This document shows, piece after piece, positions 1 to 64,000 of a stretch of 64,000 nucleotides of DNA. The notes beneath the pieces were generated by a model. The model was not told the origin of the DNA. It saw only the letters and a program-made list of their open reading frames with translations, and searched no databases. How positions within the stretch are numbered: position 1 is the first letter of the stretch; each line of letters opens with the position of its first letter. The stretch is taken from IMG/VR virus record IMGVR_UViG_3300035698_032497; one strand, 5' to 3'. Both the position numbers and the translations under genes were made by a program. This stretch comes from a virus (taxonomy: Duplodnaviria > Heunggongvirae > Uroviricota > Caudoviricetes).

Positions 1-140
1 CTCGACTTCCTGGTTCTCTCGTCAGGCGAGAGCGCCAGGTTCAGTCCGATGGTCGTGCCGATTGTGCTCATGGGTGCCCGTGACGTGGTCGTGCCGAGTC
101 ACAGTATACCGTGTCGTGGCGGTTCGGGCAGTCTCCGTCG

Positions 141-3100
141 TCATCCTGCTTTTATCGAGTCCAGGCGGCCAGTGAAGCGTTCCATGTCCGTGAACAGATC
201 TGGCTTCAGGTCGAGCTCGAGGTCGAGGTCGAAGTGGGCTCTCTTTCCGTCGTTGAAGATCACAGTGAGCATGACCGGCTGTCTCGACTCTGGGCGGGCC
301 ACGGCTCGGTGCGTTTCGAGCACGGAGAGCAGATGAGTCTCTCTTCCTACGAGCTCATGGTCATGCAGTACGATCTCTGCTGATCTGCTCATCCACCGCC
401 GATACTCGTCGAGCGATCGGATCTCTTCTACCAGGAACTTTCCCTCGGCTCCGTCCTTGTCGAGCGCTCCCTTGATAATGACCGCTGCGCCCTTCTTGAT
501 GAGATGCTTGTAGCGTCTGGTGGTCTCGGGGAAGCAGCTCACCTCGACGATGGCGTCAGGGCTCGAGAGCGTCAGGAAGACCATCTCACGGCCGCCCCTG
601 GTCGTGATTTTGTGGATTTTGCTGATGATCCCCATGGTGCGAAACGGCTTGTGCGCCTTGGCCGTGTCCATCGTTCCGATGCTCTTGTCGCACACGGTCG
701 ACCTGAGGGTGGCAGCGTACTGATCGAGGGGGTGCCCGGTGAGCCAGATCCCGACGGCCTTGAGCTCTTCGTCCATCCTCTTGGACCAGGTCCACGGCTC
801 GGATGCTTCTCTGGCGGCTTCCGCTTCGGCTTCCTTCTTGGGGTTCTTTTTCTTCGTCGGTGGCTTGGACAGAAGGGACAGGTCCCTCCGAGGCTCGAGG
901 TGGTCGAAGGCTCCGACCCGGCAGAGGTTGCTGAAGGCGGTCTTGGAGACCATCCTCCTGGTCGTTCTTCGGAGGAAGTCTTCGACGCTCTCGAAGGGGC
1001 CGTCTTCTTTCCTTAGTCGTTCGATCTCGTTGACCGCTGTCTGTCCGACGTTCTTGACCGCTGAGAGCCCGAAGCGCACCTTGCCCTCTTCCACGTGGAA
1101 GATTCCCCGGCTCTTGTTGATGTCTGGGCCGAGTATTTCGAGTCCGTTCTGTCGGCAGTTGCAGATGTAGGCCAGCAGCTTCTCACTCTTGTGAGCTTCC
1201 CAGGTCATGGCAGCGGCCATCATCTGGGGACGGTAGTGGGCTTTCATCCACGCGGTTTGCCAGGTTATAAGACCATAAGCGGCAGAGTGGGATAGATTGA
1301 ATCCGTAGCCAGAGAAGTGGTCGATCATGTCGAAGATGTGGTTGGCCTGCTTGGACTCGATGCCGTTGTCGGCAGCTCCGGCGACGAACCTGGCGCGCTG
1401 TGCCTGCATCTCGGACGCGATCTTCTTGCCCATGGCGCGTCGCAGCAGGTCGGCGTCACCGAGCGAGTACCCGGCGAGCACTTGTGCGGACTGCATGACC
1501 TGTTCCTGGTAGACGATGACGCCGTGGCTGCGCTTCAGGACGGGCTCGAGCAGTGGGTGGAAGTAGGTGACCTCTTCTCTCCCGTGCTTTCTCTCGACGT
1601 AGTCGTCGACCATCCCGGACTGCAGCGGGCCGGGCCTGTACAGCGCGAGGGTGGCGATGACGTCATGGATGTTGGACGGCTTGAGACGCCTCAACAGGTC
1701 CTGCATGCCGTAGGATTCGACCTGGAACAATCCATGTGTGTCTCCCTTACTGAGCAGCTCGAGCGTCCTGGCGTCGTCCAGGGGGATTCTGGAGAGGTCT
1801 GGTGTCACACCTGTGGCTTCCCTGACCAGTTCTGTTGCCTGGAGAAGGATGTCGAGCGTCTTCAGCCCGAGGAAGTCGAACTTGATCAGCCCGAGGTAAT
1901 CGACAGCCTTCATGTCGACGCCGACGACGTTCTTCATGGCGGCGTTCTTCTTGGTGCTCTCCTTCATGCGATGGACGGGGGCGTAGTCCGACATCGGGCC
2001 CGGGGTGATGACGACCCCCGCGGCGTGCACGCCCCACTGTCGGATGCCGCCTTTGAGCATTCTGGCTAGCTCGAACGCTCTCCTGATGACGGGATCGTTG
2101 TCGTACAGGGCCTTCAGCTGCTCATCGGCCTCGATGGCGAGCTCGACGGTCTTGGCGTCTCCGACCAGCTTGGTGAGACGGTCGGAGTCGGAGAAGAACA
2201 TTCCGATTCCGCGGCCCGCGTCTTTGACCGATCCCTTGGCCAGCGTGGTTCCGTAGGTGATGATCTGGCCGACGCACTCTTCTCCGTATCTTTTCTTGAC
2301 GTGCTGGATGACCTCTTCCCGCCTTGCTCTTCCGAAGTCGACGTCCACGTCCGGCATACTTTTTCGAGCCGGGTTCAGGAATCTCTCGAATAGCAGGTTG
2401 AAAGCCATAGAATCGACATCGGTGATCCTCATCGCCCAGGCGACCAGGCTACCTGCGACGCTCCCTCTTCCGGGCCCGACAGGGATGCCTCGGTCCTTGG
2501 CCCAGTTGATGAACTCGGCCACGATCAGCATGTAGGCACAAAACCCCATGCCATGGATCATCTCGATCTCGCTGGCGAGTCTCTCTCTGTAGACGCCTTC
2601 GTCGAGGTCTTCGTTGTTTTCTCTGGCAGTGCGGAGCCTCACCTCGAGGCCCTGTTCGGCGTACCAGATGAAGTACTCGTCCGTCAGTGACCAGCCTTCA
2701 CGCGTGGCGGCTGGTGCTGGCGGCCTGCTGACGTCTCCATAGGCGGCCGGTGGCTGGAACCACTCGTGGATCCACCTCCAGCGGTTCTTGTTTCCCTCGA
2801 TCTCGGGGGGAGGATCGCTCTGCGGGAAGTGGAATATCCCTGTTGGGGGCTCATAGTTGCAGCGTTCGGCCACCTCGAGGGTGCGATCGATGGCGTCGAT
2901 GTCGTCCGGGAACAGCTCCTCCAGCTCGCTCCTGCTCTTGAAGTAGAGCTGGTCCGTATCGAGCGACATGCCTTTCAGGCGGAGGTGGTCGACGTGGATC
3001 TTCAGTCCGTTGGCCCTTAGGAGCTCCAGCCCGACAGCCCCATGTGGGTACAGGTAGCGTGGTGGGCTGGTGACGACGGTCTTCACGAGGTGGCTGTTCG

Positions 3101-3704
3101 CCCATGTTCTCCCTCGTCCGAGAGCCTCGCGTTGCCCTGGGAGACCCTGGTCGCACAGCTCGACGTACATGTCGTTGTGCCCGAAGATCGCCAGCAGGTG
3201 ACCTGCGAGATCGTCATGTTCCTCGAACCGAAACACTCCGTGCCTGTCCGTTGTCAGGCAGATCAGGCCGTCGCTGTGGGCGTCGAGGATGCTCCAGTCG
3301 ACCCTCGGCTTGTAGTGCATGTGGGTCTGCGCGATGGTGCTCATCCTGCACAGGTTCCTGTGACCGACCTCGTCCTTGGCCAGCAGGGCGATGCTCCATC
3401 CGTTGTCCGGCATCTCTTCGTTCAGCAGCTCGACGTCTTCCGTCATCCACACCGTCATCCCGAAGATCGGCTTGGGGAACGTGAGGAGCTTGGTCTCCTC
3501 ACCTTCCTTCTTCGCTTCGGCGACTTCCGCTCTCAGCCCTTTGACGGCCTTGACCATCTGTACCAGGCAGCAGAGGTTGCTGTCGTCGGTGATGCTGATG
3601 GCCGGCATCCCCATCTTGGAGGCTGCCCGGACGAGTTTCTCTGGAGACAGCAAGCTCTGCATCAGCGTGTGGCCGCTGTAGGCCCTGAGATGCACGAAGT
3701 TCAT
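141..3704 (-). CDS. dnaE: DNA polymerase III alpha subunit (DnaE-type, PHP + pol core)
   Basis: 1187-aa ORF; Pol IIIalpha core block GFCAYMLIVAEFINWAKDRGIPVGPGRGSVAGSLVAWAMRITDVDS; N-terminal PHP-like region. Confidence 0.9.
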   Translation of the reverse strand: MNFVHLRAYSGHTLMQSLLSPEKLVRAASKMGMPAISITDDSNLCCLVQMVKAVKGLRAEVAEAKKEGEETKLLTFPKPIFGMTVWMTEDVELLNEEMPDNGWSIALLAKDEVGHRNLCRMSTIAQTHMHYKPRVDWSILDAHSDGLICLTTDRHGVFRFEEHDDLAGHLLAIFGHNDMYVELCDQGLPGQREALGRGRTWANSHLVKTVVTSPPRYLYPHGAVGLELLRANGLKIHVDHLRLKGMSLDTDQLYFKSRSELEELFPDDIDAIDRTLEVAERCNYEPPTGIFHFPQSDPPPEIEGNKNRWRWIHEWFQPPAAYGDVSRPPAPAATREGWSLTDEYFIWYAEQGLEVRLRTARENNEDLDEGVYRERLASEIEMIHGMGFCAYMLIVAEFINWAKDRGIPVGPGRGSVAGSLVAWAMRITDVDSMAFNLLFERFLNPARKSMPDVDVDFGRARREEVIQHVKKRYGEECVGQIITYGTTLAKGSVKDAGRGIGMFFSDSDRLTKLVGDAKTVELAIEADEQLKALYDNDPVIRRAFELARMLKGGIRQWGVHAAGVVITPGPMSDYAPVHRMKESTKKNAAMKNVVGVDMKAVDYLGLIKFDFLGLKTLDILLQATELVREATGVTPDLSRIPLDDARTLELLSKGDTHGLFQVESYGMQDLLRRLKPSNIHDVIATLALYRPGPLQSGMVDDYVERKHGREEVTYFHPLLEPVLKRSHGVIVYQEQVMQSAQVLAGYSLGDADLLRRAMGKKIASEMQAQRARFVAGAADNGIESKQANHIFDMIDHFSGYGFNLSHSAAYGLITWQTAWMKAHYRPQMMAAAMTWEAHKSEKLLAYICNCRQNGLEILGPDINKSRGIFHVEEGKVRFGLSAVKNVGQTAVNEIERLRKEDGPFESVEDFLRRTTRRMVSKTAFSNLCRVGAFDHLEPRRDLSLLSKPPTKKKNPKKEAEAEAAREASEPWTWSKRMDEELKAVGIWLTGHPLDQYAATLRSTVCDKSIGTMDTAKAHKPFRTMGIISKIHKITTRGGREMVFLTLSSPDAIVEVSCFPETTRRYKHLIKKGAAVIIKGALDKDGAEGKFLVEEIRSLDEYRRWMSRSAEIVLHDHELVGRETHLLSVLETHRAVARPESRQPVMLTVIFNDGKRAHFDLDLELDLKPDLFTDMERFTGRLDSIKAG

Positions 3705-3730
3705 CTGTTCTCCGGATGATGTCCTTCCGC

Positions 3731-4318
3731 CTATGCTATAGGCTCTTCGTCATCCTCGTCATCCCCGTCTTCTTCGTCACCAGTGGGTCCCTGGAGATCC
3801 TGGTCGATGGCATCCTCGAGTGCGATCAGCCCTTCGTCGTCTTCGTCCAGCTCTTCGTCCTGCTCGTCGTCCTCATCGAGCGCCTGCTCCGCTTCGTCCG
3901 TCAGCGGGATGTCGAGCTCGACGATGCCTTCCTGATCGACCACGTATCCGGCGCCCTCGAGCAGGAGGGCGAAGCCCCATGCCAGATCTTCGTGGGAGTA
4001 GCTCTTCTTGATGCCGGGAGACTTGGTCGAGTTCCAGGTGCCCTTTCCGAGCTCCTTGACGTTGATGGTGACGTTGAGGAACGGATCGCGGCCCTCACCG
4101 GCCTCGAGCGCCTGTAGGTGCTCCTTGAGCGCGCCCTTGGCGGTGCGCTGGATTTGCCTGTCCAGGACGCTCTCCATGGACCTGCGTAGCTTCTCCAGCT
4201 TCAGCATGTCGTCGATGCGCTGTCGTTTTTCGGTATGCTGCGTCATGAGCTTGGCGATGAACTCATCGTGGATGGTTCTCACCATCTCGGCGATCTTTTC
4301 GGGGCTGGTGATGCCCAT
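3731..4318 (-). CDS. hypothetical protein with acidic C-terminus
   Basis: 195 aa, balanced composition, GGAGG RBS before ATG; immediately upstream of dnaE on same strand. Confidence 0.6.
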   Translation of the reverse strand: MGITSPEKIAEMVRTIHDEFIAKLMTQHTEKRQRIDDMLKLEKLRRSMESVLDRQIQRTAKGALKEHLQALEAGEGRDPFLNVTINVKELGKGTWNSTKSPGIKKSYSHEDLAWGFALLLEGAGYVVDQEGIVELDIPLTDEAEQALDEDDEQDEELDEDDEGLIALEDAIDQDLQGPTGDEEDGDDEDDEEPIA

Positions 4319-4370
4319 ATTGTTCCTCCGTTATGACAGGAAAGATTGACACTGGTAGTATCATGGAGAT

Positions 4371-4460
4371 GATACTCCGTCAAAGGTGCGAACGGATCCA
4401 GATCACGTCAACCGGACGATACTCCGTCAAAGGTGCGAACGGATCCAGGTCACGTCAACC
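4371..4460. repeat. tandem direct repeat, 2 x 43 nt (period 47) GATACTCCGTCAAAGGTGCGAACGGATCCAG[A/G]TCACGTCAACC
   Basis: Two copies with one mismatch, in the intergenic region between two minus-strand genes (upstream of 3731..4318). Confidence 0.8.
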
Positions 4461-4925
4461 CGATCGTCGTGCTCGCTCTGTCCTGTCCCTCCACCACTCT
4501 CTATCCAGCCGTTCGCCTATGATCTTCGTGGCGCGACCATCGCAGTAGGTCTCTTCGGTGTCGTGGTCGTGAAAAGCGTCTCCGCTCCTGGGGAGATTGG
4601 GGGTCACCCTGTTCATGGTCCGTTTCACGTCTGGCATTGTCTTCAGCTCGTGGTGGCCGAGCTCGTGTGCGATGAGCCATGCGATGGATTTTTGGGTCTC
4701 TGTCGGGTCGACGAAGATGTCGGCCACGTTGCCTATGCTTCTCGCTCTGAACTGCCATGGCTGCAGTCCGACCTTTCCAGTGATCTGGCCGACCATTCTT
4801 CTGGGCCAGATCCTGATGGTGACCCACGGGAATGGGAACTCGGACTCGAGTCGCTCCAGGGTCCATGAGTCTGGCACCCATGGCCTGGCTTCTGGATGGA
4901 CCTCTATGGAGTATTTGCGGTTCAT
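4455..4925 (-). CDS. zinc metallopeptidase, HExxH (ImmA/IrrE-like)
   Basis: Motif WLIAHELGHHE. Start trimmed to the internal ATG (MNRKYSIEV) with a GGAG RBS. The longer track ORF N-terminus is Ser-rich and overlaps the divergent 5020 gene. Confidence 0.55.
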   Translation of the reverse strand: MNRKYSIEVHPEARPWVPDSWTLERLESEFPFPWVTIRIWPRRMVGQITGKVGLQPWQFRARSIGNVADIFVDPTETQKSIAWLIAHELGHHELKTMPDVKRTMNRVTPNLPRSGDAFHDHDTEETYCDGRATKIIGERLDREWWRDRTERARRSG

Positions 4926-5019
4926 GGGACACTCCTGTTGGTACATGATAACCTGGTGTTCGAGGCGTTGGGCCCGATCCCCTGCGCTGCTGTCTCGTGA
5001 CCCGTAGGAGAAGACTGCT

Positions 5020-5526
5020 GTGAGTGGGCCTGCCGACATCGAATCCTCGAAATCCACGATGGATAAGCTCGCCGACGTAATCGACGAGCTCGGGATCATG
5101 TCGAGTCCGGAGGTTTTCGAGCTTCTCTCGTCGGTTTCGTTCGATGCGTCGGGGTCGGTCGAGAGCATCTCCGAAGATCTCCCGATCATGGTGCTCGAGG
5201 TCATCTCGGCCGGTTCGGTCGATCGGGGCGTCTCGGTGAAGACGAGGAACGTTCTACTCGGAGCGTCGTCCCCGAGGTCGGTGGCCAGGTACGTCAGGAG
5301 AGTGCCAGATGCGGTGATCGATCCGGAGGCTCTGGAGTTCCTCTCGGGGGTTGTGAGCTCTGTTTCTCCCATGCTATGGCTGCTGTCGAACATGGAGGAT
5401 GGCGAGCCTGTCCGTCGTGTTGACGGGGCCCTGGTGTGTGGATCTTCGTCCGTGACGGTGAGTGGGCTCGAAAATATGTCGAAGTGGATGAGCAGCAGGC
5501 TGGAAGAGCTAAGGCAGAAGGGGTAA
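5020..5526 (+). CDS. hypothetical protein
   Basis: 168 aa; GC-rich third codon positions; AGGAG RBS 8 nt before GTG. Confidence 0.45.
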   Translation: MSGPADIESSKSTMDKLADVIDELGIMSSPEVFELLSSVSFDASGSVESISEDLPIMVLEVISAGSVDRGVSVKTRNVLLGASSPRSVARYVRRVPDAVIDPEALEFLSGVVSSVSPMLWLLSNMEDGEPVRRVDGALVCGSSSVTVSGLENMSKWMSSRLEELRQKG

Positions 5527-5530
5527 CGGC

Positions 5531-6100
5531 ATGTGGTTGATGATGTCAGCGGTGACGGTCGCGGTAGCGCAGCAGACGGCCGCGAACCCTCCAGCGGACC
5601 AGTTCGTCTTCGACGCCAAGACTATTGTCTCCATCGTTGCGGTTTGCCTCACGGTTCTCATGGCGATCTATACGATCTCGAGGAACAGGCGGACCGATCT
5701 GTCCAACGACATCGAGAAGGTGAAGGCGCAGCTGCAGCAGCAGGTAGGAGACGCCAAGGCGTCCCTGGAAGAGCACGCCAAGAGCACCAAGAAGGGCCTG
5801 GAAGAACACGCCAAGCAGGCGCACGGCAGGGTGAGCAAGCAGGTCGGTGACTGTGACAAACGTTTCGAGAAGCTCGAAGGTAAGGACATGTCCTTCGAGA
5901 GTCGGATACAGGATCTCGAGAAGAACATGAGCCGCTGTGAGGGTGCAGACTTCCCGAGAAGGGTCTCAGAGGTCGAGAAGTCGGCGTCCCTTCATGGCCT
6001 GGCGATCGAGAGGATCGGTACGGAAGTCAAGGGCGCCAAGGTTACCCTGGCGGGTGCTGTGGCCAAGATCGATCGTATGGTTTCGAGAGAAGGAGCATGA
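5531..6100 (+). CDS. membrane-anchored coiled-coil protein
   Basis: N-terminal TM helix, KVKAQLQQQ/EEHAK heptad-like repeats; RBS GAAGGGG. Confidence 0.6.
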   Translation: MWLMMSAVTVAVAQQTAANPPADQFVFDAKTIVSIVAVCLTVLMAIYTISRNRRTDLSNDIEKVKAQLQQQVGDAKASLEEHAKSTKKGLEEHAKQAHGRVSKQVGDCDKRFEKLEGKDMSFESRIQDLEKNMSRCEGADFPRRVSEVEKSASLHGLAIERIGTEVKGAKVTLAGAVAKIDRMVSREGA

Positions 6101-6357
6101 CCATGGGTACCGTCAGAGAGTCCAACCATCGTGATCTGGCAGAGATCAGGGAGCTGCTCGTTGGCGTTGGGGAGAGCCTCGATCGGGCGGTGGAGGAGGT
6201 TGAGAGGTGCAAGGGGAGCTGCACTGTCGTTCGACCTTCAGAGACGCAAGAGCAGACCAGGACACCGACAAATGGTGGTGGTCGTGTTCTGGTGACCGGG
6301 GCGACTACGGTCTCTTCAGGAGGATCAGCGCTGTCCCTATACCCAGAAGACCCATAG
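6097..6357 (+). CDS. small hypothetical protein
   Basis: AAGGAG RBS; start overlaps the previous stop (ATGA). Confidence 0.35.
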   Translation: MTMGTVRESNHRDLAEIRELLVGVGESLDRAVEEVERCKGSCTVVRPSETQEQTRTPTNGGGRVLVTGATTVSSGGSALSLYPEDP

Positions 6358-7774
6358 CCAGCGCTCCCCCTCCGCCGCCTGGCTGTTCTCCGCTTCTCTG
6401 AACGGAGTCTTCCGTCCAGATCTCTTCTGGCGTTTTTTTTTCTTGCTTCGGCGCCTCCGGGGCGTATCCTTCGGCCGGAACGATGCGGTAGAGGCCGTCT
6501 ATGTCCAACGTTGTCTGTCTTTCGATATGGCTTGGTGTTGTTGGTGCTACCGGCCTTGGGCTTCTCGCTTTTCTGTCAGCGAGTATGGACTCTCTCAGGA
6601 CCGAGATCGGGATGCTCCACGGCGGCTGGTTCGAGACGAACTTCTTTCCACGGGACTCTGCGTCGGCCTTTTCGTCCTTGTTCTTTGTTGTGTACGCCTT
6701 CTCCGTCATGTCCTGGTATTTTGGCAGGTCTGCGTACGGGAGCATCTGGAGATGGGACGGATCCTGATGGAGGCCGTGGTGCTGCCAAGAGGTGTCCAGG
6801 CCGAGGTTCTGTTGTCGTTCCGATGCTCCGATGATGAGCCCGTGTTCTTCTGTCAGACGCGCCAGGTCTTTGAAGAACTCGATGGCCTTCTGAAAATCGT
6901 TCAGGCTCAGTATGCGCCCTTGGGATCTGGGGTCGTTGCCTCTTCCGTATCTGTAGTCCTTGTCGACGATGTCAACGGCCATGGACATCGGGTTGCCGCT
7001 GCTGTCGAGGACGTTGTGAAAGCTGAACCTTCTAGCGGTATGACCGTCGATGTACAGTTTCTGTTGGCTCATTCCGGAGCGCCACCCAGATACGACGATC
7101 GGATCCCATTCGAGCTTTCTGAGCTGCTCGAGGATGATCTCCACCTTTCGGGCCAGGCCTGGGTGAAGGGACATGATCTGCTGGATCATTGGCCAGTCGC
7201 TCTCTTCCACTCCTCTTGTCCAGTCCGGTAGCCAGGCTGCTGCGCCGAAGCTCTCGTTGACGATCGTCGTGGCTGACCCGGCCGTCCCGATAGCGAGGTG
7301 TGGGTAGAGGGCTTCCGCGATGTTCGCGCGGAGCTCACCCTTCTCTTCCGCGTTCTTTGGGCGCAGCATGTGGATGCACATCAGCTTCGAGAGCTCTCCG
7401 ACGCGTCTCTCGCCGCGAGCGTAGGCTTTGACCACGGGTCGTCCGAAGTGTCCGTTCAGCTCGTCCACCATTCTCTCGGCGTTCGTCTTCGGGTCTTCGA
7501 TCTGGGTCTCTGTCATGCCTATTCCGGCCCCGCCACAGCGGTTCAGCTGAAACAGGCCGCCGCTGCAGTATCTTCGCTCGTCCTTGTGCCAGTCTCCCCA
7601 CCTCTTCGGGTCCAGGTTGCTCTCCATGTAGGCGTTGGCCACGGCCGCGGCCTGAATGGACGGCCCGTATCCAGCCGCAGCGAAGGCCCGACCGATGACT
7701 CCGGCCATCTTTCGTTGGCCGACGTCGAGGCTCTTGGCCATGCTTTCGATCGGGACCGGGTCGTAGGCCACCAT
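6305..7774 (-). CDS. endolysin with M15 (VanY-like) peptidase domain, C-terminal TM segment
   Basis: SFHNV…GNPMSMAVDIVD matches the SxHxxGxAxD zinc-peptidase signature; lysozyme-like N-terminal region; GGAGG RBS; adjacent to holin-like genes. Confidence 0.6.
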   Translation of the reverse strand: MVAYDPVPIESMAKSLDVGQRKMAGVIGRAFAAAGYGPSIQAAAVANAYMESNLDPKRWGDWHKDERRYCSGGLFQLNRCGGAGIGMTETQIEDPKTNAERMVDELNGHFGRPVVKAYARGERRVGELSKLMCIHMLRPKNAEEKGELRANIAEALYPHLAIGTAGSATTIVNESFGAAAWLPDWTRGVEESDWPMIQQIMSLHPGLARKVEIILEQLRKLEWDPIVVSGWRSGMSQQKLYIDGHTARRFSFHNVLDSSGNPMSMAVDIVDKDYRYGRGNDPRSQGRILSLNDFQKAIEFFKDLARLTEEHGLIIGASERQQNLGLDTSWQHHGLHQDPSHLQMLPYADLPKYQDMTEKAYTTKNKDEKADAESRGKKFVSNQPPWSIPISVLRESILADRKARSPRPVAPTTPSHIERQTTLDIDGLYRIVPAEGYAPEAPKQEKKTPEEIWTEDSVQRSGEQPGGGGGALAMGLLGIGTALILLKRP

Positions 7775-7813
7775 GTGGCTACCTCCTGCTCGACCATCGT
7801 ACCCCGAGCGGGA

Positions 7814-8248
7814 CTATAGCACCAGCAGGATGACCACGACGGTGACGATGGCGCCACCTGTCCCTGTTCCCATGAAGAACGCGCGCCATCGCTCTCTGCG
7901 GCACTCCTTCAGGGCCCCCTTGCAGACGGACAGGTCGTGAGCTGTGTCCTGGTGAGCGGACGCTTCTTGGGTCCGATCGTTGTCACAGGCCGCGACCTGC
8001 TCTTTCAGTTTTTGGGTGGCTTCGACGTAAGGCTCGAGCTCGGCGACCCTGGCGTTGGCTTCACGGATGGCGTCGGGGTGTACGACCCAGTGGTTCTCGA
8101 TGCCCGGGATAGTGGTTGGGGTGATGACCACCTGCTCACCTTCTTCGGGGCGAGCGATGATGACGACGCCATGTTCGTTCTTCTCGACCTGTGCCCCGAA
8201 CGAGATTGAGCAGAGCAGAGCGAGAACAGGGAGGAAGATCATGGTCAC
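7814..8248 (-). CDS. lysis-cassette membrane/secreted protein (spanin- or LysB-like position)
   Basis: N-terminal signal-like and C-terminal TM segments; sits between holin-like genes and the endolysin. Confidence 0.45.
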   Translation of the reverse strand: MTMIFLPVLALLCSISFGAQVEKNEHGVVIIARPEEGEQVVITPTTIPGIENHWVVHPDAIREANARVAELEPYVEATQKLKEQVAACDNDRTQEASAHQDTAHDLSVCKGALKECRRERWRAFFMGTGTGGAIVTVVVILLVL

Positions 8249-8631
8249 TCCTTTGGCGGAGTCGGAGTTGGAGCGCCGATGTTCGTGCCGAAGGTGGAGC
8301 CGAAGTTCTCTGCGGTGGTGTCGTCGCCGGCCTCTCTGGCCTCTTCGCCCTTGATCACAGACTCGGAGACGGCCTCTTGGATGATCTTTTCTGCATCGTC
8401 GATGTGCGGCTCAGGGGGGTTTACGACGACATGCTCGTCGTCCGGATCGATGGGAGCCGGTGGCTTTCTGCGTCCCCTGAGAGCGAGCGTCACCATGGCG
8501 AAGGCGTTGACGGCGTACGAGACCCACTTCAACCACTGTGGGATCTCACGGCCGTTGAACTTGAGCCACGCCATCCAGCCGAGTAGCCCGAGGCCGGCGG
8601 CGAGTAGCACCCAAGGGACTGCGTCCCACAT
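8245..8631 (-). CDS. holin-like membrane protein
   Basis: Two N-terminal TM helices and a charged C-terminus; overlaps its neighbours by 4 nt. Confidence 0.5.
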   Translation of the reverse strand: MWDAVPWVLLAAGLGLLGWMAWLKFNGREIPQWLKWVSYAVNAFAMVTLALRGRRKPPAPIDPDDEHVVVNPPEPHIDDAEKIIQEAVSESVIKGEEAREAGDDTTAENFGSTFGTNIGAPTPTPPKE

Positions 8632-8903
8632 CAGGGAGCCTCATCGTCGACAGTGGGAGACTCGCTGTTGCGCCTGCCCCAGTAGATAGCGCCGAGGGCT
8701 GCCAGGATGGCGCCAGGCAGTGCGGCGTCCATCTCGCCCGGCTGCCAGTCCAGCGAGCCGATGGAGAGCCCCGCGCCCACCAGGAATTGCACGACGACGA
8801 TGGCGCAGGCGACGTTGAGCCACAAGGTGGTGTAGCTGAACCCTCCGTCGCCCGGGGACTGCCAGGGCCAGCGGAAGATCTTCTTCTGTTTGTCGATGAT
8901 CAT
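8631..8903 (-). CDS. holin-like membrane protein
   Basis: 90 aa with 2 TM helices; first gene of the minus-strand lysis operon. Confidence 0.5.
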   Translation of the reverse strand: MIIDKQKKIFRWPWQSPGDGGFSYTTLWLNVACAIVVVQFLVGAGLSIGSLDWQPGEMDAALPGAILAALGAIYWGRRNSESPTVDDEAP

Positions 8904-8976
8904 GACAACCTCCTGTCGGGGCTCATGGTATCACGACCGAACGCTCTTGGGCACCCTCATGAGCGGCTTGTGGACG

Positions 8977-9005
8977 TTGCCACTGTCAGTAGAGAGAGTT
9001 ACTCT
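8977..9005 (+). promoter_or_regulatory. class-A phage promoter: TTGCCA-17-TACTCT with embedded palindrome
   Basis: TTGCCACTGTCAGTAGAGAGAGTTACTCT, 20 nt upstream of the methyltransferase RBS; near-identical to the copies at 21654 and 35086. Confidence 0.6.
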
Positions 9006-9024
9006 TGAGACAGGAGAATCGCCC

Positions 9025-10566
9025 ATGTCAGATCCGTACACTCCTCGTGACTCCCAGGCCGGCCGCAAGACCGGAAAGGACAAGGCTCGTGGCTATGTTC
9101 CGACACCCATGAGTGTGGCCGTGGACATGGTCAGGAAGCTCGAGGGGTGGCCGGCGAAGCCTGGGCTGCTGCTCGATCCGGGCTGCGGTGACGGCGTGTT
9201 CGTCGAGGCCGCTATCCGTGTAGCTGTGGAGCGGGGCCACTGTCCGGTGGAGGTGTCTCGTCGGATCTTTGCTGTCGATATTGTGAGCCCCTTCAGTGCC
9301 ATCAGCGCGAGGATGCGAAGGCTCGAGCGGGAACTGGAGACCGAGTACGAGCTCGGCGTCATCTGCTTCGGTGCGGACATCCTGGACTGGGACATCCCCG
9401 CTGACATCGGCTTCGTAGCCGGAAACCCGCCCTACCTCGAGGCCAAGCGCATGTCCGACACGCTGAAGGCCAAGGTGAAGGCGCGCTGCCCCATTGCCGC
9501 TGTCGGCGCGTTCGACCTGTACGGGGCCTTCGTGGAGCTGGTGTCGAGCATCGTGGTGTCTGGAGCGGAGGCGGTCCTCATCGTTCCAAACAGAATCCTC
9601 TCGGCGAAGTGGGCCAAGGGGTTGCGGGAGTCGATCCTCGAAGAGTGCGTGGTCGACCTGTATGACCTGTCAGCGGACAAGGTGTTTCCGTCGACCTCGG
9701 TCTACCCTGTGGTTGTTCGGCTACAGCGGGCTGTGGACGGTGACGCTCTGTCGGTTCCTGGAGTGAGGGACCGCGGTGAGGTCTTGCTGCCTCCGTCTCT
9801 GCTCGATCGTGTTCCGAACTCGGCGTGGCCCGTGCTCCCGGCGACTCCCGGATTGCAGGACTGTGTCATCAGGGCCCTGTCGAGCTCGACGACGGTCAGC
9901 CTCGATCATGCGGTCGATGCCCGGTGGTGCGTGAGCTTCCATCGTGCCGGCCTCAGGGACTCCTACGTGTCCTCGGAGAAGCCGGACAGTGAACATGCGA
10001 ACAGGTTCATCGGAGGGGTTCCGTACTCTGGAAACCGAGAGGTGGGGTGGCTGAAGATCGACTGGGCAGGGACGTGGATCGACTACGACGAGGAGCGCGC
10101 CAGGGCTGACAAAAACCAGCTTCCTCCGTTGTCGATCTTCGCCGCTCCCAAGCTGGTGGTCTGCCAGAACGCCAGGCGTTGCAGGTGCGCGGTCGACGTG
10201 GTCGGGCACGTGCTGAAGGACACCTTCATCACCATGACCCTGCGCCCGGGCGTCCCACGGTGGTGGTTGTACTGGACGGCGCTGGTGCTATCGTCGAACA
10301 TCTTCCACCTGGTCTACGAGTCGTTGAACGCCGGAAGCAGGAAAGGTGGTGGGTTCCTGTCGTTCCTTCCGTCTACGCTGGGCCGTGTTCCGGTCCCGCG
10401 TCTCGAGGGGCTCTCTCCGTCTGCCATCGCCAAGCTGTACAATGACTGTTCCACGGGTGACGACCATGCGTGGGCCAGGCTGGACGCCATCGTAGCGACG
10501 CTGTACGGCCTCGACGCCAAGATGCTCGATTCACTGTCTTCTGCGGATGTTCCACCGAGAGATTGA
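9025..10566 (+). CDS. N6-adenine DNA methyltransferase (gamma-class, NPPY)
   Basis: LLDPGCGDGVF (FxGxG, SAM-binding) followed by VAGNPPYLE; start moved to the ATG with a GGAGAA RBS. Confidence 0.75.
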   Translation: MSDPYTPRDSQAGRKTGKDKARGYVPTPMSVAVDMVRKLEGWPAKPGLLLDPGCGDGVFVEAAIRVAVERGHCPVEVSRRIFAVDIVSPFSAISARMRRLERELETEYELGVICFGADILDWDIPADIGFVAGNPPYLEAKRMSDTLKAKVKARCPIAAVGAFDLYGAFVELVSSIVVSGAEAVLIVPNRILSAKWAKGLRESILEECVVDLYDLSADKVFPSTSVYPVVVRLQRAVDGDALSVPGVRDRGEVLLPPSLLDRVPNSAWPVLPATPGLQDCVIRALSSSTTVSLDHAVDARWCVSFHRAGLRDSYVSSEKPDSEHANRFIGGVPYSGNREVGWLKIDWAGTWIDYDEERARADKNQLPPLSIFAAPKLVVCQNARRCRCAVDVVGHVLKDTFITMTLRPGVPRWWLYWTALVLSSNIFHLVYESLNAGSRKGGGFLSFLPSTLGRVPVPRLEGLSPSAIAKLYNDCSTGDDHAWARLDAIVATLYGLDAKMLDSLSSADVPPRD

Positions 10567-10620
10567 GTCTGTGCTCCTCCTGGGCTATCCTCCAGGCAGC
10601 CACCTACGCTGGAGCGAGCC

Positions 10621-12117
10621 ATGAGCGGAATCGAATGGGACATCTTCGGTGCCGATGACGAAGCACGGGACGAGGAACGGGACGAGGAGCTGGATGAGAT
10701 CATCGAACAGCTCGAAGAGGGGCCACCATGGGAAGATGTCGTCGGCGACGTGGCGTTGGACTGTATCATGGCAGCGTCGGACACTCTGACGGGTGACATC
10801 TCTGGATACGTGATCGTCGTTCCGGTCATCGTGACGAACATGGTCCAGCTGTACAGGGAGATCGGCCGTGGCCAGAAGCTCTTGTCGTGGGCAGAAGACA
10901 AGGGCATGAACGACAAAATGGCCTTGGAGATGAAGGCCACTGCCGACGACATCAGGAGAGATCTCGTCGACATGATTCAGGGGCTCGTCACGGCGATTCC
11001 GTCTGCCGGTGAAGAGGTCGTGTCTTTGGTTGGCGGGATCGGGATCACCTACTTCGCCAAAGGCACCGTTGAAGACATCTCCACTCTCTACAACGCCATC
11101 CTGGAAGCGTCTCCCGACTTCGTCAGGAACGTGCTCGAGTGGGACGATGAGGAAGCGAGCATCACGCCCCATGGGCTGTTCCTCGATGGCCTGTCCACTC
11201 TCGGGTCGCTGGTCGTCGCCATCGACAGGCACAAGGAAGGCCTCGAGTTCGTTCGGATATACGACCGGCTTCTTCCGGACGACGAGCCGGACGACGAGCC
11301 GGACGACGAGCCGGACGATGAGTCGGAGTTCGAGATGACCAACGGGGACAGAGATCAGCGCAAACTAGACGATGTCTCTGCGCTCGATCTTCGCGCTGAG
11401 GGCTACTCCCTGATGCTCGCGGCTCGCTGCGCTGTGCTGAACGGTGGTGACGTCCCAGAGCAGCTGCGGAACCAGCTGGTCTTCGTCGAGCAGCTCGTCA
11501 GCGAGCTATCGCTGCACGCCGCGTCTCCGCCTGAAGACGATGAGGGCGACGGGGACGACCTCTCGGAGCTGATGGGCGAGTACTCGAGCCACATCTCGGA
11601 CACCTTCGACAGCTCGAGGGGTATCGAGGAGGACGCGCACGGAGTGAAGGGGGCGCTGTGGAGCGTGCTGGAGATCCTCTCGGGAGTGGTCTCGAACATC
11701 GAACGTGACGGAGCAGAGAGCGAGGATCTCGACCCGGACGTGTTCGTCGAACTGCGCATTGATCTGGAGAACACGATCGGGCTGCTCGATGGCGGGATCG
11801 AGCCGGACGATCAAGATCTCGATCTGGATGAGCAGGACGTGAAGCCAGGTAGCTGTGGTGAGCCTGCGACGTCACCAGCACCGGAGACACCAAGGTTCGT
11901 CGCTCCAACCACGGTCCATCCGCCGGTCGAGCAGGAGCCTTCCAGTGTGCTGCCCCCTGGCTTCCGTGAGCCCGCACCCGTGCTGACCCCCGTGGCGCCC
12001 GAGCAGAGCTCAGGCGGCGGCGGAGGGGCCATGGCCGCGCTCCTGTTGGGCGGCGTGGCGGTCGTTGGTGGGGCTGTGCTGTACAAGGCCCGTGGAAGGA
12101 AAGGTGGCAAGAAGTAG
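10621..12117 (+). CDS. acidic protein with C-terminal TM anchor and (PDDE)4 repeat
   Basis: 498 aa, D/E-rich, C-terminal GGGGAMAALLLGGVAVVGG; PDDE repeat at 11275..11322. Confidence 0.6.
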   Translation: MSGIEWDIFGADDEARDEERDEELDEIIEQLEEGPPWEDVVGDVALDCIMAASDTLTGDISGYVIVVPVIVTNMVQLYREIGRGQKLLSWAEDKGMNDKMALEMKATADDIRRDLVDMIQGLVTAIPSAGEEVVSLVGGIGITYFAKGTVEDISTLYNAILEASPDFVRNVLEWDDEEASITPHGLFLDGLSTLGSLVVAIDRHKEGLEFVRIYDRLLPDDEPDDEPDDEPDDESEFEMTNGDRDQRKLDDVSALDLRAEGYSLMLAARCAVLNGGDVPEQLRNQLVFVEQLVSELSLHAASPPEDDEGDGDDLSELMGEYSSHISDTFDSSRGIEEDAHGVKGALWSVLEILSGVVSNIERDGAESEDLDPDVFVELRIDLENTIGLLDGGIEPDDQDLDLDEQDVKPGSCGEPATSPAPETPRFVAPTTVHPPVEQEPSSVLPPGFREPAPVLTPVAPEQSSGGGGGAMAALLLGGVAVVGGAVLYKARGRKGGKK

Positions 12118-12166
12118 CGCTGACGATCTCGACGATCGGTACCGCTAAAAAAAATACTGATGGGCA

Positions 12167-12195
12167 TTGCCACTCCTGGTGGCAGGTGATAGCTG
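12167..12195 (+). promoter_or_regulatory. class-A promoter TTGCCA-17-(TG)ATAGCTG
   Basis: TTGCCACTCCTGGTGGCAGGTGATAGCTG; palindrome GCCAC-TCCTG-GTGGC lies in the spacer. Confidence 0.6.
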
Positions 12196-12224
12196 AGTTC
12201 ACCCGAACCGAGCAGGAGCACACC

Positions 12225-12488
12225 ATGACCGAGCGCATCAGGATGGAAGTCGAAGTCGTTGCAGAGCGCGGTGGCAACACCTGGGACCATACCGGCACTC
12301 GCCAGAGCGGACTGTTCCTGCTGCGGGACACCGCCACGGGCAAGGAGTACACCTTCGACAGCTTCGCCAGGTGGAACGTCGGCGAGATCCGGAAGATCTC
12401 CGCGGTCGTGGACGAGCGTGGGAGCCACTTCTTCGGCGGAAAGTACATCCAGTGCATCGAGTGGCCCCGTCCGGTGAAAAAGATCTGA
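12225..12488 (+). CDS. hypothetical protein
   Basis: 88 aa, GGAG RBS; flanked by two promoter copies. Confidence 0.5.
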   Translation: MTERIRMEVEVVAERGGNTWDHTGTRQSGLFLLRDTATGKEYTFDSFARWNVGEIRKISAVVDERGSHFFGGKYIQCIEWPRPVKKI

Positions 12489-12496
12489 ACCATCAC

Positions 12497-12525
12497 TTGC
12501 TACTGACAGTGGCAGGTGATAGGTT
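12497..12525 (+). promoter_or_regulatory. class-A promoter TTGCTA-17-(TG)ATAGGTT
   Basis: TTGCTACTGACAGTGGCAGGTGATAGGTT, 31 nt before the ArdC-like ATG. Confidence 0.6.
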
Positions 12526-12556
12526 TATTTCACCTCAACCGGACAGGAGAATCACC

Positions 12557-13864
12557 ATGGCCAGCAAGACCCGCTCCCCCCGCAAGCCCCGCTCTCCCCG
12601 CAAGCCCAAGACCGACTCCGTCACCCGGGTCGCCGATCAGATCGCAGCACTCATCCGCAAGAGCCAGCAAGACGGCACGCCACTGCCCTGGCATAAGCCC
12701 TGGGCCTATGGTGAGGTCGAGTGCGACACCGAGATGGTGACCATCCGGCCCAACAGCGGGCACTACAACGGCACCAGCGGGCGCTGCTACAGCGGCCTCA
12801 ACATGTGGTTCCTGGATGCCACCGCTTCCGATCGCGGCTTTGGTGGCCAGGGCTGGACCACCTTCAAGCAGGCCCAGAAGCTGGCCTGTGCCCGCCTGAT
12901 GAAGCTCGGCTACGAGCCCGAGCGCACCAAGACGAACGACAGCGGTGACATCGTCGCCGGCTGGGGCTGGAGCTGGGACGGCGAAGGCGAGGCCCCCATG
13001 GGCGATGAGCCCTGCCCCGGCGTGCGCGGCGGAGAGAAGGGCACTCCGGTGTTCTACTGGTCCTTCTTCGAGAGCTACACCGATCGTGAAGGCAACGTCG
13101 TGCGCAAGCCCAGCAAGGATCGCATCGCACGTGGCGATCTGAAGGTCAAGACCATCCCCAGCTGCCGCGTCTACACGGTCTTCAACTGGGATCAGTGCGA
13201 TTGTCTGCCCGAGCCCCGCCAGCGCCAGTCCAAGAGCCAGGTCGTGATGCTGCCTCGGGTCAAGGATCCGGCCGCCATCGGCATCCCTCTGGAGATCGCA
13301 GAGGCCTACCCCCAGGTGGTCTCCGTCTGGGCTCGCTTCGCCGAGCTGACCGGCTGCAAGCTGTCCAACGGTGGCGACCGTGCCTTCTACCGCGGTGCCA
13401 CCCACGAGATCTGGATGCCCACCGTGGCCCAGTTCGTCTCCAAGGGTGGCGAGGATAAGGGCCTCATCCGCTACTGCTCCACCCTGCTGCACGAGATGGT
13501 GCACGCCACTGGGCACGGAACGGTCCTTGGCCGTGACCTCGGAAACCGCTTCGGCTCTGGCGCCTACGCCTTCGAGGAGCTGATCGCCGAGATCGGTTCA
13601 GCCAGCTTGTGCCACGCCCTGGGCATCGAGTCCGAGCTGCGCGAAGACCATGCCTCCTATGTGGCCTCCTGGCTGAAGAAGCTCGAGGAAGACAAGTACG
13701 GCATCCACACCGCGGCCCGCATGAGCCGTGAGGCGATGGACTGGCTGCTCGGGACGGCCGAAGGTGAGGAGGACGAGGGCGGTTCCGAGCACAACGTGGG
13801 TAGCCAAGAGCAGCACGATCCAGGGGAGCATGGGACCTCCTTGTCCTTCGTGCTACCATCATAG
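12557..13864 (+). CDS. ardC: ArdC-like antirestriction protein (DUF1738 ssDNA-binding N-domain + zincin metallopeptidase C-domain)
   Basis: PLPWHKPW motif; C-terminal LLHEMVHATGH; start at MASKTRSPRKPRSPRKP with a GGAGAA RBS. Confidence 0.7.
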   Translation: MASKTRSPRKPRSPRKPKTDSVTRVADQIAALIRKSQQDGTPLPWHKPWAYGEVECDTEMVTIRPNSGHYNGTSGRCYSGLNMWFLDATASDRGFGGQGWTTFKQAQKLACARLMKLGYEPERTKTNDSGDIVAGWGWSWDGEGEAPMGDEPCPGVRGGEKGTPVFYWSFFESYTDREGNVVRKPSKDRIARGDLKVKTIPSCRVYTVFNWDQCDCLPEPRQRQSKSQVVMLPRVKDPAAIGIPLEIAEAYPQVVSVWARFAELTGCKLSNGGDRAFYRGATHEIWMPTVAQFVSKGGEDKGLIRYCSTLLHEMVHATGHGTVLGRDLGNRFGSGAYAFEELIAEIGSASLCHALGIESELREDHASYVASWLKKLEEDKYGIHTAARMSREAMDWLLGTAEGEEDEGGSEHNVGSQEQHDPGEHGTSLSFVLPS

Positions 13865-13902
13865 CGTCAAGGACAGGACTCATCACGCAGGAGGGTTCGA
13901 TC

Positions 13903-14721
13903 ATGGTTCTTCTCGCCATCGCGGCCGGCTCCCTTGGAGCCGCGGGCTTCATCCAGGCCGTCTCGGAGTCGAAGCGTCGAGATCCGGACAACGAGCGCTT
14001 CGGAGGGTTCTCGGAGGCGCTGTCGCAGCTGGGACCGATGAAGGACGGTGAGAGTTACCTCCGTCGTGCGCTCGACGTGATGCGCAAGGCCATCGGTCAC
14101 AGCTTGGAGCCGATGGCGCTGGTGCAGGCGTCGACTCCGTCTCCGGACGATGCCTTTGTGCGAGCTGGTGTGGAGAAGATCCTGGAGATGGTCATCGAAA
14201 TCCAGCAGGCTTATCCGCAGGCTGAACCGATGCTGGCGCTGTCTATCGTCGAGGTGGCGCTGTTGCTCGAGACTCATCCGTATTGGCTCGCCAACCTGAT
14301 CAACTTCGAGTCGAACAAGAGCTTTTCGTCCAGCGTGAAGAACCCGCACACCAACGCTGTCGGTCTGATTCAGTTCCTCCCGTCGACCGCGGCGGGGCTT
14401 CTGGGGATGACGCCAGGGAGGTCCCGGGGGCGGTACACGAGCGCCCAGCGCGAAGAGGCGGTGTCCATCTTCGAGTCCATGCCGGAGGTGGAACAGATGA
14501 GCTTCGTATTCGACTACCTGGGTCAGTTCGGGAAGCTGAACACTCAGCAGCGGCTGTATATGTCCGTGTTCTACCCCGTGGCCATGCGCTGGCCGAAGGA
14601 CAAGCTGTTCCCCGAGGACGTCCGTGCTGTGAACCAGGCGGAGACCCCGGGACAGTACATCGCGTACGCCGACAGGAACGCCAGGATTCGGAACCCGAGA
14701 GAGAACATCGCTGTCGCTTGA
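13903..14721 (+). CDS. lytic transglycosylase (SLT-domain)-like, membrane-anchored
   Basis: ESNKSFSS…AVGLIQF resembles the SLT catalytic ES…GLMQ block; N-terminal TM; GGAGGG RBS. Confidence 0.55.
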   Translation: MVLLAIAAGSLGAAGFIQAVSESKRRDPDNERFGGFSEALSQLGPMKDGESYLRRALDVMRKAIGHSLEPMALVQASTPSPDDAFVRAGVEKILEMVIEIQQAYPQAEPMLALSIVEVALLLETHPYWLANLINFESNKSFSSSVKNPHTNAVGLIQFLPSTAAGLLGMTPGRSRGRYTSAQREEAVSIFESMPEVEQMSFVFDYLGQFGKLNTQQRLYMSVFYPVAMRWPKDKLFPEDVRAVNQAETPGQYIAYADRNARIRNPRENIAVA

Positions 14722-14768
14722 CAGTTTCTTGACAAAACGTAACGACACTTATGGGCGGATGTCGTTAC
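14718..14768 (+). promoter_or_regulatory. tandem TTGACA boxes plus 9-bp perfect inverted repeat GTAACGACA-N12-TGTCGTTAC (putative operator)
   Basis: TTGACAgtttcTTGACA at 14718-14734; the IR at 14739..14768 overlaps the start region of the RHH-like gene. Confidence 0.5.
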
Positions 14769-14777
14769 ACTGGCGAC

Positions 14778-15029
14778 ATGGCAAAGAAGACACCGTTCAA
14801 CATGCGCATGGACCCCGAGCTGAAGGGCTGGCTCGACGAGCACTGCGCACGTCACGACAAGCATGTCTCCAAGGTGGTCCACGGACTGCTCGAGGCTCTG
14901 CGTGAAGATCGCATCATGGTCTTCCCGCGGCACGTCCCTGGTGTCTTCCAGGCCTTTCCGGACAGCTGTCCCGCACTGGGTAGTAGTCCGGACAACCCAG
15001 CCCTCATCGCCTGGTGCGAGCAGGAGTGA
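14778..15029 (+). CDS. ribbon-helix-helix (Arc/CopG-like) DNA-binding protein
   Basis: MAKKTPFNMRMDPELKGWLDEHCARHDKHVSKVVHGLLEALRE has a beta-strand then two helices, typical of RHH. Confidence 0.45.
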   Translation: MAKKTPFNMRMDPELKGWLDEHCARHDKHVSKVVHGLLEALREDRIMVFPRHVPGVFQAFPDSCPALGSSPDNPALIAWCEQE

Positions 15030-15031
15030 GC

Positions 15032-15838
15032 ATGCGTGTCGAGATCATCCATGGGGGCCGTGTCCTCCAGTCCGTCCATCACAACAGCCAGAGCTTCGTC
15101 ATGGCCCCTACCGAGGGGGACTACGTCATCCGGCTCATCAACGACTCACCGTCCAGAAAGCTGGCGGTGCCCACCGTGGACGGCATGAACGTGGTGGAGG
15201 TCGACAAGTCCGGTCGTGGAGCCTCGCACAGTGGCCCGGGCTACGTGCTCGAGGCATGGCAGACCGTGGACATCCCCGGTTGGCGTCGCAGCGGCTCGGA
15301 GGTCGCCAGCTTCTCCTTCGCGCCCAAGGGCGAGAGCTATGCCGAGGGCGTCGGTCGTGGCGAGAGCAATCTCGGGGTGATCGGCGTAGCGGTCTTCGAC
15401 GAGAAGCCGAGCCCCATCCAGGCGATCTTCGCTCAGCAGACCATCTACCGCTCTCGACGGACGGACAGCCCGTGGGAACCTGTTGGGACCGGCCAGCCAC
15501 AGTGGTCGAGCCAACCCCAGACCCTCGGCTGTCAGCCGCGTGGGGCCACCAAGGGCATCGTTCGGAGCGCTGCGGTGAACTCTCTATCGACGAGCACCAC
15601 AGCGTCGGTCCAGTCCGTCGGCACCGGCTATGGTGCGGCCCAGGCTTTCCACACCGGCACCACGACCTTCCGGCGCCCCGCTGCTCCGTCCGAGGTCATC
15701 GTGCTGCGCTATGCCACTCAGTCTCAGCTCGAATCCTGGGGCGTGCCGCTGCCTGGCGCCTCGGCGCCTACCCCCGCGGCCTTCCCCGGTGAACAGCCTC
15801 ATGCCCCGTGCCCGGCACCTCCGGGATGGCGTGGATGA
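15032..15838 (+). CDS. hypothetical protein
   Basis: GGAGTGAG RBS; the C-terminal half is low-complexity. Confidence 0.45.
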   Translation: MRVEIIHGGRVLQSVHHNSQSFVMAPTEGDYVIRLINDSPSRKLAVPTVDGMNVVEVDKSGRGASHSGPGYVLEAWQTVDIPGWRRSGSEVASFSFAPKGESYAEGVGRGESNLGVIGVAVFDEKPSPIQAIFAQQTIYRSRRTDSPWEPVGTGQPQWSSQPQTLGCQPRGATKGIVRSAAVNSLSTSTTASVQSVGTGYGAAQAFHTGTTTFRRPAAPSEVIVLRYATQSQLESWGVPLPGASAPTPAAFPGEQPHAPCPAPPGWRG

Positions 15839-16041
15839 TCAAGGTGAGCTGCGAGGTCAAGACGCTGAGAGACAACGGCGACCATCGCCCTGTCGGAGAG
15901 GACTGCATCATCGAGGTCCAGAGCCACTGGAACAACGACAGGCTGGTCCACCTGGTGCTCGATGACGGTAGAAAGATGACGGTCAGTGCCCGAGACCTCA
16001 CCGTGGCCATTGATAACGCTACCAGGACCGCAGGGCGCTGA
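15835..16041 (+). CDS. small hypothetical protein
   Basis: ATGA overlap with the upstream gene; MIKVSCEVKTLRDNGDHRPVGEDCIIEV. Confidence 0.4.
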   Translation: MIKVSCEVKTLRDNGDHRPVGEDCIIEVQSHWNNDRLVHLVLDDGRKMTVSARDLTVAIDNATRTAGR

Positions 16042-16544
16042 TGGATCCGCGCTTCGAGCTCGTGCTGTCCTTCTCCATCCCCGGCCAGCCTCACGGTAAG
16101 CAGTCCGTGCGGGTGGCCGGTGGTCGAGGCCGCAAGGCCAAGAAGAGCAAGCTCTACGAGGAGCAGATCGCGAGGATCACCGGGGCCGCGGCGAGGAAGG
16201 CCGGACTGGTCGTTCCGCTGCGTCGAATGGTGATGCTGGACATCACCGCGGTGCTGGCCAGGCCCAAGAACATCCCTGTGGCCCTGCGTGTCCCTGTGCA
16301 GCCTGGTGGTGACCTATCGGGCAGGCTGTTCGCGCCGGTCAAGGCGGACTGGGACAACATCGCCAAGAGCATCGGTGATGGTCTGCAGCAGCGCAGCGAG
16401 ATCTCTGCGCCCGTGCTGAAGGACGATGGCCTGGTCGTGCGCGGGAGGGTCGATACGGTCAGGGCTGCGGTTGGTGAGAGCCCAAAAGTGGAGGTATGGC
16501 TGTGGATCCTGGCGGACCCGAAGGCGTGGCCTGGGCAGCCATGA
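16041..16544 (+). CDS. rusA: RusA-family Holliday junction resolvase
   Basis: KADWDNIAKSIGD (DxDNxxK) and LKDDGLVV motifs; start overlaps the upstream stop. Confidence 0.7.
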   Translation: MDPRFELVLSFSIPGQPHGKQSVRVAGGRGRKAKKSKLYEEQIARITGAAARKAGLVVPLRRMVMLDITAVLARPKNIPVALRVPVQPGGDLSGRLFAPVKADWDNIAKSIGDGLQQRSEISAPVLKDDGLVVRGRVDTVRAAVGESPKVEVWLWILADPKAWPGQP

Positions 16545-18507
16545 TGCCGGCCTCGATGGCCCGGTAGATGCGCTCGGCCAGTTTTGGGTACTCACAGGCA
16601 TCCGAAGACTCGAGCCCCTCGATGAACACGGTGCGGGTCTGCTGGTTTTCGTGCCTATCGTCGATGGTCAGCTCGTTTCTGGCGATCTGTTGCGCTTGGG
16701 CCATGGATTTTCGGATGGCGTCTCCGTTCCATTCGAACCATCCGGTTCTTGCTCCGTGGTCGTTGATGGATGCCCTCTTCCGATACTCGCTGACGTTGAC
16801 CGTGAGGAGCCTGGTTCCTCTGACGCTCTCGTGTCCGCTGCTGGTCGTCACGGTGGCGCTTCCACCCATCTTGAGCGGCTTCTCCGACGTGACCCCGAGG
16901 TGCTTTTCGATCTCTCTAACGACGGTGTTCCAGTCTTCTCCTGGGCGTGTCTCGACGGTGGCACGGTAGATGAACCGTGGTCCCCAGCTGGCTCTCAGCT
17001 TGACGATGAACCCTTCGTCATTCCAGGACAGCTCGTAGTCGAAGGTCACCACCCACTCGAAACGATCGTCGTGGATCTCGATGATGTCGGTCAGCTCGTC
17101 GAGCTTCGCCTCGATCTCGTTGAGCTCGTGCGGTCTGCACTCCAGCGGGATGGAGCCGCTCCCAGAGTGGGTGATGGGGCCTATTCGTAGGCCTATCTTG
17201 TCGATGGTGTTGTTCTGCATCCTGAACTCTGCCCATGGTTCCGACAGCTGCAGGTAGTGGTATATCTGGAGCTCCATCAGGTAGTTTGCGGAGACCGGGA
17301 AGCGGGTTTTCGGTGGGTGGACCAAGATGTCGTGCAGAGTCTCGGGAGGTAGCAGGACGAGCCCGTCCTCACCCATCGTCGAGTACGGACGTGGTCTGTC
17401 CTGGTCGAGCGCACTGTCCGGTCGTGGGTCGAGCAGCATGCGAAGGGCCTTGTCCTGGTACTTTCCGAGCAGGCGCATGTTGCGCTTGCCTCTGGCTTGC
17501 GTGTCGGTCCATAGCATCGCCTGCCAGTGCCCATTTGGGCTGGTTGGGGACCTGCGCTGGTCTGGAGTGATGAACGCTGGTTCCCCAGAGGTGCGTACCA
17601 GTTCGACCCCCGGTAGGAAGACGAAGCTGTCCAGCCGCTGCTCGACCGTCATCACCGGCGTCCTGTCCGGTTTGCGCAGGCTCAGGTAGCGTTTTCTCGG
17701 GTTGTTCAGTTCGTGCTCGTAGGTCTCGATGCAGTGACCCAGCCAGCTCGCCTCTGCGTTGAGGTGCTCGGGAGTTGTCAGCTGGACCACGTGCCAGCCG
17801 TCGTCCCACTCGAGGAGCCTGTCCGGGTAGGCCTCTCCAGTCAGGCTGACAGGGCTCTCCATCCGGGAAGCGATGGCGATGTTCTCGTGCCAGTCTGCCG
17901 CCTGCTCTTCGGCGTATTCGAGGCTCCATCCGTCTTGGAACAGGCTCATGGGATCGGTGCCGGTCCCTCGGAGCCAGTCTCGGATAGCGAAGAAGCCGTT
18001 CCACCCCATGGGGGTATCGATGAGCACCATCCCCCACCCGTGGTAGAGGTTGGTCTCAGCGCCCGTGGCGGTGTGGTCATCGTCTACGTAGAACTTGTGT
18101 GAGCATCCTCCGATCGCTGATCTTCTGGCGGCTGGTCGATATTCTTTCGCCCACTTGACGATGTCGGCCACCATCCATGGAATCAACGACTCGAGGCCTG
18201 TCTCCCATCTTGTTGGGACCTCTCCGTCGAAGCAGCCAGAGCTGACCTCGCAGATCTCGCCATTCACGTATGCCATCATGCAGCGATCGTAGGATCCTTC
18301 GGAGGCTTCCGCCCTGTGAAGCATGGCCTGCACCAAGCAGCTGATCTCCCGCTCGTAGCCCTGGTTTTGCGCCATGGCACGCTCGATGAGCTCGACAGAA
18401 TCGGGCTCGCGCCTCTCGTGCAGTCCGAGCCTGGCCTTGAGCTGGTTCAGGACGGCTTTCCTGGACCTGGCGTCAGGGCTGGTGGCGATGATGGCGGCGA
18501 GGCTCAT
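16459..18507 (-). CDS. large hypothetical protein, member of the GHC-motif paralog family
   Basis: 682 aa; …DDGWHVVQL…ASWLGHCIETYEH…YLSLRKPD… is shared with three other large ORFs in the window. Confidence 0.65.
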   Translation of the reverse strand: MSLAAIIATSPDARSRKAVLNQLKARLGLHERREPDSVELIERAMAQNQGYEREISCLVQAMLHRAEASEGSYDRCMMAYVNGEICEVSSGCFDGEVPTRWETGLESLIPWMVADIVKWAKEYRPAARRSAIGGCSHKFYVDDDHTATGAETNLYHGWGMVLIDTPMGWNGFFAIRDWLRGTGTDPMSLFQDGWSLEYAEEQAADWHENIAIASRMESPVSLTGEAYPDRLLEWDDGWHVVQLTTPEHLNAEASWLGHCIETYEHELNNPRKRYLSLRKPDRTPVMTVEQRLDSFVFLPGVELVRTSGEPAFITPDQRRSPTSPNGHWQAMLWTDTQARGKRNMRLLGKYQDKALRMLLDPRPDSALDQDRPRPYSTMGEDGLVLLPPETLHDILVHPPKTRFPVSANYLMELQIYHYLQLSEPWAEFRMQNNTIDKIGLRIGPITHSGSGSIPLECRPHELNEIEAKLDELTDIIEIHDDRFEWVVTFDYELSWNDEGFIVKLRASWGPRFIYRATVETRPGEDWNTVVREIEKHLGVTSEKPLKMGGSATVTTSSGHESVRGTRLLTVNVSEYRKRASINDHGARTGWFEWNGDAIRKSMAQAQQIARNELTIDDRHENQQTRTVFIEGLESSDACEYPKLAERIYRAIEAGIMAAQATPSGPPGSTAIPPLLGSHQPQP

Positions 18508-18556
18508 GGCACCATCCTATCTCATCCTCCGGCGCGCCTCCATCGCGTTCTCGGTA

Positions 18557-18585
18557 TTGCCACGGACAGTAGAGTATGCTACCTG
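18557..18585 (+). promoter_or_regulatory. promoter TTGCCA-17-TACCTG
   Basis: TTGCCACGGACAGTAGAGTATGCTACCTG; only 7 nt before ATG 18593, so near-leaderless. Confidence 0.45.
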
Positions 18586-18592
18586 GATAGAC

Positions 18593-19261
18593 ATGGATCG
18601 AGCGTACAAGACGGTGGATCTCGAGGTCGAGGTGGTCTGGTCCGGAAGGGCCGTCCACAAGGTGTCCGTAGCTGTTCCTGAGGACTGGGATCTGGAGATG
18701 GCAGCCAGGCACGCGGAGAAGTATGCCGACGAGTTCGAGGTCCATATGGATGACACGAATCTGCAGTCATCGTTCAGGGTCAGGCCGATCGGGGACTCGG
18801 CCTCGAGCCATACGGACATGCAGCTCGACGAGACGGGTGTCAGCGCTCATGACCCATGGCCATTGTTCGTCGAAGATCCACCAACCGAGGACCGCTGGTT
18901 CTCTTGGCGTGAGCGCCGCTGGAGTACCAACGGGATCGCTCTGGTGAGGGCGGACGCTCCTCGGCCGATCGGGTTCTGGGTCAACGGCGATCCGAGCTCG
19001 GTCTGGATGGGACGACATCCGGAAATACTGGAGGCCACGGTCAAGACTATCGATGGTGCCCAGCCGCTGCGCTGGATCGGGACCAGGAGCCCGGGGCGCT
19101 CTGTTCTCCAGGGCGATGATGGGTCCATAGTCCTGGTAGACAGCAGGCTGTCGTTTTTGGTCAGGGCTTGTGTTCTCGTGAGCCTGGGCCCGTGCTGTCC
19201 TATCGAGTGTCGGCTCGTGGGAGAGGTCGTCGCGTACGTGATGCCCTGTCGTGACGACTGA
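18593..19261 (+). CDS. hypothetical protein
   Basis: Start trimmed to the first ATG after the divergent gene's end. Confidence 0.5.
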   Translation: MDRAYKTVDLEVEVVWSGRAVHKVSVAVPEDWDLEMAARHAEKYADEFEVHMDDTNLQSSFRVRPIGDSASSHTDMQLDETGVSAHDPWPLFVEDPPTEDRWFSWRERRWSTNGIALVRADAPRPIGFWVNGDPSSVWMGRHPEILEATVKTIDGAQPLRWIGTRSPGRSVLQGDDGSIVLVDSRLSFLVRACVLVSLGPCCPIECRLVGEVVAYVMPCRDD

Positions 19262-19298
19262 CGTCGTGCTATGCTCTGCTGGACAGGAGGCTTCAGCC

Positions 19299-19676
19299 AT
19301 GAGCTCAGTCCAGCAATCGGCTTCTACTCTCTCTTCGAAGTTCGGGGTCAGGCCCAGCAATGTCCAGGGGACAGATCTGTGGGGTGCGCTGGTCCAGGAC
19401 GGATCGCACGTCACCAACGAGGTCAAGCTGGTAGCGCAGCAGATCGCCCAGTCCTCTGGCGGCCACATCGCTGCGGTCACGGTTCCGTGGAGCGGTGGCC
19501 AGAGATTTGTTGGTTTCTCGTCCGATCCCGAAGCACAGCGTGCGGCGCTGGCGAACCAGGGAAAGACGCTGGATAGACTGGATCTGGTCAAGACCTATGG
19601 CGATGGGCCTCTCTACGGTGGATCGTGGACCTGTGTCGGTGACGACTGCCTGACACCGTGGGGGACACCGAAGTAG
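19299..19676 (+). CDS. hypothetical protein
   Basis: AGGAGG RBS. Confidence 0.45.
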   Translation: MSSVQQSASTLSSKFGVRPSNVQGTDLWGALVQDGSHVTNEVKLVAQQIAQSSGGHIAAVTVPWSGGQRFVGFSSDPEAQRAALANQGKTLDRLDLVKTYGDGPLYGGSWTCVGDDCLTPWGTPK

Positions 19677-19699
19677 AGTTGTGATTTACGCCCGTCTTC

Positions 19700-19728
19700 T
19701 TGCTACCGCCAGTGGAGCATGATAAGTG
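19700..19728 (+). promoter_or_regulatory. class-A promoter TTGCTA-17-(TG)ATAAGTG
   Basis: TTGCTACCGCCAGTGGAGCATGATAAGTG. Confidence 0.55.
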
Positions 19729-19753
19729 ACGGCCTCGAGCGAGGAGGCCGGAG

Positions 19754-19978
19754 ATGCGGTTCGACCCGACACCACCAGGCCAGGAGCATGATTCGTGCGG
19801 ATGGATCCTGGGAACGTCATTTGTCGGATTGATATTTTTCGGCGCTTGGGGGCTCATCCAGTGGAGGACGACAGGGAAGGTCGATCTCTGTGACGACCTG
19901 TGGTCATGGGGCTTCATGTTGTGCGTCATCGTGTTCGTCAGCCCTGTCCTATTGCCGCTGCTGTCAGGAGAGGAGTGA
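19754..19978 (+). CDS. small membrane protein
   Basis: GAGGAGG RBS; 2 predicted TM helices. Confidence 0.45.
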   Translation: MRFDPTPPGQEHDSCGWILGTSFVGLIFFGAWGLIQWRTTGKVDLCDDLWSWGFMLCVIVFVSPVLLPLLSGEE

Positions 19979-20004
19979 CAATCTCTGCTGACATGTGATA
20001 TGCA
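19976..20004 (+). promoter_or_regulatory. sigma70-like promoter TGACAA-17-(TG)TGATATGCA
   Basis: Variant of the family lacking the full palindrome. Confidence 0.4.
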
Positions 20005-20022
20005 GTCCACAGGAGGTTCTCC

Positions 20023-20385
20023 ATGCGAAGAGAAGACCGCGACAGCCTACGGGCAGAGCTCGAAGAGAAGGTGGTGTACCCGTGGAAGGTTCATCCAGTC
20101 GGACCGGGAGCCGGAAAGGAGTCTGGCATGGCGTGGCTCGGTGAGTTCAAGGAGAACGGCGTACAGCTGATGAACCAGCACTCGGACGTCATCCGCTTGA
20201 TCGGGGTCGTCGCCGAGGTGAAGCGCGCAGACAGGATGATCCGTGTGTTCTTCCAGGGAGCGTACCGGCTCAGCCTCGGGAGTGGCCCGTACAAGGGGCG
20301 CGGGTGGCAGCGCAAGGCTGTCGACGCGATGTTGAAGGCTGTTGTCGAGGTCGATCGCCTGCGCGCGATCGACTGCGACCAATAG
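20023..20385 (+). CDS. hypothetical protein
   Basis: AGGAGG RBS. Confidence 0.5.
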   Translation: MRREDRDSLRAELEEKVVYPWKVHPVGPGAGKESGMAWLGEFKENGVQLMNQHSDVIRLIGVVAEVKRADRMIRVFFQGAYRLSLGSGPYKGRGWQRKAVDAMLKAVVEVDRLRAIDCDQ

Positions 20386-20404
20386 ACTATCGCGCCTATA
20401 TAGC

Positions 20405-20433
20405 TTGCTACGTCCAGTAGCAGGTGATATGCT
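20405..20433 (+). promoter_or_regulatory. class-A promoter TTGCTA-17-(TG)ATATGCT
   Basis: TTGCTACGTCCAGTAGCAGGTGATATGCT. Confidence 0.6.
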
Positions 20434-20486
20434 CTTCTCGATGATGACGACCCGCAACGGGCCTGTCGAGCTCGCGAGGAGAGACG

Positions 20487-21182
20487 ATGGTCGAGGCCCT
20501 GAGGACGATTCGGGTAGATGAGATCGTCTGCGAGCTGCGCGTGGACGAGGGAAGGTATGTTTTTTATGGGCCGAGGGGCTGTTTGAGTATGGCTCGTGGG
20601 CCGGGCGAGATCGGAGACGACAGCCTCGATGCTCATTGGGACGCCTTCGTTCGATCCCAGGGGCTCTCGGTCTTGTGCCTCGGCCAGGACGTCGACGTCG
20701 TAGCCAACAACGGATCGCGTGAAGGCGTCGTGCTCTCTGTGATCGATGACAAGGTCATCGTCGAGTACTCGATGCCCTGTGGGTCGACCTCTCTTCGTGT
20801 CGTAGACAGGGTCATGGCAGAGGGCCCCATAGATACTGGGCGCAGCCTCAGCTACTGGTCTGTTCCGAACAAGTGGCTGTCGAAGATGGTCGAGGACGCG
20901 GTGGAATGGTCGGGCAGGCCGCAGCAGTCTCCCAGAGCTCTCCGTCCGTCGGAGATGATGATCTGGAAACGAGCCAGGGCGAGGTTGGGCTTCGGGCACA
21001 CTGTCGTCAGGCCGGTATCGTCCGTGGAGAACGATTCCGGGTTCGGGGTCGTGTTTCACGGCCCGACACTGAACGTCAGCGTCAGGAGTCCAGCGAGGGT
21101 TCTCTCTTCGTGCGGGTTCGAGGTCGTAGAAAAGAAGCCAGATGGCTGGCAGACGTGGCGCTATGTCGGAGATGAAGAATGA
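20487..21182 (+). CDS. hypothetical protein
   Basis: GAGGAGAG RBS. Confidence 0.5.
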   Translation: MVEALRTIRVDEIVCELRVDEGRYVFYGPRGCLSMARGPGEIGDDSLDAHWDAFVRSQGLSVLCLGQDVDVVANNGSREGVVLSVIDDKVIVEYSMPCGSTSLRVVDRVMAEGPIDTGRSLSYWSVPNKWLSKMVEDAVEWSGRPQQSPRALRPSEMMIWKRARARLGFGHTVVRPVSSVENDSGFGVVFHGPTLNVSVRSPARVLSSCGFEVVEKKPDGWQTWRYVGDEE

Positions 21183-21676
21183 TGGATCGGCAGGCTCCAG
21201 GTTCCGAATGGACGGGCACCCACACCGGGCCACGGGTGTGCACGTGGGTTGATGGCAGATATGTGTTGAACAGGTACAGGCACGCGACCTATCGCTGGTC
21301 CGTGCACCTGATCTCGACCACGATCCCCGGGCTGATGTTGTCGATCATGCCGGATGGCCGAACGAGCCGCGAGGTGGAGCTGTTCGACTCCATGGAGGAG
21401 GTGCTCTCCGCTATAGGGGCCAGAGAGAGCTACGAGCTCGAGGCGTTGGGCATGATGAGGGATCTGTCGGCTCTCGAGTCCCGCTGGCACGATGCTGAAC
21501 GCTCCGTGGTCGACGCACAGCAGCCTGGCGCCGAGTTGGCGATGTTGCCGGAGCTGGACAGGGTGGCTCACGAGCTGTACCGGGAACATGACCAGGCAAA
21601 GCGGGACATTCGTCCACATCTACAGGAGCTCGCGTTGACACACGATGAAATCCTTGCCACTGTCAGTGGAGGGTGA
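21179..21676 (+). CDS. hypothetical protein
   Basis: ATGA-type overlap with the upstream stop. Confidence 0.5.
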   Translation: MMDRQAPGSEWTGTHTGPRVCTWVDGRYVLNRYRHATYRWSVHLISTTIPGLMLSIMPDGRTSREVELFDSMEEVLSAIGARESYELEALGMMRDLSALESRWHDAERSVVDAQQPGAELAMLPELDRVAHELYREHDQAKRDIRPHLQELALTHDEILATVSGG

Positions 21677-21682
21677 TAGCTT
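21654..21682 (+). promoter_or_regulatory. class-A promoter TTGCCA-17-(TG)ATAGCTT
   Basis: TTGCCACTGTCAGTGGAGGGTGATAGCTT. Confidence 0.6.
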
Positions 21683-21708
21683 ACGCAGGTAAGGAACGAG
21701 GAGCCCTG

Positions 21709-22677
21709 ATGTCAACGATGAAGCAGATGCTGCGCGACAGCGAGACTCGTCTCGACAAGCGTCGACGTGATCTCGAGAGTCAGATCGAGAACATGGCGTA
21801 CAGATCTGGGACCCGTGATCCAGAGACGAGCATCGCTATTCTCGAGGCAAAGCAGAGACTGCTCGAGCTCGAGCTCGATCACCGCAAGGTCTTGTCGGCC
21901 GAAGCCATAATCGAGGCGACAGGACAAGGTGGACAAGCGTCGGGAGCCGGCATCAGGGAGCCCCGAACCATGACAGCCATGGCACGAGAGACCCAGAAGC
22001 GTATGCTGATGGATGCGCTCGGCGATCGTCGGACCCAGACCGTCGAGGAAGCGCTGAAGAACGGGCTCGACAAGCCTGGTGTTGGCGATCCTTCCAGCAG
22101 GGCTATCGCAGAGGCCGTCGCCAAGGATCATCTCGCGGATGTCGGGATGCACTATTCCGACGAGGATGTCGAGGAGGCCGTGGCCCCGCTCCGTGGAACG
22201 GCCGCAGAGGTGAGCAGCGGTGTGCGCACCATGCGTGCGATGGCCAATGCCGGAAAGCATGGAGCTCAGGTCGCTGCCGCGGCTGCTGCCAACAAGGAGC
22301 TGGTGGATCTGGTCAAGAGCTTGGCCGGGGACAGCTGGCCAGCGTTCCTCGACACCCCCGTCGGGCGATCCATCGCAGAGCTGGCGATGCCGTCCGTTCT
22401 GCTTCACCTGGTCCACACCTATCCCGACACGATACCGCAGGGAGATCTGGTCTCCCACGGCTGTGAGCTGGCCGTCGAGGCCGTCTCGAGGGACACCATC
22501 GAGCCGCTGCTGCACATGATCGTGCCTTTCACGAAGAAGCTGGCACAGGCTGGATCTTCCGTCATGGCGTCCGAGATGGACAGGGTGAGAGGGCACCTCG
22601 ATGTTCTCGATGAGCCCGAACTGGAGCCTGTTCGTGAGCCTGTCTGTGAGCGTGCGACGAAGCGTGAGGAGGCATGA
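21709..22677 (+). CDS. hypothetical protein (tandem paralog A)
   Basis: C-terminal ~130 aa are homologous to the next gene (…AAAAANKELVDLV…GCELA[V/L]EAVSRD…EPL…). Confidence 0.55.
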   Translation: MSTMKQMLRDSETRLDKRRRDLESQIENMAYRSGTRDPETSIAILEAKQRLLELELDHRKVLSAEAIIEATGQGGQASGAGIREPRTMTAMARETQKRMLMDALGDRRTQTVEEALKNGLDKPGVGDPSSRAIAEAVAKDHLADVGMHYSDEDVEEAVAPLRGTAAEVSSGVRTMRAMANAGKHGAQVAAAAAANKELVDLVKSLAGDSWPAFLDTPVGRSIAELAMPSVLLHLVHTYPDTIPQGDLVSHGCELAVEAVSRDTIEPLLHMIVPFTKKLAQAGSSVMASEMDRVRGHLDVLDEPELEPVREPVCERATKREEA

Positions 22678-23495
22678 TGTCCACTGGTAACGACTTCAGG
22701 AGCAGGTTGGCCAGGGCGATCGAGAAGTCCAACGAGAGAGGAGATCACGCTCAGGCTGAGGTCTTGAAGAGAATCCTGATGGGCGCTTCTCCGTCCGGGC
22801 CCGTTGCCGGTCCCGATCCGGTGAAGACCAAGTCGGGGTACGGAACCACGTACACGAGGGCCAAGAGCCCGTCTCCAGACCCAGAAGTTCCGGCCGATGA
22901 GGCGCAGATCGATTCGAAAGAGAGTGAGAAACACGAACCGGACGAGCGTGAGCCGTCCAGACCCGAGGAGGGAGAGATGAGCGAGGACCAAGAGAGGAGC
23001 GCAGCGCGCAACACGCTGTCGGTGCTGGCCCGGGCCGGCGTGCATGGAACCAAGGTCGCAGCCGCGGCCGCAGCCAACAAGGAGCTGGTGGACCTGGTCG
23101 AGGGACTGCTCGGTGAGCACTACCCCGATCTGATGCGCACCAAGGTCGGGCGCCCCGTCGCCGAGCTGATCACGCCGCTGGTGCTGCTGCAGCTGTCCAA
23201 CATGTTCCCGGAGCGGATCCCGAAGGTGGAGCATGTCCAGAAGGGCTGCGAGCTGGCGCTGGAGGCCGTCTCCAGGGACAGCCTCGAGCCGCTGATGCGT
23301 GCGATCGTTCCGTTGTCCGGCAAGATGGCGAAGATCGGTGCGCAGTACATGAGCGACTCGGTCCAGAAGGCTCGGTCGTCCAGGGATCCCGCCATCGAGC
23401 AGATCATCGAGGACGCAGACGAGATCGATGAGAAGGGGATGGAGAAGCTCCGGGAAGAGGCCAGGCGGTACCGCGAGGGCTTGGCCAGCGAGTAG
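22674..23495 (+). CDS. hypothetical protein (tandem paralog B)
   Basis: Shares a C-terminal domain with 21709..22677; start overlaps the upstream stop. Confidence 0.55.
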   Translation: MMSTGNDFRSRLARAIEKSNERGDHAQAEVLKRILMGASPSGPVAGPDPVKTKSGYGTTYTRAKSPSPDPEVPADEAQIDSKESEKHEPDEREPSRPEEGEMSEDQERSAARNTLSVLARAGVHGTKVAAAAAANKELVDLVEGLLGEHYPDLMRTKVGRPVAELITPLVLLQLSNMFPERIPKVEHVQKGCELALEAVSRDSLEPLMRAIVPLSGKMAKIGAQYMSDSVQKARSSRDPAIEQIIEDADEIDEKGMEKLREEARRYREGLASE

Positions 23496-23502
23496 CCGTG
23501 GT

Positions 23503-24390
23503 ATGGCTAAGCGCAGCGATCATGCCTTTCCTCCGGGATACGAGCACCTGAGGGCCGAGGTCTCGAGGATCGAGGGCACGCTGTCTTCGATCGGCGCGGT
23601 CTACCGAGGGTGCAACGCCGAGCAGATCGGGTACGCGATCGCCGAAGCAGGCGATCGCGGCTCCGGCGGGTACGTGCTCGATCTGGACGACTCTGGCGAG
23701 CTGGTGCTGCCAGACGTGAGCTTGCCGTCGGGTAAGCGTCTCTTGGAGATCCGTGAGGAGCTGTCCGACTGTGCCCGCTGTGGTCTCGGAGAACGTAGAG
23801 ACAAAGTGGGCGGGAAGATTGTTTTCGGGTCTGGATCTTCTACGTCGAGCCTGGTGATCATCGGTGAGGCTCCCGGGAAGAGAGAGGAGGGGACGGGGGA
23901 GCCATTTGTGGGGCCTGCCGGTGAGATGCTCGATCGCATGTTGCAGCGGATGCTCGGGCTGTCACGCCAGGACGTCTACGTGATCAACGTGCTGAAGTGT
24001 CGCCCAGAGATGAACCGGGACCCGAACGCGGACGAGATGAGCGCCTGCCGTCCTTTTTTGGATGCGCAGCTATCCATCGTCGCCCCGAAGGTCATCTTGA
24101 CCCTCGGGGCGGTGGCGATCAGGGCGCTGATGGGTCGCAGTGGAGGGATCCATGGGTTCCGAGAGAAGGGCTGGTTCGTATACCGTGGGGTGCTCGTCAA
24201 GCCGACGTTCCACCCGTCCTACCTGCTGAGGCTCGAGGGGCCCGGTAAGAGCGCGGTCGAAACTACCGAGCGCCGGAAGAATGAGCTCATCGAGAAGGGC
24301 CGCGTCAAGCGGGACCTCGAGGCGGTGAAGGATGTGCTGTCCAGGGACCGATATCGCCAACGTCTCATCGATGTTCATTCCAAGACTTGA
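23503..24390 (+). CDS. uracil-DNA glycosylase, family 4, with N-terminal extension
   Basis: Motif A IIGEAPGKRE and motif B TFHPSYLLR, plus CxxC. Confidence 0.8.
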   Translation: MAKRSDHAFPPGYEHLRAEVSRIEGTLSSIGAVYRGCNAEQIGYAIAEAGDRGSGGYVLDLDDSGELVLPDVSLPSGKRLLEIREELSDCARCGLGERRDKVGGKIVFGSGSSTSSLVIIGEAPGKREEGTGEPFVGPAGEMLDRMLQRMLGLSRQDVYVINVLKCRPEMNRDPNADEMSACRPFLDAQLSIVAPKVILTLGAVAIRALMGRSGGIHGFREKGWFVYRGVLVKPTFHPSYLLRLEGPGKSAVETTERRKNELIEKGRVKRDLEAVKDVLSRDRYRQRLIDVHSKT

Positions 24391-24415
24391 CGTGCCACTG
24401 GTGGTGGCATACAGT
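24387..24415 (+). promoter_or_regulatory. promoter TTGACG-17-TACAGT with spacer palindrome GCCAC-TGGTG-GTGGC
   Basis: TTGACGTGCCACTGGTGGTGGCATACAGT. Confidence 0.5.
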
Positions 24416-24535
24416 TCATGCACGAGGCGGCCAGAGGGCTCTGTGGCTCTCACCTTCTGCGGAGGCGTAGAAGGTCCCTCCTGTCCCGAGTAGAACAGTA
24501 CTTTCCGGCCCCTCGCCTTTTCATCCGGAGAACCC

Positions 24536-25015
24536 ATGATCGATCGAGCATCCAGCACCTTCAATCAGCAACGTGAGCTCGTGCTCACGCTCGCCATCGA
24601 CATGGCGATGTGCGCTGGGAGGAAGTGTGAGCTCAGCTCTCGCCCATGGAAGGATCCGGAACACACCGAAGCCCGGGCCAGGCTCGGGTCCGCCAGGTCA
24701 GCGCTGGTACGGGCAGCCAAGAAGCTGGACAACATGCAGCGGGGTATCGACAAGAGAGCCCTGAAGAACGGCGTGACCAAGCCTGGCGTGTGGCTGCTTC
24801 CGATGCCGCCTGGCGAGGCACGAAAGATTCCCGCCATCAAGCTGCTGCGCCACCTGACCGGCATGTTCCTCAAGGAGGCCAAGCTGGCGGTGGAGAGTAG
24901 GTCCCCGATCATGCTGTCCGCCGATCCAGACAGGATGGCCCACTTCGTGTTGTCTCTGTCCGTTTTGCAGCTGGACGGCAAGGAAGAGATCATGCCGATG
25001 GTCGTTGTCCGTTGA
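24536..25015 (+). CDS. hypothetical protein
   Basis: GGAG RBS. Confidence 0.5.
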   Translation: MIDRASSTFNQQRELVLTLAIDMAMCAGRKCELSSRPWKDPEHTEARARLGSARSALVRAAKKLDNMQRGIDKRALKNGVTKPGVWLLPMPPGEARKIPAIKLLRHLTGMFLKEAKLAVESRSPIMLSADPDRMAHFVLSLSVLQLDGKEEIMPMVVVR

Positions 25016-26298
25016 GCAGCGTGCAGCCGAGCCCAGATCAGAAGATCGCCCTGGACACCCTGCACAAAGGGGTGATGCTGGGCCAGCGAGTGATGGTGCT
25101 GACGGGTCCGGCCGGGAGCGGCAAGTCCACCCTGGTGGACTTGCTCGAGAAGCGCTTGATGGAATCCAAGAGGCCCGTCGCCTACATGGCGCCGACAGGC
25201 AAAGCCGCGAGCAGGCTCAAAGAGATCACGAACAGGCCTGTCTCCACGGTCCACTCCAGGCTGTACAAGGGTGTCGGCCAGAGGGGTGACGGCGGGGTGT
25301 CCTTCTTCAATCCGGTCCAGATCTGCCTTCCCGGCGAGGTGCTGATCTGTGATGAGGCCAGCTTCGTGGACTCTACGCTCGGATCCGACATCGAGAGCAA
25401 CCTTCCGCGGGGCTCGACCCTGATCTATGTCGGCGATCGTGAGCAGCTGCCTCCGGTGAGCGGGAAGGGCTGGGGCCCGAACTTCGACAAGCCGGACGCT
25501 GTCCTGACAGAGATCCACCGACAGAGCTCTGGGAACCCCATCCTGCAGATCTCTTCCGAGATCAGGAAGGGCGGGAGGCTTCCCGAGGAGAGCATGGAGC
25601 CGTGGTTCGTGCGCAGGAAAGGGTCGCTGTCCGATGTCGCGGCCTGGGCGGTTCAGAACATGGAGAAAGGCATCGACGTCTCCGTGATCTGCTACACCAA
25701 CAAGGCGGTAGCTGGCCTGAACAGGCTCATCCGCCAGATGCTGGGCCATCGTTCGCTCGGCCCGGTCGTTGTCGGCGAGAAACTATTGTGCCGGCACAAC
25801 AACAAGGACCTGGGCCGCATGAACGGTGAGGCGCTGACGGTCCTCGAGATCCAGGAAAGCTTCCAGAACATGTGGGACTCCGAGTGGCCTGCAGGTAGCA
25901 AGCGTCGGGGGTACGCGAAGGAGTGGTACGGAGACTTCTCCAAGGCCCAGATGGGCGCCATTCGTGTCAACGTGTCCGGAACCGGGATCGACCATGGCCT
26001 CGCATGGATCTGTCCCGATCTCATCGGGTCTCCCTACTACCCAGACTTCACGGGGTTCTCGCGTGGCCTACGCCTGCTGACCAGGAAGCACTTCCTACAT
26101 GTGGACTACGGCTACGCCATCACCTACCATCGGTCCCAGGGCTCACAGTGGCCTCTGGTCGGTATTGTGCTCGACGACGCGATGCAGTGGAGAGGGTGTC
26201 AGACCGTCGAGAACGCGACGATGATGCGCAGGATGCTGTACACCGGGATCACTCGGACCAGGGACGCAGCATGGGTCTGGGACACCAGGAGACGGTGA
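25012..26298 (+). CDS. RecD/Dda-like SF1 DNA helicase
   Basis: Walker A LTGPAGSGKST; YAITYHRSQGSQW (RecD motif VI-like). Confidence 0.8.
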   Translation: MSSVQPSPDQKIALDTLHKGVMLGQRVMVLTGPAGSGKSTLVDLLEKRLMESKRPVAYMAPTGKAASRLKEITNRPVSTVHSRLYKGVGQRGDGGVSFFNPVQICLPGEVLICDEASFVDSTLGSDIESNLPRGSTLIYVGDREQLPPVSGKGWGPNFDKPDAVLTEIHRQSSGNPILQISSEIRKGGRLPEESMEPWFVRRKGSLSDVAAWAVQNMEKGIDVSVICYTNKAVAGLNRLIRQMLGHRSLGPVVVGEKLLCRHNNKDLGRMNGEALTVLEIQESFQNMWDSEWPAGSKRRGYAKEWYGDFSKAQMGAIRVNVSGTGIDHGLAWICPDLIGSPYYPDFTGFSRGLRLLTRKHFLHVDYGYAITYHRSQGSQWPLVGIVLDDAMQWRGCQTVENATMMRRMLYTGITRTRDAAWVWDTRRR

Positions 26299-26345
26299 CG
26301 TCGTAGGTGTTGTTCCACCCCTGGTAGAAAAAAACCACCATTTCC

Positions 26346-26372
26346 TTGACGCCACATGGGGCTCCAGATAGT
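26346..26372 (+). promoter_or_regulatory. promoter TTGACG-(15-17)-TAGTCT, candidate for tRNA array 1
   Basis: Family-like -35/-10 about 290 nt upstream of the first tRNA; coordinates ±2. Confidence 0.35.
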
Positions 26373-26537
26373 CTTGTCACGTGAGCCCGACGTTTCAGCG
26401 GGCAGAGAGACTCATGAACCCTGTCATCGCCACCACCTGTTCATCGTTTAGCAGCTTGCTCTCCAGCAGCTGGCTGCTCTACGTGCAGTCGGAGGTGGCT
26501 TCGTAGGTTCGGACTCAATCCCGCCCAGACGAATGTT

Positions 26538-26580
26538 AGCCCCCTCCGGCCCCCCGCCGCGAGGGGGCTTCCTCGTGTCT
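26538..26580 (+). terminator. GC-rich hairpin (9-bp stem AGCCCCCTC/GAGGGGGCT) followed by a T-rich tract
   Basis: Sits between the helicase gene and tRNA array 1. Confidence 0.4.
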
Positions 26581-26662
26581 GGTCTTGTTCTTTGACATCG
26601 CAACATCGTGCAGAAGATGGATTTCATCGATCGATCGATAGGATCGATCGTGTTCTGCATCT

Positions 26663-26750
26663 GTGCCTGGGTGTCGGAGCTGGTATACGAGCTGGCGTCA
26701 AATCCCAGTGACCGCAAGGTCGTGGGGGTTCGAGTCCCCCCTCAGGCACC
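26663..26750 (+). tRNA. atypical type-II tRNA, probably tRNA-Leu(CAA)
   Basis: 7-bp acceptor GTGCCTG/CAGGCAC, T-loop GGTTCGAGTCC, long variable hairpin. The anticodon region GCGTCAAATCCC has a mismatch next to the loop and resembles the tRNA-Sec UCAAAUCC arm. Confidence 0.5.
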
Positions 26751-26756
26751 ATCCGT

Positions 26757-26848
26757 GGGTAAGTGGCATCTGCTGGTATAGGGTGCGTCGGGCTGTAAAC
26801 CCGGAGCCAATGTGGCCGTCGGGGGTTCGATTCCCTCCTTACCCACCA
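26757..26848 (+). tRNA. tRNA-Tyr(GTA), type II
   Basis: Acceptor GGGTAAG/CTTACCC, anticodon loop CTGTAAA, long variable arm, CCA encoded. Confidence 0.8.
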
Positions 26849-26918
26849 TTTTTTCGTTGATCGTACAGCGTAGCGCTCCGAGCTCTGGCTCGTTGAGCGA
26901 CGTTGTGCGTACACATCA

Positions 26919-27006
26919 GGAGACGTGGTCGAGCGGCCGAAGGCACCCGCTTGGAAAGCGGGTAGGGCAACCACCCTCGCGAGTTCGAATCTCGCCGTCT
27001 CCGCCA
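26919..27006 (+). tRNA. tRNA-Ser(GGA)
   Basis: GGAGACG…CGTCTCC-G-CCA; anticodon loop TTGGAAA; long variable arm. Confidence 0.85.
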
Positions 27007-27100
27007 TTTCATGCGGACCGGGCCCGCAGCCAACAGCCAACAGCCAACAGCCAACAGCTGCTCGCTGCGCTCGCTGGCCATAGACACTGTTCGTTTTTCT
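27007..27100 (+). repeat. spacer repeat A containing (CAACAGC)x4 heptad tandem repeat (27031..27058)
   Basis: Re-used with divergence at 27544..27646 between the second Ser-tRNA pair. Confidence 0.7.
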
Positions 27101-27188
27101 GGAGGCGTGGCCGAGCGGCTGAAGGCACTCGCCTGCTAAGCGAGTACGGTTCACACCGTCGAGGGTTCGAATCCCTCCGCCTCTTCCA
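27101..27188 (+). tRNA. tRNA-Ser(GCT)
   Basis: Anticodon loop CTGCTAA; acceptor GGAGGCG/CGCCTCT; CCA encoded. Confidence 0.85.
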
Positions 27189-27202
27189 TTTTCGAGTTTA
27201 GC

Positions 27203-27280
27203 GGGACTGTAGCTCAGACGGTAGTAGCACCGGACTGAAAATCCGGCATGACGGCGGTTCGATTCCGCCCGGTCCCACCA
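27203..27280 (+). tRNA. tRNA-Phe(GAA)
   Basis: Anticodon loop CTGAAAA; T-loop GGTTCGATTCC. Confidence 0.8.
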
Positions 27281-27284
27281 CCTT

Positions 27285-27442
27285 CGCGGACGAGAGAGAC
27301 TTCGTGTGAGTTCAGAATACTGTAGGTTCGAGTCCTACTTCCCCCACCACCATGGGGGAATGGCGGAATGGCAGACGCAACCGACTTGAAATCGGTCTCA
27401 TTCGAGACGACTCTATTACACTCCCTCACTCTCTTGTTCGCG
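27285..27442 (+). ncRNA. circularly permuted tRNA-Ser(UGA)-like element closed by a 14-bp terminal helix (Y-RNA-like)
   Basis: Order is T-arm GTAGG-TTCGAGT-CCTAC, acceptor 3' TTCCCCC, loop ACCACCAT, acceptor 5' GGGGGAA, D-arm GCG…CGC, anticodon arm ACCGA-CTTGAAA-TCGGT. Flanks CGCGGACGAGAGAG and CTCTCTTGTTCGCG pair over 14 bp with 2 G-U. Confidence 0.45.
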
Positions 27443-27455
27443 ACACCTTTCCTAC

Positions 27456-27543
27456 GGAGACGTGGTCGAGCGGCCCAAGGCACTCGCTTCGAAAGCGAGA
27501 GGGGCAACCACCCCCGAGGGTTCGAATCCCTCCGTCTCCGCCA
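27456..27543 (+). tRNA. tRNA-Ser(CGA)
   Basis: Anticodon loop TTCGAAA. Confidence 0.85.
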
Positions 27544-27646
27544 TCTCATGCGGACCTTTGGTCGGCAGCCAACAGCCGACAGCCTACAACCAACAGCCGA
27601 CAGCTGCTCGCTGCGCTCGCTGGTCATGGACATTGTTCGTTTTTCT
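27544..27646 (+). repeat. spacer repeat A' with degenerate CAACAGC/CGACAGC heptads
   Basis: About 85% identical to 27007..27100. Confidence 0.7.
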
Positions 27647-27734
27647 GGAGGCGTGGCCGAGCGGTCGAAGGCGATCGCCTTGAAAGCGGTAGAGGCTCAC
27701 CCCTCCGAGGGTTCGAATCCCTCCGCCTCCTCCA
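27647..27734 (+). tRNA. tRNA-Ser(TGA)
   Basis: Anticodon loop CTTGAAA. Confidence 0.85.
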
Positions 27735-27738
27735 TTTC

Positions 27739-27815
27739 GTCGACGTACCCAAGTGGCTCAAGGGCTCCGGTTGCAAACCGGGTGTTCGTCGGTTCGAATC
27801 CGGCCGTCGACTCCA
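27739..27815 (+). tRNA. tRNA-Cys(GCA)
   Basis: Anticodon loop TTGCAAA; acceptor GTCGACG/CGTCGAC. Confidence 0.85.
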
Positions 27816-27829
27816 TCTCGTTTTTTTGT

Positions 27830-27915
27830 GGGCCTGTGGTGAAATGGCAGACACGCGGGGTTTAGGACCCCGTCTCCTCTCGGAGGTGAGGGTTCGAATC
27901 CCTCCGGGCCCACCA
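27830..27915 (+). tRNA. tRNA-Leu(TAG)
   Basis: Anticodon loop TTTAGGA; long variable arm. Confidence 0.85.
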
Positions 27916-28072
27916 TCGCTCCAAGGAGCGTACGCAAGTCAGGCGATGTAGGAACACTGGTTCAGGGAAGTCTGGACCAGGGCTGGCTCCCTGGGAGTCC
28001 CGGGGAAACGGGCTGCTGGCGTCCGAGGTTCTATCGGCGAGGCCCGCGTCGGCCTGGACGGCGCACTCTTTC

Positions 28073-28160
28073 GGCCCCGTGGTGAAGCTGGCAGACACGC
28101 TGCGTTCAGGGCGCAGTTCCCCTTGTGGGAGGCCCGGTTCGAATCCGGGCGGGGCCACCA
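28073..28160 (+). tRNA. tRNA-Leu(CAG)
   Basis: Anticodon loop TTCAGGG; long variable arm. Confidence 0.85.
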
Positions 28161-28173
28161 TTTTCTTGTTTTT

Positions 28174-28262
28174 GCGCCCGTGGTGAAGCTTGGCAGACAC
28201 GCGAGGTCGAGGGCCTCGTTCCCTTTACGGGAGGGCCGGTTCGAATCCGGCCGGGCGCACCA
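28174..28262 (+). tRNA. tRNA-Leu(GAG)
   Basis: Anticodon loop TCGAGGG; long variable arm. Confidence 0.85.
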
Positions 28263-28276
28263 TTTTCAACCTTCAT

Positions 28277-28346
28277 ATCGGCCGTCCAGGGGCACTGCAG
28301 GTCTCCAAAACCCGCGGGCAAAGTTCGATTCTTTGGGCCGGTGCCA
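28277..28346 (+). pseudogene. degenerate tRNA-like element (pseudo-tRNA)
   Basis: Acceptor ATCGGCC/GGCCGGT-G-CCA and T-arm CAAAG-TTCGATT-CTTTG are present, but there is no canonical D/anticodon arm. Confidence 0.3.
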
Positions 28347-28406
28347 TTTCTTCTTGCACGATGTTGCGGTGTTGGCTATCAGGCGTGGCTTCGGCCACCT
28401 GTCCCG

Positions 28407-28616
28407 ATGGAGGAGACCATGGTCATGACCGCTGATTTCTCCTGGACAGAGATCCAGAGGATCTTGGATCTGCCGGAGTCCCCGCTGTGGGCTCCGGTGC
28501 GGGTACCCACTATCACCAAGGACGGAGGCAGGAGCCGTCAGTTGCAGGTCGTGCAGCGCAGGGGCACCAGGCCTCCTGCGCAGCAGACTCGGTTTACGAT
28601 GAGCGCACCCTGGTAG
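28407..28616 (+). CDS. small hypothetical protein
   Basis: GGAGGAGACC RBS; start is either ATG 28407 or 28419. Confidence 0.25.
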   Translation: MEETMVMTADFSWTEIQRILDLPESPLWAPVRVPTITKDGGRSRQLQVVQRRGTRPPAQQTRFTMSAPW

Positions 28617-28675
28617 GGGCTTGACTCGGAGACAATGTCGGGTCAAGCTCACCCATCGCCTGGAGGGCCGCAGAC

Positions 28676-28873
28676 ATGCCGAGATTCGAGGACCGTGAAG
28701 AGCTGCTCGACGCCCTGCTCGAGATTCATGGGAGGGACGATCTCTTGCAGGCCATCTTCGCACGCATTCCGAAGAGCACGCTCGAGCGTGTGCTGAAGTC
28801 CGAGATCGCGGAGATCGACGATACCATCTTCGACGAGCCTGCCGACGATGATGGCTTCGGGTTCGACAGATAG
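28676..28873 (+). CDS. small acidic hypothetical protein
   Basis: GGAGGG RBS, 65 aa. Confidence 0.45.
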   Translation: MPRFEDREELLDALLEIHGRDDLLQAIFARIPKSTLERVLKSEIAEIDDTIFDEPADDDGFGFDR

Positions 28874-28875
28874 CG

Positions 28876-29304
28876 CTATGCTGGGTTCGGTGGGCGCCAG
28901 CCCAGGGCTTTGCGCATCAGCTTGCCTATGCGTACGGCTCGTGGGACGTTGGACAGCTTCATCTTGCCAGCCACATACAGCCTGACGGCGTCTACTGTCC
29001 CGGGGTGGTCACGCATCCACAGCAGGCTCTCCGCGGCCATGTCGATGACGCACGGCTCGGCGTCCAGACCGTTTTTCTTCTGCCAGTCTTCGACACGTTT
29101 CCAGAAGGTACTCGTGACCTGGTCCTGTTCGCCTTGGACCCTGGTGACCCGCATCTTCTCGCCGGTGCCGTCGATGACGAAGAAGGTCACCGGACCGAGC
29201 TGGATCAGGTAGATCCCGTACGGTTTCTCGTCATGGTGGTGGTGGACGTATCTGTCGAGGTTCTCCACCAGGTCGTGACACTGTCGAAGTGTGGTTGGAT
29301 CCAT
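28876..29304 (-). CDS. hypothetical protein
   Basis: Start trimmed to MDPTTLRQ with a GGAG RBS. Confidence 0.5.
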   Translation of the reverse strand: MDPTTLRQCHDLVENLDRYVHHHHDEKPYGIYLIQLGPVTFFVIDGTGEKMRVTRVQGEQDQVTSTFWKRVEDWQKKNGLDAEPCVIDMAAESLLWMRDHPGTVDAVRLYVAGKMKLSNVPRAVRIGKLMRKALGWRPPNPA

Positions 29305-29356
29305 GGGCAAGCTCCACTGAGCGTGGAGTATATCCCTGATAAGCTCTCCGGTCGAG

Positions 29357-30031
29357 CTACAGCTGAGCCAGAAGCTCGTACTCGTCGCTGATCTTTTCCG
29401 CTTCGTTTTCCAGTGAGACGCGATAACGCTGGCCGGATGCCAGGATCTCGGTGTCAATGGCCGGGTAGTGGCCACCGTCGAAGCCGCGAACCGCGCCGCT
29501 CGAGGCCAGGCGGCTGACCTTTCGACGTCCCTCGCTGTTCATCAGCGCCAGGCCGAGGAAGTTGAGCAGCTCTGTTGCGTCGTTCCTGTCCCCGAAGTCG
29601 GCCCATGTAAGCGTCGATCCCTTCAGCTGGGCCCGCTTGGCTACCTTGTTCTCGTACCTTTCCATCGCCTTGACCGGGAGGAAGAAGAGAGCAGCGGCAG
29701 CTCCGTAACAGGCGAGCGCGAGAGTGAGGCTGATGGTAGCCAGGAAGAGAGGCACGCCGTACATCCTCAGGGTGCCCGGGAGGATGTTGTCGGTGAAGCT
29801 CGCTCCCCCGAAGACGGACAGGATGTGCGGGATCGTCTGTCTCCACGTGAGAGGAATACCCCTAATGTACAGCACATCTTCCAGGTACTTGCTTGGGGCC
29901 TGGCTATTGAGGAAGCTCTGGAGCTTGTACGTGGAGAGCCCGGTGACGGCCGCGATCGCGGCGAGGTCGAGGTCGCGCTGCTCGAGCCATGCGGTGACCT
30001 TTTCCAGGTTCGTCTCGTCAGAATCGTCCAC
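29357..30031 (-). CDS. membrane protein
   Basis: 224 aa with a central TM pair. Confidence 0.55.
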   Translation of the reverse strand: MDDSDETNLEKVTAWLEQRDLDLAAIAAVTGLSTYKLQSFLNSQAPSKYLEDVLYIRGIPLTWRQTIPHILSVFGGASFTDNILPGTLRMYGVPLFLATISLTLALACYGAAAALFFLPVKAMERYENKVAKRAQLKGSTLTWADFGDRNDATELLNFLGLALMNSEGRRKVSRLASSGAVRGFDGGHYPAIDTEILASGQRYRVSLENEAEKISDEYELLAQL

Positions 30032-30070
30032 ATCGCCGAAGCCGTACTCTTCCGCGAGCTCTTCCGCGAC

Positions 30071-30259
30071 CTATTCCGCGATGACACCGAAGTTGTCGGT
30101 GAAGGGAGCGATGGGGGCGCGAGTGCTGGGAACGAGAGGACTGGGAATGATCCCTTGTCCGAAGACGTCCGGGGCGGCTGCGTCGACGATGTCATCGGCG
30201 ATCTCGTCGAAGATGGCGTAGTGGTGCCCGAGCGTGGTCGAGAGGGCGTCCTTGGCCAT
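30071..30259 (-). CDS. small hypothetical protein
   Basis: AGGAGAA RBS. Confidence 0.4.
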   Translation of the reverse strand: MAKDALSTTLGHHYAIFDEIADDIVDAAAPDVFGQGIIPSPLVPSTRAPIAPFTDNFGVIAE

Positions 30260-30467
30260 GGTGGTTCTCCTGTCCGGATAGGTGTCATCATCCTATATCG
30301 GGTGGTCGTCGAGGTCCACCTTCATCGCGGGTCCGATCCTCTGGATCGCCCACATCATGGCGTGGTTCTGGCTGCAGGGTCTGTTTCTGTCCGCCCACGC
30401 GAACGTACCGAGGAGAACAGTTAGCCACGACCAGTGGAAGGCGCTATACTCGAAAGGTGAGGATGCC

Positions 30468-30704
30468 ATGACCACCGAGCCGAGACATCGATTCTGGTCC
30501 GTACCCCTGTCGATGGTGGTCGGTGCGGTGTTCGCGTCTGTGTGCGGGATACTCGGGGTGCCCGGGTGGATCGTCCTGATGGTCGGCTCCGCGCTGATCG
30601 TTGTTGGCGTCATTGTCATGGTCCGTGAACGGCGAGCCCGAGCCACTGCCCTGAACGAGCCAGAAGCACCTGGCGACGTGATGGTGGATGATCCATGGCT
30701 GTGA
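30468..30704 (+). CDS. small membrane protein
   Basis: AGGTGAGGA RBS; 2 TM helices. Confidence 0.45.
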   Translation: MTTEPRHRFWSVPLSMVVGAVFASVCGILGVPGWIVLMVGSALIVVGVIVMVRERRARATALNEPEAPGDVMVDDPWL

Positions 30705-31033
30705 TGACCTGGTCAGAAGAGCGGGCGCAGCAGCTGGTCCAGTGTGTGCTGCGCCGGCAGCGTCCAGAGGGCGGGCATACGCAGATCGTCAGCTGGGTTG
30801 ATCCCCGCTTTGCCGAGGTCGGGCTCGAGGTCACCGTTGACAGGGACGGGGAGCAGCAGGCCGGCTGGTTCGTGATGTCTCTTGGCTGTGTTCGCACCAA
30901 GGGGTGGCTGTGGGATCATCGCAGCGCCTTGGTCGAGCTGCAGTGTGCGCTGGCGCCGCGGCCCAAGCGCAAGAACAGGCCGAGCTCGAGTGACGCTGCT
31001 GTTGTTCAGTCTTGCGCGATCTTCTGGGAGTAA
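30695..31033 (+). CDS. hypothetical protein
   Basis: Start overlaps the upstream stop. Confidence 0.5.
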   Translation: MAVMTWSEERAQQLVQCVLRRQRPEGGHTQIVSWVDPRFAEVGLEVTVDRDGEQQAGWFVMSLGCVRTKGWLWDHRSALVELQCALAPRPKRKNRPSSSDAAVVQSCAIFWE

Positions 31034-31035
31034 CG

Positions 31036-31293
31036 ATGCCTCACAAGAGAGCAGGTCTTCCTCCGGGGTTCGAGTGGATCCGCGGTCAGGGAAAGCACTC
31101 GGTGACGGACGATAGGGGAGAGCTGTCCAAGACAGTGGCCACCGTGACTCGTCAGCGGGATGAGCGTGGTTGCAGGTATCGCTGGACAGCGCTGGGTGAG
31201 TCTGGCGTGGTGCGTGGTCATCGAGGTCTGCTGTTGGCAAAGATCCGAGCAGAGAGCGTGCTACGCAAGTCGGTAGGGCTCGACAGGGAATAG
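31036..31293 (+). CDS. hypothetical protein
   Basis: GGGAG RBS. Confidence 0.4.
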   Translation: MPHKRAGLPPGFEWIRGQGKHSVTDDRGELSKTVATVTRQRDERGCRYRWTALGESGVVRGHRGLLLAKIRAESVLRKSVGLDRE

Positions 31294-31334
31294 ACGCCGG
31301 GGACGTTCGTACAGATGAATCTTGATCCGATCCC

Positions 31335-31370
31335 TTGACGGGATATGTTCGACCTGCTACTAACAGTAGC
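31335..31370 (+). promoter_or_regulatory. class-B promoter TTGACG-17-TACTAA with hairpin GCTAC-TAACA-GTAGC at +1
   Basis: TTGACGGGATATGTTCGACCTGCTACTAACAGTAGC. Confidence 0.5.
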
Positions 31371-31393
31371 GAATCAACCATGGAGCGCAAGCC

Positions 31394-31666
31394 ATGAACA
31401 CCAAGACCCGTCTCGGGTTCACCTGTGTCCTTTTCTTGGCCTTTCTCGTGTCCGTCCTCTTCCTCGAGGCCGAACCCAACACCGAGCTGGCCGTTGCTCA
31501 GGTGGCCTCCGGCGCCGACCATGCGGCCATCCAGGCCAACTACCTCTACGAGTATGGGACGCACGCTGTGTCCCTGGGGATCGCCGTGGTCCTCGCATTC
31601 CTATGGGCTGGGCCGGCATACCGCCTCATCAGCCCCGTCATCGACACCCAAGACACCAAGAAGTAG
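31394..31666 (+). CDS. membrane protein
   Basis: 3 TM helices. Confidence 0.5.
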   Translation: MNTKTRLGFTCVLFLAFLVSVLFLEAEPNTELAVAQVASGADHAAIQANYLYEYGTHAVSLGIAVVLAFLWAGPAYRLISPVIDTQDTKK

Positions 31667-31670
31667 AGCC

Positions 31671-32627
31671 ATGAAGCTCACCTACACCATCGCCGTCATC
31701 GCACTCACCTTCGCCCTGATGGGGTGCGGCCCCGTGCGGGTCGATCCCATCGAGGAGATCAACAGCTCGGAGACTGCCTTCGTCGTGCCCCTGGAGGGTG
31801 ATACCTCCGGCCAGGCCAAGTTCGACTCCGTCGAGCTGTATGAGAGTGCCAAGGTCGCCGCCAAGCGCGTCACCATCAGCCAACGCAAGCGCAAGATCGG
31901 GCGCTCGTGGCGCGCCTACGAGTGGGTCCCCACCGTGCGGCTCATCAAGGTCAACCGCAAGCCCATCACGGTCAACTGGTCCAAGTCCGGCGACCAGGCC
32001 CTGTGCGTCGAGAGCAAGGACTCCATCGCCTTCTGTACCGGCACCGACCTGACCGCCGAGATCCATGAAGAGGACGCGTCGACCTACCTGTACAACTACG
32101 GCGACAAGGACCTGTCCGCGGCCATCAACGAGGACGTGCGTTCCTTCCTCATCTCTGTGGTCACCCGTGAGTTCGGATCCCGTGACCTGGTCACCGGCAA
32201 GGAGGAGAAGGGCAAGATCATGGAGACGGCCAAGGCCGAGGTCGTCGAGCACTTCGCTACCAAGGGCATCACCGTCACCAACCTGGGGCTCACTGGCGGC
32301 CTGAACTACATCGACCCTGCCATCCAGGAAGCCATCAACCGCACCTTCGTGGCCGAGCAGGATGCCGCGACGGCGACCGAGGAAGCCAAGGCCGAGACGG
32401 CCCGCGCCGAGATCGTGCTCGAGAAGGCCAAGGGCGAGGCCGCGGCCGCCAAGGAATGGGCCACGTCCCTGAACGCTCGCCAGGCCCAGATCCGGCTCGA
32501 GATCGAGAAGATGAACGCCCAGGCCCGCCTGGCGTGGGCCCAGAAGTGGAACGGCGAGCTCCCTGCGAGCATCCTGCCCCAGGGATCCGAGCTCATCATG
32601 AGCTTCGACGAAGCGCCGACCCAGTAG
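31671..32627 (+). CDS. SPFH/band-7-like lipoprotein
   Basis: Lipobox LMGC; A/E-rich coiled segment typical of SPFH C-termini. Confidence 0.55.
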   Translation: MKLTYTIAVIALTFALMGCGPVRVDPIEEINSSETAFVVPLEGDTSGQAKFDSVELYESAKVAAKRVTISQRKRKIGRSWRAYEWVPTVRLIKVNRKPITVNWSKSGDQALCVESKDSIAFCTGTDLTAEIHEEDASTYLYNYGDKDLSAAINEDVRSFLISVVTREFGSRDLVTGKEEKGKIMETAKAEVVEHFATKGITVTNLGLTGGLNYIDPAIQEAINRTFVAEQDAATATEEAKAETARAEIVLEKAKGEAAAAKEWATSLNARQAQIRLEIEKMNAQARLAWAQKWNGELPASILPQGSELIMSFDEAPTQ

Positions 32628-32708
32628 GCGCCCTGCTTACATTGACCCACGGGTGAGCCTCATGCTCACCGTCGCGCCCGGGGCCTCTGGCTCCGGGCGT
32701 TGCTGCGT

Positions 32709-35048
32709 CTACTCTTCGTCACCGAGCTCGTCGAGCTCACTGAGCTGGTCCTCGATTTCGCGGAGCACGGCTGCTGCGGTCTTGACTTTCGCGATCTTGG
32801 TGGCCGGCGCTCTGCCCTTGGAGACTTTCCGCAGCGTGCGGCGCTGGTCTCGGTCCAGGGTGAGCTCTCCGGTTCGGCTCATGGCGGTCATGGGCACCGT
32901 GATGTCCGGGTGCAGCCAGATGTGCTCTGGAGAGCTGGTGACCTCACCGATGACGTCTTCTTCTTCGACGCGCTCCTCGTCGAGCTTCTTCTTCTGGGTA
33001 ACAGTGACCAGGACCTTGGCCTTCAGCATCGCGTCCAGCGCGCTATGCTTGGAGCTGGCGATGGTGGTGCCGTAGCCTCTATCTTCGTCGGGGGCATGGA
33101 CATCCCATCTCGGGATCTGTATCCAGTCGTGGGATCCGTTGGCCACGATGGTCATGAACGATTCCGAGTACTCGGGATCCTGACTGTCTTCGTACAGCTC
33201 GAGGACCCAGTCGCCGCCATGGCTTTCGAAGTCGTTGTAGCTCACCTTTCCGATGACACCGTCGATGGACTCGGAGAGGAACTCCAGCTCGGCCTTGACG
33301 TTGGCCCAGGTCTCTTGTCCATACACGCTGGCGTCATGCTCGTTGAAGCACTCCAGCATCCACTTTGCGAACCCGAAGACCGTGAGCTCGTCCTTGTCGA
33401 CCTCGGCCATGTACTCGATGAGGTCTTGACCATGGCGGTCGGTGATGTACTTCTCCAAGAAGCTTGCGAGCTTCTTCTCCCTGCGCCCGTGCTCCTCGAA
33501 CTCCTCGTCCCCCCATTCTTCTTCATCGTAGCCATGGTCGCTGTAGAAGCTGCGCAGACCGCAGTCGTTGATGGCGGCTTCGAAGTTGTCGATGTTTTCG
33601 TAGGTCTCCTGGTACCAGGACATATTGCAGTCGAGCTCTTCCTGGATGGATAGGGACTTTTGGTTTTGCTCGAGGGTCCACTTGCTTTTCTCGTCTTCTC
33701 CGTCATCTTCGGGGATTTCGTTCTCACGCTTCATCCACTCGGGGATGGCACCGCCCGGAATGGAGAGTGGAAGCGACGGGCCTCCCAGGGCCCAGACGTG
33801 ATCGTCGAGATCGGTGTCCAGCAGGCTATCCAAGAACCACTTCATGCGCTTCGCGGCGGTCTTGTCCGTGACCTGGTGGTTGTCGTGACCCTTGAGGTCC
33901 ACGACCATGGTCCACTCGCCACGGATCGGGATTTCGCCGTCGTGGATTTTCGAGATCTTCTCTTTCTTCCACCCGTAGGGCGGGTACCAGTTCTCGTCGT
34001 CGTTCTTCTCGGTCAGCATCAGGTCGTCGCCGACATGGTTTTCGTCGATGCTCAGGGCCGCGGTACCCCATGGTTTGCCGCTGTCGTCTCGGATGGAGAA
34101 GATGATCTCGGTCCCCTCCCTGACGTAGCTCCAGTGGCCACCGACGCAGTGGCCCATGCTCTTGCCCTCTTCCTCGCACTCCTTGGCCGTCACCAGCCTG
34201 TCGATGTGCCAGCCATCGGGCCAGGTCACGACGGTGACCCCGGGGGTGACGGGGGACTTGTAGTCGGCTTGACCGATGAACTGCTGGTGCCATTCATGGC
34301 TTCTGCGCTGGACTTCTCCGATGCTCATGCCCATGATGTTCGGCCGCTCTTCCTCGATCCAGTCGATGACGTCGGGCATGCCGCCAGGTCTGTAGCCTTC
34401 CTCTTGCAAGCCGACGCGTTCGTCGAAGCCGATCCAGTCGATGTCGTTGGCGACGGGATAGCCGCGGAAGAACTCGTGGAAGTCGCCGTGACCGCTCAGG
34501 CCGTGGGGAGGAATGTAGCCCTGAGGGGCGTTTTCGTCGTGCCAGCGAACGATCCTGGCGCACTCCGAAGCCAGCCATGGAATCCACGGGTCCCAGCGGG
34601 AGTTGGCACCTGGTTCGGGTATGATGTCGGGGTGAGGCATCCAGTCTACCGGAAGCTTGACCCACGAGTTCCCTCTTCCGTGGCTCGCGTTCCATACGGA
34701 TCTGACCGCGAGTCCGCGGCGTTTGCCTGCGTGCTCGGCCATCTGTGCATGGTAGTGGGTTGGGTTTTGAATCAGGTGGCTGTCGATCTTCCATATCAGT
34801 CGGTTTCGATCTGGGATCGTGAACGCCTGGGCGTCATCCAGCAGCTCCCACAGCAGGTAGCGGGCCCTGGCGTCTTGCAGCTGCGAGAACGCCCACAGCA
34901 GCCTGGTGCGAGTCCCGGAGCGCGCCGTGGGTGCCCCACGCAGGCCGGACAAGTTCACCAGCCGGTGCCAGGAGCCCTTCATGCGTCCCTGGCCGGGAGC
35001 GAGGACGAGGGCGGAGATGATGGAGAGGGCTTGCATCGGGCGTAGCAT
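32709..35048 (-). CDS. large hypothetical protein, GHC-motif paralog family
   Basis: 779 aa; …WPDGWHIDRLV…EEGKSMGHCVGGHW…IFSIRDDSGKPWGTAAL…. Confidence 0.7.
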   Translation of the reverse strand: MLRPMQALSIISALVLAPGQGRMKGSWHRLVNLSGLRGAPTARSGTRTRLLWAFSQLQDARARYLLWELLDDAQAFTIPDRNRLIWKIDSHLIQNPTHYHAQMAEHAGKRRGLAVRSVWNASHGRGNSWVKLPVDWMPHPDIIPEPGANSRWDPWIPWLASECARIVRWHDENAPQGYIPPHGLSGHGDFHEFFRGYPVANDIDWIGFDERVGLQEEGYRPGGMPDVIDWIEEERPNIMGMSIGEVQRRSHEWHQQFIGQADYKSPVTPGVTVVTWPDGWHIDRLVTAKECEEEGKSMGHCVGGHWSYVREGTEIIFSIRDDSGKPWGTAALSIDENHVGDDLMLTEKNDDENWYPPYGWKKEKISKIHDGEIPIRGEWTMVVDLKGHDNHQVTDKTAAKRMKWFLDSLLDTDLDDHVWALGGPSLPLSIPGGAIPEWMKRENEIPEDDGEDEKSKWTLEQNQKSLSIQEELDCNMSWYQETYENIDNFEAAINDCGLRSFYSDHGYDEEEWGDEEFEEHGRREKKLASFLEKYITDRHGQDLIEYMAEVDKDELTVFGFAKWMLECFNEHDASVYGQETWANVKAELEFLSESIDGVIGKVSYNDFESHGGDWVLELYEDSQDPEYSESFMTIVANGSHDWIQIPRWDVHAPDEDRGYGTTIASSKHSALDAMLKAKVLVTVTQKKKLDEERVEEEDVIGEVTSSPEHIWLHPDITVPMTAMSRTGELTLDRDQRRTLRKVSKGRAPATKIAKVKTAAAVLREIEDQLSELDELGDEE

Positions 35049-35085
35049 AGCACGCCGTGTTCGGGCAGACAGCCGTGTTCGGCCC

Positions 35086-35114
35086 TTGCCACTGACAGTA
35101 GAAAGTGTTAGCTT
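35086..35114 (+). promoter_or_regulatory. class-A promoter TTGCCA-17-(TG)TTAGCTT
   Basis: TTGCCACTGACAGTAGAAAGTGTTAGCTT; divergent from the large minus-strand gene. Confidence 0.6.
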
Positions 35115-35134
35115 TCATTGGCAAGGAGGTGGCT

Positions 35135-35431
35135 TTGTATCTGCCACTCACCGATGTCGTCCTGATCTCCGTGTGGACGGTCATCTTGGTCGTGCTCTGT
35201 CTCGCCGCTTGGTGGAGCTGTCGTAGGCTGGCACAGAAACGACTGGAACGGCGTCTCTTCGTTGGTGACACTGGGCGAGAGGCCTCTCCTTCGAGACCCG
35301 AGGCCGTCTTTGCTGGACACGATTTTCCAGCGGGGCCCGAGATCGTGAGCGTTGAGCTCGAAGATCCAGAAGAGCTGTTCGAAAGAATGGACGCTGGGCC
35401 AAACTCCAACAACGACCCTGTCGAACAGTAG
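35135..35431 (+). CDS. small membrane protein (TTG start)
   Basis: AAGGAGG RBS 6 nt before TTG. Confidence 0.4.
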   Translation: MYLPLTDVVLISVWTVILVVLCLAAWWSCRRLAQKRLERRLFVGDTGREASPSRPEAVFAGHDFPAGPEIVSVELEDPEELFERMDAGPNSNNDPVEQ

Positions 35432-35475
35432 CGCCACGAGGCAGCCATGCTCCGCGATAGAGCGCAGAGAGAAGG

Positions 35476-36006
35476 ATGAATACGATGGAAGAGCACGAAA
35501 TCAGTCACGCCGATCAAGAAGCCGAAGGCAGAGCCGTCGAGGGTGCGGACCGCGTGGACGACCCCGACTTCGACAGGCGGGCGCTCAGGCGGCGGCTCGA
35601 GGCTATCCCCCCGGATCTTCGCGAACAGCTCGCCTCCGAACCCGGTCCCGGCTGGTTGTGGTGGTACGGGTCCAGCAAGAAGCTGCCGACCATGCAGAAG
35701 TGGCACTATGGCGGCCTGCAGAAGAGCGCCCTGACCGCCAAGCCGCTCACTCCTCACCCGGACGTTCCGGTGGTCCTGCGTGGCAACTCCGAGCTGTCCA
35801 TTTGGCTCCCGGCTTCTCCCAGCTCCATCAACAGGGCCACCATCTCTGTGGTCGGATCCAAACGTTTCTGGCGCATGACCATGAACCGTGCGCTGGACCT
35901 GAAGATGTCCCACAGCGAGTACGAGCCGACCATGAACATTGGCGAGGCCCTGCGCATGTTGATGGGGGTGCTGGGTGAGGTCTCCGTGCGAGAGCTGGGT
36001 GATTAG
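35476..36006 (+). CDS. hypothetical protein
   Basis: AGAGAAGG RBS. Confidence 0.5.
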   Translation: MNTMEEHEISHADQEAEGRAVEGADRVDDPDFDRRALRRRLEAIPPDLREQLASEPGPGWLWWYGSSKKLPTMQKWHYGGLQKSALTAKPLTPHPDVPVVLRGNSELSIWLPASPSSINRATISVVGSKRFWRMTMNRALDLKMSHSEYEPTMNIGEALRMLMGVLGEVSVRELGD

Positions 36007-36008
36007 AG

Positions 36009-36428
36009 ATGAAGAAGCGGGTCAGGAACAAGGTACGTAGGCGCGTTGCCGAGGCGGTGTGGGGGAAGTGGAAGGACCGACGCGGCCGCCCCAGCGGACA
36101 CTTCAGGAGCTACGAACGGGGCTGGACCAAGAACCGATGGATCCCTGGATTCTCCATGCCAGGCCACAGCCTCGAGCAGATGAGGAAGGCAGGAGTCGCC
36201 CACCTGGACGGTGACACGCTCATCATCCACAGGGAAGGTAGTGGAAGATGTCCACGTTCGGTGTTTCTGAGTGAGAAGAGCAAGTGGGCCGTCATGTGCG
36301 GCCGGATGATATGCACGAGTCGGGGGCATTTGTTCGTCAACGGGTACGAGGGTGAGTGCCCGTTCGAGGGGGATGTTGTGGGGCACCATCCGCGCTCGAG
36401 GCATCTCGATGGTCACTTCGTGAAGTGA
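36009..36428 (+). CDS. Zn-finger/HNH-like small protein
   Basis: Cys cluster and GHHPRSRHLDGH. Confidence 0.35.
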   Translation: MKKRVRNKVRRRVAEAVWGKWKDRRGRPSGHFRSYERGWTKNRWIPGFSMPGHSLEQMRKAGVAHLDGDTLIIHREGSGRCPRSVFLSEKSKWAVMCGRMICTSRGHLFVNGYEGECPFEGDVVGHHPRSRHLDGHFVK

Positions 36429-36433
36429 CGTGT

Positions 36434-36462
36434 TTGCCACTCCTGGTGGAAGGTGTTATGTT
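36434..36462 (+). promoter_or_regulatory. class-A promoter TTGCCA-17-(TG)TTATGTT
   Basis: TTGCCACTCCTGGTGGAAGGTGTTATGTT. Confidence 0.6.
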
Positions 36463-36490
36463 TACCGGAACACCTGGACAGGAGTGAATC

Positions 36491-37090
36491 ATGAGCGAAG
36501 GAAACTTCACGCCAGATCAGATCGAGCATGCCGCCGTCACCCTCCGTGACGCCGTGCGCGCCGAGCTCGCCACGCACCCTTCGGGTAGGAGCCGACGCAC
36601 CATGGTCTCCTGGCGCTCGACCGTCGCCGAGGCGCTCGGCCGCAAGAAGCTTCTGTCGAGCTACTTCAAGCTGGTGGTCGACAAGGCGGTCGACATGGAG
36701 ATCTTGTCGATCGAGGCTCGCAACGGTCGTGACTACTTCGTTGTCACCGATTCCGTGGACCCGAAGCATGAGCCGAAGCAGGAACAGGAGCGGCTCGTGG
36801 ATGGCCCAGAAGACGCTATCGATCCTCCTGTGTCCATGACTGGATCTCCAGGCCCTCCCGGGGCCTGCAACCCCGATCCGCACACCTACTGCTACTGCTC
36901 CATCTGCGGCTCTCACTCTGGCAGCAAGGACCCGAACGATCTGTACTTCGACAGCAACGGGGTCCTGTGCTGTAACGCCTGCAACGACATGATCCCTCCC
37001 GACTTGAGGGACGGAAAGCCTGCTCTGTACACCCCGAAGCCCCTGCCGCGGCGAGACGAAGTCCAGAGCCACCACCCCGGTGAGGAGTAG
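36491..37090 (+). CDS. hypothetical protein with C-terminal Cys-rich zinc ribbon
   Basis: CYCSICGSH…CCNACND. Confidence 0.5.
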   Translation: MSEGNFTPDQIEHAAVTLRDAVRAELATHPSGRSRRTMVSWRSTVAEALGRKKLLSSYFKLVVDKAVDMEILSIEARNGRDYFVVTDSVDPKHEPKQEQERLVDGPEDAIDPPVSMTGSPGPPGACNPDPHTYCYCSICGSHSGSKDPNDLYFDSNGVLCCNACNDMIPPDLRDGKPALYTPKPLPRRDEVQSHHPGEE

Positions 37091-37092
37091 TC

Positions 37093-37308
37093 ATGCCCAT
37101 CGTTCGCACCAAGGCAGAGCTCCTCGAAGCGCTGAAGGGCGTGCCGGATGATGCGGAGCTCGCTGTTCATGGTAGCTGGTCGGACTATTTCACGCCGGAG
37201 CTGACGGTCCGTCAGGGGCGTGGCGGAAAAACGGTCCTCGTGACCTTGAGCACCGTGGGCGGCGAATCGCACTACGACATCGACTACTACCCAGAGAAGA
37301 AGGTTTAG
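37093..37308 (+). CDS. hypothetical protein
   Basis: 71 aa, balanced composition. Confidence 0.45.
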   Translation: MPIVRTKAELLEALKGVPDDAELAVHGSWSDYFTPELTVRQGRGGKTVLVTLSTVGGESHYDIDYYPEKKV

Positions 37309-37722
37309 ATGCCCAGTCGCTCGACACACAGAGTCCCTACTGTCTCCATGGACTTGTACGATGCCGTTCGCCACGTCGGAGGCATGATGGACACCGAGGC
37401 GCTGTGCCGGGTCAAGGATATCGACCAGCGGACGGCCATCTCGAAGGCCGTCAGTCGCCGTCTCGAGCTCCTGCAGCGCCAGGGAGTCGTCTTCTGCGTC
37501 AGCTACCCGAACCCCAACGGAGACGGGCCTGGTGACGCTCATGCGGACAAGGTCAAGGCCATCCTGCGGGTTCGTCAGCTGACGGGCTGGGGCTTGCGCG
37601 AGGCCAATGGCTTCGTGCTCGGCAAAGAGAGTGTCTCTCCGGACAGAAGCGTTCTGGACCGTCTATCGAGAGAGGGCTGGGACATCCGCACGGTTTCAGC
37701 GATCGATGAACAGAGAGGATAA
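37309..37722 (+). CDS. protein with ribosomal L7/L12 C-terminal-like segment
   Basis: KVKAILRVRQLTGWGLREANGFV resembles the L12 CTD K[IV]xVIKxVRxxTGLGLKEAKDLV. Confidence 0.4.
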   Translation: MPSRSTHRVPTVSMDLYDAVRHVGGMMDTEALCRVKDIDQRTAISKAVSRRLELLQRQGVVFCVSYPNPNGDGPGDAHADKVKAILRVRQLTGWGLREANGFVLGKESVSPDRSVLDRLSREGWDIRTVSAIDEQRG

Positions 37723-37727
37723 ACACC

Positions 37728-38180
37728 ATGGACACCCTGACCCGTACCAGAATCGAATGCATGAGCCTCGAGGGGATCGTCGATCATCACGAGGCGCAGC
37801 TTCGGGACGATCCGCGTATCTTGACACCTTCGGAGAGAGAGACAGCCAGGCAGAGCCCGTCTCTGGACAGGCTCGTGGAGCAGGACAGGAAGGTCCTCGA
37901 GGACACCTTCTGGCAGCTGGGGAGTGACATCTGCACCAAGGCCTCGACGGAGTCCGGTGTTCATCGCATCCTGGCCATGGGTGCCACTGTCGAAGACGCT
38001 ATCGCCGATCTCTGCAAGCGCAAGGGGTGGGACGGCCCGGTCGAGCTGCGTGGTGAGCTCACGGGCGGTGATCCCGACGAGTACGACTGGGGCTACAGAT
38101 TCCTCTCGGACGGCACCTCGATGAAGTGCGCCGGGAAGAGCATCCCCGGTGGAGGCTTTGTCATCACCTGGTGGAAGTAG
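37728..38180 (+). CDS. hypothetical protein
   Basis: 150 aa. Confidence 0.5.
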   Translation: MDTLTRTRIECMSLEGIVDHHEAQLRDDPRILTPSERETARQSPSLDRLVEQDRKVLEDTFWQLGSDICTKASTESGVHRILAMGATVEDAIADLCKRKGWDGPVELRGELTGGDPDEYDWGYRFLSDGTSMKCAGKSIPGGGFVITWWK

Positions 38181-38196
38181 CGTCGCCGCCTCCGGC

Positions 38197-38234
38197 TTGA
38201 CCTTCACCCTTCATCGTGCTACTCATGGTAGCAC
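38197..38234 (+). promoter_or_regulatory. class-B promoter TTGACC-17-TACTCA with hairpin GTGCTAC-TCATG-GTAGCAC
   Basis: Lies upstream of ATG 38252. Confidence 0.5.
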
Positions 38235-38251
38235 ACGTCGAGGAGAACATC

Positions 38252-39304
38252 ATGCAGAACGACTCTCTGGCCTTGGCCGATCAGGCTCCTCCTGCCCTCA
38301 TCCCCGGTGACCAGGTTCCCGGTGAAGGCCAGGTTCATGACTCGAGCGAAGGGATCGAGACACAGGCCGCGCACATTCTGGCCAAGAGCACCCAGGACAT
38401 CCTGCTGCTGCTGGCCGGTGGCATGACCGCCGAGAACGCTCCCCAGGTGTTGATGAAGATCCAGGCCTTGGCCCAGACACAGCGGCAGCTGCTGCCGTAC
38501 TTCGGTGGATTCGTGCACCCAGAGCAGGATCCCAAGCGACGTCAGCAGCAGCTGAACACGTCGATGGGGGTCAAGAAGCGCTCGAGGGGTGGTAGCGCGG
38601 AGTCGCACGCAGCTCGCTCCGTCCAGGAGCTGATGGCCATGGCGGGTCGGCTGCAGGCTGCCTGGACGTTGCCCCAGACCATCCGGGCGGTCGGCGAAGC
38701 GAAGAGCGCTGGTATGCCCGACGTGGCCGAGCGGCTCGAGAAGCAGGTTCGGGACCAGATGGGCGTCGCGGGTCCCGGTATCGGGATCAGCAAGGATGAC
38801 CAGGACAAGGTCGTCGAGCTGTTGACCGACCATGTCGATCGGCGCTATGGCGGCCACGGCGGCTACAGCGCAGGTGGGATCAGTGTCTCCTCGAGCGGCT
38901 ACGCGGTCAGTGGGACCGCCTCGATGGACCATGGTGAGCCCAACAGTGGCTTGACTCTCGAGATGCCAGGGTCGGGTGGCGCCTTCATCGATCCGATGGA
39001 CATGGGCGACGAAGACGACGTGGGCATGGAAGACCCGGGGCCGTACGGTTCGATGCTGTCCGATCTCGCCGAGGAGGGCATGGCCATCGGAGCCGCGATG
39101 TCCTCGGATTCAGGCTATGCGTCGGCCGCTATGCCGAACCCTGGCCTGCCCATCACGCCTCTGTTCGGAGATATCGTCGGCGGCAACGGCCAGGTCTACA
39201 GCGACATCGAACAGCTCCCTCCGTACGTCATCGGCTTCGAGGCCGATGGTGCGACGCTGGCGAACAGCGGGAGCCCCAACGTCACCCCTGACGGGGCCTG
39301 GTAG
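38252..39304 (+). CDS. hypothetical protein
   Basis: GAGGAG RBS. Confidence 0.5.
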   Translation: MQNDSLALADQAPPALIPGDQVPGEGQVHDSSEGIETQAAHILAKSTQDILLLLAGGMTAENAPQVLMKIQALAQTQRQLLPYFGGFVHPEQDPKRRQQQLNTSMGVKKRSRGGSAESHAARSVQELMAMAGRLQAAWTLPQTIRAVGEAKSAGMPDVAERLEKQVRDQMGVAGPGIGISKDDQDKVVELLTDHVDRRYGGHGGYSAGGISVSSSGYAVSGTASMDHGEPNSGLTLEMPGSGGAFIDPMDMGDEDDVGMEDPGPYGSMLSDLAEEGMAIGAAMSSDSGYASAAMPNPGLPITPLFGDIVGGNGQVYSDIEQLPPYVIGFEADGATLANSGSPNVTPDGAW

Positions 39305-39310
39305 GTCGTC

Positions 39311-40246
39311 ATGCGCTGGTACCTGGCCACCAACTCCGGCGACTTTCGTCTCCTCTCGTCAGAAGGGGACGACGGGAAGCTGTTGACGGATCGCTGCCAA
39401 CTGCTGGTGGAGGACCCCACTCCGCGAGAGCAGGACGTGCTGCAGGCCTTCATCGTCGAGCAGCGCGGGCTGGGTCATGTCGGCCCAGAGGCGGCCTTCT
39501 CTGTCGTCGGCGAGAGCCGCATCGAGCTTGGCTGCTCGGTGGCCGTGGCCGGTCGTCAGCTTGCTCGTGACCTCAACCCTCCCAGGGGCAACCTCACAGC
39601 TGTGCGCAGCAAGTCGGGCACCATGCTGGCCGTGGTGGACGCAGCGAGCATGGACGAGGTCATCACCGCCATCGACGAGAAGGAACGCGCCGAGCGCGAG
39701 GCCGAGGAGGCCAAGGAGGCCAAGCAGGCAGAGGGCCGTCAGATTGCTCGCAGGGAGGCTGCTGTGGTATCGGCCAGGCGCCCAACCCTGTGCTGCCCCA
39801 ATCCTCGTGAGCGGGCTCTGGTGCGCTCCTCGCAGGTGCTGCGAGAGTTCTGCACACCTCGTCAGTGGTCGGACTGGTGCCGGTACGGCTGGCTGATCTG
39901 TCGTGGCGGATCGACGGGGGAGCCCTACCGGGTCCATCATCGCCACCACCCCTTCGCTATCGATGCCGGCTACGTCACCTGGAACTTGACCTGGAACCAT
40001 GCTGTGCACTGCTACGATTGGGGCTATCAGCCTGCCGAAGAGGTGATGGCCATCAAGCTGTTCCTCGAAAACGCCGAGGCATGGATCCGCAACCCGTCCG
40101 GATGGTTCGGTCCCGGTCACCGCTTTCCTCATCCGCTGGGCTATGGCTGCTCGGACGGCACCTGGGACACCGGCTTCATGAGCAACCTCGGTGGTCAGAT
40201 AAGGGGCATCGGGGACGCCTTGGTCGGCGCGCTGGAGGGATCGTGA
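39311..40246 (+). CDS. hypothetical protein (Trp/Cys-rich C-terminal domain)
   Basis: 311 aa. Confidence 0.55.
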   Translation: MRWYLATNSGDFRLLSSEGDDGKLLTDRCQLLVEDPTPREQDVLQAFIVEQRGLGHVGPEAAFSVVGESRIELGCSVAVAGRQLARDLNPPRGNLTAVRSKSGTMLAVVDAASMDEVITAIDEKERAEREAEEAKEAKQAEGRQIARREAAVVSARRPTLCCPNPRERALVRSSQVLREFCTPRQWSDWCRYGWLICRGGSTGEPYRVHHRHHPFAIDAGYVTWNLTWNHAVHCYDWGYQPAEEVMAIKLFLENAEAWIRNPSGWFGPGHRFPHPLGYGCSDGTWDTGFMSNLGGQIRGIGDALVGALEGS

Positions 40247-40725
40247 GGATCCGTCTTCATGGGGTCTCGAACGTTCCGCTCGGGTTTTCCATTGACCTCG
40301 AGCCCGAGGAGTGGCTGTTCGGTCTGGGATCGATCATCGCCGGCTCCGTCACCGCCGTCACCATCGCCGGAGGCCTCGAGAATGGGTGGCAGGCGGTCTC
40401 GGTTTGGGGGATGACGGCGTCGCTGGTGACGCTGGGTGGCATGATGGGTGTGCGTATGCTGCGGTCGTGGCGTAGAAAGCCGCAGGCTCCGGTCAAGGGG
40501 GACTGCTGGTGGGTGCACGGCTGGGGCTCGGTGGAGATCGAGTCCGTCACCGCTTCGCACGTCCATCTTCGTATCGAGGGTGAGGACGAGGTGATGTTGA
40601 TGACCTTGGCGACCTTCGGGCGTCGTGCGACCTCGAGCCAGACCATCGAGCGGCTGCAGGAGCGCGAGGTCATCGCGCTGCCCGATCATCATGTCGGCCT
40701 GTTGACCGATACCGAAGCCCGGTAG
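40243..40725 (+). CDS. membrane protein (GTG start)
   Basis: GGAGGG RBS; overlaps the upstream stop; 2 TM helices. Confidence 0.45.
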   Translation: MRIRLHGVSNVPLGFSIDLEPEEWLFGLGSIIAGSVTAVTIAGGLENGWQAVSVWGMTASLVTLGGMMGVRMLRSWRRKPQAPVKGDCWWVHGWGSVEIESVTASHVHLRIEGEDEVMLMTLATFGRRATSSQTIERLQEREVIALPDHHVGLLTDTEAR

Positions 40726-40736
40726 TCGGGCCCGGG

Positions 40737-41657
40737 ATGGAGATCGAAGTCCTCCCTTGTGCGACGCCCTGGCTGGTAGACAGCCAGAAGTACCGGCTGT
40801 TTGTGAGCTTGAGCCGTCCCACCTTGCGCGACCTGTTGCAGCTGGGGACCGGCAGAGAGCGTGGCTACGCGTTCACGTTGTTCAGGCGTGGCCGTCAGTG
40901 GCACACGGGGAATGAGTGGAACTACCCTCCACGCCATGTCGCAGCCCTTCGGGTGGTTCCCGACATCCTGCGGAGGCTGCTGGTCGACGACATCGAGTGC
41001 TCTGGAATGTTTCCGAGGCTCGAGTCCCTGCTGTCTCACGAGGTCTTCAGGCGTGAGGAGGGAGCGTTCGGCAAGCCGTGCATGGTCCATGTCGATCTGA
41101 CGCGGCTCGAGATGCAGGGGGTCCTGACGCGGCGACGTTGGCAGAGGCTGACCGACTACGTTGTTCAGCTCATTATGGCCAGGAGCCTGCTGTCTGGGAG
41201 GCCGATAGACAGATCCGAGACCGCGATCAACAAGCCCCGTTTCGCCAAGAAAAACTACGGACACAAGTACGGTGAGAAGCACCGATCTTGCCGTAGCCCC
41301 AACGCGGATCAGATCGCGCGAGCCATCGAGCGTGAGGCTACCACGCCCTACCGAAAGAGCTCGAGGAACGGCTGGCGACTGTACAGCGCCAGGTGGCTGG
41401 GGCCCACCAAGGGCTCAGCCTTCTACATCTTTCCGGATCTGTGGGTGGCTTCGATCTTCATGGCCCGTGGTAGCTATTGGCCGTATCCTTTGCCCGATGA
41501 TCACGCTGAGCGCTTCGAGCTCGAGGATCCACTCCGTGATCGTGTCTTCATGGATCCATCGTTCACCGGGCTGTGGAGACGGAGCATCGACGAAGACCCT
41601 GCGATGACCGCTGGAGAGCGAGGAGACGATGTCGTCGACCTCGACCGTGACGAGTGA
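40737..41657 (+). CDS. hypothetical protein
   Basis: 306 aa. Confidence 0.5.
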   Translation: MEIEVLPCATPWLVDSQKYRLFVSLSRPTLRDLLQLGTGRERGYAFTLFRRGRQWHTGNEWNYPPRHVAALRVVPDILRRLLVDDIECSGMFPRLESLLSHEVFRREEGAFGKPCMVHVDLTRLEMQGVLTRRRWQRLTDYVVQLIMARSLLSGRPIDRSETAINKPRFAKKNYGHKYGEKHRSCRSPNADQIARAIEREATTPYRKSSRNGWRLYSARWLGPTKGSAFYIFPDLWVASIFMARGSYWPYPLPDDHAERFELEDPLRDRVFMDPSFTGLWRRSIDEDPAMTAGERGDDVVDLDRDE

Positions 41658-41669
41658 CCGTGCTACCAG
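41641..41669 (+). promoter_or_regulatory. class-B-like promoter TCGACC-17-TACCAG
   Basis: Followed by CAGTAGTGGAG, a degenerate hairpin. Confidence 0.35.
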
Positions 41670-41707
41670 TAGTGGAGTGAGCGGCTCCGGAGAAAGGAGA
41701 GAGATCG

Positions 41708-42184
41708 ATGGATGAATGTACACGTCGTGGCCTGCGCCCCGGGATGGACAAGCTGATGGATCACATCGGGATGATGGATGCGGACCCGTCCCTTCGGCGA
41801 CCGGATCTAGTGGACGGGATGGTCCTGACCATTATCGAGAGTCCCTTCGCCGGGACCAGCAAGGACCCGGACATCAAGGTGGTTCAGCAGGAGCTCAATG
41901 AGCGTTACCTGCTCGCGGCCATCGCAGACAGCCTATCGAGAGGCGAGGCTCCGTTCGCCAGCCACGGTTTCTACACCAGGGTCCTGGACGACGACGATCC
42001 CGTGCAGCGGCGCCAGGGCATGGAGGCCGGCTTCGCCTGGGGTCGGATGGCGCAGCGCGTGGCTGTCTACGGTGACCTCGGCATCTCGCCGGGTATGGCC
42101 GAGGGCATCGAGCGCGCAAAGGCCGCGGGCATCCCGTGGGAGGTCCGCTACCTCGAGAGCACTTGGGCGGTGATCGCGGACTAG
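41708..42184 (+). CDS. hypothetical protein
   Basis: AAAGGAGAG RBS. Confidence 0.5.
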   Translation: MDECTRRGLRPGMDKLMDHIGMMDADPSLRRPDLVDGMVLTIIESPFAGTSKDPDIKVVQQELNERYLLAAIADSLSRGEAPFASHGFYTRVLDDDDPVQRRQGMEAGFAWGRMAQRVAVYGDLGISPGMAEGIERAKAAGIPWEVRYLESTWAVIAD

Positions 42185-42510
42185 TTGTCGTCGCCAGATT
42201 GCTGGATCATGGCATCTGTCATCATCCGGCCGCGAGCGACGCCGTGGCTCACGCTGTAGCAGAAGCTGCTGATCGCCGAGGCGGCATGTGGTCCGTCATG
42301 GGTCTCTGGCTCGAACTCGTCGAGGTCGGATCCGAAGATCGGCATTCGTAGCTTGACGATGAGGTAGCGCATGTCTTCTGGGTCGACCGTGCACTCGTAG
42401 TGCAGGCCTTCGATGAGCGCGATGTACGCATTTGGGTCTTGCAGCTGAAGTCGGGTCGCTTCCGCGGCGGCGTTGTCTGCCGCGTTGGTCAGCTCTTGGT
42501 CTGTTGCCAC
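42181..42510 (-). CDS. hypothetical protein (GTG start)
   Basis: GAGGAGG RBS. Confidence 0.5.
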   Translation of the reverse strand: MATDQELTNAADNAAAEATRLQLQDPNAYIALIEGLHYECTVDPEDMRYLIVKLRMPIFGSDLDEFEPETHDGPHAASAISSFCYSVSHGVARGRMMTDAMIQQSGDDN

Positions 42511-42511
42511 G

Positions 42512-42898
42512 TCAGGCCTCCTCTGGGGTGTTCTTCGTTGTGATCATCTTGCTCACCTGCACCGCCAGGCGCAAGGCCTCGATGACGGCCGTGGTCGCCT
42601 GCAGCTGGTCTCTGGACTCGTCGAGGTCATCGTAAAGGCCGCTCATGCCGGTGAGCCTGGAGTGCAGTACGATCTCTCCGCCCTCTGTCAGCGAGATCAT
42701 CTCGATCTCGAGCCTGCCGCCCGTGATGGCGTTCGGGTGTGTGAGGGTCAGCTGGGCTCTCTGTGTTCTTCGGACCAGCACGTCTCCAAGGTCATAGCCC
42801 TCGAGCTTCACCTGGAGGGTGTCGAAGTGGTCGACCATGGCCTGTATTCGCTGCCTGGCTAGCGCTGTCGCCTCTGCGGTGCGACTGGCCTTTGTCAC
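42512..42898 (-). CDS. hypothetical protein
   Basis: Coupled to the downstream gene. Confidence 0.5.
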   Translation of the reverse strand: MTKASRTAEATALARQRIQAMVDHFDTLQVKLEGYDLGDVLVRRTQRAQLTLTHPNAITGGRLEIEMISLTEGGEIVLHSRLTGMSGLYDDLDESRDQLQATTAVIEALRLAVQVSKMITTKNTPEEA

Positions 42899-43503
42899 TC
42901 TTCACCGTCCCGCTCGGCCCATGGAATGCGAGCTACACGCTGCTGTTCGGAGAGCCTCGCCGGGTCGATCCAGTCGTCCAGCACGTAGCTGTCGTCTCTC
43001 TCGTACTGAATCTCTCCGTCGTCCTCGAACCAGTGCCTCGTGCCGCCGTGCAGCGCCGAGGTGTAGTGTCGTCCTTCGTGGCCCATGGGGCGCTCGCAGA
43101 AGTCCCGATCGTCCTTCGGGGAGACCAGGCAGCAGCACTCTGGCGGATCTTCCGGCTTCGGTTCGGGGATAGAGAAGGACAGCGGAACAGTATCTCCGCA
43201 GCGATCGTCCCGCATGTCGGTCGGGGCGAAGCCCTTGACGATACGCTTTAGGATTCGGTGCAGATCGGTGAGGGCTTCCTCTGTCGTCTGGCCCTTGGCG
43301 AAGTCGACGGTCATGGTCGCCTTGCATCGCTCGTTCGGCTCGGCATAGTGCGGGGAGAGCTCAACATCGATGTCCACTGTGACCGTTGTCGCCGTGCCGT
43401 TGACACGGCCAGAACTGGACAGCTCGTAGGTGAGGACATTCTTCGTGTTGACGTTGGTGCCCTTCTTCGTGGGCTTTCCCATCCTGACCAGCTTGACGCT
43501 CAT
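42895..43503 (-). CDS. hypothetical protein
   Basis: GGAGAAAG RBS; ATGA overlap with the methyltransferase stop. Confidence 0.5.
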   Translation of the reverse strand: MSVKLVRMGKPTKKGTNVNTKNVLTYELSSSGRVNGTATTVTVDIDVELSPHYAEPNERCKATMTVDFAKGQTTEEALTDLHRILKRIVKGFAPTDMRDDRCGDTVPLSFSIPEPKPEDPPECCCLVSPKDDRDFCERPMGHEGRHYTSALHGGTRHWFEDDGEIQYERDDSYVLDDWIDPARLSEQQRVARIPWAERDGEE

Positions 43504-44360
43504 CGCTTTCTCCACGCGGTGTCGGCTTCGATGACCGCCCGGGCTACCAGCTCGGCCATGATGGGCGGTACGGCGTTACCAATGACATAGTAGTTCTCGC
43601 CTGATTTCTCACTGAAGACGTAGTCGTCGGGGAAGCCTTGCAGCCTGGCGAACTCTTGCCAAGACACACGCCTGGCTTCTGGGACCCTGCAGGTGTCCTT
43701 GGGTTTGCGCGGGCCAGGATCGATGCTCCAGAAGTAGAGATTCCCCTTGGTGCTCACGGTAGGGGTGGGCCTGGAGGTGGGCCTGCCTGTCGCTCCCTTG
43801 TGCTCGGAGCGGACCCAGCCCTCGCCGAGCACGGTGGAGGCTGGGATGCGGTCGATACGCGGCTGGGGCCAGACGATGGGGCAGGGGCCGCAGACGAGGA
43901 TGACGCGCTTTCTGTCCTGCGCCAGGCCCATCTCGGCGGCGTCGAGGATCATCCACTGTACCCACGCATAGCGCTTTTTGGCCTCTGCGAGGATCTCCAG
44001 CCAGTAGCCGTACTCTTTGGCCAGGGTGTCCACGTTCTCGGCCATCAGCCAGGTGTGATCGATCTCGTCGATCCTCTCCCAGCACGCGGGCCAGAGGTTT
44101 CTCGGGTCGTCCTTTCCTCTGCGCTTGCCGGCCCTCGAGTAGGGCTGGCACTCGGGTGAAGCCCAGACAGCGTCACATGCCAGGTCTCCTTCGAGCGGTG
44201 TCTTCAGGTCGTGGACGACCGCGGGGTGCCCGTTGGCCCTCGAGATGGCGACCGCGAAGTCCTTGATCTCGTAGCAGGACAGCAGCTCGAAGCCAGCGTT
44301 CTTCATGCCGACGGACGAGCCGCCTCCTCCGTCGAAGAGGACGCGTGCGGTGAGGCTCAT
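43500..44360 (-). CDS. DNA (cytosine-5)-methyltransferase
   Basis: Motif I FDGGGGSSVGM, motif IV ASPECQPYS (PCQ), motif VI MAENVDTL; start trimmed to MSLTARVLF with a GGAG RBS. Confidence 0.8.
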   Translation of the reverse strand: MSLTARVLFDGGGGSSVGMKNAGFELLSCYEIKDFAVAISRANGHPAVVHDLKTPLEGDLACDAVWASPECQPYSRAGKRRGKDDPRNLWPACWERIDEIDHTWLMAENVDTLAKEYGYWLEILAEAKKRYAWVQWMILDAAEMGLAQDRKRVILVCGPCPIVWPQPRIDRIPASTVLGEGWVRSEHKGATGRPTSRPTPTVSTKGNLYFWSIDPGPRKPKDTCRVPEARRVSWQEFARLQGFPDDYVFSEKSGENYYVIGNAVPPIMAELVARAVIEADTAWRKR

Positions 44361-44598
44361 TCTTTGCTCCAGGGTCTGTAGAATACGATCTTCGCGGCCC
44401 TGTTTCCCCATCGTTTGCCCCTGGCGATGTGGCGGCCGTCTTGCGGGCCGAGGGCTCTGGATAGGTGGATGAAGCCGATGCGCATGGACAGCTTCCTGTC
44501 GTAGAGCCTGCGTCGTTTTACGGTGACAGGGACGAAGACGGATCGTATGACCAGCCAGAGGCCCTTGGTCGTTCGTCTCCCGCGAGAGAGCGATGGTC

Positions 44599-44916
44599 TC
44601 ACCGCTGGTCACCCGTCAGGGAGCAGAGCTCGTCGATCTTGGACGAGAGCGAGTCCATGCTGGCCTCGAGCTCACGGAGCTCCTTGGAGCCCTCTCCGAG
44701 ACGCTGTAGCAGGATGGGGACAGCGAAGACAGCCTGGCTCGAGTGGCCGGTCTCGGCTTGTCGGCGGGCATCCTGTTCGGTGTAGAGACCGGCGTGCGCG
44801 GGGTCGTCGGTGTATCCGGAGTGGTTCGGTCCCCAGTAGTGACCGCGTCCTCCACGCTCGGACGGGATGACCTCGAGGAGGTGGTCTTTTCTCTCGTTTG
44901 ACGAGGCGTCTGTCAT
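44599..44916 (-). CDS. hypothetical protein
   Basis: Start trimmed to MTDASSNERK. Confidence 0.4.
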   Translation of the reverse strand: MTDASSNERKDHLLEVIPSERGGRGHYWGPNHSGYTDDPAHAGLYTEQDARRQAETGHSSQAVFAVPILLQRLGEGSKELRELEASMDSLSSKIDELCSLTGDQR

Positions 44917-45143
44917 GACTGTTCGCTGCCCTCGTCTCCCGGTGTGTTCCTCAACTCGATCTCCAGAGCGCTCAGCCGGTCGATCTCGGCGGCGCACAGG
45001 GAGCCGGCCTTCTCGAGCTCACGCTGACGGCCCAGGATGGAGCGCAGGTCGTAGGAGACACTGTGGGGGTGCAGGGGTTTGTCTCCACGCTTGTCCCAGC
45101 AGTTGTGCCAGGACTCGGGCCACATGTCCCACAGCACCTTCAC
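44913..45143 (-). CDS. Trp-rich small ORF; may be the frameshifted C-terminus of the upstream gene
   Basis: MKVLWDMWPESWHNCWDKRGDKP… looks coding but overlaps the low-complexity tail of 45019..45891. Confidence 0.3.
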   Translation of the reverse strand: MKVLWDMWPESWHNCWDKRGDKPLHPHSVSYDLRSILGRQRELEKAGSLCAAEIDRLSALEIELRNTPGDEGSEQS

Positions 45144-45891
45144 GCCGCGAACCCACCAGTGACGGAAGGCCTGGACGGGGGAAGCGTAGCAGGCCGCTCA
45201 TGCCGAGCTCGCCCTGGGTGTGCTGGGCGTCGTGCCCCGGTGTCCAGCCCTCTTCCGTCCGGTGCCGTCGTCGCTCCGAGGCGATGCGTGCGGCTCCGGT
45301 GGGGGAGCTGCCATCCACCATCTCTGCGATCTCGGAGTTGAGCGGCTCCGTGCCGTTTTCGATCCACTTGTGGGCCTGCTCCCATCCATCTTCCCAGGCA
45401 CAGGAAAAAGCGACGGAGTGCAGTGGTGGGTCGGGGACCTCGAGTCCTACCAAGAACGCCATGGCGCCTGCGATCTCCGTGTCGTGGCGCATGGACTTCA
45501 GGGCGCCTCGAAGATCGAAGAGCTCGCCTGCGATGACGATGACAGCCTCGGCGCGAGCTGCGTCCTCAGCAGACATCTGGGTGCTCTGGAGCTCGAAGAG
45601 CTTACGCGCGATGACGATGGCTGCGCCGCTGTTGTTGCCGTTGCCGAGCTCGAGCAGCATCTGGGCTATCTCGAGGCTCACGCCGCTGAAGACGGTACCA
45701 GGTCGTCCGGCTGGGAGGATGTCGTAGCTGTCGTCCTTGCGGTCGAACAGCACCCAGGGTGGAATCATGACACCCATCTTCGCCGTGGGCGGAACGTCGC
45801 GGTCGGCTTGATCGATGGCAGCTTCGGCTCGGGCTTCATCCTCTGGGGATAGCTCGATGTCTTTGGGTTCCGTACGGTCGGTGGGCGTCAT
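45019..45891 (-). CDS. hypothetical protein (3' end uncertain)
   Basis: The N-terminal ~220 aa look protein-like; the last ~60 aa are R/P/A-rich. Confidence 0.45.
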   Translation of the reverse strand: MTPTDRTEPKDIELSPEDEARAEAAIDQADRDVPPTAKMGVMIPPWVLFDRKDDSYDILPAGRPGTVFSGVSLEIAQMLLELGNGNNSGAAIVIARKLFELQSTQMSAEDAARAEAVIVIAGELFDLRGALKSMRHDTEIAGAMAFLVGLEVPDPPLHSVAFSCAWEDGWEQAHKWIENGTEPLNSEIAEMVDGSSPTGAARIASERRRHRTEEGWTPGHDAQHTQGELGMSGLLRFPRPGLPSLVGSRREGAVGHVARVLAQLLGQAWRQTPAPPQCLLRPALHPGPSA

Positions 45892-45894
45892 GGG

Positions 45895-46599
45895 CTACTC
45901 CTCTGGTGTCGTCTTCGTGGTTTGGGTTTCGGTACCAGGGACGAGGACGGCCACCCCGGGCAGGTCCGCCATGGTGGCCTTGGCGGTCATGTCGAGCATC
46001 ATGCCCAGAATAGCCATGGTCTGGTTGAGGACCTGATCACCTTTGATGGACAGGGTGCTCTCCTCGGCGATGCCCGGCAGGCGCCGGAACCGAACGGTGA
46101 GCTCGGCGATGGCGGGCTTGTCGGAGAGGTCGAACTTCAGCGAGATGCCATTGGCGAAGCTCTCTGCGACGGAGCGGTCGATGCGATCGATTACCTTGGT
46201 GCCGTCACTGGAGAAGAGATCTTTGATGCTCACGTTCCGGCTTCCGAGCAGCAGTGAACCGAGGGTCCTGACCCCCCAGGCGGCCTCGAGGATGTACTTC
46301 AGCGCCTCGTAGTCTTCGAGCCCGCCAGGGTTGTCACGCATCCACACATGCGCCTCACTGGGCAGCTGCGTGACGGCGACATAGGGCACCGCGACGCCGA
46401 TGGTGATGATGACATAGTCGCCGTTGGTTTTGTCGATCTTGGCCTTCAGCCAGGAGCGTTCCTGGTCGAAGATTGCGGATCCGACGGTGTCGTCGAAGCT
46501 GTTCGGCATAGCCGGGACCACGGGCCGGGCAACACGGCGGCCGGGGAGCTTGGGGCTACTGAATGTGCCCTTGGGCTTTTTGTCGTCTTCTTTGCTCAT
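45895..46599 (-). CDS. hypothetical protein
   Basis: Start trimmed to MSKEDDKKPK with a GGAGAGAA RBS. Confidence 0.5.
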   Translation of the reverse strand: MSKEDDKKPKGTFSSPKLPGRRVARPVVPAMPNSFDDTVGSAIFDQERSWLKAKIDKTNGDYVIITIGVAVPYVAVTQLPSEAHVWMRDNPGGLEDYEALKYILEAAWGVRTLGSLLLGSRNVSIKDLFSSDGTKVIDRIDRSVAESFANGISLKFDLSDKPAIAELTVRFRRLPGIAEESTLSIKGDQVLNQTMAILGMMLDMTAKATMADLPGVAVLVPGTETQTTKTTPEE

Positions 46600-46645
46600 G
46601 GTTCTCTCCGGGCGGTCGATGGGTGGTTGTCGATGTCGGTTTCCC

Positions 46646-47686
46646 TTACACCTCGAACTGTTCAGCCTCATGGTAGGCACGGCGGCGGTCCCAGCCAGTG
46701 GCGATGACCATGGAGGCGTACATGACAGCGTCGCCATCGCGCACGATCTGACCGATCCATTGGTCGCTCTTGGCGGTCTGAAGCGTGAACGGGCTCAGCT
46801 GCTGGTCGGTCTCGACGGCCATCGGGATGGCGACCATGTCGCGGACCAGAGCCCGGGCGCGTTCGTCCTCTTCGGCCTCTACGCTCTCGAGCATGCGCTC
46901 GAGGTCCTCGAGGCTGTCAGCGTCGTCGAACAGGGGGACGCGCGTGGCGGGTGGATCTTGGCCAACCATGACGCTCTTGCGCTTCTGTACGGCCACGGCC
47001 TGTGCGCCGTAGCAGCTGCGGATCAGGGGCTCCCACACCGCAGTCCACCAGGCACGTGACGGGGCGCGCTCGAGTCCGACCACCACGCCGTCCAGCAGAA
47101 CGATGGCTCCGATCTGGTCTGGGACCAGCTCGAACTGGGCCACGAAGCTGTCCAGCTGCTCGGCGTAGCGCTCGAAGAACAGCTTCATGTTGCCGCGGTC
47201 GGGGATTCCGGCCTCGGTGTTGAACTGCCCGATGGAGTCCCACATGCGGCTGTAGCCATCGTAGCTGCTGCCCTTGTGGCGCTTCGAGGTGGCCGTCTCG
47301 CGCAGCCCCAGCGGAAGGATGGCGAGCCGGTGCTGCCCGATTGAGATGGTGTTGGGCTGGTTCGCCTCGATGCAGACTGCGTTGTCGAAGTGCGCTCTGC
47401 TCTTCTTGGCTACCAGGCCAGCTCCCACCATGGCGTGGTCCTGGGTCCGCTGCTTGGTCATGTAGGCAGCGTGCGCCGGGATGATCATCGGCTTGTCGCT
47501 CTTGTTCTCGGCGATGATGGTGCCATAGGTGGCGGTGCCGACGTAGGCTTCGGTGGGGACCTGGAAGCGGTCGTCTTCGAGCTCGAGATCGGTGAGGATC
47601 AGGGGCACGACCTGCATCAGGCCGACGGACTGCATGCGGCCGGCGCGGCAGCCACGCAGGGCGTCACGGGCGGTGAGGGTGTTCAT
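46646..47686 (-). CDS. hypothetical protein (same operon as the Ro60-like gene)
   Basis: 346 aa. Confidence 0.55.
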   Translation of the reverse strand: MNTLTARDALRGCRAGRMQSVGLMQVVPLILTDLELEDDRFQVPTEAYVGTATYGTIIAENKSDKPMIIPAHAAYMTKQRTQDHAMVGAGLVAKKSRAHFDNAVCIEANQPNTISIGQHRLAILPLGLRETATSKRHKGSSYDGYSRMWDSIGQFNTEAGIPDRGNMKLFFERYAEQLDSFVAQFELVPDQIGAIVLLDGVVVGLERAPSRAWWTAVWEPLIRSCYGAQAVAVQKRKSVMVGQDPPATRVPLFDDADSLEDLERMLESVEAEEDERARALVRDMVAIPMAVETDQQLSPFTLQTAKSDQWIGQIVRDGDAVMYASMVIATGWDRRRAYHEAEQFEV

Positions 47687-47695
47687 GGGTGACTC

Positions 47696-48229
47696 CTACC
47701 AGGACAGGGTGGTGCGGTGGATAATGGGGTGGGTGCTGGGATCGATGCCGAGCTCGCCGAGCACGACGATGAGGCTGTTCGTCAGCATGGTGATGTGCTG
47801 GATGGGGACGTCGTGGTTCGTGTTGTCCCAGTTGTAGTTGTTGGCGCTGGAGATCTCGAACCCGATCCACAGCTCTTCATCGTCACGCTCCGACCTGTCG
47901 CGGTGAGGGATGAAGAACATAGCGCCTTGGAAGCCGATGTCTTGATCCATCGAACACCAGTCACGGATGGCCGTCATGGGGTCCATCGGCTCGTCATGGT
48001 CGGTGTGTTCACAGGTGAGGGCTTCTGGAAGGGCGTCGATCAGGCTCTCTCTCCAGGCGCGCCTGGAGACGCTCTCGAGGCGCTTTACGTCTTCGATCCC
48101 GCAGACAGGACAGAATGCGCAGCCGGCGGCTTCGGGGTGTTCACATGGGGTGGTCTTGGTTTTTTTGATCTGGACGATGTTCTCGGGCTCAACCGGAAGC
48201 AAGATCCAGGATTGTGCGGCGTATCCCAT
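47696..48229 (-). CDS. hypothetical protein with Cys4 zinc-ribbon
   Basis: CAFCPVCG; immediately downstream of the Ro60-like gene. Confidence 0.5.
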   Translation of the reverse strand: MGYAAQSWILLPVEPENIVQIKKTKTTPCEHPEAAGCAFCPVCGIEDVKRLESVSRRAWRESLIDALPEALTCEHTDHDEPMDPMTAIRDWCSMDQDIGFQGAMFFIPHRDRSERDDEELWIGFEISSANNYNWDNTNHDVPIQHITMLTNSLIVVLGELGIDPSTHPIIHRTTLSW

Positions 48230-48232
48230 CTC

Positions 48233-49951
48233 TCAGTCCCCCAGCAGCGCTGCGGCCTTCTGCGCTACCAGCGCCAGGCCTTGGGCGGGGTCGCTCTCCA
48301 GCAGGCCGCGGACCAGGGACAGGCCCAGGGCTGTGGGATCGGAGACCGGCATGGTGGTGGCGATGCCGGGGGCGAGTGGACGTACGCCGCCCTTCTCGCC
48401 GGCCATGACGGGGTTGAACTGGAAGACGGGGGTGTCGATACCCATGCGGCGCACCGCGGCCAGCACCTCGGCCACACGCCCTGCGGGGGCGTTCTCGTAG
48501 CCGTCGGAGACGATGAACAGCACGTCTGGGGTGGCTCCTGGCGCGAGATCGGAGTCGTAGCGGAGGGCCTTGATGACGGCGGAGGCGATGGAGGTGTCTC
48601 CGGCTGGCCGGACGAGCTCGACAGGGAAGCTGTCGGCTTCCGCATCGGGTTCACCACCACAGTAGAACGTCTTGGCGCTCTCGGTGCAGGTCGCCATCAG
48701 GGTGTCGCGCATAGACAGGGCGATGGACATCGGGCGCAGCTTCTGCTCATCCGATCCGGCCATGGATTCGGAGCAGTCTACGACGATGGCCACGTGTTCG
48801 TAGCTCATGCCGAGCACGGAAGCGGCAGTGTGCGCCTTGCGGGCGATGGCCGCGGCGACGCGCTCGTCCAGCCCGACCTCGAAGGCGTGGACCCACAGCT
48901 GCACCAGGCCGAGCTTCATCGGATCGAACTCGACCTCGATGCCGGCGGACTTGGCGCGCTTCTGGACAGCACCCCGCTGACGCTGGGTCATGGAGCCGCC
49001 CTTTCCCTTGGCGTTGGTGCGGCTGGTCAGCGCGATGACGTCGTCCTTGGAGACGGTGGGGTGGTAGTGGCCCCGGATGCCCTCGAGCACCTCGGGGGGC
49101 AGCACGGTGCCCTTGGCCAAGTCGAGCCTGGCCTCGTAGAAAGCGAGGAACAGACCGGAGCGCCAGGTGTGGTGCTCCAGCTTGCGGCCGGCGATGAAGG
49201 CGAGGGCCTCGGCGAGACGGACGGGCTTGTCGATCCCGGTGTCGAGGAAGATGCCGGTGTCGACCGGATGCATTGCGCTGATGAACTGTACGAAGGCTCT
49301 CTCTCGAGGATCGCTGGGCGGGACCTGTTCCGCAGCCAGGTTGTCCAGCCAGGTCGCGGCCGAGCTGCAGATCACGCCGAACTCACGGCTCCCGAGGGCG
49401 TGCTTCAGCGCGCTCTTGATCTTGCCGCGGTACTTGACGCTCCACCAGTGCAGCTTGGTAGAGCCGATGATGGCCCCGAGGATGACCTTGCGCGTCCGCT
49501 TGTTGTTGACGCGTCGCTTGCGCAGCTCGTCGAACAGCTTGAACATGCGCTGGGGCGGCAGCTGGCTGATGAGCTTGCTGATCACCATCCACTCATCGGG
49601 GTTTACGACGTTGGTGACAGAGCTGTCGATGGGAGAGGACAGCAGGCGCAGCAGGGCCTGGCTCTTGGCGCGGTCCAGGGCCCCGGGCATGGCGGCCAGC
49701 GCGCCGTAGATGCGGCGATCGACCATGAAGGCCCGGTCGTGGACCAGGGCCTCGGCGGCATCCTGCTCTTCGCGGGTGTTGTAGGCGGTGGCGCGGCCGG
49801 TGCCGGTGCCGATGAGGTCCATCCAGGACAGGATCGCCGTGCCGGCGGCGACGGCGTTTCCGTTGGACTGGCCGGAGACCAGGGCCTGTGGTACATCGCT
49901 CAAAGGCCTGTCGAGCAGGCCCAGGGCGAGGGTCGAGATTTCGGTGTTCAT
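48233..49951 (-). CDS. rsr: TROVE/Ro60-like (Rsr-like) protein with C-terminal vWA domain
   Basis: C-terminal vWA with MIDAS DCSESM (DxSxS) in the last third, as in Ro60; alpha-helical N-terminal ~380 aa; two tRNA-like RNAs immediately upstream; start at the ATG with a GGAGGA RBS. Confidence 0.5.
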   Translation of the reverse strand: MNTEISTLALGLLDRPLSDVPQALVSGQSNGNAVAAGTAILSWMDLIGTGTGRATAYNTREEQDAAEALVHDRAFMVDRRIYGALAAMPGALDRAKSQALLRLLSSPIDSSVTNVVNPDEWMVISKLISQLPPQRMFKLFDELRKRRVNNKRTRKVILGAIIGSTKLHWWSVKYRGKIKSALKHALGSREFGVICSSAATWLDNLAAEQVPPSDPRERAFVQFISAMHPVDTGIFLDTGIDKPVRLAEALAFIAGRKLEHHTWRSGLFLAFYEARLDLAKGTVLPPEVLEGIRGHYHPTVSKDDVIALTSRTNAKGKGGSMTQRQRGAVQKRAKSAGIEVEFDPMKLGLVQLWVHAFEVGLDERVAAAIARKAHTAASVLGMSYEHVAIVVDCSESMAGSDEQKLRPMSIALSMRDTLMATCTESAKTFYCGGEPDAEADSFPVELVRPAGDTSIASAVIKALRYDSDLAPGATPDVLFIVSDGYENAPAGRVAEVLAAVRRMGIDTPVFQFNPVMAGEKGGVRPLAPGIATTMPVSDPTALGLSLVRGLLESDPAQGLALVAQKAAALLGD

Positions 49952-50039
49952 GGCGTCCTCCATCATCATGGAGGGACAGTGGGGCCGAGCTGGGGTGCCG
50001 AGGGGTCGTGAACAAAGAGCGGTTTTGACACCGCGACTT

Positions 50040-50125
50040 CCTGGGTGTGAACCAAGCGCTCTACTCTGAGCTATCTTTTCTGAAACCTCGGCCGAGCTCT
50101 CGGCCCTTGACTGTACCTCCGTTGA
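50040..50125 (-). ncRNA. degenerate tRNA-Val(CAC)-like structure inside the rsr 5' leader
   Basis: Minus-strand GGTTTCAGAAAAGA-TAGCTCAGAGTAGAGCG-CTTGG-TTCACAC-CCAGG…, followed by the GGCCGAGAGCTCGGCC hairpin. Confidence 0.3.
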
Positions 50126-50150
50126 CGCTTTCTTCTCGTGGTGTTCGTTC

Positions 50151-50186
50151 GCTACTACTGGTAGCAAGGAGAAGGGTGCACGTCAA
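50151..50186 (-). promoter_or_regulatory. class-B promoter (minus): TTGACG-17-TACCAG + hairpin GCTAC-CAGTA-GTAGC
   Basis: Minus strand reads CTCTTGACGTGCACCCTTCTCCTTGCTACCAGTAGTAGC, about 200 nt upstream of the rsr ATG. Confidence 0.5.
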
Positions 50187-50298
50187 GAGGAAAGATGGGA
50201 CGCTGCGGGGGGGGTCAAGGGATCTTCTGTGGTGCCCGGTTTCTGGATCCGGGGACCGATCCTGTGATCTTCGGAAGGGGTCAAGAGACAGGGCGGGG

Positions 50299-50417
50299 GG
50301 CCGAAGCGGTAGCTTTTGGAGACAATGCTCTACCGCTGAGCTATCTGCCCCGAGGGGCAGAACGGGGATCGAACCCGCGACCTTCGTCGTGATGTACTGG
50401 AGCTTCGGTGTAGCTCC
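50299..50417 (-). ncRNA. Y-RNA-like tRNA mimic (YrlA-type module)
   Basis: Minus strand has GACGA-AGGTC-[GCGGG TTCGATC CCCGT]-TCTGCCCC-TCGG-GGGCAGA-TA-[GCTC AGCGGTA GAGC]-A-TTGTC. Acceptor stem is capped by a tetraloop, there is no anticodon loop, and GACGA/TTGTC forms the connector stem. Confidence 0.45.
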
Positions 50418-50471
50418 TATCTCTCGAGGGGTTCACGTAGAGGGGCTGGGGTAGGGGGTCGAGGGGGTAGT

Positions 50472-50549
50472 TGGTGAGTGAAACGGGACTCGAACCCGCG
50501 ACCTCCGGTGCGTGACACCGGCGCTCGTGACCTACTGAGCTATTCATTC
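50472..50549 (-). tRNA. tRNA-Val(CAC)
   Basis: Minus strand GAATGAA-TA-GCTC…GAGC-CCGGT-GTCACGC-ACCGG-AGGTC-GCGGG-TTCGAGT-CCCGT-TTCACTC-A-CCA; one A·C mismatch in the acceptor stem. Confidence 0.6.
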
Positions 50550-50854
50550 TGAACCGTCGACAAAGTTCCCAGCACCTGCTGCGTGATCCTCCCCATGGAA
50601 GGCGATCGGAGTGGCCGGCGAGCGGGATGCTCGCCGGCCGTTGACCGGCTTCTTCCTGGGGGGGGAAGATGGTATATTCAAAGAAGAAAAGGGTAGAGGC
50701 CGGGTGTGGGAGCGTCGCTTATGGGGTTGACCATTAGCAATGAATCCTGGAGCAACGCAGCAGCTCCGACCGTCTCGCACACGAACTTACAATACTCTAC
50801 GGAGCGTGTCAACGGCATCGTCGACTTTTCTTTGATATTTCCCGATCCGTCGTT

Positions 50855-52198
50855 GTGGTCGGTTTCGGTTATGATGATGGAACGATGATCGCCACCCAGC
50901 TCATCACCTCACTCTGCTCAGCTCCTGACGGGGCACGGCGTGGGGTACTGCACGAGCTCGAGAACCTCGCCAACGTGGAGGACGTCAGGCTGACGAGCAG
51001 GCCGCTGCGAAGGGTCGATGCCCGGTTCGAGTGGCTCGAGGCCCAGTTCGGTCCCTGCGTTCGCCATGTGACCGAGGCGCTACTGATCAAGCTCGGGTAC
51101 ATGGTCTTCTCGAACGACTATCCCAAGCTGGCGCCTCTGATTCCATGGATCGGGCGAGAGATCCACAGGCTGCGGAAGAGCTTCCCAGAGGCCTGGGTCT
51201 TCCTCGATGCTGCCTGTGCACTGGACGTGGCCTGGGACGATGATGGCGGGATCTTGGCGACCGTGCTCGATGCGGTCCCTCGCTTGGTCGAGGACAACCG
51301 CACGGTGATCGACTGGTACATGGAGCTGGACCGCCGCCCGGACATCCTTCGTATGGACATGAAGGACGCCTTCGACGATGCCCATGCCTGGCATGAGCAG
51401 CTGCGGGTCAGCGCAGAGAAGGGGATGCCGCGCCCGGGCGTAGTCGTGCTCAACATGGGTCCGCTGCTCGAGAGCGGAAGAGCGGATGGATGGACCCTTC
51501 AGGAGCTGGACACCCGCAAGCGCATCGAGGTCGAGGGCAAGACCATGGGCCACTGCGTCAGCGGTCTGCACTACTGGGAGGGGGTCAGGGATGGTCGGTT
51601 CCGCATCTTCTCCTTGAGGGACCCGGCTGGCCGCCCATGGGCGACGCTGCAGGTGGGCATTACAGGAGACAGTCCGGAGATCATCCAGGTCAAGGGTCGT
51701 GGCAATGTCAATGTCGCCAACTATGAGTCCGGAAAGCTCGATGGGCTGGATGATGGCGCCACCTGCATCATGATCCGGGATCTTGCGGTCATCGCTGCGG
51801 TTTTCCTCCTGACAGGCTCCACGACGATAGGGAGCGAGGAGCTCGATCTGGTCAAGGAAGCGGGAGACATGCGGATGTCTGTCGGTCTCTTCGGTCAGCC
51901 ATGGCCGGAGCTGGATGGCGAGGACGACGAAGACGAGCACGACGAGCACACGTTCCCCCAGGTCTTGGCGTGTCCAGCGTGCGGTAACGTCAACAGCGAC
52001 GATATCAGCGCCTACGTCAACACGGGGATGAGGATCCACATCTCTGCCATGGACGGTCAGCGCAGCAGGACCGTGTCCCTCTCCGCTGGAGACGGCTACG
52101 AGTGGGGAGCTCACGAGTTGAAGCTGGAGTGTCTTCAGTGTGCGCACGAGTGGGATTTCCCGGTGGACGACATCGCGCACACCTACGATGCCTGGTAG
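50855..52198 (+). CDS. large hypothetical protein, GHC-motif paralog family, C-terminal zinc ribbon
   Basis: …DGWTLQELDTRKRIEVEGKTMGHCVSGLHYW…RIFSLRDPAGRPWATLQ…; CPACG…CLQC. Confidence 0.65.
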   Translation: MVGFGYDDGTMIATQLITSLCSAPDGARRGVLHELENLANVEDVRLTSRPLRRVDARFEWLEAQFGPCVRHVTEALLIKLGYMVFSNDYPKLAPLIPWIGREIHRLRKSFPEAWVFLDAACALDVAWDDDGGILATVLDAVPRLVEDNRTVIDWYMELDRRPDILRMDMKDAFDDAHAWHEQLRVSAEKGMPRPGVVVLNMGPLLESGRADGWTLQELDTRKRIEVEGKTMGHCVSGLHYWEGVRDGRFRIFSLRDPAGRPWATLQVGITGDSPEIIQVKGRGNVNVANYESGKLDGLDDGATCIMIRDLAVIAAVFLLTGSTTIGSEELDLVKEAGDMRMSVGLFGQPWPELDGEDDEDEHDEHTFPQVLACPACGNVNSDDISAYVNTGMRIHISAMDGQRSRTVSLSAGDGYEWGAHELKLECLQCAHEWDFPVDDIAHTYDAW

Positions 52199-52200
52199 TT

Positions 52201-52214
52201 TCTCCGCGCGGAGA
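52201..52214 (+). terminator. palindromic hairpin TCTCCGCGCGGAGA
   Basis: 3 nt after the stop of 50855..52198; no U-tract. Confidence 0.3.
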
Positions 52215-52301
52215 CATGGGGACTGGTTTCCGATAATCGCTATTGTAAGCTGGCTTTCTGGCAGAGCCTCGAGATGCACGAAAAAAAAGCCAGGATTCGA
52301 C

Positions 52302-52330
52302 TTGACCCCCTCTGCCACCCTGGGTAGAGT
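52302..52330 (+). promoter_or_regulatory. class-A-like promoter TTGACC-17-TAGAGT
   Basis: TTGACCCCCTCTGCCACCCTGGGTAGAGT; about 460 nt upstream of tRNA array 2, with no convincing ORF in between. Confidence 0.45.
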
Positions 52331-52788
52331 GCTGTCGAACGTCGCCGGTGTCACCACCGCACTCGAACAGGAACCGAACGTCATGTCCGCCTTCTTCTCC
52401 ACAGCGCCTGTGCATATGCCGCAAGCCACGACCATTCAGGTCGCGGGCCGGCTGTCCACATGCGCGAGAGAAGGAAAGCGTAATGAGGACGGTCGGCCCA
52501 CCGAGCGCCGGGGTTCCCGCATGACGTAGCATCTTCCCAGAACGTCGCAGGAACCCCGGCCCACCAGCCGGGGTTTCTTGCGTCAGGGGTCAGGCCCATA
52601 GCCTCTCGATGCTCACCTCTTTGAAACACGAATACGAATGGACGCTGCGGGAGCGGCGCCTCGTGGAATGGTCCACGGGGCGTTGTTCCCCACACAGCGT
52701 GGTGGGCGCGGAGAGACGCGCCTTGGTCGAGGTGCAGCACGAGCTCCCTCCCGGCTCTCTTTGCGCCCACCATGTCTTTGTTTTTCAT

Positions 52789-52865
52789 GTCCCCGTAGCT
52801 CAGATGGATAGAGCACCTGATTGCGGATTAGGAGGCCCCAGGTTCGAGTCCTGGCGGGGACGCCA
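52789..52865 (+). tRNA. tRNA-Arg(GCG)
   Basis: Anticodon loop TTGCGGA; acceptor GTCCCCG/CGGGGAC. Confidence 0.75.
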
Positions 52866-52873
52866 TTTTTAGA

Positions 52874-52950
52874 GCCCTGGTAGCTCAGCTGGATAGAGCG
52901 CTGGCCTTCGGCACCAGATGTTGGGGGTTCGAGTCCCTCCCAGGGCGCCA
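52874..52950 (+). tRNA. tRNA-Arg(TCG)
   Basis: Anticodon loop CTTCGGC. Confidence 0.8.
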
Positions 52951-52955
52951 TCTTC

Positions 52956-53032
52956 GTCCCCATAGCTCAGCTGGACAGAGTGCTGGTTTCCGGTACCAGA
53001 GGTTCCAGGTTCGAGTCCTGGTGGGGACGCCA
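52956..53032 (+). tRNA. tRNA-Arg(CCG)
   Basis: Anticodon loop TTCCGGT. Confidence 0.85.
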
Positions 53033-53050
53033 TCTTCTTCACCCTTTTTT

Positions 53051-53127
53051 GGGGCATTGGTCTAGCGGTCAAGGACACCGGCCTGTCACGTCGGAAGCCA
53101 CGAGTTCGAATCTCGTATGCCCCGCCA
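53051..53127 (+). tRNA. tRNA-Asp(GTC)
   Basis: Anticodon loop CTGTCAC. Confidence 0.85.
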
Positions 53128-53142
53128 TTTTGTACGTTCACC

Positions 53143-53218
53143 GGGCCTATAGCTCAACTGGGAGAGCATCGGACTCTTAATCCGAAGGTCGAAGGTTCGA
53201 TCCCTTCTGGGCCCACCA
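53143..53218 (+). tRNA. tRNA-Lys(CTT)
   Basis: Anticodon loop CTCTTAA. Confidence 0.85.
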
Positions 53219-53270
53219 CTTCTCCTCTTACGTCTCGAGCGCTTCTTCCTCTCATTGCGAAGGAGCTTAG

Positions 53271-53340
53271 TTGGGTTCGAATCCCATGGCCGGGCACCGC
53301 TGGCAACCACCCGCGACCCGGTTTGTGAGCCCTGGATAGG
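53271..53340 (+). pseudogene. tRNA-like fragment (T-arm TTGGG-TTCGAAT-CCCAT then CCTGGATAGG D-loop-like)
   Basis: T-arm remnant is followed by a D-arm-like segment; possibly another permuted or decayed tRNA. Confidence 0.2.
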
Positions 53341-53363
53341 CCTAAAGCGCTCCCCCTTTTCGT

Positions 53364-53440
53364 GCCCCAGTAGGCTAGCGGTCCAGGCCGTCGCCCTCTC
53401 ACGGCGAAGCTCGCGAGTTCGAATCTCGTCTGGGGTACCA
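53364..53440 (+). tRNA. tRNA-Glu(CTC)
   Basis: Anticodon loop CTCTCAC; acceptor GCCCCAG/CTGGGGT. Confidence 0.85.
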
Positions 53441-53656
53441 TCTCTCCCGACACGTACGGGAGGTCGCGCAGCCAGAGCGACGCCGAGGGTCGAAGCGACC
53501 GGGCCCGGTCGTGAAACGAAGGGCCTCCACCTAAAGAAGGTGGCACCCCCATCGGCGTACCCCGTGCCCTGGAGCTGAGGGCGGGGGCTGGCACCCTTTC
53601 TCCCGATAGCCGCGGACCATCGAAGGTGCTACCCTGTCCACGACAGGAGATCACCC

Positions 53657-54175
53657 ATGGCCAACAACGCCGCATCTTGGATTCTCGCCAACCGTTACAG
53701 CTGGATCGATCAGCCTGGCATCGCCAGGACCGTCGATGAGGCCTACGGTTCGGTCAGAGACATCATCGACGAGGCGTTCCTCGGCTTGATGGAAGCGCTC
53801 GATCTGGCCATCGACCGCTACAGCCCCTTCGGGATGGGCATGCATCAGCACGTCGCTGACGATGTCATCGTGATTCGTGTGCATGGCATGCCGCTGTCCG
53901 GAGTCGGAACCTTCATCGCCCAGCGCGTCGAGGACCTCGGGGACCATCTCTTCGAGATCGAAGGGGACATCGAGTACTCGAGCCCGGCTCCAGGCCAGGC
54001 CATCATTGTGATCCACTTCCCGCCAGGGACGATGGCCAAGCAGCGCGCTGAGCGCCTGATCGGCGAGGCACAGGGCTACTCGGATCAGACCATGGACGAC
54101 GAGTTCGGCTCCGCCGGACCTTGGATCTACGCTCACCGCTACGCGTGGTCGAGCGGACCGCCGCGCAACAGGTGA
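53657..54175 (+). CDS. hypothetical protein
   Basis: AGGAGA RBS. Confidence 0.5.
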   Translation: MANNAASWILANRYSWIDQPGIARTVDEAYGSVRDIIDEAFLGLMEALDLAIDRYSPFGMGMHQHVADDVIVIRVHGMPLSGVGTFIAQRVEDLGDHLFEIEGDIEYSSPAPGQAIIVIHFPPGTMAKQRAERLIGEAQGYSDQTMDDEFGSAGPWIYAHRYAWSSGPPRNR

Positions 54176-54187
54176 TCGTGAGGATCG

Positions 54188-56095
54188 ATGGCAGAGATTC
54201 CTCGCCCGCTCTCGGTCATGCTGCTCGGCCACGGGGCCGTCAGGGTCGGTGCGCCCCGGGCCAACCAGGACCGAGCCGAGCGCATCATCGAGCTGGCGTC
54301 ATTGCCAGTGATCGATCTCGACGATCGATCTATCGATGACTTGAACCGGGTGGCCTTCGGGTTCACTACCGGGGATCGCATCTTGGTCCCCACCAGGTAC
54401 TTCTCATCCGAGCGTGTCCCTTTCATCGTCTCGGGCGATCCCAGGGCGCTGCTCCGACATGATGGGAGCCTTGTCCCGCTGACCGCGGGGGTGGCCGAGG
54501 CCATTGAGCACAGCTCGGGTGAAGATGTCGAGGTCGTGGTCATCGTCGAGGGTGACGCGGTCGCGACCATCCACCTGTTGGCAGCCGAGCTGAAGCGCGG
54601 ACGACAGCTGCAGGAGTTCTGGACAGACAAGGGCTGGGACATCAACGCGGAGCAGTTCGTCTCCGGGTGGCAACAGCGGAACCCAGGGCGCTTGGTGCTC
54701 CGGAAGCCAGGCTCTCCCGTGGGGTGGCTCGATGGTTGTTGTGCCACCGGCTTCTACCACATCACTACATCGCTTCGTGATGTTCGAGCGAGCGCGCTCA
54801 AGAGCAGGTTGCAGCTGTTGCGCGAGGTCGATCCCGACTTCGTCATCCCTGGTGACGCCTACGGGCGCTCACGAATCTACCCTAAAGTGGGGCTCGGTGG
54901 CAGTGGTCTCGACAGGCTCCCTGATACGGTCAGTGTGACCTACAGCAAGCAGAGAGCCTTCGACCTCGAGGCCGGAATGCACCTGGCCGTACGCTGCGCC
55001 AAGGCCCAGACGGGATCCGGTCCTCCAGTCGACGCTCTCGAGATCCTCGACTTCGTGCTCGATCTGCATGGCTTTCCTGGTGGCATCGACGCTGCGATGA
55101 AGGGCGCTACGGACTGGCAATGGTTCAGGATGTACGTCGCCTATTTGTTCTGCTACGGACTCGAGGACGACGCTCCTGTTCCCTTCTTCATGATGGTCTC
55201 GAGGATCGCGGACGATCTCCAAGACCCACATGACAGGTATCTACTGAAGAGAGCACTGCTCACGCACGGTATTCGTCGTGGCTTCCTCGATGAGAACGGA
55301 AGACCCAGCTCTTCGGCGATGGTCGATGTCCCTGGTCAGTGGGCTTCTCTCCGAGAGAGCGGGTTCCACTTCGTGCCGTACAGCGACACCAACACATGGT
55401 TGTCCGAGCTCTTGGACTGGTGGAGTGACTCCCTCGAAGGTAACGAACCCATCCCGTATGGTGTTCTGGCCAAGGGAAGATCGGCATCGCCGGCCGATCT
55501 GAAGTACTTTGTCGAAGTCTGCGAGAACAACGAGTACGTCGTGTTGCAGGCCTTGGACAACTGGCTTGGGATGTTGACCGGCGCGCTCGGTGTGCAGGGC
55601 CCCAGGATCGGCTTTTTGGCTCAGGACCAAGTGCTCGCGCAGTTCAGTCCCGATGATGTCGGGATCGTGGTGCTCCAGGTCAAGTCGGAGTCGAGTCCGA
55701 TCTTCGTCTCCGAGGAGTGGGAGCTGACCTTCGAGCCGTCCGATGTGCGGCTCGTCCCCTACGCCGAGATCTCCCGGGTTCTGTCCGGGCAGAGGCCGTG
55801 GACACGTTACGAGGTGGCCGGCTTCGTCAACACCATCGTGGACGAGATGGGCGGAGACCCGGTAGCCATCGACTCGGGCCTGTGTGACGAGTTCGCCGAC
55901 AGGCTCGCGGGCAGGCTCGGAGCGGGTGCCGAGGTTCAGTGTGCTGACCTCGCTTCACCGCTCGCCGGTCACTGCTGGGTCAGGTATCTCTCCAGGGTCT
56001 ATGACCCAGAGACCCCAACAGGGGTCGACCATCCCTGGCAGCTGAACAGCTATCGACGCCGGGGGGCCAAGAACCGGCCGACCTGGTACGGATGA
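54188..56095 (+). CDS. large hypothetical protein (possible divergent member of the GHC family: GWLDGCCATGFYHITTSLRD)
   Basis: 635 aa. Confidence 0.6.
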   Translation: MAEIPRPLSVMLLGHGAVRVGAPRANQDRAERIIELASLPVIDLDDRSIDDLNRVAFGFTTGDRILVPTRYFSSERVPFIVSGDPRALLRHDGSLVPLTAGVAEAIEHSSGEDVEVVVIVEGDAVATIHLLAAELKRGRQLQEFWTDKGWDINAEQFVSGWQQRNPGRLVLRKPGSPVGWLDGCCATGFYHITTSLRDVRASALKSRLQLLREVDPDFVIPGDAYGRSRIYPKVGLGGSGLDRLPDTVSVTYSKQRAFDLEAGMHLAVRCAKAQTGSGPPVDALEILDFVLDLHGFPGGIDAAMKGATDWQWFRMYVAYLFCYGLEDDAPVPFFMMVSRIADDLQDPHDRYLLKRALLTHGIRRGFLDENGRPSSSAMVDVPGQWASLRESGFHFVPYSDTNTWLSELLDWWSDSLEGNEPIPYGVLAKGRSASPADLKYFVEVCENNEYVVLQALDNWLGMLTGALGVQGPRIGFLAQDQVLAQFSPDDVGIVVLQVKSESSPIFVSEEWELTFEPSDVRLVPYAEISRVLSGQRPWTRYEVAGFVNTIVDEMGGDPVAIDSGLCDEFADRLAGRLGAGAEVQCADLASPLAGHCWVRYLSRVYDPETPTGVDHPWQLNSYRRRGAKNRPTWYG

Positions 56096-56099
56096 GGCC

Positions 56100-56690
56100 A
56101 TGAGCGGCCTGAATACGCCAGAGAGGCTGCGGTTGTTCTTGGGGCTGGGCGTAGAGCGCTCGGTCGGTGTCCCGCTGGTCGGGCTGGTTTCCGAGATGGG
56201 CATCTCCGTCGACACCTCGATGATCGACCCTGGGCTGCACGTCTGGAGTCATGAATATCGTTCTCGCCTGACCATGACGCTGATCGATGAGGGTGGCAGG
56301 ACGGTAGGGGAGCTGGCTGCGATCGTCTTGGATGTTTTGGATTTTGTGGACGATGATGACGACGAGGAGTGGGAGGTCGAGCTCATGTCCAGCATGCTTC
56401 AGGAGCTGAGCGCGCTGGTCGGACGTCATTTCTCGAAGGGTGCCTCGATGCATGTCTGGCTCCATGAAGACATGTGGGGCCGTGGAATCGCCCGGGCGAT
56501 GTACGAGGTCGCTGGGCGTATCGTGTCCAGGGACGACATCCCGATAGTGTCAGGCTCGTTCACTGGTGGCACGTCGCCGGACGCCCAGCGCATCTGGCGC
56601 GGGCTCTGCGCCAGACATCCGTCGGTCTGCTGTCCCGACGAGTGGACCGAGACCGGCTGGGCGCCCGCCGTGGCCTGGCTTGGTCCGTAG
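56100..56690 (+). CDS. possible GNAT-like acetyltransferase
   Basis: WGRGIARAMYEVAG resembles GNAT motif A. Confidence 0.35.
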   Translation: MSGLNTPERLRLFLGLGVERSVGVPLVGLVSEMGISVDTSMIDPGLHVWSHEYRSRLTMTLIDEGGRTVGELAAIVLDVLDFVDDDDDEEWEVELMSSMLQELSALVGRHFSKGASMHVWLHEDMWGRGIARAMYEVAGRIVSRDDIPIVSGSFTGGTSPDAQRIWRGLCARHPSVCCPDEWTETGWAPAVAWLGP

Positions 56691-56692
56691 GC

Positions 56693-56983
56693 CTACTTGC
56701 CGCGGCGATGCCTCGAGTGCTTGCGCCTGGCTTTCTTCCACCCGGTACCGAACAGCTCCGGGTAGTTGTTCTTCATGGTCACCTTGGCCGCTCCGATCCC
56801 AGCTGGTCCGGCGGCCTGCATGATGGCCACCCTCCATGGAGACAGCCCGATGGTCCCAGGAGCGGGCCTGTCGCGAGCGACGATGTGCGGATAGTTCTGC
56901 GCGAAGAGGATCTCCGCTTGGTCCTGGTGGCCGGTGGAGGCCAGCTGCAGAGCACGTTTCCATGGGGCGATGATGGTGGGCAT
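56693..56983 (-). CDS. small hypothetical protein
   Basis: Start trimmed to MPTIIAPWK with an AGGAGA RBS. Confidence 0.4.
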   Translation of the reverse strand: MPTIIAPWKRALQLASTGHQDQAEILFAQNYPHIVARDRPAPGTIGLSPWRVAIMQAAGPAGIGAAKVTMKNNYPELFGTGWKKARRKHSRHRRGK

Positions 56984-57128
56984 GGAGATCTCCTGTCCGG
57001 GGGAGGGTGGCGAATAGTGCACCATCTTACATGGTGAGCTGGTCGTTGGGGTGGAAGCGCGATAGAGCACTGATGGTTTCAACAATGGAGAGTGGTAGAT
57101 AGAGAGAGAGCAACGAAGAACGTAGTGT

Positions 57129-57804
57129 AGCCCTTTAGCTCAGATGGATAGAGCAACGGTCTTTGACTAAAAAGGAGCCCTCTTGTGGAAGATCGAGAAG
57201 ACGGTCAAGAAAGGTGAGTACGTGTACGCGGTCGTTCCTGGGCATCCCAGGGCGATTGAGTTCGGGTACGTTCTATTGCACAGGGTGCTGATGGAGAATC
57301 ACCTGGGAAGACTTCTCGATTCGAATGAGGTCGTACATCATATCGATGATAAGAAGCTCAATAACGATCTGAGCAACCTCGAGGTTCTCGACAAGATAGA
57401 GCACCTCAGAAGACACGCGACCACGGGCAGAGCCATGGTCGAGCTGAGGTGTCCCGAGTGTAGGAAGAGGTTTGCGATCGAGCGTCGGCAGTCGCACTTG
57501 CGCAAGGGGCATGAAGTCACTTGCTGCTCGAGGCGCTGTCGGGGCAGGTTCCACGATAAGATTCGACGTCACGGAAGAACGCAAGAGGTGGAGGATGCTA
57601 TATCGGGGAACATCGTAAGGGAGTTCTGCTCCCTCGACAATCCCGAGGAAACCCACGGCCGTGGGGATCCGTAGAGGCCATACGCGTCCCGCCTGTGACG
57701 GTGAAGAGATGGTCCGGACTACAACACCCTCGTGGTGGTCATGGAAACATGATGTGGTGAAGCTAAACCGTGGGTCCTGGGTTCGAGTCCCGGAAGGGCT
57801 GCCA
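57129..57804 (+). tRNA. tRNA-Gln(TTG) interrupted in the anticodon loop by a ~600-nt intron
   Basis: Exon 1 (~57129..57166) is AGCCCTT-TA-GCTC-AGATGGATA-GAGC-A-ACGGT-CTTTG…. Exon 2 (~57765..57804) is …AA-ACCGT-GGGTC-CTGGG-TTCGAGT-CCCGG-AAGGGCT-G-CCA. The two halves make a perfect 7-bp acceptor and 5-bp anticodon stem. Confidence 0.55.
57183..57674 (+). CDS. HNH homing endonuclease (intron-encoded)
   Basis: VHHIDDKKLNNDLSNLEVLDKIEH (H-N-H) plus a Cys4 cluster; AAAAAGGAG RBS and a TTG start straight after tRNA exon 1. Confidence 0.7.
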   Translation: MWKIEKTVKKGEYVYAVVPGHPRAIEFGYVLLHRVLMENHLGRLLDSNEVVHHIDDKKLNNDLSNLEVLDKIEHLRRHATTGRAMVELRCPECRKRFAIERRQSHLRKGHEVTCCSRRCRGRFHDKIRRHGRTQEVEDAISGNIVREFCSLDNPEETHGRGDP

Positions 57805-57855
57805 CGTTCTTCGTACGAGATAGCGTTGAGTCTCTCGAGACGGTAAGATGCCCGC

Positions 57856-60396
57856 ATGAGCATCGTCATCTCCATCACGACAGCCCTGATTGCGCACCCA
57901 GACAAGGCCTCCAGGCGGTCTGCGCTTCAGGCGGTGGCTGGACGCTCTGGACTGGATGTCCGGGCGATCATGGGCCGCACTCGGGACGACACGCCGGAGG
58001 GCCTGGTCAAAGAGACCATGGAGAAGGCCCATCGCTGCGCACCGATCTGCGGCGAGATGGTCGAAAGAATGCTCCGTCCTGGGAACATCGGCGTGTTGAA
58101 TGATGACGGTAGCATTGCCATCGACAACCGGAGAAGGGCCGACGTGCTGGCTATGCTCCCGTGGATAGCCAGGAATCTCTGTTCCGAGTACCGCTCTGCC
58201 GAGGAGGGCGTCAAGGACGCGTCTGTCGTCACCTTGTACGGCAAGCTGTGGTCTCCGGCCGGGGGAGGAAAGCGGGGGACCGTTTTTTGGAACATCAGGA
58301 CATGGGAACGGACCAATGGGACGCAGATCGAGTCCATGACCCTCGAGATGGCCATCGAAGCGGTCAAGCTTTGGATCCCCGAGGACGAAGCAGCCTGCCA
58401 TGACGATGACGGCCCGAGTGCGGTAGTCCCCGCGGTGCAGGTGGTCTCCTGGCGAGATGGTGGCCGAATCGACAGGCTGGTGGACTACCGCCAGTTCGCC
58501 GCAGAGGGAAACGCCATGAACCACTGCATCGGCGGCAGTAACCAGGGGACGTGCGAGGCGGACGGCAGGAGTGACTACTGGCAAAAGAGCCGTGACGGTC
58601 AAGGTGGAGCCTTCTCCTACCGCTATGTCGAGCAGCAAAATCCGTACGTATCGGACAGACTCCTCGGGCTTCCCGAAGGCACGATCTGGTTCAGGCTCGA
58701 TCCACTCAGGCTGACCGACGCCTACGGCTTCGACGATCAGGAGATCGAGGATCGGGTCGCCAGGGAGAGGTTGGTTCGGTTCCTGGTCTCGACACCTGGA
58801 GCCCCCCAGGTTCCCATGGTGCTCCGCACGTCACACCTGGAGCCCTTCCGATCCGAGCTTGGTGTTGGGATACCTGTTCACCACGTTGATCTCGACGAAG
58901 AGGACGAGGATCACGACGAGGACGACTACGACGAGGGCAACCATGACGAGGACGACGAGCATCAGGAGCACGGAGTTCCGGGCGCGTTGCCGGCCGACCT
59001 GTTGCCGGAGATGCCCGGGGAGCCAGAAGGCGCTCACGCTGAGATGGTTGCCACGGCAAACCTGGCGTTGACGCAGGCCGTCAACGAGCTGCGGACGCGG
59101 CTCGCACAGGGCATGGCTCCGACCGATGCGCTGGCTGCGCCCTCGGAGGTCGACGTTCCTTTCCCTGGTGGGCCTTATCCGAACTGGTTCATCGTCGTCG
59201 GATGCCTCGAGAGTCTGCTGCGTGGCAGGTTCGGCATCCAGGGACGTAGAGGGGAATACTTCTATCAGCAGAGACCCTGGGACGAAGACGACCCGGCGAT
59301 CTCCATCACGCTCGGCGCGGACGGGACGCAGCACTTCGAGATCGAGTTCGATCCGATCTTCGATCCGTCATCTCAGATCCCGGGCCTCCAGGGCGTTCCG
59401 GTGGTTCCGGCCTGGCTGCGCAACCTTGGCGTTGACAGTGTTGGTGTGAGGTTCGATGTCGATCCAGACAGGGAGCAGCCCACCGACATCCTGCTCGAGG
59501 TCGATCTGTACCGAGGCCCGGACATCATCGAAGAAATGCAGGCGCCGTTGGATGCGTTTTTGGGGCCGTTCGCCGAGAAGTTCACCGAGATCGTGCGTGA
59601 GCGGGGCGATGCCGAAGAAGACGCCGAGATCGAACCCGAGGCCGAAGACGATCTTCCGGCTCCCATCGATCTCTGGCTGATCGATACTGCCACCGGCAGA
59701 ATCGAGGCCTGGGACGATCCACAAAATCCCCACACAGGAGACGATGTTCATGCCCTGGGGCTGGCTCGTCAGGCCGTAGCCGCCGATGCCTGGACGCACC
59801 CCGTCTACAACAGGGTGCAAGCACTCGAGGCTTTGGGCCTCCACGACGGTGGGGATGAGATCGAAGATGACGACGGAGACGTCGACGAGATCGAACAGTT
59901 CGGTGCCGACTACGAGCCCGACGCCGGTTCGGAGCTCCCCGACATCATCCTCGTTCCACCGAACCTGATCTTCGGCGCCAGCCGCAACCTGATGCGAGGT
60001 ATCGGGCACGACAGTCCCTCTGGCCGGGGCACCGCGCTGTTCATCCCGTACCCTGACGAGGAGAACAAAGCGTGGACGATCTCCAGCCGGGACAGGGCCA
60101 TCGAGCTGTACGTGCAGCATGAGCTGCGCGGCAGGGGACCCTGGCCGAGCGAAAACGGAAGCCTCCTGATCATCCTGCCGCACGCCAGCGGATCTCTGCC
60201 GGGTGCGACTCCTCCGGTCGATGTCCTGTTCGCGGAGCTCAACGCCCGCTTCCCGGGCGGTCTGGCCATCGCGCTCGAGGACCTGGACGATCGAATGGTG
60301 GCCAGGTGGCGCAGGACAGCCGAGCGGAACGACATTCCGATCTTCGAGACCGCCTCCGAGGCCATCGAGGACCATCGCGAAGCCGAAGAGGAGTAG
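57856..60396 (+). CDS. large hypothetical protein, GHC-motif paralog family, acidic repeats
   Basis: …VSWRDGGRIDRLVDYRQFAAEGNAMNHCIGG…; DEEDEDHDEDDYDEGNHDEDDEHQEH. Confidence 0.65.
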   Translation: MSIVISITTALIAHPDKASRRSALQAVAGRSGLDVRAIMGRTRDDTPEGLVKETMEKAHRCAPICGEMVERMLRPGNIGVLNDDGSIAIDNRRRADVLAMLPWIARNLCSEYRSAEEGVKDASVVTLYGKLWSPAGGGKRGTVFWNIRTWERTNGTQIESMTLEMAIEAVKLWIPEDEAACHDDDGPSAVVPAVQVVSWRDGGRIDRLVDYRQFAAEGNAMNHCIGGSNQGTCEADGRSDYWQKSRDGQGGAFSYRYVEQQNPYVSDRLLGLPEGTIWFRLDPLRLTDAYGFDDQEIEDRVARERLVRFLVSTPGAPQVPMVLRTSHLEPFRSELGVGIPVHHVDLDEEDEDHDEDDYDEGNHDEDDEHQEHGVPGALPADLLPEMPGEPEGAHAEMVATANLALTQAVNELRTRLAQGMAPTDALAAPSEVDVPFPGGPYPNWFIVVGCLESLLRGRFGIQGRRGEYFYQQRPWDEDDPAISITLGADGTQHFEIEFDPIFDPSSQIPGLQGVPVVPAWLRNLGVDSVGVRFDVDPDREQPTDILLEVDLYRGPDIIEEMQAPLDAFLGPFAEKFTEIVRERGDAEEDAEIEPEAEDDLPAPIDLWLIDTATGRIEAWDDPQNPHTGDDVHALGLARQAVAADAWTHPVYNRVQALEALGLHDGGDEIEDDDGDVDEIEQFGADYEPDAGSELPDIILVPPNLIFGASRNLMRGIGHDSPSGRGTALFIPYPDEENKAWTISSRDRAIELYVQHELRGRGPWPSENGSLLIILPHASGSLPGATPPVDVLFAELNARFPGGLAIALEDLDDRMVARWRRTAERNDIPIFETASEAIEDHREAEEE

Positions 60397-60592
60397 CTCG
60401 TAACGCTCTCCGTTCTTCTTGGTGCATACCACCAAGGAGGTCGCCATGTGCGACGAGGAGCGGGATGAGCCGAAGACCGAGCTCGATGAAGCATAGCAGC
60501 AGGCCTGGGACGAGATCGTGATAGCGGGAGAGGACGCGCTCGAGAAGAGGCTGCGTGAAGGCCCGGAACCGGAAGATGTCTGCTACACCGGC

Positions 60593-60639
60593 TTGACGCT
60601 GATCGACTGATGAGATAGCATTGCTACCAGCAGTAGCAA
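60593..60639 (+). promoter_or_regulatory. class-B promoter TTGACG-17-TAGCAT + hairpin TTGCTAC-CAGCA-GTAGCAA
   Basis: Ends 10 nt before ATG 60649. Confidence 0.5.
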
Positions 60640-60648
60640 GGAATCATC

Positions 60649-61578
60649 ATGCGGCTCATCAGCAAGTTCAAGGACTACTACGACGGCTGCCAGGCCTCCG
60701 ACCTGGAGCGTAGTCCTGTATGGGTGCGCGCCGAGGAGGTCATCGAGATCCCGAACCTGCGTGGGTCTCGCTCGCAGGACCATGGGCGTGGGCTGCACTT
60801 CAACGGGAGCACAGGAGACGCGCTGCTCGACGAGGCCCTGCCTCGCATCGTGGCCGCCAGGAGTTGGATGCCGGACATGTCCGGGTTCATCCGCTACAGC
60901 TCCTACAGCTCGTTCAGGAATGTCGGAGCCGGCACCGCCAGGGTCTTCGTCTTCTGCTGTGGGAAGCTGTACCCCTACTGGCACGCGACCGATCCGCTGA
61001 GCTCTTCGATCAGTCCGCCCAGTAAAGCATGCCAGAGCGTGGCCGAGGTGATCGCCTTCGTCGAGGGCTGGGACGAGACCAGCGTGGACGCCTGGAGCAT
61101 GGACATCGACAGGAAGAAGAACATCCTGAGGAGCCTCGAAGCACAGAAGGACGCCAAGAGCGGCAGCTTCTATGACGGCAGCCGTAACTACCCGAACAAC
61201 GAGCAGGGATGGCAGAAGTGGCAGCAGGACAACAGCACCGTGCTGCAGCGTGAGTACGACGATCTGCACCGGCACCTGGGTACGCCGCTGTTTCTGATCG
61301 TTCCGGGAACCTACGGCCGCGGCCTGTGCCTGGTGAAGAACCCCGTCTTGTCCAAGGTCGCCTTCCAGGGCATCGTCGATGCCTGGTCCATGTGGCAGTC
61401 GCTGGATTTCTTCCTCGGCAACAACATGGCCACTCAGATGGACCCGGACTCTGCTCGCACCAACCAGGGCATCATCGACGCCCACGGTTTCAATGAGCAG
61501 AGCTTCAGGAGCGTCGCCCCGGGCGAACGCAAGGCTCGTCGCAGGGAGAACCGCAAGCGCAAGCGGGACACGGCATAA
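60649..61578 (+). CDS. hypothetical protein
   Basis: 309 aa. Confidence 0.55.
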   Translation: MRLISKFKDYYDGCQASDLERSPVWVRAEEVIEIPNLRGSRSQDHGRGLHFNGSTGDALLDEALPRIVAARSWMPDMSGFIRYSSYSSFRNVGAGTARVFVFCCGKLYPYWHATDPLSSSISPPSKACQSVAEVIAFVEGWDETSVDAWSMDIDRKKNILRSLEAQKDAKSGSFYDGSRNYPNNEQGWQKWQQDNSTVLQREYDDLHRHLGTPLFLIVPGTYGRGLCLVKNPVLSKVAFQGIVDAWSMWQSLDFFLGNNMATQMDPDSARTNQGIIDAHGFNEQSFRSVAPGERKARRRENRKRKRDTA

Positions 61579-61805
61579 TGGCGATTGGAGACATGCCACG
61601 TCCAGATCCGTCTTATCCGCCTTTGTACGATATGATCGCACGGTACCTGGAACGAATTACCCTCCTCGAGGGCATCCTGGACAAGCGTGTGCCGGGTTGG
61701 CGAGAGCTCGACGAAGCCAAGCGGTTGCAGGAATGCATGCAGGTCGTCGTCGGTAATGTCAGCTTGGGGAGTGACCCTATGCCGTCCGATGGGGGAAAAC
61801 GATGA
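61578..61805 (+). CDS. small hypothetical protein
   Basis: ATAATG overlap with the upstream stop. Confidence 0.4.
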   Translation: MAIGDMPRPDPSYPPLYDMIARYLERITLLEGILDKRVPGWRELDEAKRLQECMQVVVGNVSLGSDPMPSDGGKR

Positions 61806-62044
61806 CTACCCAGCTACAGCGCATCGTCTGGAGACAGCGGGTGATGGCTATTGGGGCCACGAACTACCTGCTGAAGTTCTACATCCTCTTCGGGCGCAAG
61901 GAGCGTCTGACCTGTCCTTCCATCATCGGACTACCACTGAGGCTTCGGATGAGGCTATGGAAGCACGAGAAGGACAACCCCGTCACCGTCAGGGAGTTCA
62001 GCAACTATGGAACAAGGCGACAGACCAGCCCCGAACCGGGGTGA
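61802..62044 (+). CDS. small hypothetical protein
   Basis: ATGA overlap. Confidence 0.35.
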   Translation: MTTQLQRIVWRQRVMAIGATNYLLKFYILFGRKERLTCPSIIGLPLRLRMRLWKHEKDNPVTVREFSNYGTRRQTSPEPG

Positions 62045-62588
62045 GCCCAAGCAGGTGATCGTGATCCGGATGAAGTATCCGGACGCTGATGGCAAGCTGC
62101 GCAAGCTGCGCTTCGGCAAGCTGGCAGCACAGGTGGCTCACGCCTCGAACGCGACGCTGCTCGATCGCAAGATCGAGTTCCTCGACAAAGACGGTGAGCT
62201 CATCCCCATCAGGGGCGTGATGCTCGAGCCGACCAAGGCGGACATCGCAGAGATGACCGGGTCTTGCTCCATGCCGGACGCCGGAAACGTCGTCTTCGAG
62301 GGAGACAGGGTGTGGCCCATGATGCTGCTGCTGACCAAACCCATGGACACATGGTCCAGGGTCCGCTTCAAGAAGATCGTCCTGGTAGCCGACACCGAGG
62401 AGCAGCTGGTCAGGATCCACGAGCTCGCGCTCGAGCGAGGGCTCCCTACGGCGCTCATCGAGGACCACGGGCTCACGGAGTTCCACGGGGTCAAGACCAA
62501 GACCGCGGTCGGCATCGGGCCGGCCGAGCCAGAGCTCATCGACGAGATCACCGGGCCGGACGGCCTGGTCCCATGCAGGCTCGCATAG
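62007..62588 (+). CDS. peptidyl-tRNA hydrolase, PTH2 family
   Basis: KQVIVIRMKYPD…GKLAAQVAHAS and KIVLVADTEEQLVRIHELALERGLPTALIEDHGLTEF…TAVGIGP match the two conserved PTH2 blocks. Confidence 0.7.
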   Translation: MEQGDRPAPNRGEPKQVIVIRMKYPDADGKLRKLRFGKLAAQVAHASNATLLDRKIEFLDKDGELIPIRGVMLEPTKADIAEMTGSCSMPDAGNVVFEGDRVWPMMLLLTKPMDTWSRVRFKKIVLVADTEEQLVRIHELALERGLPTALIEDHGLTEFHGVKTKTAVGIGPAEPELIDEITGPDGLVPCRLA

Positions 62589-62641
62589 GAGTATGCAGAT
62601 CTGAATCAAAATACGGCATAATGCTGTATGAAACTCTTTTT

Positions 62642-62718
62642 CGGGGTGTAGCGCAGTCTGGTAGCGCGCCTGCTTCGGGAGCAGGAGGTCCGCGGTTCGA
62701 GCCCGCGCACCCCGACCA
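62642..62718 (+). tRNA. tRNA-Pro(CGG)
   Basis: Anticodon loop TTCGGGA. Confidence 0.85.
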
Positions 62719-62744
62719 TTTCAGACTACAGTGAAGATGACGAT

Positions 62745-62820
62745 GGGGGCGTAGCTCAACTGGGAGAGCATCTGCTTTGCACGCAGAAGGTCGAGGGTTC
62801 GATCCCCTTCGCCTCCACCA
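62745..62820 (+). tRNA. tRNA-Ala(TGC)
   Basis: Anticodon loop TTTGCAC; G3·U70. Confidence 0.85.
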
Positions 62821-62830
62821 TCATCGTCAT

Positions 62831-62907
62831 CCGGGTATAGCGCAGTCTGGTAGCGCTCCAGCTTTGGGAGCTGGATGTCACAGGTTCGAATCCTGTTACC
62901 CGGACCA
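62831..62907 (+). tRNA. tRNA-Pro(TGG)
   Basis: Anticodon loop TTTGGGA. Confidence 0.85.
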
Positions 62908-62912
62908 TCTAC

Positions 62913-62964
62913 GGGGCCCTCCCCGTTCTGTCCATGGAACGGATCGGGACACCAAGAGGGCCCC
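62913..62964 (+). other. 9-bp inverted repeat GGGGCCCTC…GAGGGCCCC (hairpin) between tRNAs
   Basis: Perfect 9-bp arms with a 34-nt loop. Confidence 0.5.
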
Positions 62965-62975
62965 TCCAGTTTCCC

Positions 62976-63048
62976 GGGGGCGTAGCTCAGTTGGTAGAGC
63001 ATCGGCCTTTTAAGCCGTGGGTCACGGGTTCGATCCCCGTCGCCCCCA
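62976..63048 (+). tRNA. tRNA-Lys(TTT)
   Basis: Anticodon loop CTTTTAA; CCA not encoded. Confidence 0.8.
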
Positions 63049-63068
63049 CCTCTCTTTCATCGTTTTGC

Positions 63069-63145
63069 TGATGCGTGGTCGAAATGGCAAAGACGCCGGG
63101 TTCTGGCCCCGGAGGTTTCAGGTTCGAATCCTGGCGCATCAACCA
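63069..63145 (+). tRNA. tRNA-Gln(CTG)
   Basis: Anticodon loop TTCTGGC; U1-A72 as in bacterial tRNA-Gln. Confidence 0.8.
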
Positions 63146-63260
63146 TGGAGCTCTCCGTCGGAGCGAGAGACAAGACCCGATGGGGACGCCCTGACGGTTG
63201 AACTGTAGGGAGGACGTTATGCCTTTCGAGGGCCAATGTCGTCACCCATCCGGCAATCAT

Positions 63261-63350
63261 CGGGCAGTAGCGCAGCATGGTAGCGCACCAGTTCGGGGTA
63301 CTGGGGGTCGCGGCTCCTGCGGAGCGCGTTGAGTCCCGCCTGCCCGACCA
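63261..63350 (+). tRNA. tRNA-Pro(GGG)-like with unusual extra hairpin in the variable region
   Basis: Anticodon arm CCAGT-TCGGGGT-ACTGG, then a GCGGCTCC-TGC-GGAGCG hairpin before the T-arm. Confidence 0.4.
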
Positions 63351-63354
63351 TTTT

Positions 63355-63540
63355 TCAGATTGTGATGCGGATCCTCATCTGTTCGTCGGTGACGAGCAGA
63401 GATCTCTTCATGGCATCCGACTCACGATTCGCGGACAGCTCGATCTCTCGTATGACTCTCCGGCCGTCGTCGGATCGTAGCCAGGCGATGATGCGGTTCT
63501 CTGCCTCTTTGCGCTTCTCTTTGGTCATCACCATGACCAT
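63355..63540 (-). CDS. small basic/acidic protein encoded antisense within tRNA array 3
   Basis: MVMVMTKEKRKEAENRIIAWLRSDDGRRVIREIELSANRESDAMKRSLLVTDEQMRIRITI; GC-rich codon third positions; GAGGTG RBS. Confidence 0.35.
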   Translation of the reverse strand: MVMVMTKEKRKEAENRIIAWLRSDDGRRVIREIELSANRESDAMKRSLLVTDEQMRIRITI

Positions 63541-63552
63541 ACCACACACCTC

Positions 63553-63628
63553 GAGGGCATAGCTCAGCCGGTAGAGCACCAGAGTGCCACTCTGGATGTC
63601 ACGGGTTCGACCCCCGTTGCCCTCTCCA
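63553..63628 (+). tRNA. tRNA-Gly(GCC)
   Basis: Anticodon loop GTGCCAC. Confidence 0.85.
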
Positions 63629-63635
63629 TTTTCTC

Positions 63636-63712
63636 GCCCGCGTAGCTCAGTTTGGCAGAGCAGGGCTTTCGTAAAGCTCGGGTCAGCGGTTCGATTCCGC
63701 TCGTGGGCCCCA
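63636..63712 (+). tRNA. tRNA-Thr(CGT)
   Basis: Anticodon loop TTCGTAA. Confidence 0.85.
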
Positions 63713-63725
63713 TCTCTTTATCTTC

Positions 63726-63804
63726 GCCGCCGTAGCTCAGTTGGCATTAGAGCACGTCATTGGTAATGACGAGGTCACGGGTTCGAGTCCCGTCGGTGGC
63801 TCCA
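63726..63804 (+). tRNA. tRNA-Thr(GGT)
   Basis: Anticodon loop TTGGTAA. Confidence 0.85.
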
Positions 63805-63819
63805 CTTCACAACGATTAT

Positions 63820-63896
63820 GGTGGCCGTAGTTCAGCAGGTAGAACACCGGATTGTGGGTCCGGTTGTCGCGAGTTCGAGTCTCGTCGGTCACCCCA
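63820..63896 (+). tRNA. tRNA-His(GTG) with encoded G-1
   Basis: Anticodon loop TTGTGGG; extra 5' G; discriminator C. Confidence 0.85.
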
Positions 63897-63903
63897 TTTC
63901 AGT

Positions 63904-63979
63904 GCGTGAGTAGCTCAGTTGGTAGAGCCTCGGCCTTCCAAGCCGTTGGTCGCGAGTTCGAGTCTCGTCTCACGCTCCA
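63904..63979 (+). tRNA. tRNA-Gly(TCC)
   Basis: Anticodon loop CTTCCAA. Confidence 0.85.
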
Positions 63980-64000
63980 TCTCAGAGGTCCGGTCGTCTA

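What the first reader, a model, noticed from the sequence alone, without database searches (positions are those of the whole stretch)
31335..60639. Class-B promoter variant: -35 TTGACG/TTGACC, -10 TAC…, with the GCTAC-N5-GTAGC hairpin placed at the transcription start
Five copies were found: 31335, 38197, 41641 (degenerate), 60593 on the plus strand, and 50151-50186 on the minus strand driving the Ro60-like gene. All share the same 17-nt spacing.

Here the palindrome sits immediately downstream of the -10 (e.g. GTGCTAC-TCATG-GTAGCAC). It would therefore sit at the 5' end of the transcript or act as a roadblock or +1 operator.

The same palindrome in two different positions relative to the promoter suggests one regulator using two regulatory logics.
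Basis: seen in the sequence. Interest (0 to 1): 0.55.

Follow-up and report, generated by a model that had tools for sequence, protein, structure and literature searches.

The report
Phage promoters with a built-in operator palindrome
A set of promoters in an uncultivated 385-kb phage carry a conserved 15-17 bp palindrome laid over the promoter's -10 element and start site, which is most likely the docking site of an unidentified repressor and not an RNA hairpin; this is a solid but fairly ordinary kind of phage gene control.

Summary
The motif is real. GCTAC-N5-GTAGC occurs 5 times against 0.02 expected, and TTGACS-N17-TAC occurs 5 times against 0.26.

Four of the five reported copies share one geometry: a -35 TTGACS, 17 nt, then TG-C-TAC. 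In these the left palindrome arm is itself the extended -10/-10, and the palindrome spans about -14 to +1. The fifth copy (60593) differs. Its -10 is TAGCAT and its palindrome lies 9 nt further downstream. I found two more copies, at 4383(-) and just beyond the window end.

In the one related phage lineage available, three orthologous sites keep the -35 (18/18), the T plus left arm (18/18) and the right arm (14/15). The spacer (19/42) and the palindrome centre (9/15) drift.

The left arm lies upstream of the predicted start, so a 5' RNA hairpin is not supported.

The same dyad (half-site TGCYACYR) sits at five different registers across the phage's promoters, always inside the core promoter. 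The simplest reading is one dimeric repressor that occludes RNA polymerase. No regulator was identified and no transcription start is mapped. "Two regulatory logics" remains possible but is not needed.

This is a new member of a known kind.

The parts
31335..31371 (+). Class-B promoter. -35 TTGACG 31335-31340; TG 31355-31356; -10 TACTAA 31358-31363; dyad GCTAC TAACA GTAGC 31356-31370. It lies 23 nt before the ATG at 31394 (90-aa protein, followed by an SPFH/Band-7 protein).
   Evidence: Ortholog L005:721-756 is conserved. Band_7 hit.
38197..38234 (+). Class-B promoter. -35 TTGACC 38197-38202; -10 TACTCA 38220-38225; dyad GTGCTAC TCATG GTAGCAC 38216-38234. It lies 19 nt before the ATG at 38252 (350-aa ORFan, first of four co-directional genes).
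   Evidence: Orthologs L005:9945-9980, L006 and L007 are conserved.
41641..41676 (+). Degenerate class-B copy. TCGACC-N17-TACCAG; dyad GCTAC CAGTA GTGGA 41662-41676. It starts 5 nt after the stop codon of the upstream gene and lies 31 nt before the ATG at 41708 (DUF7768 / nucleoside deoxyribosyltransferase-like).
   Evidence: In the relative only TGGACC-N17-TAC and the left arm TGCTACCA survive.
50151..50186 (-). Class-B promoter. -35 TTGACG 50186-50181; -10 TACCAG 50163-50158; dyad GCTAC CAGTA GTAGC 50165-50151. It drives a Y-RNA-like RNA and then the Ro60-like operon.
   Evidence: Ortholog L003:232-267 is conserved, with the centre changed to TCCTG.
60593..60637 (+). Variant promoter. -35 TTGACG 60593-60598; 17 nt; canonical -10 TAGCAT 60616-60621; dyad TTGCTAC CAGCA GTAGCAA 60621-60639, covering about -5 to +11. 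The ATG is at 60649. Not found at the orthologous gene of a relative.
   Evidence: L008 and L009 lack it.
4348..4383 (-). TTGACG-N17-TACTAC; weak dyad GATAC TACCA GTGTC 4362-4348. It lies 29 nt before the ATG at 4318 (195-aa gene, then dnaE 3704-141).
8977..36462 (+). Class-A promoters, given for context. Pattern: TTGCYAC-N5-GTRGM-a-GG-TG-n-TAnnnT, where the -35 is the left arm of the dyad and the spacer is 17 nt. The -35 starts are at 8977, 12167, 12497, 18557, 19700, 20405, 21654, 30422, 35086 and 36434. A class-A-like copy lies at 50812-50784(-).
   Evidence: Orthologs of 35086 and 36434 are kept in L005.
24387..24415 (+). Third register. TTGACG-t-GCCAC TGGTG GTGGC-a-TACAGT, with the dyad filling the 17-nt spacer.
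52302..52330 (+). Fourth register. TTGACC-N6-GCCAC CCTGG G-TAGAGT, with the right arm overlapping the -10. It lies upstream of the tRNA cluster at 52789-53440.
49973..50120 (-). Y-RNA-like RNA transcribed from the 50186(-) promoter. A long stem formed by its 5' and 3' parts encloses a tRNA-like domain (50080-50011).
   Evidence: Rfam tRNA hit, 42.5 bits. 33 predicted pairs, 7 of them compensatory between the window and L003.
48233..49951 (-). Ro60-like protein (572 aa): an alpha-helical ring followed by a VWA domain.
   Evidence: AF2 model pLDDT 85. Best PDB fold match is Ro60 9nep_A. No TROVE Pfam hit.

Best explanation
Class B is a housekeeping-sigma-type promoter with three parts: a -35 TTGACS, a 17-nt spacer, and an extended -10 TG-n-TAC. 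A 15-17 bp dyad, TGCTAC-N5-GTRGC(a), has been written into it. The left arm of the dyad doubles as the TG and TA of the -10 region, and the right arm ends at about +1.

The dyad is a DNA site for an unidentified dimeric DNA-binding protein, either phage- or host-encoded. When occupied, it covers -14..+1 and stops RNA polymerase from binding or opening the promoter, which is repression by occlusion.

The same dyad sits in the phage's other promoters at other registers: over the -35 in class A, in the spacer at 24387, over the spacer/-10 junction at 52302, and at about -5..+11 at 60593. One protein could therefore shut down most of the recognisable promoters of this region.

**Shown:** the motif, its over-representation, its fixed geometry, its orientation to genes, and its conservation.

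**Inferred:** the start site, protein binding, and the sign of regulation.
For: **Over-representation.**
- Exact palindrome: 5 against 0.02 expected.
- TTGACS-N17-TAC: 5 against 0.26.
- Relaxed dyad: 8 perfect against 0.2 simulated.
- Of 24 near-perfect sites, 13 lie in the 15% of the window that is non-coding, and the count inside genes equals the chance expectation.

**Position and orientation.** Every copy faces a gene start 12-32 nt away, or a structured RNA.

**Conservation against the relative** (52-66% protein identity), at three orthologous sites:

| Segment | Identical |
|---|---|
| -35 | 18/18 |
| T + left arm | 18/18 |
| right arm | 14/15 |
| spacer | 19/42 |
| upstream flank | 23/60 |
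| dyad centre | 9/15 |

**One half-site everywhere.** The half-site is TGCYACYR in all registers.

**The left arm is also read as a -10.** Its Y is T in 6/6 class-B sites (9/9 with the relative), but only about 44% T in all other arms. This points to a second constraint on those bases, the TA of the -10.

**The -35/-10 framework is real.** Five promoters whose -10 lies outside the dyad all have TAnnnT at 17 nt. More distant phages have a plain TTGACA-N17-TAnnnT at the equivalent place upstream of their Y-like RNA, with no dyad.

**All dyads lie within the polymerase footprint.** The five registers have centres at about -26, -21, -16, -7 and +3.
Against: - No transcription start is mapped.
- The class-B -10 hexamers are TACTAA, TACTCA, TACCAG (twice), TACTAC and TACTGA. 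They lack the canonical T at position 6 in every copy, and the strict scan does not call them. They may be weak, or they may need a factor.
- No HTH, sigma or other regulator was recognised among about 60 window proteins.
- Only one related lineage is available, so the arms show conservation but no informative variation.
- The uniform register of about 11 class-A copies is not what a freely placed operator predicts. It leaves room for an activating or polymerase-recruiting role there.
- The 60593 site is not found at the gene's homologues in L008 and L009.
Confidence: 0.55

Rival explanations
1. One dimeric factor with two opposite effects. It activates, or substitutes for the -35 contact, at class A, where the dyad is at -33..-19 and the -35 is always the imperfect TTGCYA. 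It represses at class B, where the dyad is at -14..+1. Together this would give a temporal switch.
For: - The class-A register is strictly uniform over about 11 copies, and its -35 always departs from TTGACA at position 4.
- Class B has a perfect -35 but a poor -10.
- The gene sets differ. Class A drives a methyltransferase-like gene and an anti-restriction-like gene. Class B drives dnaE, the Ro60-like/ARPP operon and a deoxyribosyltransferase-like gene.
Against: - A dyad centred at -26 within a 17-nt spacer is a usual repressor position and an unusual activator position (own knowledge).
- Three further registers exist (24387, 52302, 60593) that fit neither 'logic' but do fit occlusion.
- There are no expression data.
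Confidence: 0.2
2. The palindrome acts as an RNA hairpin at the 5' end of the transcripts, serving stability, processing or translation control.
For: - The hairpins would be moderately stable as RNA, at -6.5 to -9.5 kcal/mol for the perfect copies.
- Conserved arms with a variable loop also fit a hairpin.
Against: - With -10 = TACNNN, the left arm lies at -14..-10 and is not transcribed. At 60593 the predicted start falls inside the palindrome.
- There are no compensatory changes. One outer pair is simply broken in the relative (GTAGC to GTAGA) and in 41662.
- In class A the same dyad is upstream of the -10, and several copies cannot pair at all (0 kcal/mol).
- It does not explain TTGACS at a fixed 21 nt upstream of the dyad.
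Confidence: 0.07
3. The dyad is itself part of what a dedicated polymerase or sigma reads, for example a phage sigma factor or an N4-type polymerase that recognises an extruded DNA hairpin. On this reading it is not a separate regulator's site.
For: - The class-B -10 is non-canonical in every copy.
- The stem and loop sizes (5-7 bp, 3-5 nt) and the position just upstream of +1 recall N4 early promoters (own knowledge).
- Nearly every recognisable promoter here carries the dyad.
Against: - The strictly conserved TTGACS at 17 nt, the TG motif, and canonical TAnnnT hexamers whenever the dyad is elsewhere all point to ordinary sigma-70-type recognition.
- The dyad sits at five different registers relative to -35/-10, which a polymerase-recognition element would not do.
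- No polymerase or sigma was found in the window.
Confidence: 0.08

Closest known systems
Phage repressors with many dispersed operators: P1 C1, phiC31 c repressor with its conserved inverted repeats, mycobacteriophage L5 gp71 stoperators (own knowledge, not tested here)
   Same: One short motif is repeated at many promoters and intergenic sites across a phage genome. It overlaps core promoter elements at varying positions, and a single protein could silence many transcription units.
   Different: - No repressor has been identified, and neither lysogeny nor any immunity function is shown for this 385-kb phage.
- The P1 and L5 sites are asymmetric, whereas this one is a dyad.
- Here the motif is fused to the -35 or to the extended -10 in fixed registers.
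Operators overlapping -10/+1 in sigma-70 promoters (classical steric occlusion, e.g. lambda- or LexA-type arrangements; own knowledge)
   Same: A dyad with about 10 bp between half-site centres lies over -14..+1 of a promoter that has a consensus -35 and a 17-nt spacer.
   Different: - The half-site TGCYAC doubles as the TG-n-TA of the -10.
- The -10 lacks T at position 6 in all copies.
- Binding is untested.
Extended -10 (TGn) promoters
   Same: TG lies one base upstream of the -10 hexamer in all class-B copies and in most class-A copies.
   Different: Typical extended -10 promoters compensate for a weak -35. Class B has a consensus -35 and a weak -10.
Controller (C) proteins of restriction-modification systems such as C.PvuII, with activating and repressing operators (PMC2647307, seen)
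   Same: It is a precedent for one dimeric regulator whose effect depends on which operator position it occupies.
   Different: - The C-box sequence is different.
- It involves two adjacent operators at one promoter, not two promoter classes.
- No C-protein homologue was found here.
Bacterial and phage Ro60 (Rsr) with YrlA-type Y RNAs (PMC4201824)
   Same: A Ro60-fold protein is preceded by RNAs with a tRNA-like domain and a long stem closed by the 5' and 3' parts. Rfam YrlA matches at 50409-50297(-), E 3e-6.
   Different: - The protein has no detectable TROVE sequence match.
- The YrlA score (36.9 bits) is below Rfam's gathering score of 69.
- This concerns what the 50186(-) promoter drives, not the promoter itself.

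Membership tests
Sigma-70-type promoter | -35 hexamer close to TTGACA | tested here: met
   TTGACG, TTGACC or TTGACT in 6 of 7 copies, and TCGACC in the degenerate one. It is 18/18 conserved in the relative.
Sigma-70-type promoter | Spacer of 17 +/- 1 nt to the -10 | tested here: met
   The spacer is exactly 17 nt in all copies. Its sequence is free to vary, at 19/42 identity between orthologs.
Sigma-70-type promoter | -10 hexamer TAnnnT (A at position 2, T at position 6) | tested here: not met
   TA is present, but position 6 is A, G or C in all copies that overlap the dyad. The strict scan calls none of them. Only 60593 (TAGCAT) is canonical.
Sigma-70-type promoter | Extended -10 TG | tested here: met
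   TG-n-TAC is present in all class-B copies and in the orthologs.
Sigma-70-type promoter | Mapped transcription start and polymerase dependence | not testable with these tools
   There are no transcript data, and the host is uncultivated and unknown.
Repressor operator overlapping a core promoter | Dyad symmetry with half-sites one helical turn apart | tested here: met
   Both halves read TGCYACYR, with centres about 10 bp apart, in all registers.
Repressor operator overlapping a core promoter | Over-represented and confined to promoter regions | tested here: met
Repressor operator overlapping a core promoter | Half-sites conserved and centre variable in relatives | tested here: met
   Arms 32/33 (T + left arm 18/18, right arm 14/15) against centre 9/15. 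Only one related lineage is available.
Repressor operator overlapping a core promoter | A cognate DNA-binding protein | tested here: inconclusive
   No HTH or regulator family was found in about 60 window proteins. About 300 kb of the genome was not examined. The only DNA-binding domain seen is an NrtR-like winged helix outside the window.
Repressor operator overlapping a core promoter | Binding and repression demonstrated | not testable with these tools
   This needs EMSA, footprinting or reporter assays.
5' RNA stem-loop | Both arms lie within the transcript | tested here: not met
   By geometry from the -10 assignment, the left arm is at -14..-10. This is an inference, because the start is not mapped.
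5' RNA stem-loop | Compensatory base changes | tested here: inconclusive
   The arms are invariant between lineages. The only changes break a pair.
N4-type hairpin promoter | A dedicated single-subunit polymerase, with no -35/-10 dependence | tested here: not met
   A conserved -35 sits at a strict 17 nt. No polymerase was found in the window. The rest of the genome was not searched.

The most novel reading that the evidence does not exclude
A single phage-encoded dimer uses a half-site (TGCYAC) deliberately compatible with both the -35 hexamer (TTGCYA) and the extended -10 (TG-C-TAC). It takes over sigma's contact at one promoter class while blocking sigma at the other. This would be a one-protein early-to-middle switch in a huge phage of an uncultivated, possibly planctomycete, host.
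Probability: 0.15. Interest if true: 0.55.

Novelty: new member of a known kind. Interest (0 to 1): 0.35.

Why it matters
Regulatory signals of huge uncultivated phages are almost unknown. This work gives a concrete and conserved promoter grammar for one 385-kb phage and its relative:
- a -35 TTGACS or TTGCYA;
- a 17-nt spacer;
- a TG-extended -10;
- a 17-bp dyad.

With it, transcription units can be drawn, a regulator can be fished out with a defined DNA bait, and promoter classes can be compared in metatranscriptomes.

The design detail that one operator half-site is compatible with both the -35 and the extended -10 is neat. It is still a variation on well-known promoter-operator overlap, not a new principle.

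Tried and rejected
**Searches for relatives.**
- Megablast and tblastn against the phage collection found no close relative; only about 35% DnaE hits came back.
- The class-A DNA pattern gave 0 hits in IMG/VR. In GTDB genomes it gave 11 single hits in unrelated taxa, which is chance level.
- The protein-based metagenome scan returned only the relative already in hand; L019 is 99.995% identical to L005.
- IMG/VR relatives of the Ro60-like gene (about 40% identity, L010-L018) and L004 lack the dyad.

**The 60593 site.** Homologues of its downstream gene (L008, L009) have a different upstream context and no dyad, so its conservation could not be shown.

**The regulator.** Pfam and PHROGs scans of about 60 window proteins gave no HTH, sigma or polymerase.

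**Literature.** A search for the arm sequences together with operator and repressor terms gave nothing specific.

**Ideas rejected.**
- *Class B uses a distinct GCTAC-specific factor, as opposed to GCCAC in class A.* The right arms of class B are as mixed as those of class A. Only the left arm is fixed to T, which the -10 TA explains.
- *The palindromes are intrinsic terminators.* They have no T-run, and the terminator scan did not call them.
- *Class B is a class-A promoter read from the other strand.* Only 60623(-) gives a plausible -10, and with a 16-nt spacer.

Full report
**Source and context.**
- The window is part of a 385,225-bp metagenomic contig, ENA ERZ27316532 k141_1542414.
- Its GC content is about 62%.
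- It encodes a DnaE-type polymerase and 30 tRNAs in four clusters.
- Most of the other proteins scanned have no family match.
- Nothing close exists in the phage collection. It is a huge, uncultivated phage.
- Homologues of its Ro60-like protein are mostly in Planctomycetota MAGs and in other huge phages.

**Checking the observation.**
- All five sites are present at the stated coordinates.
- GCTAC-N5-GTAGC occurs 5 times against 0.02 expected.
- TTGACS-N17-TAC occurs 5 times against 0.26 expected.
- A relaxed dyad, GCYAC-N5-GTRGC, occurs 8 times against 0.2 simulated.
- Of 24 near-perfect sites, 13 fall in the 15% of the window that is non-coding. The number inside genes equals the chance expectation of about 7.

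**Geometry.** Aligning the sites gives the following picture.
- Sites 31335, 38197, 50186(-) and the degenerate 41641 share TTGACS (TCGACC at 41641), then 17 nt, then TAC.
- In every one of these, a T precedes the left arm. The sequence therefore reads TG-C-TAC, which is an extended -10 TG plus the TA of a -10 hexamer.
- The palindrome therefore spans about -14 to +1. It is not downstream of the -10.
- Site 60593 differs. TTGACG is followed after 17 nt by a canonical TAGCAT, and the palindrome begins 2 nt later, at about -5 to +11.
- Two more class-B copies exist. One is at 4383-4348(-), upstream of a 195-aa gene and dnaE. The other is at L021:12670-12705, about 700 nt beyond the window end.
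- All copies face a start codon 12-32 nt downstream of the dyad. The exception is 50186(-), which faces a structured RNA.

**Conservation.** One related lineage was found, with 52-66% protein identity and synteny over about 20 kb (L005 = L019, L006, L007, L003). Three orthologous class-B sites are retained. Summed over the three:

| Segment | Identical positions |
|---|---|
| -35 hexamer | 18/18 |
| T + left arm | 18/18 |
| right arm | 14/15 |
| spacer | 19/42 |
| 20 nt upstream | 23/60 |
| central 5 nt of the dyad | 9/15 |

- The degenerate 41641 site keeps only a -35-like hexamer and the left arm in the relative.
- The 60593 site is absent upstream of the homologous genes in L008 and L009.
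- More distant huge phages (about 40% identity) have no dyad. They carry a plain TTGACA-N17-TAnnnT at the equivalent place upstream of their Y-like RNA.
- The dyad is therefore a lineage-specific overlay on an ordinary promoter framework.

**What the dyad is.**
- The same half-site, TGCYACYR, appears in both halves and in all promoter classes.
- It is found at five registers relative to the -35/-10 frame:

| Register | Where | Sites | Approx. dyad centre |
|---|---|---|---|
| 1 | over the -35 (class A, TTGCYAC...) | about 11 copies | -26 |
| 2 | filling the spacer | 24387 | -21 |
| 3 | over the spacer/-10 junction | 52302 | -16 |
| 4 | over the -10 to +1 (class B) | 7 copies | -7 |
| 5 | about -5 to +11 | 60593 | +3 |

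- All of these lie within an RNA polymerase footprint.
- In class B, the variable Y of the left arm is T in 6/6 copies (9/9 with the relative). It is T in only about 44% of all other arms, including the right arms of class B. This means those bases also serve as the TA of a -10.
- The five promoters whose -10 lies outside the dyad all have TAnnnT.
- Together this argues for an independent protein-binding dyad superimposed on sigma-70-type promoters. Its half-site happens to be compatible with both TTGCYA (the -35) and TG-C-TAC (the extended -10).

**The RNA-hairpin reading.**
- With the -10 at TACNNN, the left arm is at -14..-10 and is not transcribed. At 60593 the predicted start falls inside the palindrome.
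- The arms do not covary. They are invariant, or a pair is simply lost: GTAGC to GTAGA in the relative, and GTGGA at 41662.
- Several class-A copies cannot pair at all.
- A hairpin also gives no reason for TTGACS to sit at a fixed distance.
- I therefore reject the 5' hairpin option. The caveat is that the start site is inferred, not measured.

**Mechanism.** The best-supported model is a dimeric DNA-binding protein that occupies the dyad and excludes polymerase. At class B this means covering the TG, the -10 and +1.

The weak points are these:
- The class-B -10 lacks T at position 6 in all copies, and the strict consensus scan does not call these sites.
- No regulator was recognised in the window.
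- The strictly uniform class-A register leaves open an activating or sigma-replacing role there.
- A dedicated polymerase or sigma reading the dyad is unlikely, given the five registers and the conserved -35 at 17 nt.

**What class B drives.**

| Promoter | Downstream genes |
|---|---|
| 31335 | a 90-aa protein and an SPFH/Band-7 protein |
| 38197 | four ORFans |
| 41641 | a DUF7768 / deoxyribosyltransferase-like protein |
| 4383(-) | a 195-aa protein and dnaE |
| 60593 | a 309-aa ORFan |
| 50186(-) | a Y-RNA-like RNA, then the Ro60-like gene, an ARPP-1/ARPP-2 protein and, further on, a C5 DNA methylase |

Class A drives, among others, a methyltransferase-like gene and an anti-restriction-like gene. 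This difference is compatible with temporal classes but does not prove them.

**Verdict.** This is a real, conserved promoter class with an embedded operator-like dyad. The observation needed correcting in its geometry. The hairpin-in-transcript idea is not supported, the operator idea is the best fit, and the sign of regulation and the regulator remain unknown. It is a new member of a known kind.

Noticed in passing
window 49973-50900 (-): A dense non-coding RNA region lies upstream of the Ro60-like gene. In order on the minus strand:
- a class-A-like promoter (50812);
- a GGGAACT...GTTCAG stem plus a tRNA-Val(cac)-like element (50549-50475);
- an Rfam YrlA match (50409-50297; 36.9 bits, E 3e-6, below the gathering score);
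- the class-B promoter;
- a second Y-like RNA (about 50120-49973) with a long closing stem around a tRNA-like domain, showing 7 compensatory pairs against the relative.

The same layout of tRNA-like RNA, Ro60-like gene and ARPP gene recurs in nine IMG/VR huge phages.
   Followed up: partly
window 48233-49951 (-): The 'Ro60-like' protein has no TROVE Pfam match and only a weak VWA hit. However, its AF2 model (pLDDT 85) has Ro60 (9nep_A) as its only strong PDB fold match. It appears to belong to a divergent Ro60 family shared by Planctomycetota MAGs and huge phages.
   Followed up: yes
window 4383-4458 (-): A 47-nt tandem duplication carries two TTGACG hexamers per copy, four in all. It lies directly upstream of the class-B-like promoter of the 195-aa gene and dnaE. 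It may represent stacked promoters or a duplicated upstream element.
   Followed up: no
window 60610-60639 (-): On the minus strand the 60623 dyad reads as a class-A-like promoter: TTGCTAC TGCTG GTAGC aa TG c TATCTC, with a 16-nt spacer. It points leftwards into the 252-nt gap after the 846-aa gene. The plus-strand -10 TAGCAT and this minus-strand TG-c-TA share the same bases. Whether a divergent or antisense transcript exists is unknown.
   Followed up: no
window 26346-26374 (+) and 52302-52330 (+): Two tRNA clusters (26665-28346 and 52789-53440) are preceded by TTGACG-N17-TAGTCT and TTGACC-N17-TAGAGT respectively. The second carries the dyad across the spacer/-10 junction. The first has only a half-site-like GCCAC.
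   Followed up: partly
L021:17282-20329 (same contig, about 5-8 kb beyond the window end): An NAD synthase gene is followed by a NUDIX plus NrtR-like winged-helix protein. This is the only recognisable DNA-binding domain seen near the window. No dyad lies upstream of that gene cluster, so it is not an obvious candidate for the dyad-binding factor.
   Followed up: no
window 32709-35036 (-) and 50855-52198 (+): Two large proteins have weak PcfJ-like domain matches. One sits between class-B and class-A promoters. The other diverges from the Y-RNA region.
   Followed up: no
window 18506-19261, 30282-30704, 38225-39304: My ad hoc gene calls put three starts too far upstream. Class-A or class-B promoters lie inside the called 5' ends, and better starts with Shine-Dalgarno sequences follow them, at about 18592, about 30468 and 38252.
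   Followed up: partly

What the first reader, a model, noticed from the sequence alone, without database searches (positions are those of the whole stretch)
48233..50553. Ro60/TROVE-vWA (Rsr-like) gene preceded by a tRNA-Val, a YrlA-type tRNA-mimic RNA and a tRNA-like leader
The 573-aa minus-strand ORF has a C-terminal vWA domain with a MIDAS DCSESM motif in the last third, as in Ro60. Its N-terminal ~380 aa are helical.

Directly upstream on the same strand are three RNA elements:
- A tRNA-Val(CAC) at 50472-50549.
- A 120-nt element at 50299-50417 with the domain order T-arm, acceptor 3', TCGG tetraloop, acceptor 5', D-arm. A connector stem GACGA/TTGTC replaces the anticodon arm. This is the architecture reported for bacterial YrlA-type Y RNAs, which are tRNA mimics bound by Rsr.
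- A degenerate tRNA-Val-like fold inside the ~200-nt leader of the Ro60-like gene, between the class-B promoter at 50151-50186 and the ATG.

A phage-encoded Ro60/Y-RNA module would be unusual and may tie into the phage's large tRNA complement.
Basis: partly seen in the sequence, partly recalled or inferred. Interest (0 to 1): 0.85.

Follow-up and report, generated by a model that had tools for sequence, protein, structure and literature searches.

The report
Divergent Ro60-like gene with tRNA-mimic RNAs
A very large phage carries a gene for a ring-shaped RNA-binding protein that matches the Ro60 autoantigen only in 3D fold, preceded by three or four small tRNA-containing RNAs and followed by a predicted enzyme gene; the same three-part module recurs in many large phages and bacteria and does not appear to have been described.

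Summary
The 572-aa minus-strand ORF (49951..48233) has a helical N-terminal ~380 aa and a C-terminal vWA domain with an intact MIDAS motif. The tRNA-Val(CAC), the YrlA-type permuted tRNA mimic and the tRNA-like leader are all present.

New points:
- The family has about 770 clusters, in large phages, Planctomycetes, Myxococcota and actinomycetes.
- The gene is followed by an ARPP-1 gene in 82 of 85 loci.
- It is preceded on the same strand by one to five RNAs that share a covarying stem/internal-loop/stem scaffold absent from Rfam. This scaffold was found in 62 of 85 loci, and all 128 hits are on the gene strand.
- The "tRNA-Val" (E1) and the leader tRNA-like element (E3) are members of this RNA family.
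- The YrlA-type element (E2) lacks that scaffold and is absent from the closest relative.

Phage Ro60/Y-RNA modules are already known. This is a new variant, and its function is inferred, not shown.

The parts
50698..50772 (-). E0: candidate short scaffold-only Y-like RNA (marginal). Outer stem GGUCGG/CCGGCC, inner stem GUUGC/GCGAC.
   Evidence: Second-best hit of the scaffold-only model R2 in the window, 15.3 bits, E 0.11, directly 5' of E1 on the same strand. Not testable in relatives.
50443..50575 (-). E1: scaffolded tRNA. The family scaffold is outer stem GCUGGG/CCCAGC, AACUUU loop, inner stem GUCGA/UCGAC, then ..CCCCUAC. It encloses the complete tRNA-Val(CAC).
   Evidence: Neither model contains any window sequence. 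R1 gives 63.8 bits, E 6e-16, full model, and is the top hit in the window, above all true tRNAs. R2 (scaffold only) gives 24.8 bits, E 3e-4, also the top hit. nhmmer with the 5' motif hits 50570-50549.
50472..50549 (-). tRNA-Val(CAC) module inside E1. It has one A.C mismatch in the acceptor stem, discriminator A, and an encoded CCA.
   Evidence: ARAGORN; Rfam tRNA 55 bits; sequence read.
50297..50417 (-). E2: YrlA-type circularly permuted tRNA mimic (T-arm, 7-bp acceptor hairpin, D-arm). It has the terminal stem CCGAAGC/GCUUCGG carrying CGAA, and lacks the family scaffold.
   Evidence: Rfam YrlA 36.9 bits, E 3e-6, below the gathering score of 69. Single-sequence fold z -3.1, but the MFE does not form the D-arm or the long-range stems. 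No R2 hit. Absent from L089.
50151..50186 (-). Conserved promoter-like block: TTGACG, 17 nt, TACCAG.
   Evidence: Unique in the window. Conserved with the same spacing in L089. Not called by the sigma-70 scan. Function unverified.
49966..50120 (-). E3: leader Y-like RNA. Nested stems GGAGG.UACAGU/ACUGU.CCUCC, GGGCCGAG/CUCGGCCC and GCCGAGG/CCUCGGC enclose a degenerate tRNA-Val-like cloverleaf (50011-50080). It ends about 15 nt before the ATG, and its 3' CCUCC is complementary to the Shine-Dalgarno GGAGG.
   Evidence: R1 47.5 bits, E 3e-11, full model at 50106-49982. Rfam tRNA 42.5 bits. MFE -72.9 kcal/mol, z -3.6. Seven compensatory pair changes against L089. Scaffold-only R2 is weak (9 bits, E 6).
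48233..49951 (-). Ro60-like protein, 572 aa. The helical (HEAT-ring-like) domain is residues 1-380 (49951-48812). The vWA domain with MIDAS DxSxS..T..D is residues ~384-572.
47696..48229 (-). 177-aa ORF with a CxxC..CxxC motif, inserted between the Ro60-like and ARPP-1 genes. Lineage-specific.
   Evidence: No match in any of the 85 related loci. Present on the identical JGI contig L087. No significant Pfam hit.
46646..47686 (-). ARPP-1 domain protein, 346 aa. It is the conserved downstream partner.
   Evidence: Pfam PF20208 ARPP-1, E 4e-27. A homolog lies immediately downstream of the Ro60-like gene in 82 of 85 loci.

Best explanation
The locus encodes a Ro60-type ribonucleoprotein system built from a highly diverged branch of the Ro60 fold. 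The protein combines a HEAT-repeat helical domain of the Ro60 ring type with a MIDAS-competent vWA domain.

Upstream, on the same strand, lie its presumed cognate Y-like RNAs. Each has a conserved terminal stem / asymmetric internal loop / inner stem scaffold, which is the presumed protein-binding module by analogy with the Ro-binding stem of Y RNAs. This scaffold holds a tRNA or tRNA mimic. In this phage the array is E0 (short), E1 (a complete tRNA-Val), E2 (a YrlA-type permuted mimic with its own CGAA-bearing stem) and E3. E3 sits in the mRNA leader, and its 3' strand can alternatively pair with the ribosome-binding site.

The invariant downstream partner is ARPP-1, a predicted enzyme with conserved Cys and Gln residues that has been proposed to act on ribose moieties.

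The inferred mechanism follows Rsr-Y RNA-PNPase and rsr-yrlBA-rtcBA. The scaffold docks the RNA on the ring. The tRNA-like module recruits or mimics substrates of tRNA-handling factors. RNA 3' ends threaded through the ring are presented to ARPP-1. The system would thus serve tRNA or structured-RNA surveillance, repair or counter-defence, which fits its frequent embedding in horizontally transferred tRNA arrays.

Shown: the fold, the gene pairing, and the RNA family with its covariation and strand/position association. Inferred: protein-RNA binding, the role of ARPP-1 and the physiological role.

For: MIDAS residues are conserved.

Partner: ARPP-1 lies downstream in 82 of 85 loci.

RNA family:
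- The 5' motif gives 121 hits on the gene strand against 4 on the other, and 93 of 116 lie within 700 nt upstream.
- Scaffold structure: 12 pairs, 11 with compensatory changes; 90.6% of cells paired against 67.5% in shuffles (0/500); slid controls give 26-54%.
- The scaffold-only CM gives 128 hits at E<=0.01 in 62 of 85 loci, all on the gene strand.
- Type-(a) alignment: 22 of 26 pairs show compensatory changes.

Window elements, scored with models that exclude window sequences: E1 63.8 and 24.8 bits, E3 47.5 bits. E3 stems covary with L089.

The module also occurs in a chromosomal, tRNA-free setting next to cspA/groEL in Yinghuangia, so the core is RNA + Ro-like + ARPP-1.

Precedents: Y RNAs encoded within 4 kb on the same strand as Ro60, with tRNA-like domains (PMC4201824); phage phiLo Ro60 binds upstream Yrl RNAs (PMC12135203).

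Against: Nothing shows that the protein binds these RNAs. The conserved scaffold motif (GGRACU..GUCAN..CAG / ..UGAC..CCUUAC) differs from the known Ro-binding motifs (GGUCCGA, GNCGAAN0-1G).

E1 is a good tRNA with an encoded CCA and is the only Val tRNA in the window, so it may simply be a tRNA gene with a structured leader and trailer.

E2 is not conserved in the nearest relative. E0 and the E3 scaffold score weakly with the scaffold-only model.

In this window the large tRNA arrays lie on the opposite strand, unlike the 367 of 367 same-strand tRNAs in other loci.
Confidence: 0.6

Rival explanations
1. The scaffold is a pre-tRNA or operon processing and stability signal rather than a protein-docking module. 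In this view a leader-trailer duplex directs RNase III/E/P/Z cleavage of long tRNA-array transcripts, or acts as a cis-regulatory leader. The Ro-like/ARPP-1 genes are merely co-transcribed cargo at the end of tRNA arrays.
For: Many elements enclose complete, ARAGORN-callable tRNAs. All 367 flanking tRNAs are co-oriented with the gene. E1 carries CCA and is the only tRNA-Val in the window. E3 lies in the mRNA leader, and its CCUCC strand is complementary to the Shine-Dalgarno GGAGG.
Against: Scaffold RNAs persist where there are no tRNAs at all: the actinomycete loci have two elements each, next to cspA/groEL. Many copies carry no tRNA module (28 short elements). Ordinary tRNAs inside the same arrays lack the scaffold, matching only R1 positions ~29-100. 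Anticodons differ (Lys, Leu, Asn) between near-identical orthologous elements in Planctomycetes, which argues against selection for decoding. The association is with the gene pair, not with arrays.
Confidence: 0.2
2. The protein is functionally a vWA adaptor or chaperone for ARPP-1 in a conflict (defence or anti-defence) system. Its helical domain only convergently resembles Ro60. The tRNA-like RNAs act as decoys or sensors for tRNA-targeting nucleases rather than as Y-RNA-type tethers.
For: ARPP and vWA proteins were both described as components of ARG-centred conflict systems, with vWA read as a peptide-binding chaperone (PMC9503650). No TROVE sequence signal was found. Foldseek sees only the vWA domain. 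The family is shared between jumbo phages and bacteria with a patchy distribution.
Against: The helical domain alone retrieves the three Ro60 structures as ranks 1-3, ahead of all generic HEAT/ARM proteins. The combination of domain order and upstream same-strand tRNA-mimic RNAs is exactly the Ro60 pattern. No ARG, Nudix, WYL or nuclease genes were seen in the neighbourhoods inspected.
Confidence: 0.15
3. E2 specifically is not a functional YrlA. It is the decayed junction of two tandem tRNA-Val-derived copies: the T-arm and 3' acceptor strand of one copy followed by the 5' acceptor strand and D-arm of the next.
For: The E1, E2 and E3 T-arm regions are near-identical (AGGUCGCGGGUUCGA..), so they are paralogs. 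E2 is absent from the 65%-identity relative, which keeps E1 and E3. The Rfam score is about half the gathering threshold. The MFE prefers an alternative GCGGUAG/CUACCGC pairing over the D-arm. E2 lacks the family scaffold.
Against: E2 has a perfect 7-bp acceptor hairpin closed by a 4-nt loop, intact T- and D-loop signature nucleotides, two flanking connector stems and a CGAA in the 5' strand of the terminal stem, as in canonical YrlA/Yrl RNAs (PMC4201824; PMC12135203). Its fold gives z -3.1. Permuted elements of the same architecture occur next to homologs elsewhere, with a covarying acceptor hairpin.
Confidence: 0.3

Closest known systems
Bacterial Rsr (Ro60) with YrlA/YrlB Y RNAs (Salmonella rsr-yrlBA-rtcBA; Mycobacterium smegmatis) - Chen et al. 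2014, PMC4201824; Rfam RF02553
   Same: A HEAT-ring-type helical domain plus a vWA/MIDAS domain. One to several ncRNAs are encoded just upstream on the same strand. Each RNA has a terminal stem module plus a tRNA-like module. The permuted T-arm/acceptor/D-arm order is seen in E2 and in type-(b) elements. The operon is coupled to an RNA-end-acting enzyme.
   Different: No TROVE sequence signature. The conserved RNA motif is different (GGRACU..GUCAN..CAG / UGAC..CCUUAC rather than GNCGAAN0-1G). Many RNAs hold a complete unpermuted tRNA. The partner enzyme is ARPP-1, not RtcB/RtcA. E2 scores 36.9 against a gathering score of 69 bits.
Deinococcus radiodurans Rsr-Yrn1-PNPase (RYPER)
   Different: No PNPase link is shown here. 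The sequence is unrelated at HMM level. The effector candidate is ARPP-1.
Phage Ro60 systems: Thermus phage phiLo phiRo60 with Yrl1/Yrl2 (PMC12135203; PDB 9L5Y/9KOP); mycobacteriophage Ro60 + YrlA (PMC4201824); ROT/TROVE in some jumbo phages (PMC7824862)
   Different: Those proteins are recognisable TROVE proteins. Their RNAs use the CGAA internal-loop motif. No ARPP-1 partner or scaffolded full tRNAs are reported for them.
ARPP-containing ARG-centred conflict systems (Iyer, Burroughs, Aravind et al. 2022, PMC9503650)
   Same: ARPP-1 domain protein (PF20208, E 4e-27). vWA proteins occur in those neighbourhoods.
   Different: That paper lists ARPP partners as ARG/R-P phosphatase, HIRAN, WYL and a deacetylase. 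It does not mention a Ro60-like protein or tRNA-like RNAs. No ADP-ribose-processing genes were seen next to this module.
Long horizontally transferred tRNA gene arrays (L-arrays; PMC8421152, PMC4758250)
   Same: In 20 of 85 loci the module is embedded in dense co-oriented tRNA arrays, up to 37 tRNAs in 9.4 kb. L-arrays are reported in the same phyla, and in Anabaena they are linked to translational stress and rtcB.
   Different: In the text I searched, those papers do not mention an associated Ro-like/ARPP-1 pair or scaffold RNAs. The module also exists without any array.

Membership tests
Ro60 / TROVE (Pfam PF05731) | TROVE domain detectable by sequence profile | tested here: not met
   No PF05731 hit at E<=1 for the window protein or for any of 55 homologs. 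A profile search of PDB sequences at E<=10 finds no Ro60. NCBIfam and PHROGs give nothing.
Ro60 / TROVE (Pfam PF05731) | HEAT-repeat helical domain of the Ro60 ring type | tested here: met
Ro60 / TROVE (Pfam PF05731) | C-terminal vWA domain with MIDAS motif capping the helical domain | tested here: met
Ro60 / TROVE (Pfam PF05731) | Closed ring with a central cavity that admits single-stranded RNA ends | not testable with these tools
Ro60 / TROVE (Pfam PF05731) | Cognate Y RNA(s) encoded nearby on the same strand and bound by the protein | tested here: inconclusive
   The genomic association is very strong. Binding itself is untested.
YrlA (Rfam RF02553) - for E2, 50297-50417 | Covariance-model score at or above the curated gathering threshold (69 bits) | tested here: not met
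   36.9 bits, E 3.2e-6, full model 1-114. The middle 7-bp stem is not formed.
YrlA (Rfam RF02553) - for E2, 50297-50417 | tRNA-like domain in the order T-arm, acceptor-like stem-loop, D-arm, joined to a 5'/3' terminal stem | tested here: met
   Read from the sequence and from the cmscan alignment. RNAfold reproduces the T-arm and the 7-bp hairpin but not the D-arm or terminal stems.
YrlA (Rfam RF02553) - for E2, 50297-50417 | GNCGAAN0-1G motif near the 5' end (PMC4201824) | tested here: inconclusive
   E2 has ACCGAAG. CGAA is present, but the first G is replaced by A.
YrlA (Rfam RF02553) - for E2, 50297-50417 | Conservation or covariation in homologous loci | tested here: not met
   The only close relative (L089) lacks E2. 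Analogous permuted elements in distant loci do show a covarying acceptor hairpin, but they carry the family scaffold, which E2 lacks.
tRNA (RF00005) - for E1 core, 50472-50549 | Cloverleaf scoring above threshold, with anticodon and acceptor end | tested here: met
   ARAGORN calls Val(CAC). Rfam gives 55 bits against a gathering score of 29. There is one acceptor mismatch, and discriminator A plus CCA are encoded. Aminoacylation is not testable.
   E1: R2 24.8 bits, E 3e-4, and R1 63.8 bits. E3: R1 47.5 bits over the full model, but R2 only 9 bits (E 6), so partial. E0: R2 15.3 bits, E 0.11, so marginal. E2: no hit.
ARPP-1 (Pfam PF20208) - for ORF 46646-47686 | Profile match above the curated cut-off | tested here: met
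   95.7 bits against a cut-off of 27, E 4.2e-27, covering profile positions 2-266 of 297.

The most novel reading that the evidence does not exclude
This would be a previously unrecognised and widespread Ro60-like/ARPP-1 ribonucleoprotein system (about 650-770 protein clusters at 50% identity). Its cognate RNAs would be tRNAs and tRNA mimics held in a dedicated protein-docking scaffold. It would act as a tRNA-pool surveillance, repair or anti-defence machine that travels with horizontally transferred tRNA arrays between jumbo phages and bacteria, with ARPP-1 as a new RNA-end-acting enzyme fed by the ring.
Probability: 0.35. Interest if true: 0.85.

Novelty: new variant of a known kind. Interest (0 to 1): 0.72.

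Why it matters
Ro60/Y-RNA particles are conserved from bacteria to humans, and their functions are still only partly understood. A second, sequence-invisible branch of the fold, with its own RNA scaffold and a different enzyme partner, would show the Ro60-plus-tRNA-mimic design to be more general than the TROVE family suggests.

It would give ARPP-1, a domain with no known activity, a concrete RNA context to test. It would also link Ro-type RNPs to the unexplained long tRNA arrays of jumbo phages and bacteria. These arrays are suspected to matter under translational stress and against tRNA-targeting defences.

The RNA family is well supported by covariation and absent from Rfam 15, so it could be curated immediately.

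Tried and rejected
- Sequence annotation of the protein gave nothing useful. Pfam, PHROGs, NCBIfam, and PDB phmmer and profile searches found no TROVE and only weak vWA hits.
- Megablast of the region against 50,697 phage records found no match. tblastn found one unannotated uncultured megaphage.
- A search for a canonical TROVE protein among the ten largest other ORFs of the window found none. They are DnaE, tail lysozyme, a methylase, ArdC/PolyVal, a helicase and PcfJ-like proteins.
- A first regex for 'T-arm followed by D-arm' mostly picked up adjacent tRNA genes. A loose motif-plus-stem scan was non-specific, with 612 hits on one strand against 413 on the other. Both were replaced by HMM and CM searches.
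- The permuted-looking element at window 27293-27434(+), seen in that loose scan, was not confirmed by R2 or by Rfam YrlA. I do not claim it.
- The Twister-sister hit inside the ORF (49803-49879, 23.9 bits, E 0.016) is judged to be chance.
- R1 'full-length' hits on ordinary tRNAs of the + strand arrays (for example 62731-62830) use the acceptor stem as a pseudo-scaffold, so they are not counted.
- I did not build a third CM for permuted elements. The MAFFT alignment of their 3' ends was poor, and it would add little beyond the Rfam YrlA result.
Full report
**1. What is at the coordinates**

The minus strand of 50780-46640 reads, 5' to 3', as follows: a run of structured RNA elements, a 572-aa ORF (ATG 49951, stop 48233), a 177-aa ORF (48229-47696) and a 346-aa ORF (47686-46646). 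The start at 49951 is preceded by GGAGG with a 5-nt spacer. Both are conserved in the closest relative.

ARAGORN finds 30 tRNAs in the window. Only one, tRNA-Val(CAC) at 50472-50549, lies on the minus strand.

An Rfam scan of 49800-50900 at permissive threshold gives:
- tRNA at 50475-50549: 55 bits.
- A second tRNA-like hit at 50011-50080: 42.5 bits, above the gathering score.
- YrlA (RF02553) at 50297-50409: 36.9 bits, E 3.2e-6, aligned over the full model but well below the gathering score of 69.

The only slips are the hairpin loop (CUCG, not TCGG) and the ORF length (572 aa, not 573).

**2. The protein**

Sequence methods do not see Ro60. Pfam returns only sub-threshold vWA hits (VWA_CoxE, E 0.015). 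PHROGs, NCBIfam and PDB sequence searches return nothing.

There are 85 homologs at 29-66% identity, all unnamed or labelled 'VWA domain-containing'. A profile of 55 of them still finds no TROVE in Pfam and no Ro60 among PDB sequences. The profile retrieves 771 clusters (50% identity) from 1.84 billion representatives, 434 of them at E<=1e-30.

An AF2 model from this alignment is confident (pLDDT 89.6, pTM 0.89). It has about 22 helices over residues 1-380, then an alpha/beta vWA domain.

There are caveats. Foldseek against the PDB recovers no Ro60 at all. Both models derive from one MSA. I could not inspect ring closure. The MIDAS residues (D392, S394, S396, T453, D483) are conserved.

I conclude that this is a Ro60-fold protein from a branch too diverged to be a recognisable TROVE-family member.

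**3. The conserved gene partner**

The 346-aa ORF is an ARPP-1 domain protein (PF20208, E 4e-27). A homolog of it lies immediately downstream of the Ro60-like gene in 82 of 85 related loci. These comprise 54 loci from GTDB genomes and 31 from IMG/VR.

The 177-aa ORF between the two genes is specific to this phage lineage.

ARPP was defined by comparative genomics as a probable enzyme with conserved Cys and Gln residues. It was proposed to act on ribose-containing substrates. Its listed partners are ARG/phosphatases, HIRAN, WYL and a deacetylase, not a Ro60-like protein (PMC9503650).

**4. The RNAs: a family-specific scaffold**

Upstream regions of the homologs show one to five tandem elements with a common plan:
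- A variable outer stem.
- A conserved 5' tract GG(R)ACU-N4-5-GUCAN-UUCAG.
- A variable central module.
- A 3' tract NUGAC-N4-CA-CCUUAC followed by the outer-stem complement.

The central module takes three forms:
- (a) A complete or near-complete unpermuted tRNA.
- (b) A permuted tRNA mimic (T-arm, acceptor hairpin, D-arm), which is the YrlA arrangement.
- (c) Nothing more than a small hairpin.

Evidence that the family is real and tied to the gene:
- A 23-nt HMM of the 5' tract gives 121 hits on the gene strand against 4 on the other strand. Of 116 placed hits, 93 lie within 700 nt upstream of the start.
- An alignment of 27 type-(a) elements gives 26 consensus pairs, 22 with compensatory changes.
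- An alignment of 28 short type-(c) elements gives 12 scaffold pairs, 11 compensatory. Of the cells, 90.6% are paired against 67.5% in shuffles (0/500). The covariation score is 0.643 against 0.221 (0/500). Register-shifted controls give 26-54% paired.
- Covariance models R1 (type a) and R2 (scaffold only) contain no window sequence.
- R2 finds 128 hits at E<=0.01 in 62 of 85 loci, every one on the gene strand.
- R1 finds 241 hits, again all on the gene strand.
- Rfam 15 has no family for the scaffold. Loci containing short elements gave only tRNA or weak YrlA hits at E<=0.01.

**5. How the window's elements fit**

- **E1.** R1's best hit in the whole window is 50575-50443(-), at 63.8 bits and E 6e-16 over the full model. 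It scores above every genuine tRNA, which match only the tRNA part of the model. R2's best hit is the same element, at 24.8 bits and E 3e-4. The 'tRNA-Val' is therefore embedded in the family scaffold: GCUGGG-AACUUU-GUCGA-CGGUUCAG-[tRNA-Val+CCA]-..-UCGAC-CCCCUAC-CCCAGC.
- **E3.** The leader element matches R1 over the full model at 47.5 bits (50106-49982). It folds into three nested helices around a degenerate Val-like cloverleaf (MFE -72.9 kcal/mol, z -3.6).
- **E3 in the relative.** In L089, the 65%-identical relative, the promoter-like block and E3 are conserved. There are seven compensatory pair changes in the helices and in the anticodon and T stems, while the anticodon loop UUCACAC is unchanged. 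E3's scaffold is atypical (AGCU for AACU) and scores only 9 bits with R2.
- **E0.** R2's second hit (15.3 bits, E 0.11) is a short candidate element at 50772-50698, directly 5' of E1.
- **E2.** The YrlA-type element is not hit by R2. It has its own terminal stem CCGAAGC/GCUUCGG containing CGAA, the motif of canonical YrlA/Yrl RNAs (PMC4201824, PMC12135203). It is absent from L089. Its single-sequence MFE forms the T-arm and acceptor hairpin but not the D-arm or long-range stems.
- **Paralogy.** E1, E2 and E3 share near-identical T-arm regions, so they are paralogs derived from a tRNA-Val.

**6. Context**

The window comes from a 385,225-bp metagenomic contig. It carries DnaE, a phage tail lysozyme and large tRNA arrays, consistent with a jumbo phage.

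The family occurs in many large IMG/VR contigs, and in Planctomycetes, Myxococcota and the actinomycetes Embleya and Yinghuangia.

In 20 of 85 loci the module is embedded in dense tRNA arrays, for example 37 tRNAs in 9.4 kb in Minicystis rosea. All 367 ARAGORN calls in the 85 loci are on the gene strand.

The actinomycete loci have no tRNAs at all. They still carry two scaffold RNAs, the Ro-like gene and ARPP-1, next to cspA and groEL. The core module is therefore RNA + Ro-like + ARPP-1, and the arrays are a frequent companion rather than a requirement.

Orthologous scaffolded tRNA modules in closely related Planctomycetes have different anticodons (CUU, UAG, AUU) on otherwise near-identical bodies. 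This argues that they are mimics rather than decoders. In this window the big arrays lie on the opposite strand.

**7. Mechanism**

Shown:
- A Ro60-fold protein.
- An invariant ARPP-1 partner.
- A structured RNA family that is strictly co-oriented and adjacent.

Inferred, by analogy with Rsr-Y RNA-PNPase, rsr-yrlBA-rtcBA and phiRo60-Yrl (PMC4201824, PMC12135203):
- The scaffold docks on the ring.
- The tRNA-like module engages tRNA-handling factors or mimics their substrates.
- ARPP-1 is the effector acting on RNA ends.

E3's position in the leader also allows translational feedback, because its CCUCC strand is complementary to the Shine-Dalgarno sequence. This is untested.

The rivals are set out with their evidence in the report sections: scaffold as a processing signal, vWA adaptor in a conflict system, and E2 as a decayed tRNA junction.

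**8. Novelty**

Phage Ro60/Y-RNA modules are established.

Three things appear new, within the literature I could search:
- A Ro60-fold family invisible to TROVE models.
- Its obligate pairing with ARPP-1.
- Its own covarying RNA scaffold that can hold whole tRNAs, often inside tRNA arrays.

I rate it a new variant of a known kind, with interest 0.72.

Noticed in passing
window 50784-50812 (-): A perfect -35 TTGACA (50812-50807), a 17-nt spacer and TAAGTT (50789-50784) lie about 12 nt upstream of E0. This is a possible promoter for an E0-E1-E2 transcript, divergent from the PcfJ-like gene at 50855(+). The sigma-70 scan does not call it because the -10 matches only 3 of 6 positions.
   Followed up: partly
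window 27293-27434 (+): Inside the + strand tRNA array there is a T-arm with acceptor 3' strand and ACCA, then CCAU, then an acceptor 5' strand, a D-arm and a Ser-like (UGA) anticodon arm, flanked by AGAGAG/CUCUCU. It looks like a permuted tRNA or two tRNA fragments. R2 and Rfam YrlA do not confirm it (only a 25-bit tRNA hit).
   Followed up: partly
window 47696-48229 (-): A 177-aa ORF with a CxxC..CxxC (zinc-ribbon-like) motif is inserted between the Ro60-like and ARPP-1 genes. It is found only in this phage lineage, and in none of the 85 related loci.
   Followed up: partly
L003-L013, L017, L020 (Planctomycetes), about 300 nt upstream of the gene: Orthologous scaffolded tRNA modules with near-identical bodies carry different anticodons (Lys CUU, Leu UAG, Asn AUU). 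This suggests the anticodon is not under decoding constraint.
   Followed up: partly
L088 (Yinghuangia soli) 5164-10693: In actinomycetes the module sits in the chromosome directly after cspA and groEL (Cpn60), with no tRNA genes nearby. This hints at a stress-response setting.
   Followed up: no
L071 8376-9022; L076 6677-7223: In some phage loci the tandem scaffold RNAs (three or four copies, mixing types a, b and c) lie downstream of the ARPP-1 gene rather than upstream of the Ro-like gene.
   Followed up: no
window 50855-52198 (+) and 32712-35048 (-): Two PcfJ-like proteins. Together with an ArdC-N/PolyVal metallopeptidase protein at 12371-13861(+), these are conjugative-element-type genes in a contig that otherwise looks like a jumbo phage (DnaE at 144-3704, tail lysozyme at 6308-7774).
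   Followed up: no
window 49803-49879 (-): A weak Rfam Twister-sister ribozyme hit (23.9 bits, E 0.016, gathering score 34) lies inside the Ro60-like coding sequence. It is probably chance.
   Followed up: no
window 3 tRNA arrays (26665-28346, 52789-53440, 62642-63979, all +): The 29 tRNAs on the + strand include no Val, Ile, Met or Asn. The only tRNA-Val in the window is the scaffolded one on the minus strand (E1).
   Followed up: no

Follow-up and report, generated by a model that had tools for sequence, protein, structure and literature searches.

A predicted HNH-encoding group I intron interrupting tRNA-Arg(UCU) in a large phage-like element

In the 64,000-nucleotide stretch of DNA analysed here (the window), two halves of a tRNA gene lie about 600 nt apart, as the initial annotation had observed, at 57129-57163 and 57763-57804, with an HNH reading frame between them. 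The locus raises the question whether these halves are the exons of a tRNA interrupted by an intron, and of which tRNA, or whether they are the remains of a gene disrupted by a free-standing HNH gene. Sequence analysis makes it very probable that a mobile group I intron sits between U34 and C35 of a tRNA-Arg(UCU) gene, in a large phage-like element.

The split tRNA, its carrier and its splice junction

Exactly one split tRNA was called in the window by using ARAGORN in intron mode. Because about 0.2 such calls per 64 kb arise in shuffled sequence, the call is weak on its own, and the beyond-chance status of the split tRNA and its intron rests on a covariance-model match with an E-value of about 1e-38, described in the next section. 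An independent assembly (L246) contains the locus with 100% identity; a near-identity DNA search, performed with the 3-kb locus against GenBank phages, gave no match, and an exact 30-mer taken from the window does not occur in IMG/VR.

The window appears phage-like on gene content. Among the genes of the genome are those for a bacterial-type DnaE, a Dda-like helicase, a protein with a tail lysozyme/SLT domain and a class II tRNA-Tyr. PHROG scans of ten neighbouring ORFs identified only a DNA methyltransferase, and the window yielded no structural phage gene. An archaeal virus carrying a bulge-helix-bulge intron had been considered, since the neighbouring proteins are acidic and the HNH N-terminus has a 42% match in Halobacterium phage phiH. 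This candidate was rejected on the bacterial character of the genes listed above and of all 117 genomes in which the ribozyme was found; moreover, no canonical helix-bulge-helix-bulge-helix can be recognized by eye at the junctions. A group II intron was also rejected, since neither a reverse transcriptase nor an Rfam group II match was found.

The splice junction is assigned as ...GGUCUU/intron...GAAG/CUAAACC, and the elements that define it are the following.

57129-57163, + strand: exon 1 of tRNA-Arg(UCU), comprising the acceptor 5' strand, the D-arm (A20), the anticodon stem 5' strand and C32 U33 U34; from ARAGORN intron mode
57161-57163, + strand: P1 5' strand, exon C32 U33 U34, pairing with G57175 A57176 G57177; 100% paired in 30 sequences
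57164-57762, + strand: predicted group I intron, 599 nt; from junctions, helix covariation and covariance model
57173-57177, + strand: internal guide sequence AG/GAG; GAG pairs with exon 1 (P1), AG with the 5' dinucleotide of exon 2 (P10)
57762, + strand: omega-G, last intron nucleotide and 3' splice site; invariant G in 30/30 aligned introns
57763-57804, + strand: exon 2 of tRNA-Arg(UCU), comprising C35 U36 A37 A38, the anticodon stem 3' strand, the variable loop, the T-arm, the acceptor 3' strand, G73 and an encoded CCA

Joined, the exons form a perfect cloverleaf of 77 nt, reported as Arg(tct) by ARAGORN, with CUUCUAA as its 7-nt anticodon loop. A loop of this length can be obtained with three junctions, which correspond to Arg UCU, Lys UUU and Gln UUG, and the last of these had been preferred in the initial annotation. 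For a tRNA-Gln(UUG) or a tRNA-Lys(UUU) the junction would lie 1-3 nt further 3'; all three cloverleaves are acceptable to ARAGORN, and a sister intron does occupy a Lys(UUU)-type tRNA (L080, L247). Only CUU/...G/CUAA, however, obeys the group I rules: U34 (57163) forms a U.G wobble with G57175 at the 5' splice site, the intron ends in omega-G, and P10 (57173-74 with 57763-64, 100% paired) aligns the 3' exon. With the other junctions the intron would end in A or C, not in G, and the P1 U.G and P10 pairings, held in 30/30 sequences, would be broken. The same arrangement, CTT/...G/CTAA, is common to 96 related loci.

Covariation of the guide with the exons agrees with this junction. P1 is only 3 bp long, and one of its pairs switches from C:G to U:A in a copy located within a tRNA-Glu (L053), where the guide ATG/GAA faces UUU/CAU, while TAG/GAG faces CUU/CUA in the tRNA-Arg copies; in copies inserted at 36/37 the guide is TTGGAC, for UCU/AA. 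An alternative guide located inside the ORF (GAAGATCG, 57188-95, pairing with CGGTCTTT), which would move the splice site to the 3' side of U35, was rejected, since it clashes with omega-G and with the 7-nt loop, and shows no covariation.

The body of the tRNA was evaluated by using A20, C35 and G/A73 as marks of arginine identity. The split tRNA has A20 and G73, which are present in all three of the local Arg tRNAs; in the Lys and Gln tRNAs of the window, position 73 is A. The exon-1 D-arm of the split tRNA is identical to that of the tRNA-Arg(GCG) of the same window, and its closest E. coli tRNA is a tRNA-Arg. On the junction, on the pairing and covariation of P1 and P10, and on the Arg-type body, the Gln(UUG) anticodon appears to be a misreading, and either a Gln or a Lys identity is very improbable. 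AGA and AGG together account for 38% of the Arg codons in the long ORFs of the window, and no other tRNA decoding them was found within its 64 kb.

The ribozyme core and its covariation

A covariance model (R1) was trained solely on 16 ORF-less introns of bacterial chromosomal tRNA-Arg(UCU) genes. Searched against the 64-kb window, it produced a single match, at 57589-57761 (+), covering the model from position 1 to 181 of 181, with a score of 133.7 bits and E=1.2e-38. Members of the family score between 114 and 163 bits with R1, and the other members of the L2 type, to which the window copy belongs, between 122 and 142.

The helix model (P1, P10 and P2-P9) was evaluated on a whole-intron alignment of 30 introns (A1). 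Paired bases occupy 92.0% of the cells; shuffles give 72.4%, none out of 500 being as high as the real alignment, and sliding the partners lowers the figure to 35-43%. Both sides change in 41 of the 65 pairs. The alignment has a covariation score of 0.532, while shuffled controls score 0.173 and slid ones 0.08-0.12. P1, P10, P2, P3, P4, P6, P7, P8 and P9b are 99-100% paired and every core helix shows compensatory changes, while P5a, P6a and P9a are variable peripheral elements. The covariation thereby supports a conserved P3-P4-P5-P6-P7-P8-P9 core, with the P3/P7 pseudoknot, whose elements are located as follows.

57179-57185, + strand: P2 5' strand CCTCTTG, pairing with 57582-57588; 99% paired, 7/7 pairs change on both sides
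57582-57588, + strand: P2 3' strand CAAGAGG, pairing with 57179-57185
57593-57598, + strand: P3 5' strand GGATGC, pairing with 57684-57689; 100% paired, 5/6 pairs change on both sides
57603-57646, + strand: P4-P5-P5a domain, with P4 at 57603-08/57641-46 (100% paired), P5 at 57613-15/57635-37 and P5a at 57619-23/57629-33; layout according to the Rfam alignment of a relative (L004)
57647-57670, + strand: P6 (57647-48/57669-70; 100% paired, with a G-C to C-G switch) and P6a hairpin (57652-58/57659-65; length varies)
57674-57680, + strand: P7 5' strand G-A(bulge)-GGCCA, predicted guanosine-binding helix, pairing with 57710-57715 (TGGTCC); 100% paired
57684-57689, + strand: P3 3' strand GCGTCC, pairing with 57593-57598
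57690-57703, + strand: P8 hairpin CGCC/GGTG with a 6-nt loop; 100% paired, 3/4 pairs change on both sides
57704-57715, + strand: J8/7 AAGAGA and P7 3' strand TGGTCC; nearly invariant across the family
57718-57758, + strand: P9 (57718-22/57754-58; 96% paired), enclosing P9a (57725-28/57734-37) and P9b (57739-43/57748-52; GAAA tetraloop, 100% paired, 5/5 pairs change on both sides)

P7, in which G57674, the bulged A57675 and G57676-A57680 face 57710-15, is predicted to bind guanosine; it forms a pseudoknot with P3 and is the counterpart of AGACUA/UAGUC in the Rfam consensus, to which J8/7 can also be aligned, through L004, AAGAGA corresponding to AAGAUA. Judged by eye, the architecture is IC-like, with P3' abutting P8, no P7.1/7.2 and a GAAA loop in P9b, and the subgroup looks IC3-like.

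A search with the Rfam Intron_gpI and group II models, suggested in the initial annotation as a check, was performed on the window: no relevant match was obtained at gathering, nor at E<=10 over 951 nt and over 251 nt. At gathering, RF00028 (Intron_gpI) also matched none of 12 ORF-less relatives. On the homologous region of L004, a 62%-identical relative, the same model aligns end to end (1-253), with 47.5 bits and E=6e-11. The gathering threshold of 50 bits, missed by the window and, just barely, by L004, is the detection limit of one generic model and not a biochemical criterion, and the Rfam check alone would have misled about the intron.

The missing Rfam match is what would be expected of a tRNA pseudogene, disrupted by a free-standing HNH gene and containing no ribozyme, the outcome set against the intron in the initial annotation; free-standing HNH genes are, besides, common in phages. 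Such a pseudogene is hard to reconcile with the match to a family-specific model at E=1e-38, with compensatory changes in every core helix, with two exons both intact and conserved, and with more than 100 genomes in which ORF-less copies occupy that same position of the tRNA. By covariation and the R1 match it is already refuted, as far as sequences can tell, and its probability is close to nil. The group I intron in a tRNA anticodon loop, with its HNH gene, as originally proposed, is in turn borne out by the R1 match, by helix covariation and by the RF00028 alignment of the relative.

The HNH reading frame and its overlap with the ribozyme

57183-57674, + strand: HNH_3 homing-endonuclease ORF, 163 aa, its body in the P2 loop; from Pfam and PHROG

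The 163-aa HNH frame of the initial annotation matches Pfam HNH_3 (PF13392) above gathering (42.5 bits, cut-off 24.8, E=5e-11), as well as PHROG HNH endonuclease families (8e-22). The frame is uninterrupted and of full length, with a conserved HH...N...N...H motif and conserved CxxC/CSxxC cysteines; among 16 homologs, no variation is seen at H52, H53, N61, N65, H74 and H78. A PDB sequence search returned spurious zinc-finger similarity only, and no close solved structure.

The strong ribosome binding site described upstream of the frame corresponds to a Shine-Dalgarno-like AGGAG, whose bases, however, are at the same time those of the internal guide sequence. The start codon, TTG (57183-57185), sits in the P2 5' strand, the last 31 codons (57582-57674, 93 nt) traverse P2', P3, P4, P5, P5a and P6, and the stop codon, TAG, is found within the conserved CGTAGAGGCC (J6/7-P7). 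The concern that about 100 nt of non-coding sequence would be too short for a group I core therefore falls away, because the ribozyme overlaps the last 31 codons, and the guide and P2 5' strand overlap the ribosome binding site and start codon; from P2' to omega-G (about 57582-57762), the ribozyme measures roughly 180 nt.

One of the two functions encoded by the 93-nt overlap could be compromised. Taken further, the intron might be of group I by descent and now splice inefficiently, being either crippled by the ORF or dependent on a host factor, so that little functional tRNA, or effectively none, would be obtained from the tRNA-Arg(UCU) gene; the double use of these 93 nt and the variability of P5a, P6a and P9a are compatible with this. 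Decay of this kind is nevertheless improbable, given that the window copy scores on par with other L2-type members under a model derived from bacterial chromosomal copies, that all core helices pair and invariant positions are retained, and that the exons form a perfect cloverleaf. The heavy use of AGA and AGG, with no other decoder in the window, and the identical sequence of the independent assembly weigh in the same direction.

An active group I intron, as its established biology suggests, would fold into a standard core after transcription. GAG (57175-77) would pair with C32-U33-U34 to form P1, with the U.G wobble at the splice site, and an external guanosine, bound in P7, would attack after U34. 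AG (57173-74) would then align exon 2 via P10, and the free 3'-OH of U34 would attack after omega-G (57762), ligating the exons into the 77-nt tRNA. Like other HNH enzymes encoded in introns, the HNH protein may cut or nick intron-less tRNA-Arg(UCU) DNA near the insertion site, repair copying the intron into the cut allele (homing). Because the ribosome binding site is the guide, the start codon lies in P2 and the last 31 codons form P2'-P6, endonuclease translation and RNA folding and splicing would be mutually exclusive; these overlapping codes offer a testable competition between translation and ribozyme folding.

Relatives and comparison with known systems

The same ribozyme family was found in at least 117 bacterial genomes, no genome match being other than bacterial, and in several large phage contigs. 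At least 8 other large viral contigs contain group I introns in phage tRNA genes, among them a published 484-kb genome (LR756508.1). A 14-mer scan of IMG/VR for relatives gave mostly chance matches, and its results were filtered by BLAST. HNH homologs (74%, 62% and 56% identity), from unrelated genomes of 40-62% GC, are located at the same position within split tRNAs. The intron is found with and without an ORF, the ORF-less versions measuring 175-260 nt, in Arg(UCU), Lys(UUU) and Glu(UUC) tRNAs; in L080, one of the Lys-type copies, the ORF has decayed. With three tRNA species, two positions within tRNA-Arg(UCU) and three endonuclease families (HNH_3 in L2, PD-(D/E)XK or LAGLIDADG in the P6 loop), the family is good material for the study of recombination and retargeting between introns and homing genes. 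The initially suggested comparison with intron-less alleles of related phages found none for this phage lineage: sought through the 846-aa neighbour, an intron-less sister allele did not turn up in IMG/VR, and one truncated metagenome fragment only was retrieved.

Large phages might conceivably be the carriers that move the family, within their own tRNA genes, between bacterial phyla, although this is rather doubtful. During infection, the HNH protein would cut the intron-less tRNA-Arg(UCU) gene of the host, seeding the intron into bacterial chromosomes and harming AGA/AGG decoding, while the phage copy would be immune and would supply the phage's own AGA/AGG-rich genes. In that case, the overlap of guide and ribosome binding site could act as a timer between endonuclease and tRNA production.

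The intron is a classical kind of mobile element, whose host, a phage tRNA gene, and layout are missed by standard annotation tools. Because neither tRNA finders in default mode nor the single group I model of Rfam detect the locus, tRNA-Arg(UCU) seems absent and the HNH gene looks free-standing.

The closest known systems are the introns of bacterial tRNA-Arg(UCU) genes, which share with the window the ribozyme family, the host gene and the insertion in the anticodon loop. They are described in Beggiatoa and Thiomargarita (PMC4853749, citing MacGregor 2013) and, with PD-(D/E)XK endonucleases, in Bacteroidota and Campylobacterota (PMC13011429). They reside, however, in cellular chromosomes, and their ORF, if any, is a PDDEXK_5 or LAGLIDADG one, placed between P5 and P7 (P6 loop), whereas the window has a phage-like carrier and an HNH_3 ORF in the P2 loop, overlapping the core. 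Thiomargarita-type copies are inserted at 36/37, the window intron at 34/35.

The IC3 introns of Azoarcus tRNA-Ile(CAU) and cyanobacterial tRNA-Leu(UAA) are small self-splicing introns, likewise inserted in a tRNA anticodon loop. Their P1 is short, with about 3 exon base pairs, the region of P9 contains a GAAA tetraloop, and they are not known to have P7.1/P7.2. Unlike the window intron, with its HNH ORF, the Azoarcus and Anabaena introns interrupt a different tRNA and carry no ORF; the tRNA-Leu intron, too, is inserted at 34/35 (PMC13011429). The I-Ssp6803I intron of cyanobacterial tRNA-fMet combines an anticodon-loop group I intron with a homing endonuclease specific for the tRNA gene, as is predicted for the window, but the enzyme belongs to the PD-(D/E)XK family, the position is 33/34 and the host is cellular, against HNH_3, 34/35 and a phage-like carrier in the window.

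The phage introns of I-HmuI (SPO1), I-BasI (Bastille), I-TwoI (Twort) and I-PfoP3I (PMC3428280) also associate a group I intron with an HNH homing (nicking) endonuclease, and, as is predicted for the window, ORF expression is entangled with ribozyme structure. These introns interrupt protein-coding genes, whereas that of the window interrupts a phage tRNA gene and encodes an HNH of the Pfam HNH_3 type. According to a 2014 review, every phage intron known at that time interrupted a protein-coding gene, although tRNA genes are numerous in phages (PMC3984707); phage tRNA introns fill this gap, stated by the field itself.

The split tRNA gene and its anticodon

With introns allowed, ARAGORN reported a single split tRNA in the window, a tRNA-Arg(tct) at 57129-57804 with a 599-nt intron, at a position where no tRNA gene is reported by default ARAGORN or by the Rfam tRNA model. 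The call alone is suggestive only, because the same intron mode gave 4 split-tRNA calls on 1.28 Mb of block-shuffled window sequence, or about 0.2 per window. Both halves proposed in the initial annotation were confirmed, and the tRNA-plus-intron sequence is 100% identical in L246, from an independent metagenome assembly.

57129-57163, +: tRNA 5' part (acceptor strand AGCCCTT, D-arm, anticodon stem ACGGT, then CTT)
57763-57804, +: tRNA 3' part (CTAA, ACCGT, 5-nt variable loop, T-arm, AAGGGCT, G, CCA)

A 7-nt anticodon loop can be obtained from three junctions (marked here by a slash), all accepted by ARAGORN: CUU/CUAA (Arg UCU), CUUU/UAA (Lys UUU) and CUUUG(A)/A(A) (Gln UUG). The body of the tRNA is of the Arg type: its D-arm, TAGCTCAGATGGATAGAGCA, recurs unchanged in tRNA-Arg(GCG) of the window, A20 is present, G73 is the discriminator here and in all three local Arg tRNAs (A73 in the local Lys and Gln tRNAs), and the closest match in E. 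coli carries a tRNA-Arg annotation. Since, in addition, exon 1 ends in U and the intron in G at the Arg junction only, the gene was assigned to Arg(UCU). The Gln(UUG) anticodon originally proposed is wrong on this evidence, and the Lys(UUU) reading, kept as its fallback, is ruled out by the same Arg-type body and Arg-only junction ends.

A group I intron overlapped by its HNH gene

The 163-aa ORF lying between the tRNA halves (57183-57674, TTG start) had been described as an HNH endonuclease, and this was borne out by matches to Pfam HNH_3, above the curated cut-off, and to several PHROG HNH-endonuclease families. About 90 metagenome homologs, mostly full length, share 50-74% identity with the protein. 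The three fetched with their context, which include a syntenic 62%-GC relative (L001-3) and an unrelated 40%-GC phage-like contig (L005-7), all lie within split tRNAs. GC content differs between these sequences, yet over their final ~180 nt the inserts are near-identical in long stretches (GCTATATCGGGGAAC, CGACAATCCCGAG, CGTAGAGGCCATACGC, GGTGAAGAGATGGTCC), and the hairpins between these stretches differ by compensatory changes.

A check of the insert with Rfam intron models, suggested in the initial annotation, gave no group I or group II match in the window at gathering, nor at E<=10 on 951-nt and 251-nt slices. RF00028, Rfam's single group I model, aligns full length (1-253) to the homologous region of a relative, L004, at 47.5 bits (E=6e-11), just below its gathering score of 50 bits; this is its top score among ribozyme family members, and 12 of 12 ORF-less relatives were missed at the gathering score. 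With respect to this family, the model has a systematic annotation blind spot. The helix map was taken from the RF00028 alignment of L004, and is reported below in window coordinates.

57161-63 with 57175-77, +: P1, U34.G57175 at the splice site
57173-74 with 57763-64, +: P10
57179-85 with 57582-88, +: P2, ORF body in its loop, L2
57593-98 with 57684-89, +: P3
57603-08 with 57641-46, +: P4
57613-15 with 57635-37, +: P5
57619-23 with 57629-33, +: P5a
57647-48 with 57669-70, +: P6
57652-58 with 57659-65, +: P6a
57674 and 57676-80 with 57710-15, +: P7, A57675 bulged
57690-93 with 57700-03, +: P8
57704-09, +: J8/7, joining segment
57718-22 with 57754-58, +: P9
57725-28 with 57734-37, +: P9a
57739-43 with 57748-52, +: P9b, GAAA loop
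57762, +: omega-G, last intron nucleotide

The model was projected from window coordinates onto an alignment of 30 introns, and pairs were then counted. The alignment comprised the window intron, from which only the ORF body was removed, 20 natural ORF-less bacterial introns, two ORF-less viral introns (L022, L053) and seven ORF-bearing introns edited likewise. Standard pairs occupied 92.0% of the cells, compared with 72.4% after shuffling and 35-43% when partners were slid by 1-3 columns; the corresponding covariation scores were 0.532, 0.173 and 0.08-0.12. Both-sided changes were found in 41 of the 65 pairs, and none of 500 shuffles reached any observed pairing or covariation measure. Pairing is at 99-100% in P1, P10, P2, P3, P4, P6, P7, P8 and P9b. 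Alignment is less clean in the peripheral hairpins P5a, P6a and P9a, which differ in length between introns.

A covariance model, R1, was trained on 16 bacterial chromosomal ORF-less introns only, with no viral, window or edited sequence. Its single match in the 64-kb window, at 57589-57761 (+), covers the full model (133.7 bits, E=1.2e-38), and all other family members score 114-163 bits. This match and the covariation bear out the initial claim of a group I intron in the anticodon loop; by sequence, fold, family membership and covariation, the insert is shown to belong to this class.

The concern that ~100 nt of non-coding RNA would be too short for such an intron is resolved by the overlap of the ORF with the guide sequence, P2 and P2'-P6. 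The ribosome binding site claimed for the ORF is present as a Shine-Dalgarno-like AGGAG, the same bases forming the intron guide sequence, and the 5' strand of P2 holds the TTG start codon. The last 31 codons (QEVEDAISGNIVREF...DNPEETHGRGDP) read through P2'-P3-P4-P5-P6, down to a TAG stop within the conserved CGTAGAGGCC; the C-terminal peptide conserved in the HNH protein family, AISGN(I/L)VRE..DNPE, is therefore encoded by the ribozyme core. As the binding site falls on P1/P10, the start codon on P2, and 93 nt of coding sequence on P2'-P6, translation and splicing of any one RNA molecule are probably mutually exclusive.

Targets and endonucleases of the ribozyme family

A core-motif scan of public collections located the ribozyme in 7 IMG/VR viral contigs (64-262 kb) and in at least 117 bacterial genome contigs, from Acidobacteriota, Thiotrichales, Bacteroidota, Chloroflexota, Rhodothermia and other groups. 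The junction CTT/...G/CTAA, corresponding to tRNA-Arg(UCU) interrupted at 34/35, occurs at 96 loci, CTT/...G/TTAA (Lys(UUU)-type tRNA) at 6, and CCTTCT/...G/AAGCC (Arg(UCU) at 36/37) at 18. In one viral copy (L053, IMG/VR 64-kb contig, about 411-711 of the extracted stretch) the interrupted gene is tRNA-Glu(UUC). Arg copies have the guide TAG/GAG opposite exons CUU/CUA, the Glu copy ATG/GAA opposite UUU/CAU, and 36/37 copies TTGGAC opposite UCU/AA; as guide and exons change together, the splice junction is fixed independently of the tRNA arguments. The guide change in the Glu copy is suggestive of a switch to a new tRNA target. Thiomargarita/Beggiatoa-type copies (L133, L148, L150, L153, L154, L157, L161, L176-L178 and others) lie at 36/37 of tRNA-Arg(UCU), not at 34/35, with this TTGGAC guide and R1 scores of 145-163 bits.

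GenBank, searched with the ribozyme core, yielded one record, LR756508.1 (L247), an unannotated 484-kb uncultured huge phage in which two neighbouring tRNAs are each split by an ORF-less family intron.

976-1244: split tRNA-Lys(UUU), R1 125 bits
1375-1626: split tRNA-Arg(UCU), R1 114 bits

Intron length has a bimodal distribution, with 195-452 nt for ORF-less and 545-706 nt for ORF-bearing copies. An HNH_3 gene in L2 was found in the window, L001-7, L004, L030, L088/L043 and one Blastocatellia chromosome (L236, a 1.3-Mb MAG contig, with an intact 171-aa HNH). In L080/L025, from large viral contigs with a Lys(UUU)-type tRNA, the HNH ORF is full of stop codons and the ribozyme is intact (R1 126 bits), as expected for a homing gene at the decay stage. 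Long bacterial chromosomal introns have P1-P4 intact at the 5' end and an ORF between P5 and P7, which is PDDEXK_5 (E=2e-39) or LAGLIDADG; this arrangement, in the P6 region and with no HNH in P2, was seen in L130, L132, L162, L212 and ~30 other bacterial loci, in agreement with the PD-(D/E)XK genes described in tRNA-Arg(UCU) introns by a 2026 survey (PMC13011429). One ribozyme family thus carries three endonuclease families, HNH_3 in P2 versus PDDEXK_5 or LAGLIDADG in P6.

Carrier element, proposed mechanism and known introns

The window encodes a bacterial-type DnaE, UDG, DNA methyltransferases, an ArdC-like protein, a Dda-like helicase related to bacteriophage proteins only, a tail-lysozyme/SLT domain protein and a PTH2 peptidyl-tRNA hydrolase, together with 31 tRNAs in four clusters. 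No structural gene was found within it, and its sequence was not found in IMG/VR or among GenBank phages. From this gene content, the carrier is most likely a large bacteriophage. Three features point to a bacterial host: the tRNA-Tyr is of class II, the lysozyme domain is directed at murein, and the ribozyme has a purely bacterial distribution.

Other features of the window were recorded. The PTH2-type gene (62007-62588, Pfam 2e-20) lies immediately upstream of the tRNA cluster at 62.6-64 kb. The neighbouring 846-aa protein (57856-60396) has a long Asp/Glu/His-rich low-complexity stretch, no recognisable domain, and one distant relative fragment only in metagenomes. Three tRNAs are unusual: tRNA-Pro(GGG) (63261-63350), at 90 nt, seems to contain an insertion within or close to the T-arm; tRNA-Trp (28277-28346) has just 70 nt and its anticodon at position 29; and an Rfam tRNA match at 50011-50080 (-; 42.5 bits) is not called by ARAGORN.

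By the known biology of group I introns (reviewed in PMC3984707), splicing would start with guanosine attack after U34, and a second step after omega-G, guided by P10, would free a 77-nt tRNA-Arg(UCU). By analogy with other intron-encoded HNH enzymes, the HNH protein may cleave or nick intron-less alleles, and homing would follow. The element probably needs this tRNA, since AGA and AGG together account for 38% of the Arg codons in 14 long window ORFs, in an element of 61% GC, and are read by no other window tRNA.

The anticodon loop of bacterial tRNAs is a classical site for group I introns, and the ribozyme family and mechanism are ordinary. A 2014 review placed all phage introns then known in protein-coding genes, although phages have many tRNA genes (PMC3984707). 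No later report of a group I intron in a phage tRNA gene was found in the literature searched, whose coverage is incomplete, and an earlier description elsewhere is possible; the closest item is a Vibrio phage "tRNA-Stop interrupted by ~2.5 kb", left unexplained (PMC5746245). Introns in tRNA-Arg(UCU) are on record for Beggiatoa and Thiomargarita (PMC4853749), and a survey of complete genomes that covered them found homing genes in just 12 of 333 tRNA introns (PMC13011429). What is noteworthy here is a split tRNA/intron locus missed by standard tools, a phage tRNA as host gene, and an HNH_3 gene nested in P2 that extensively overlaps the core.
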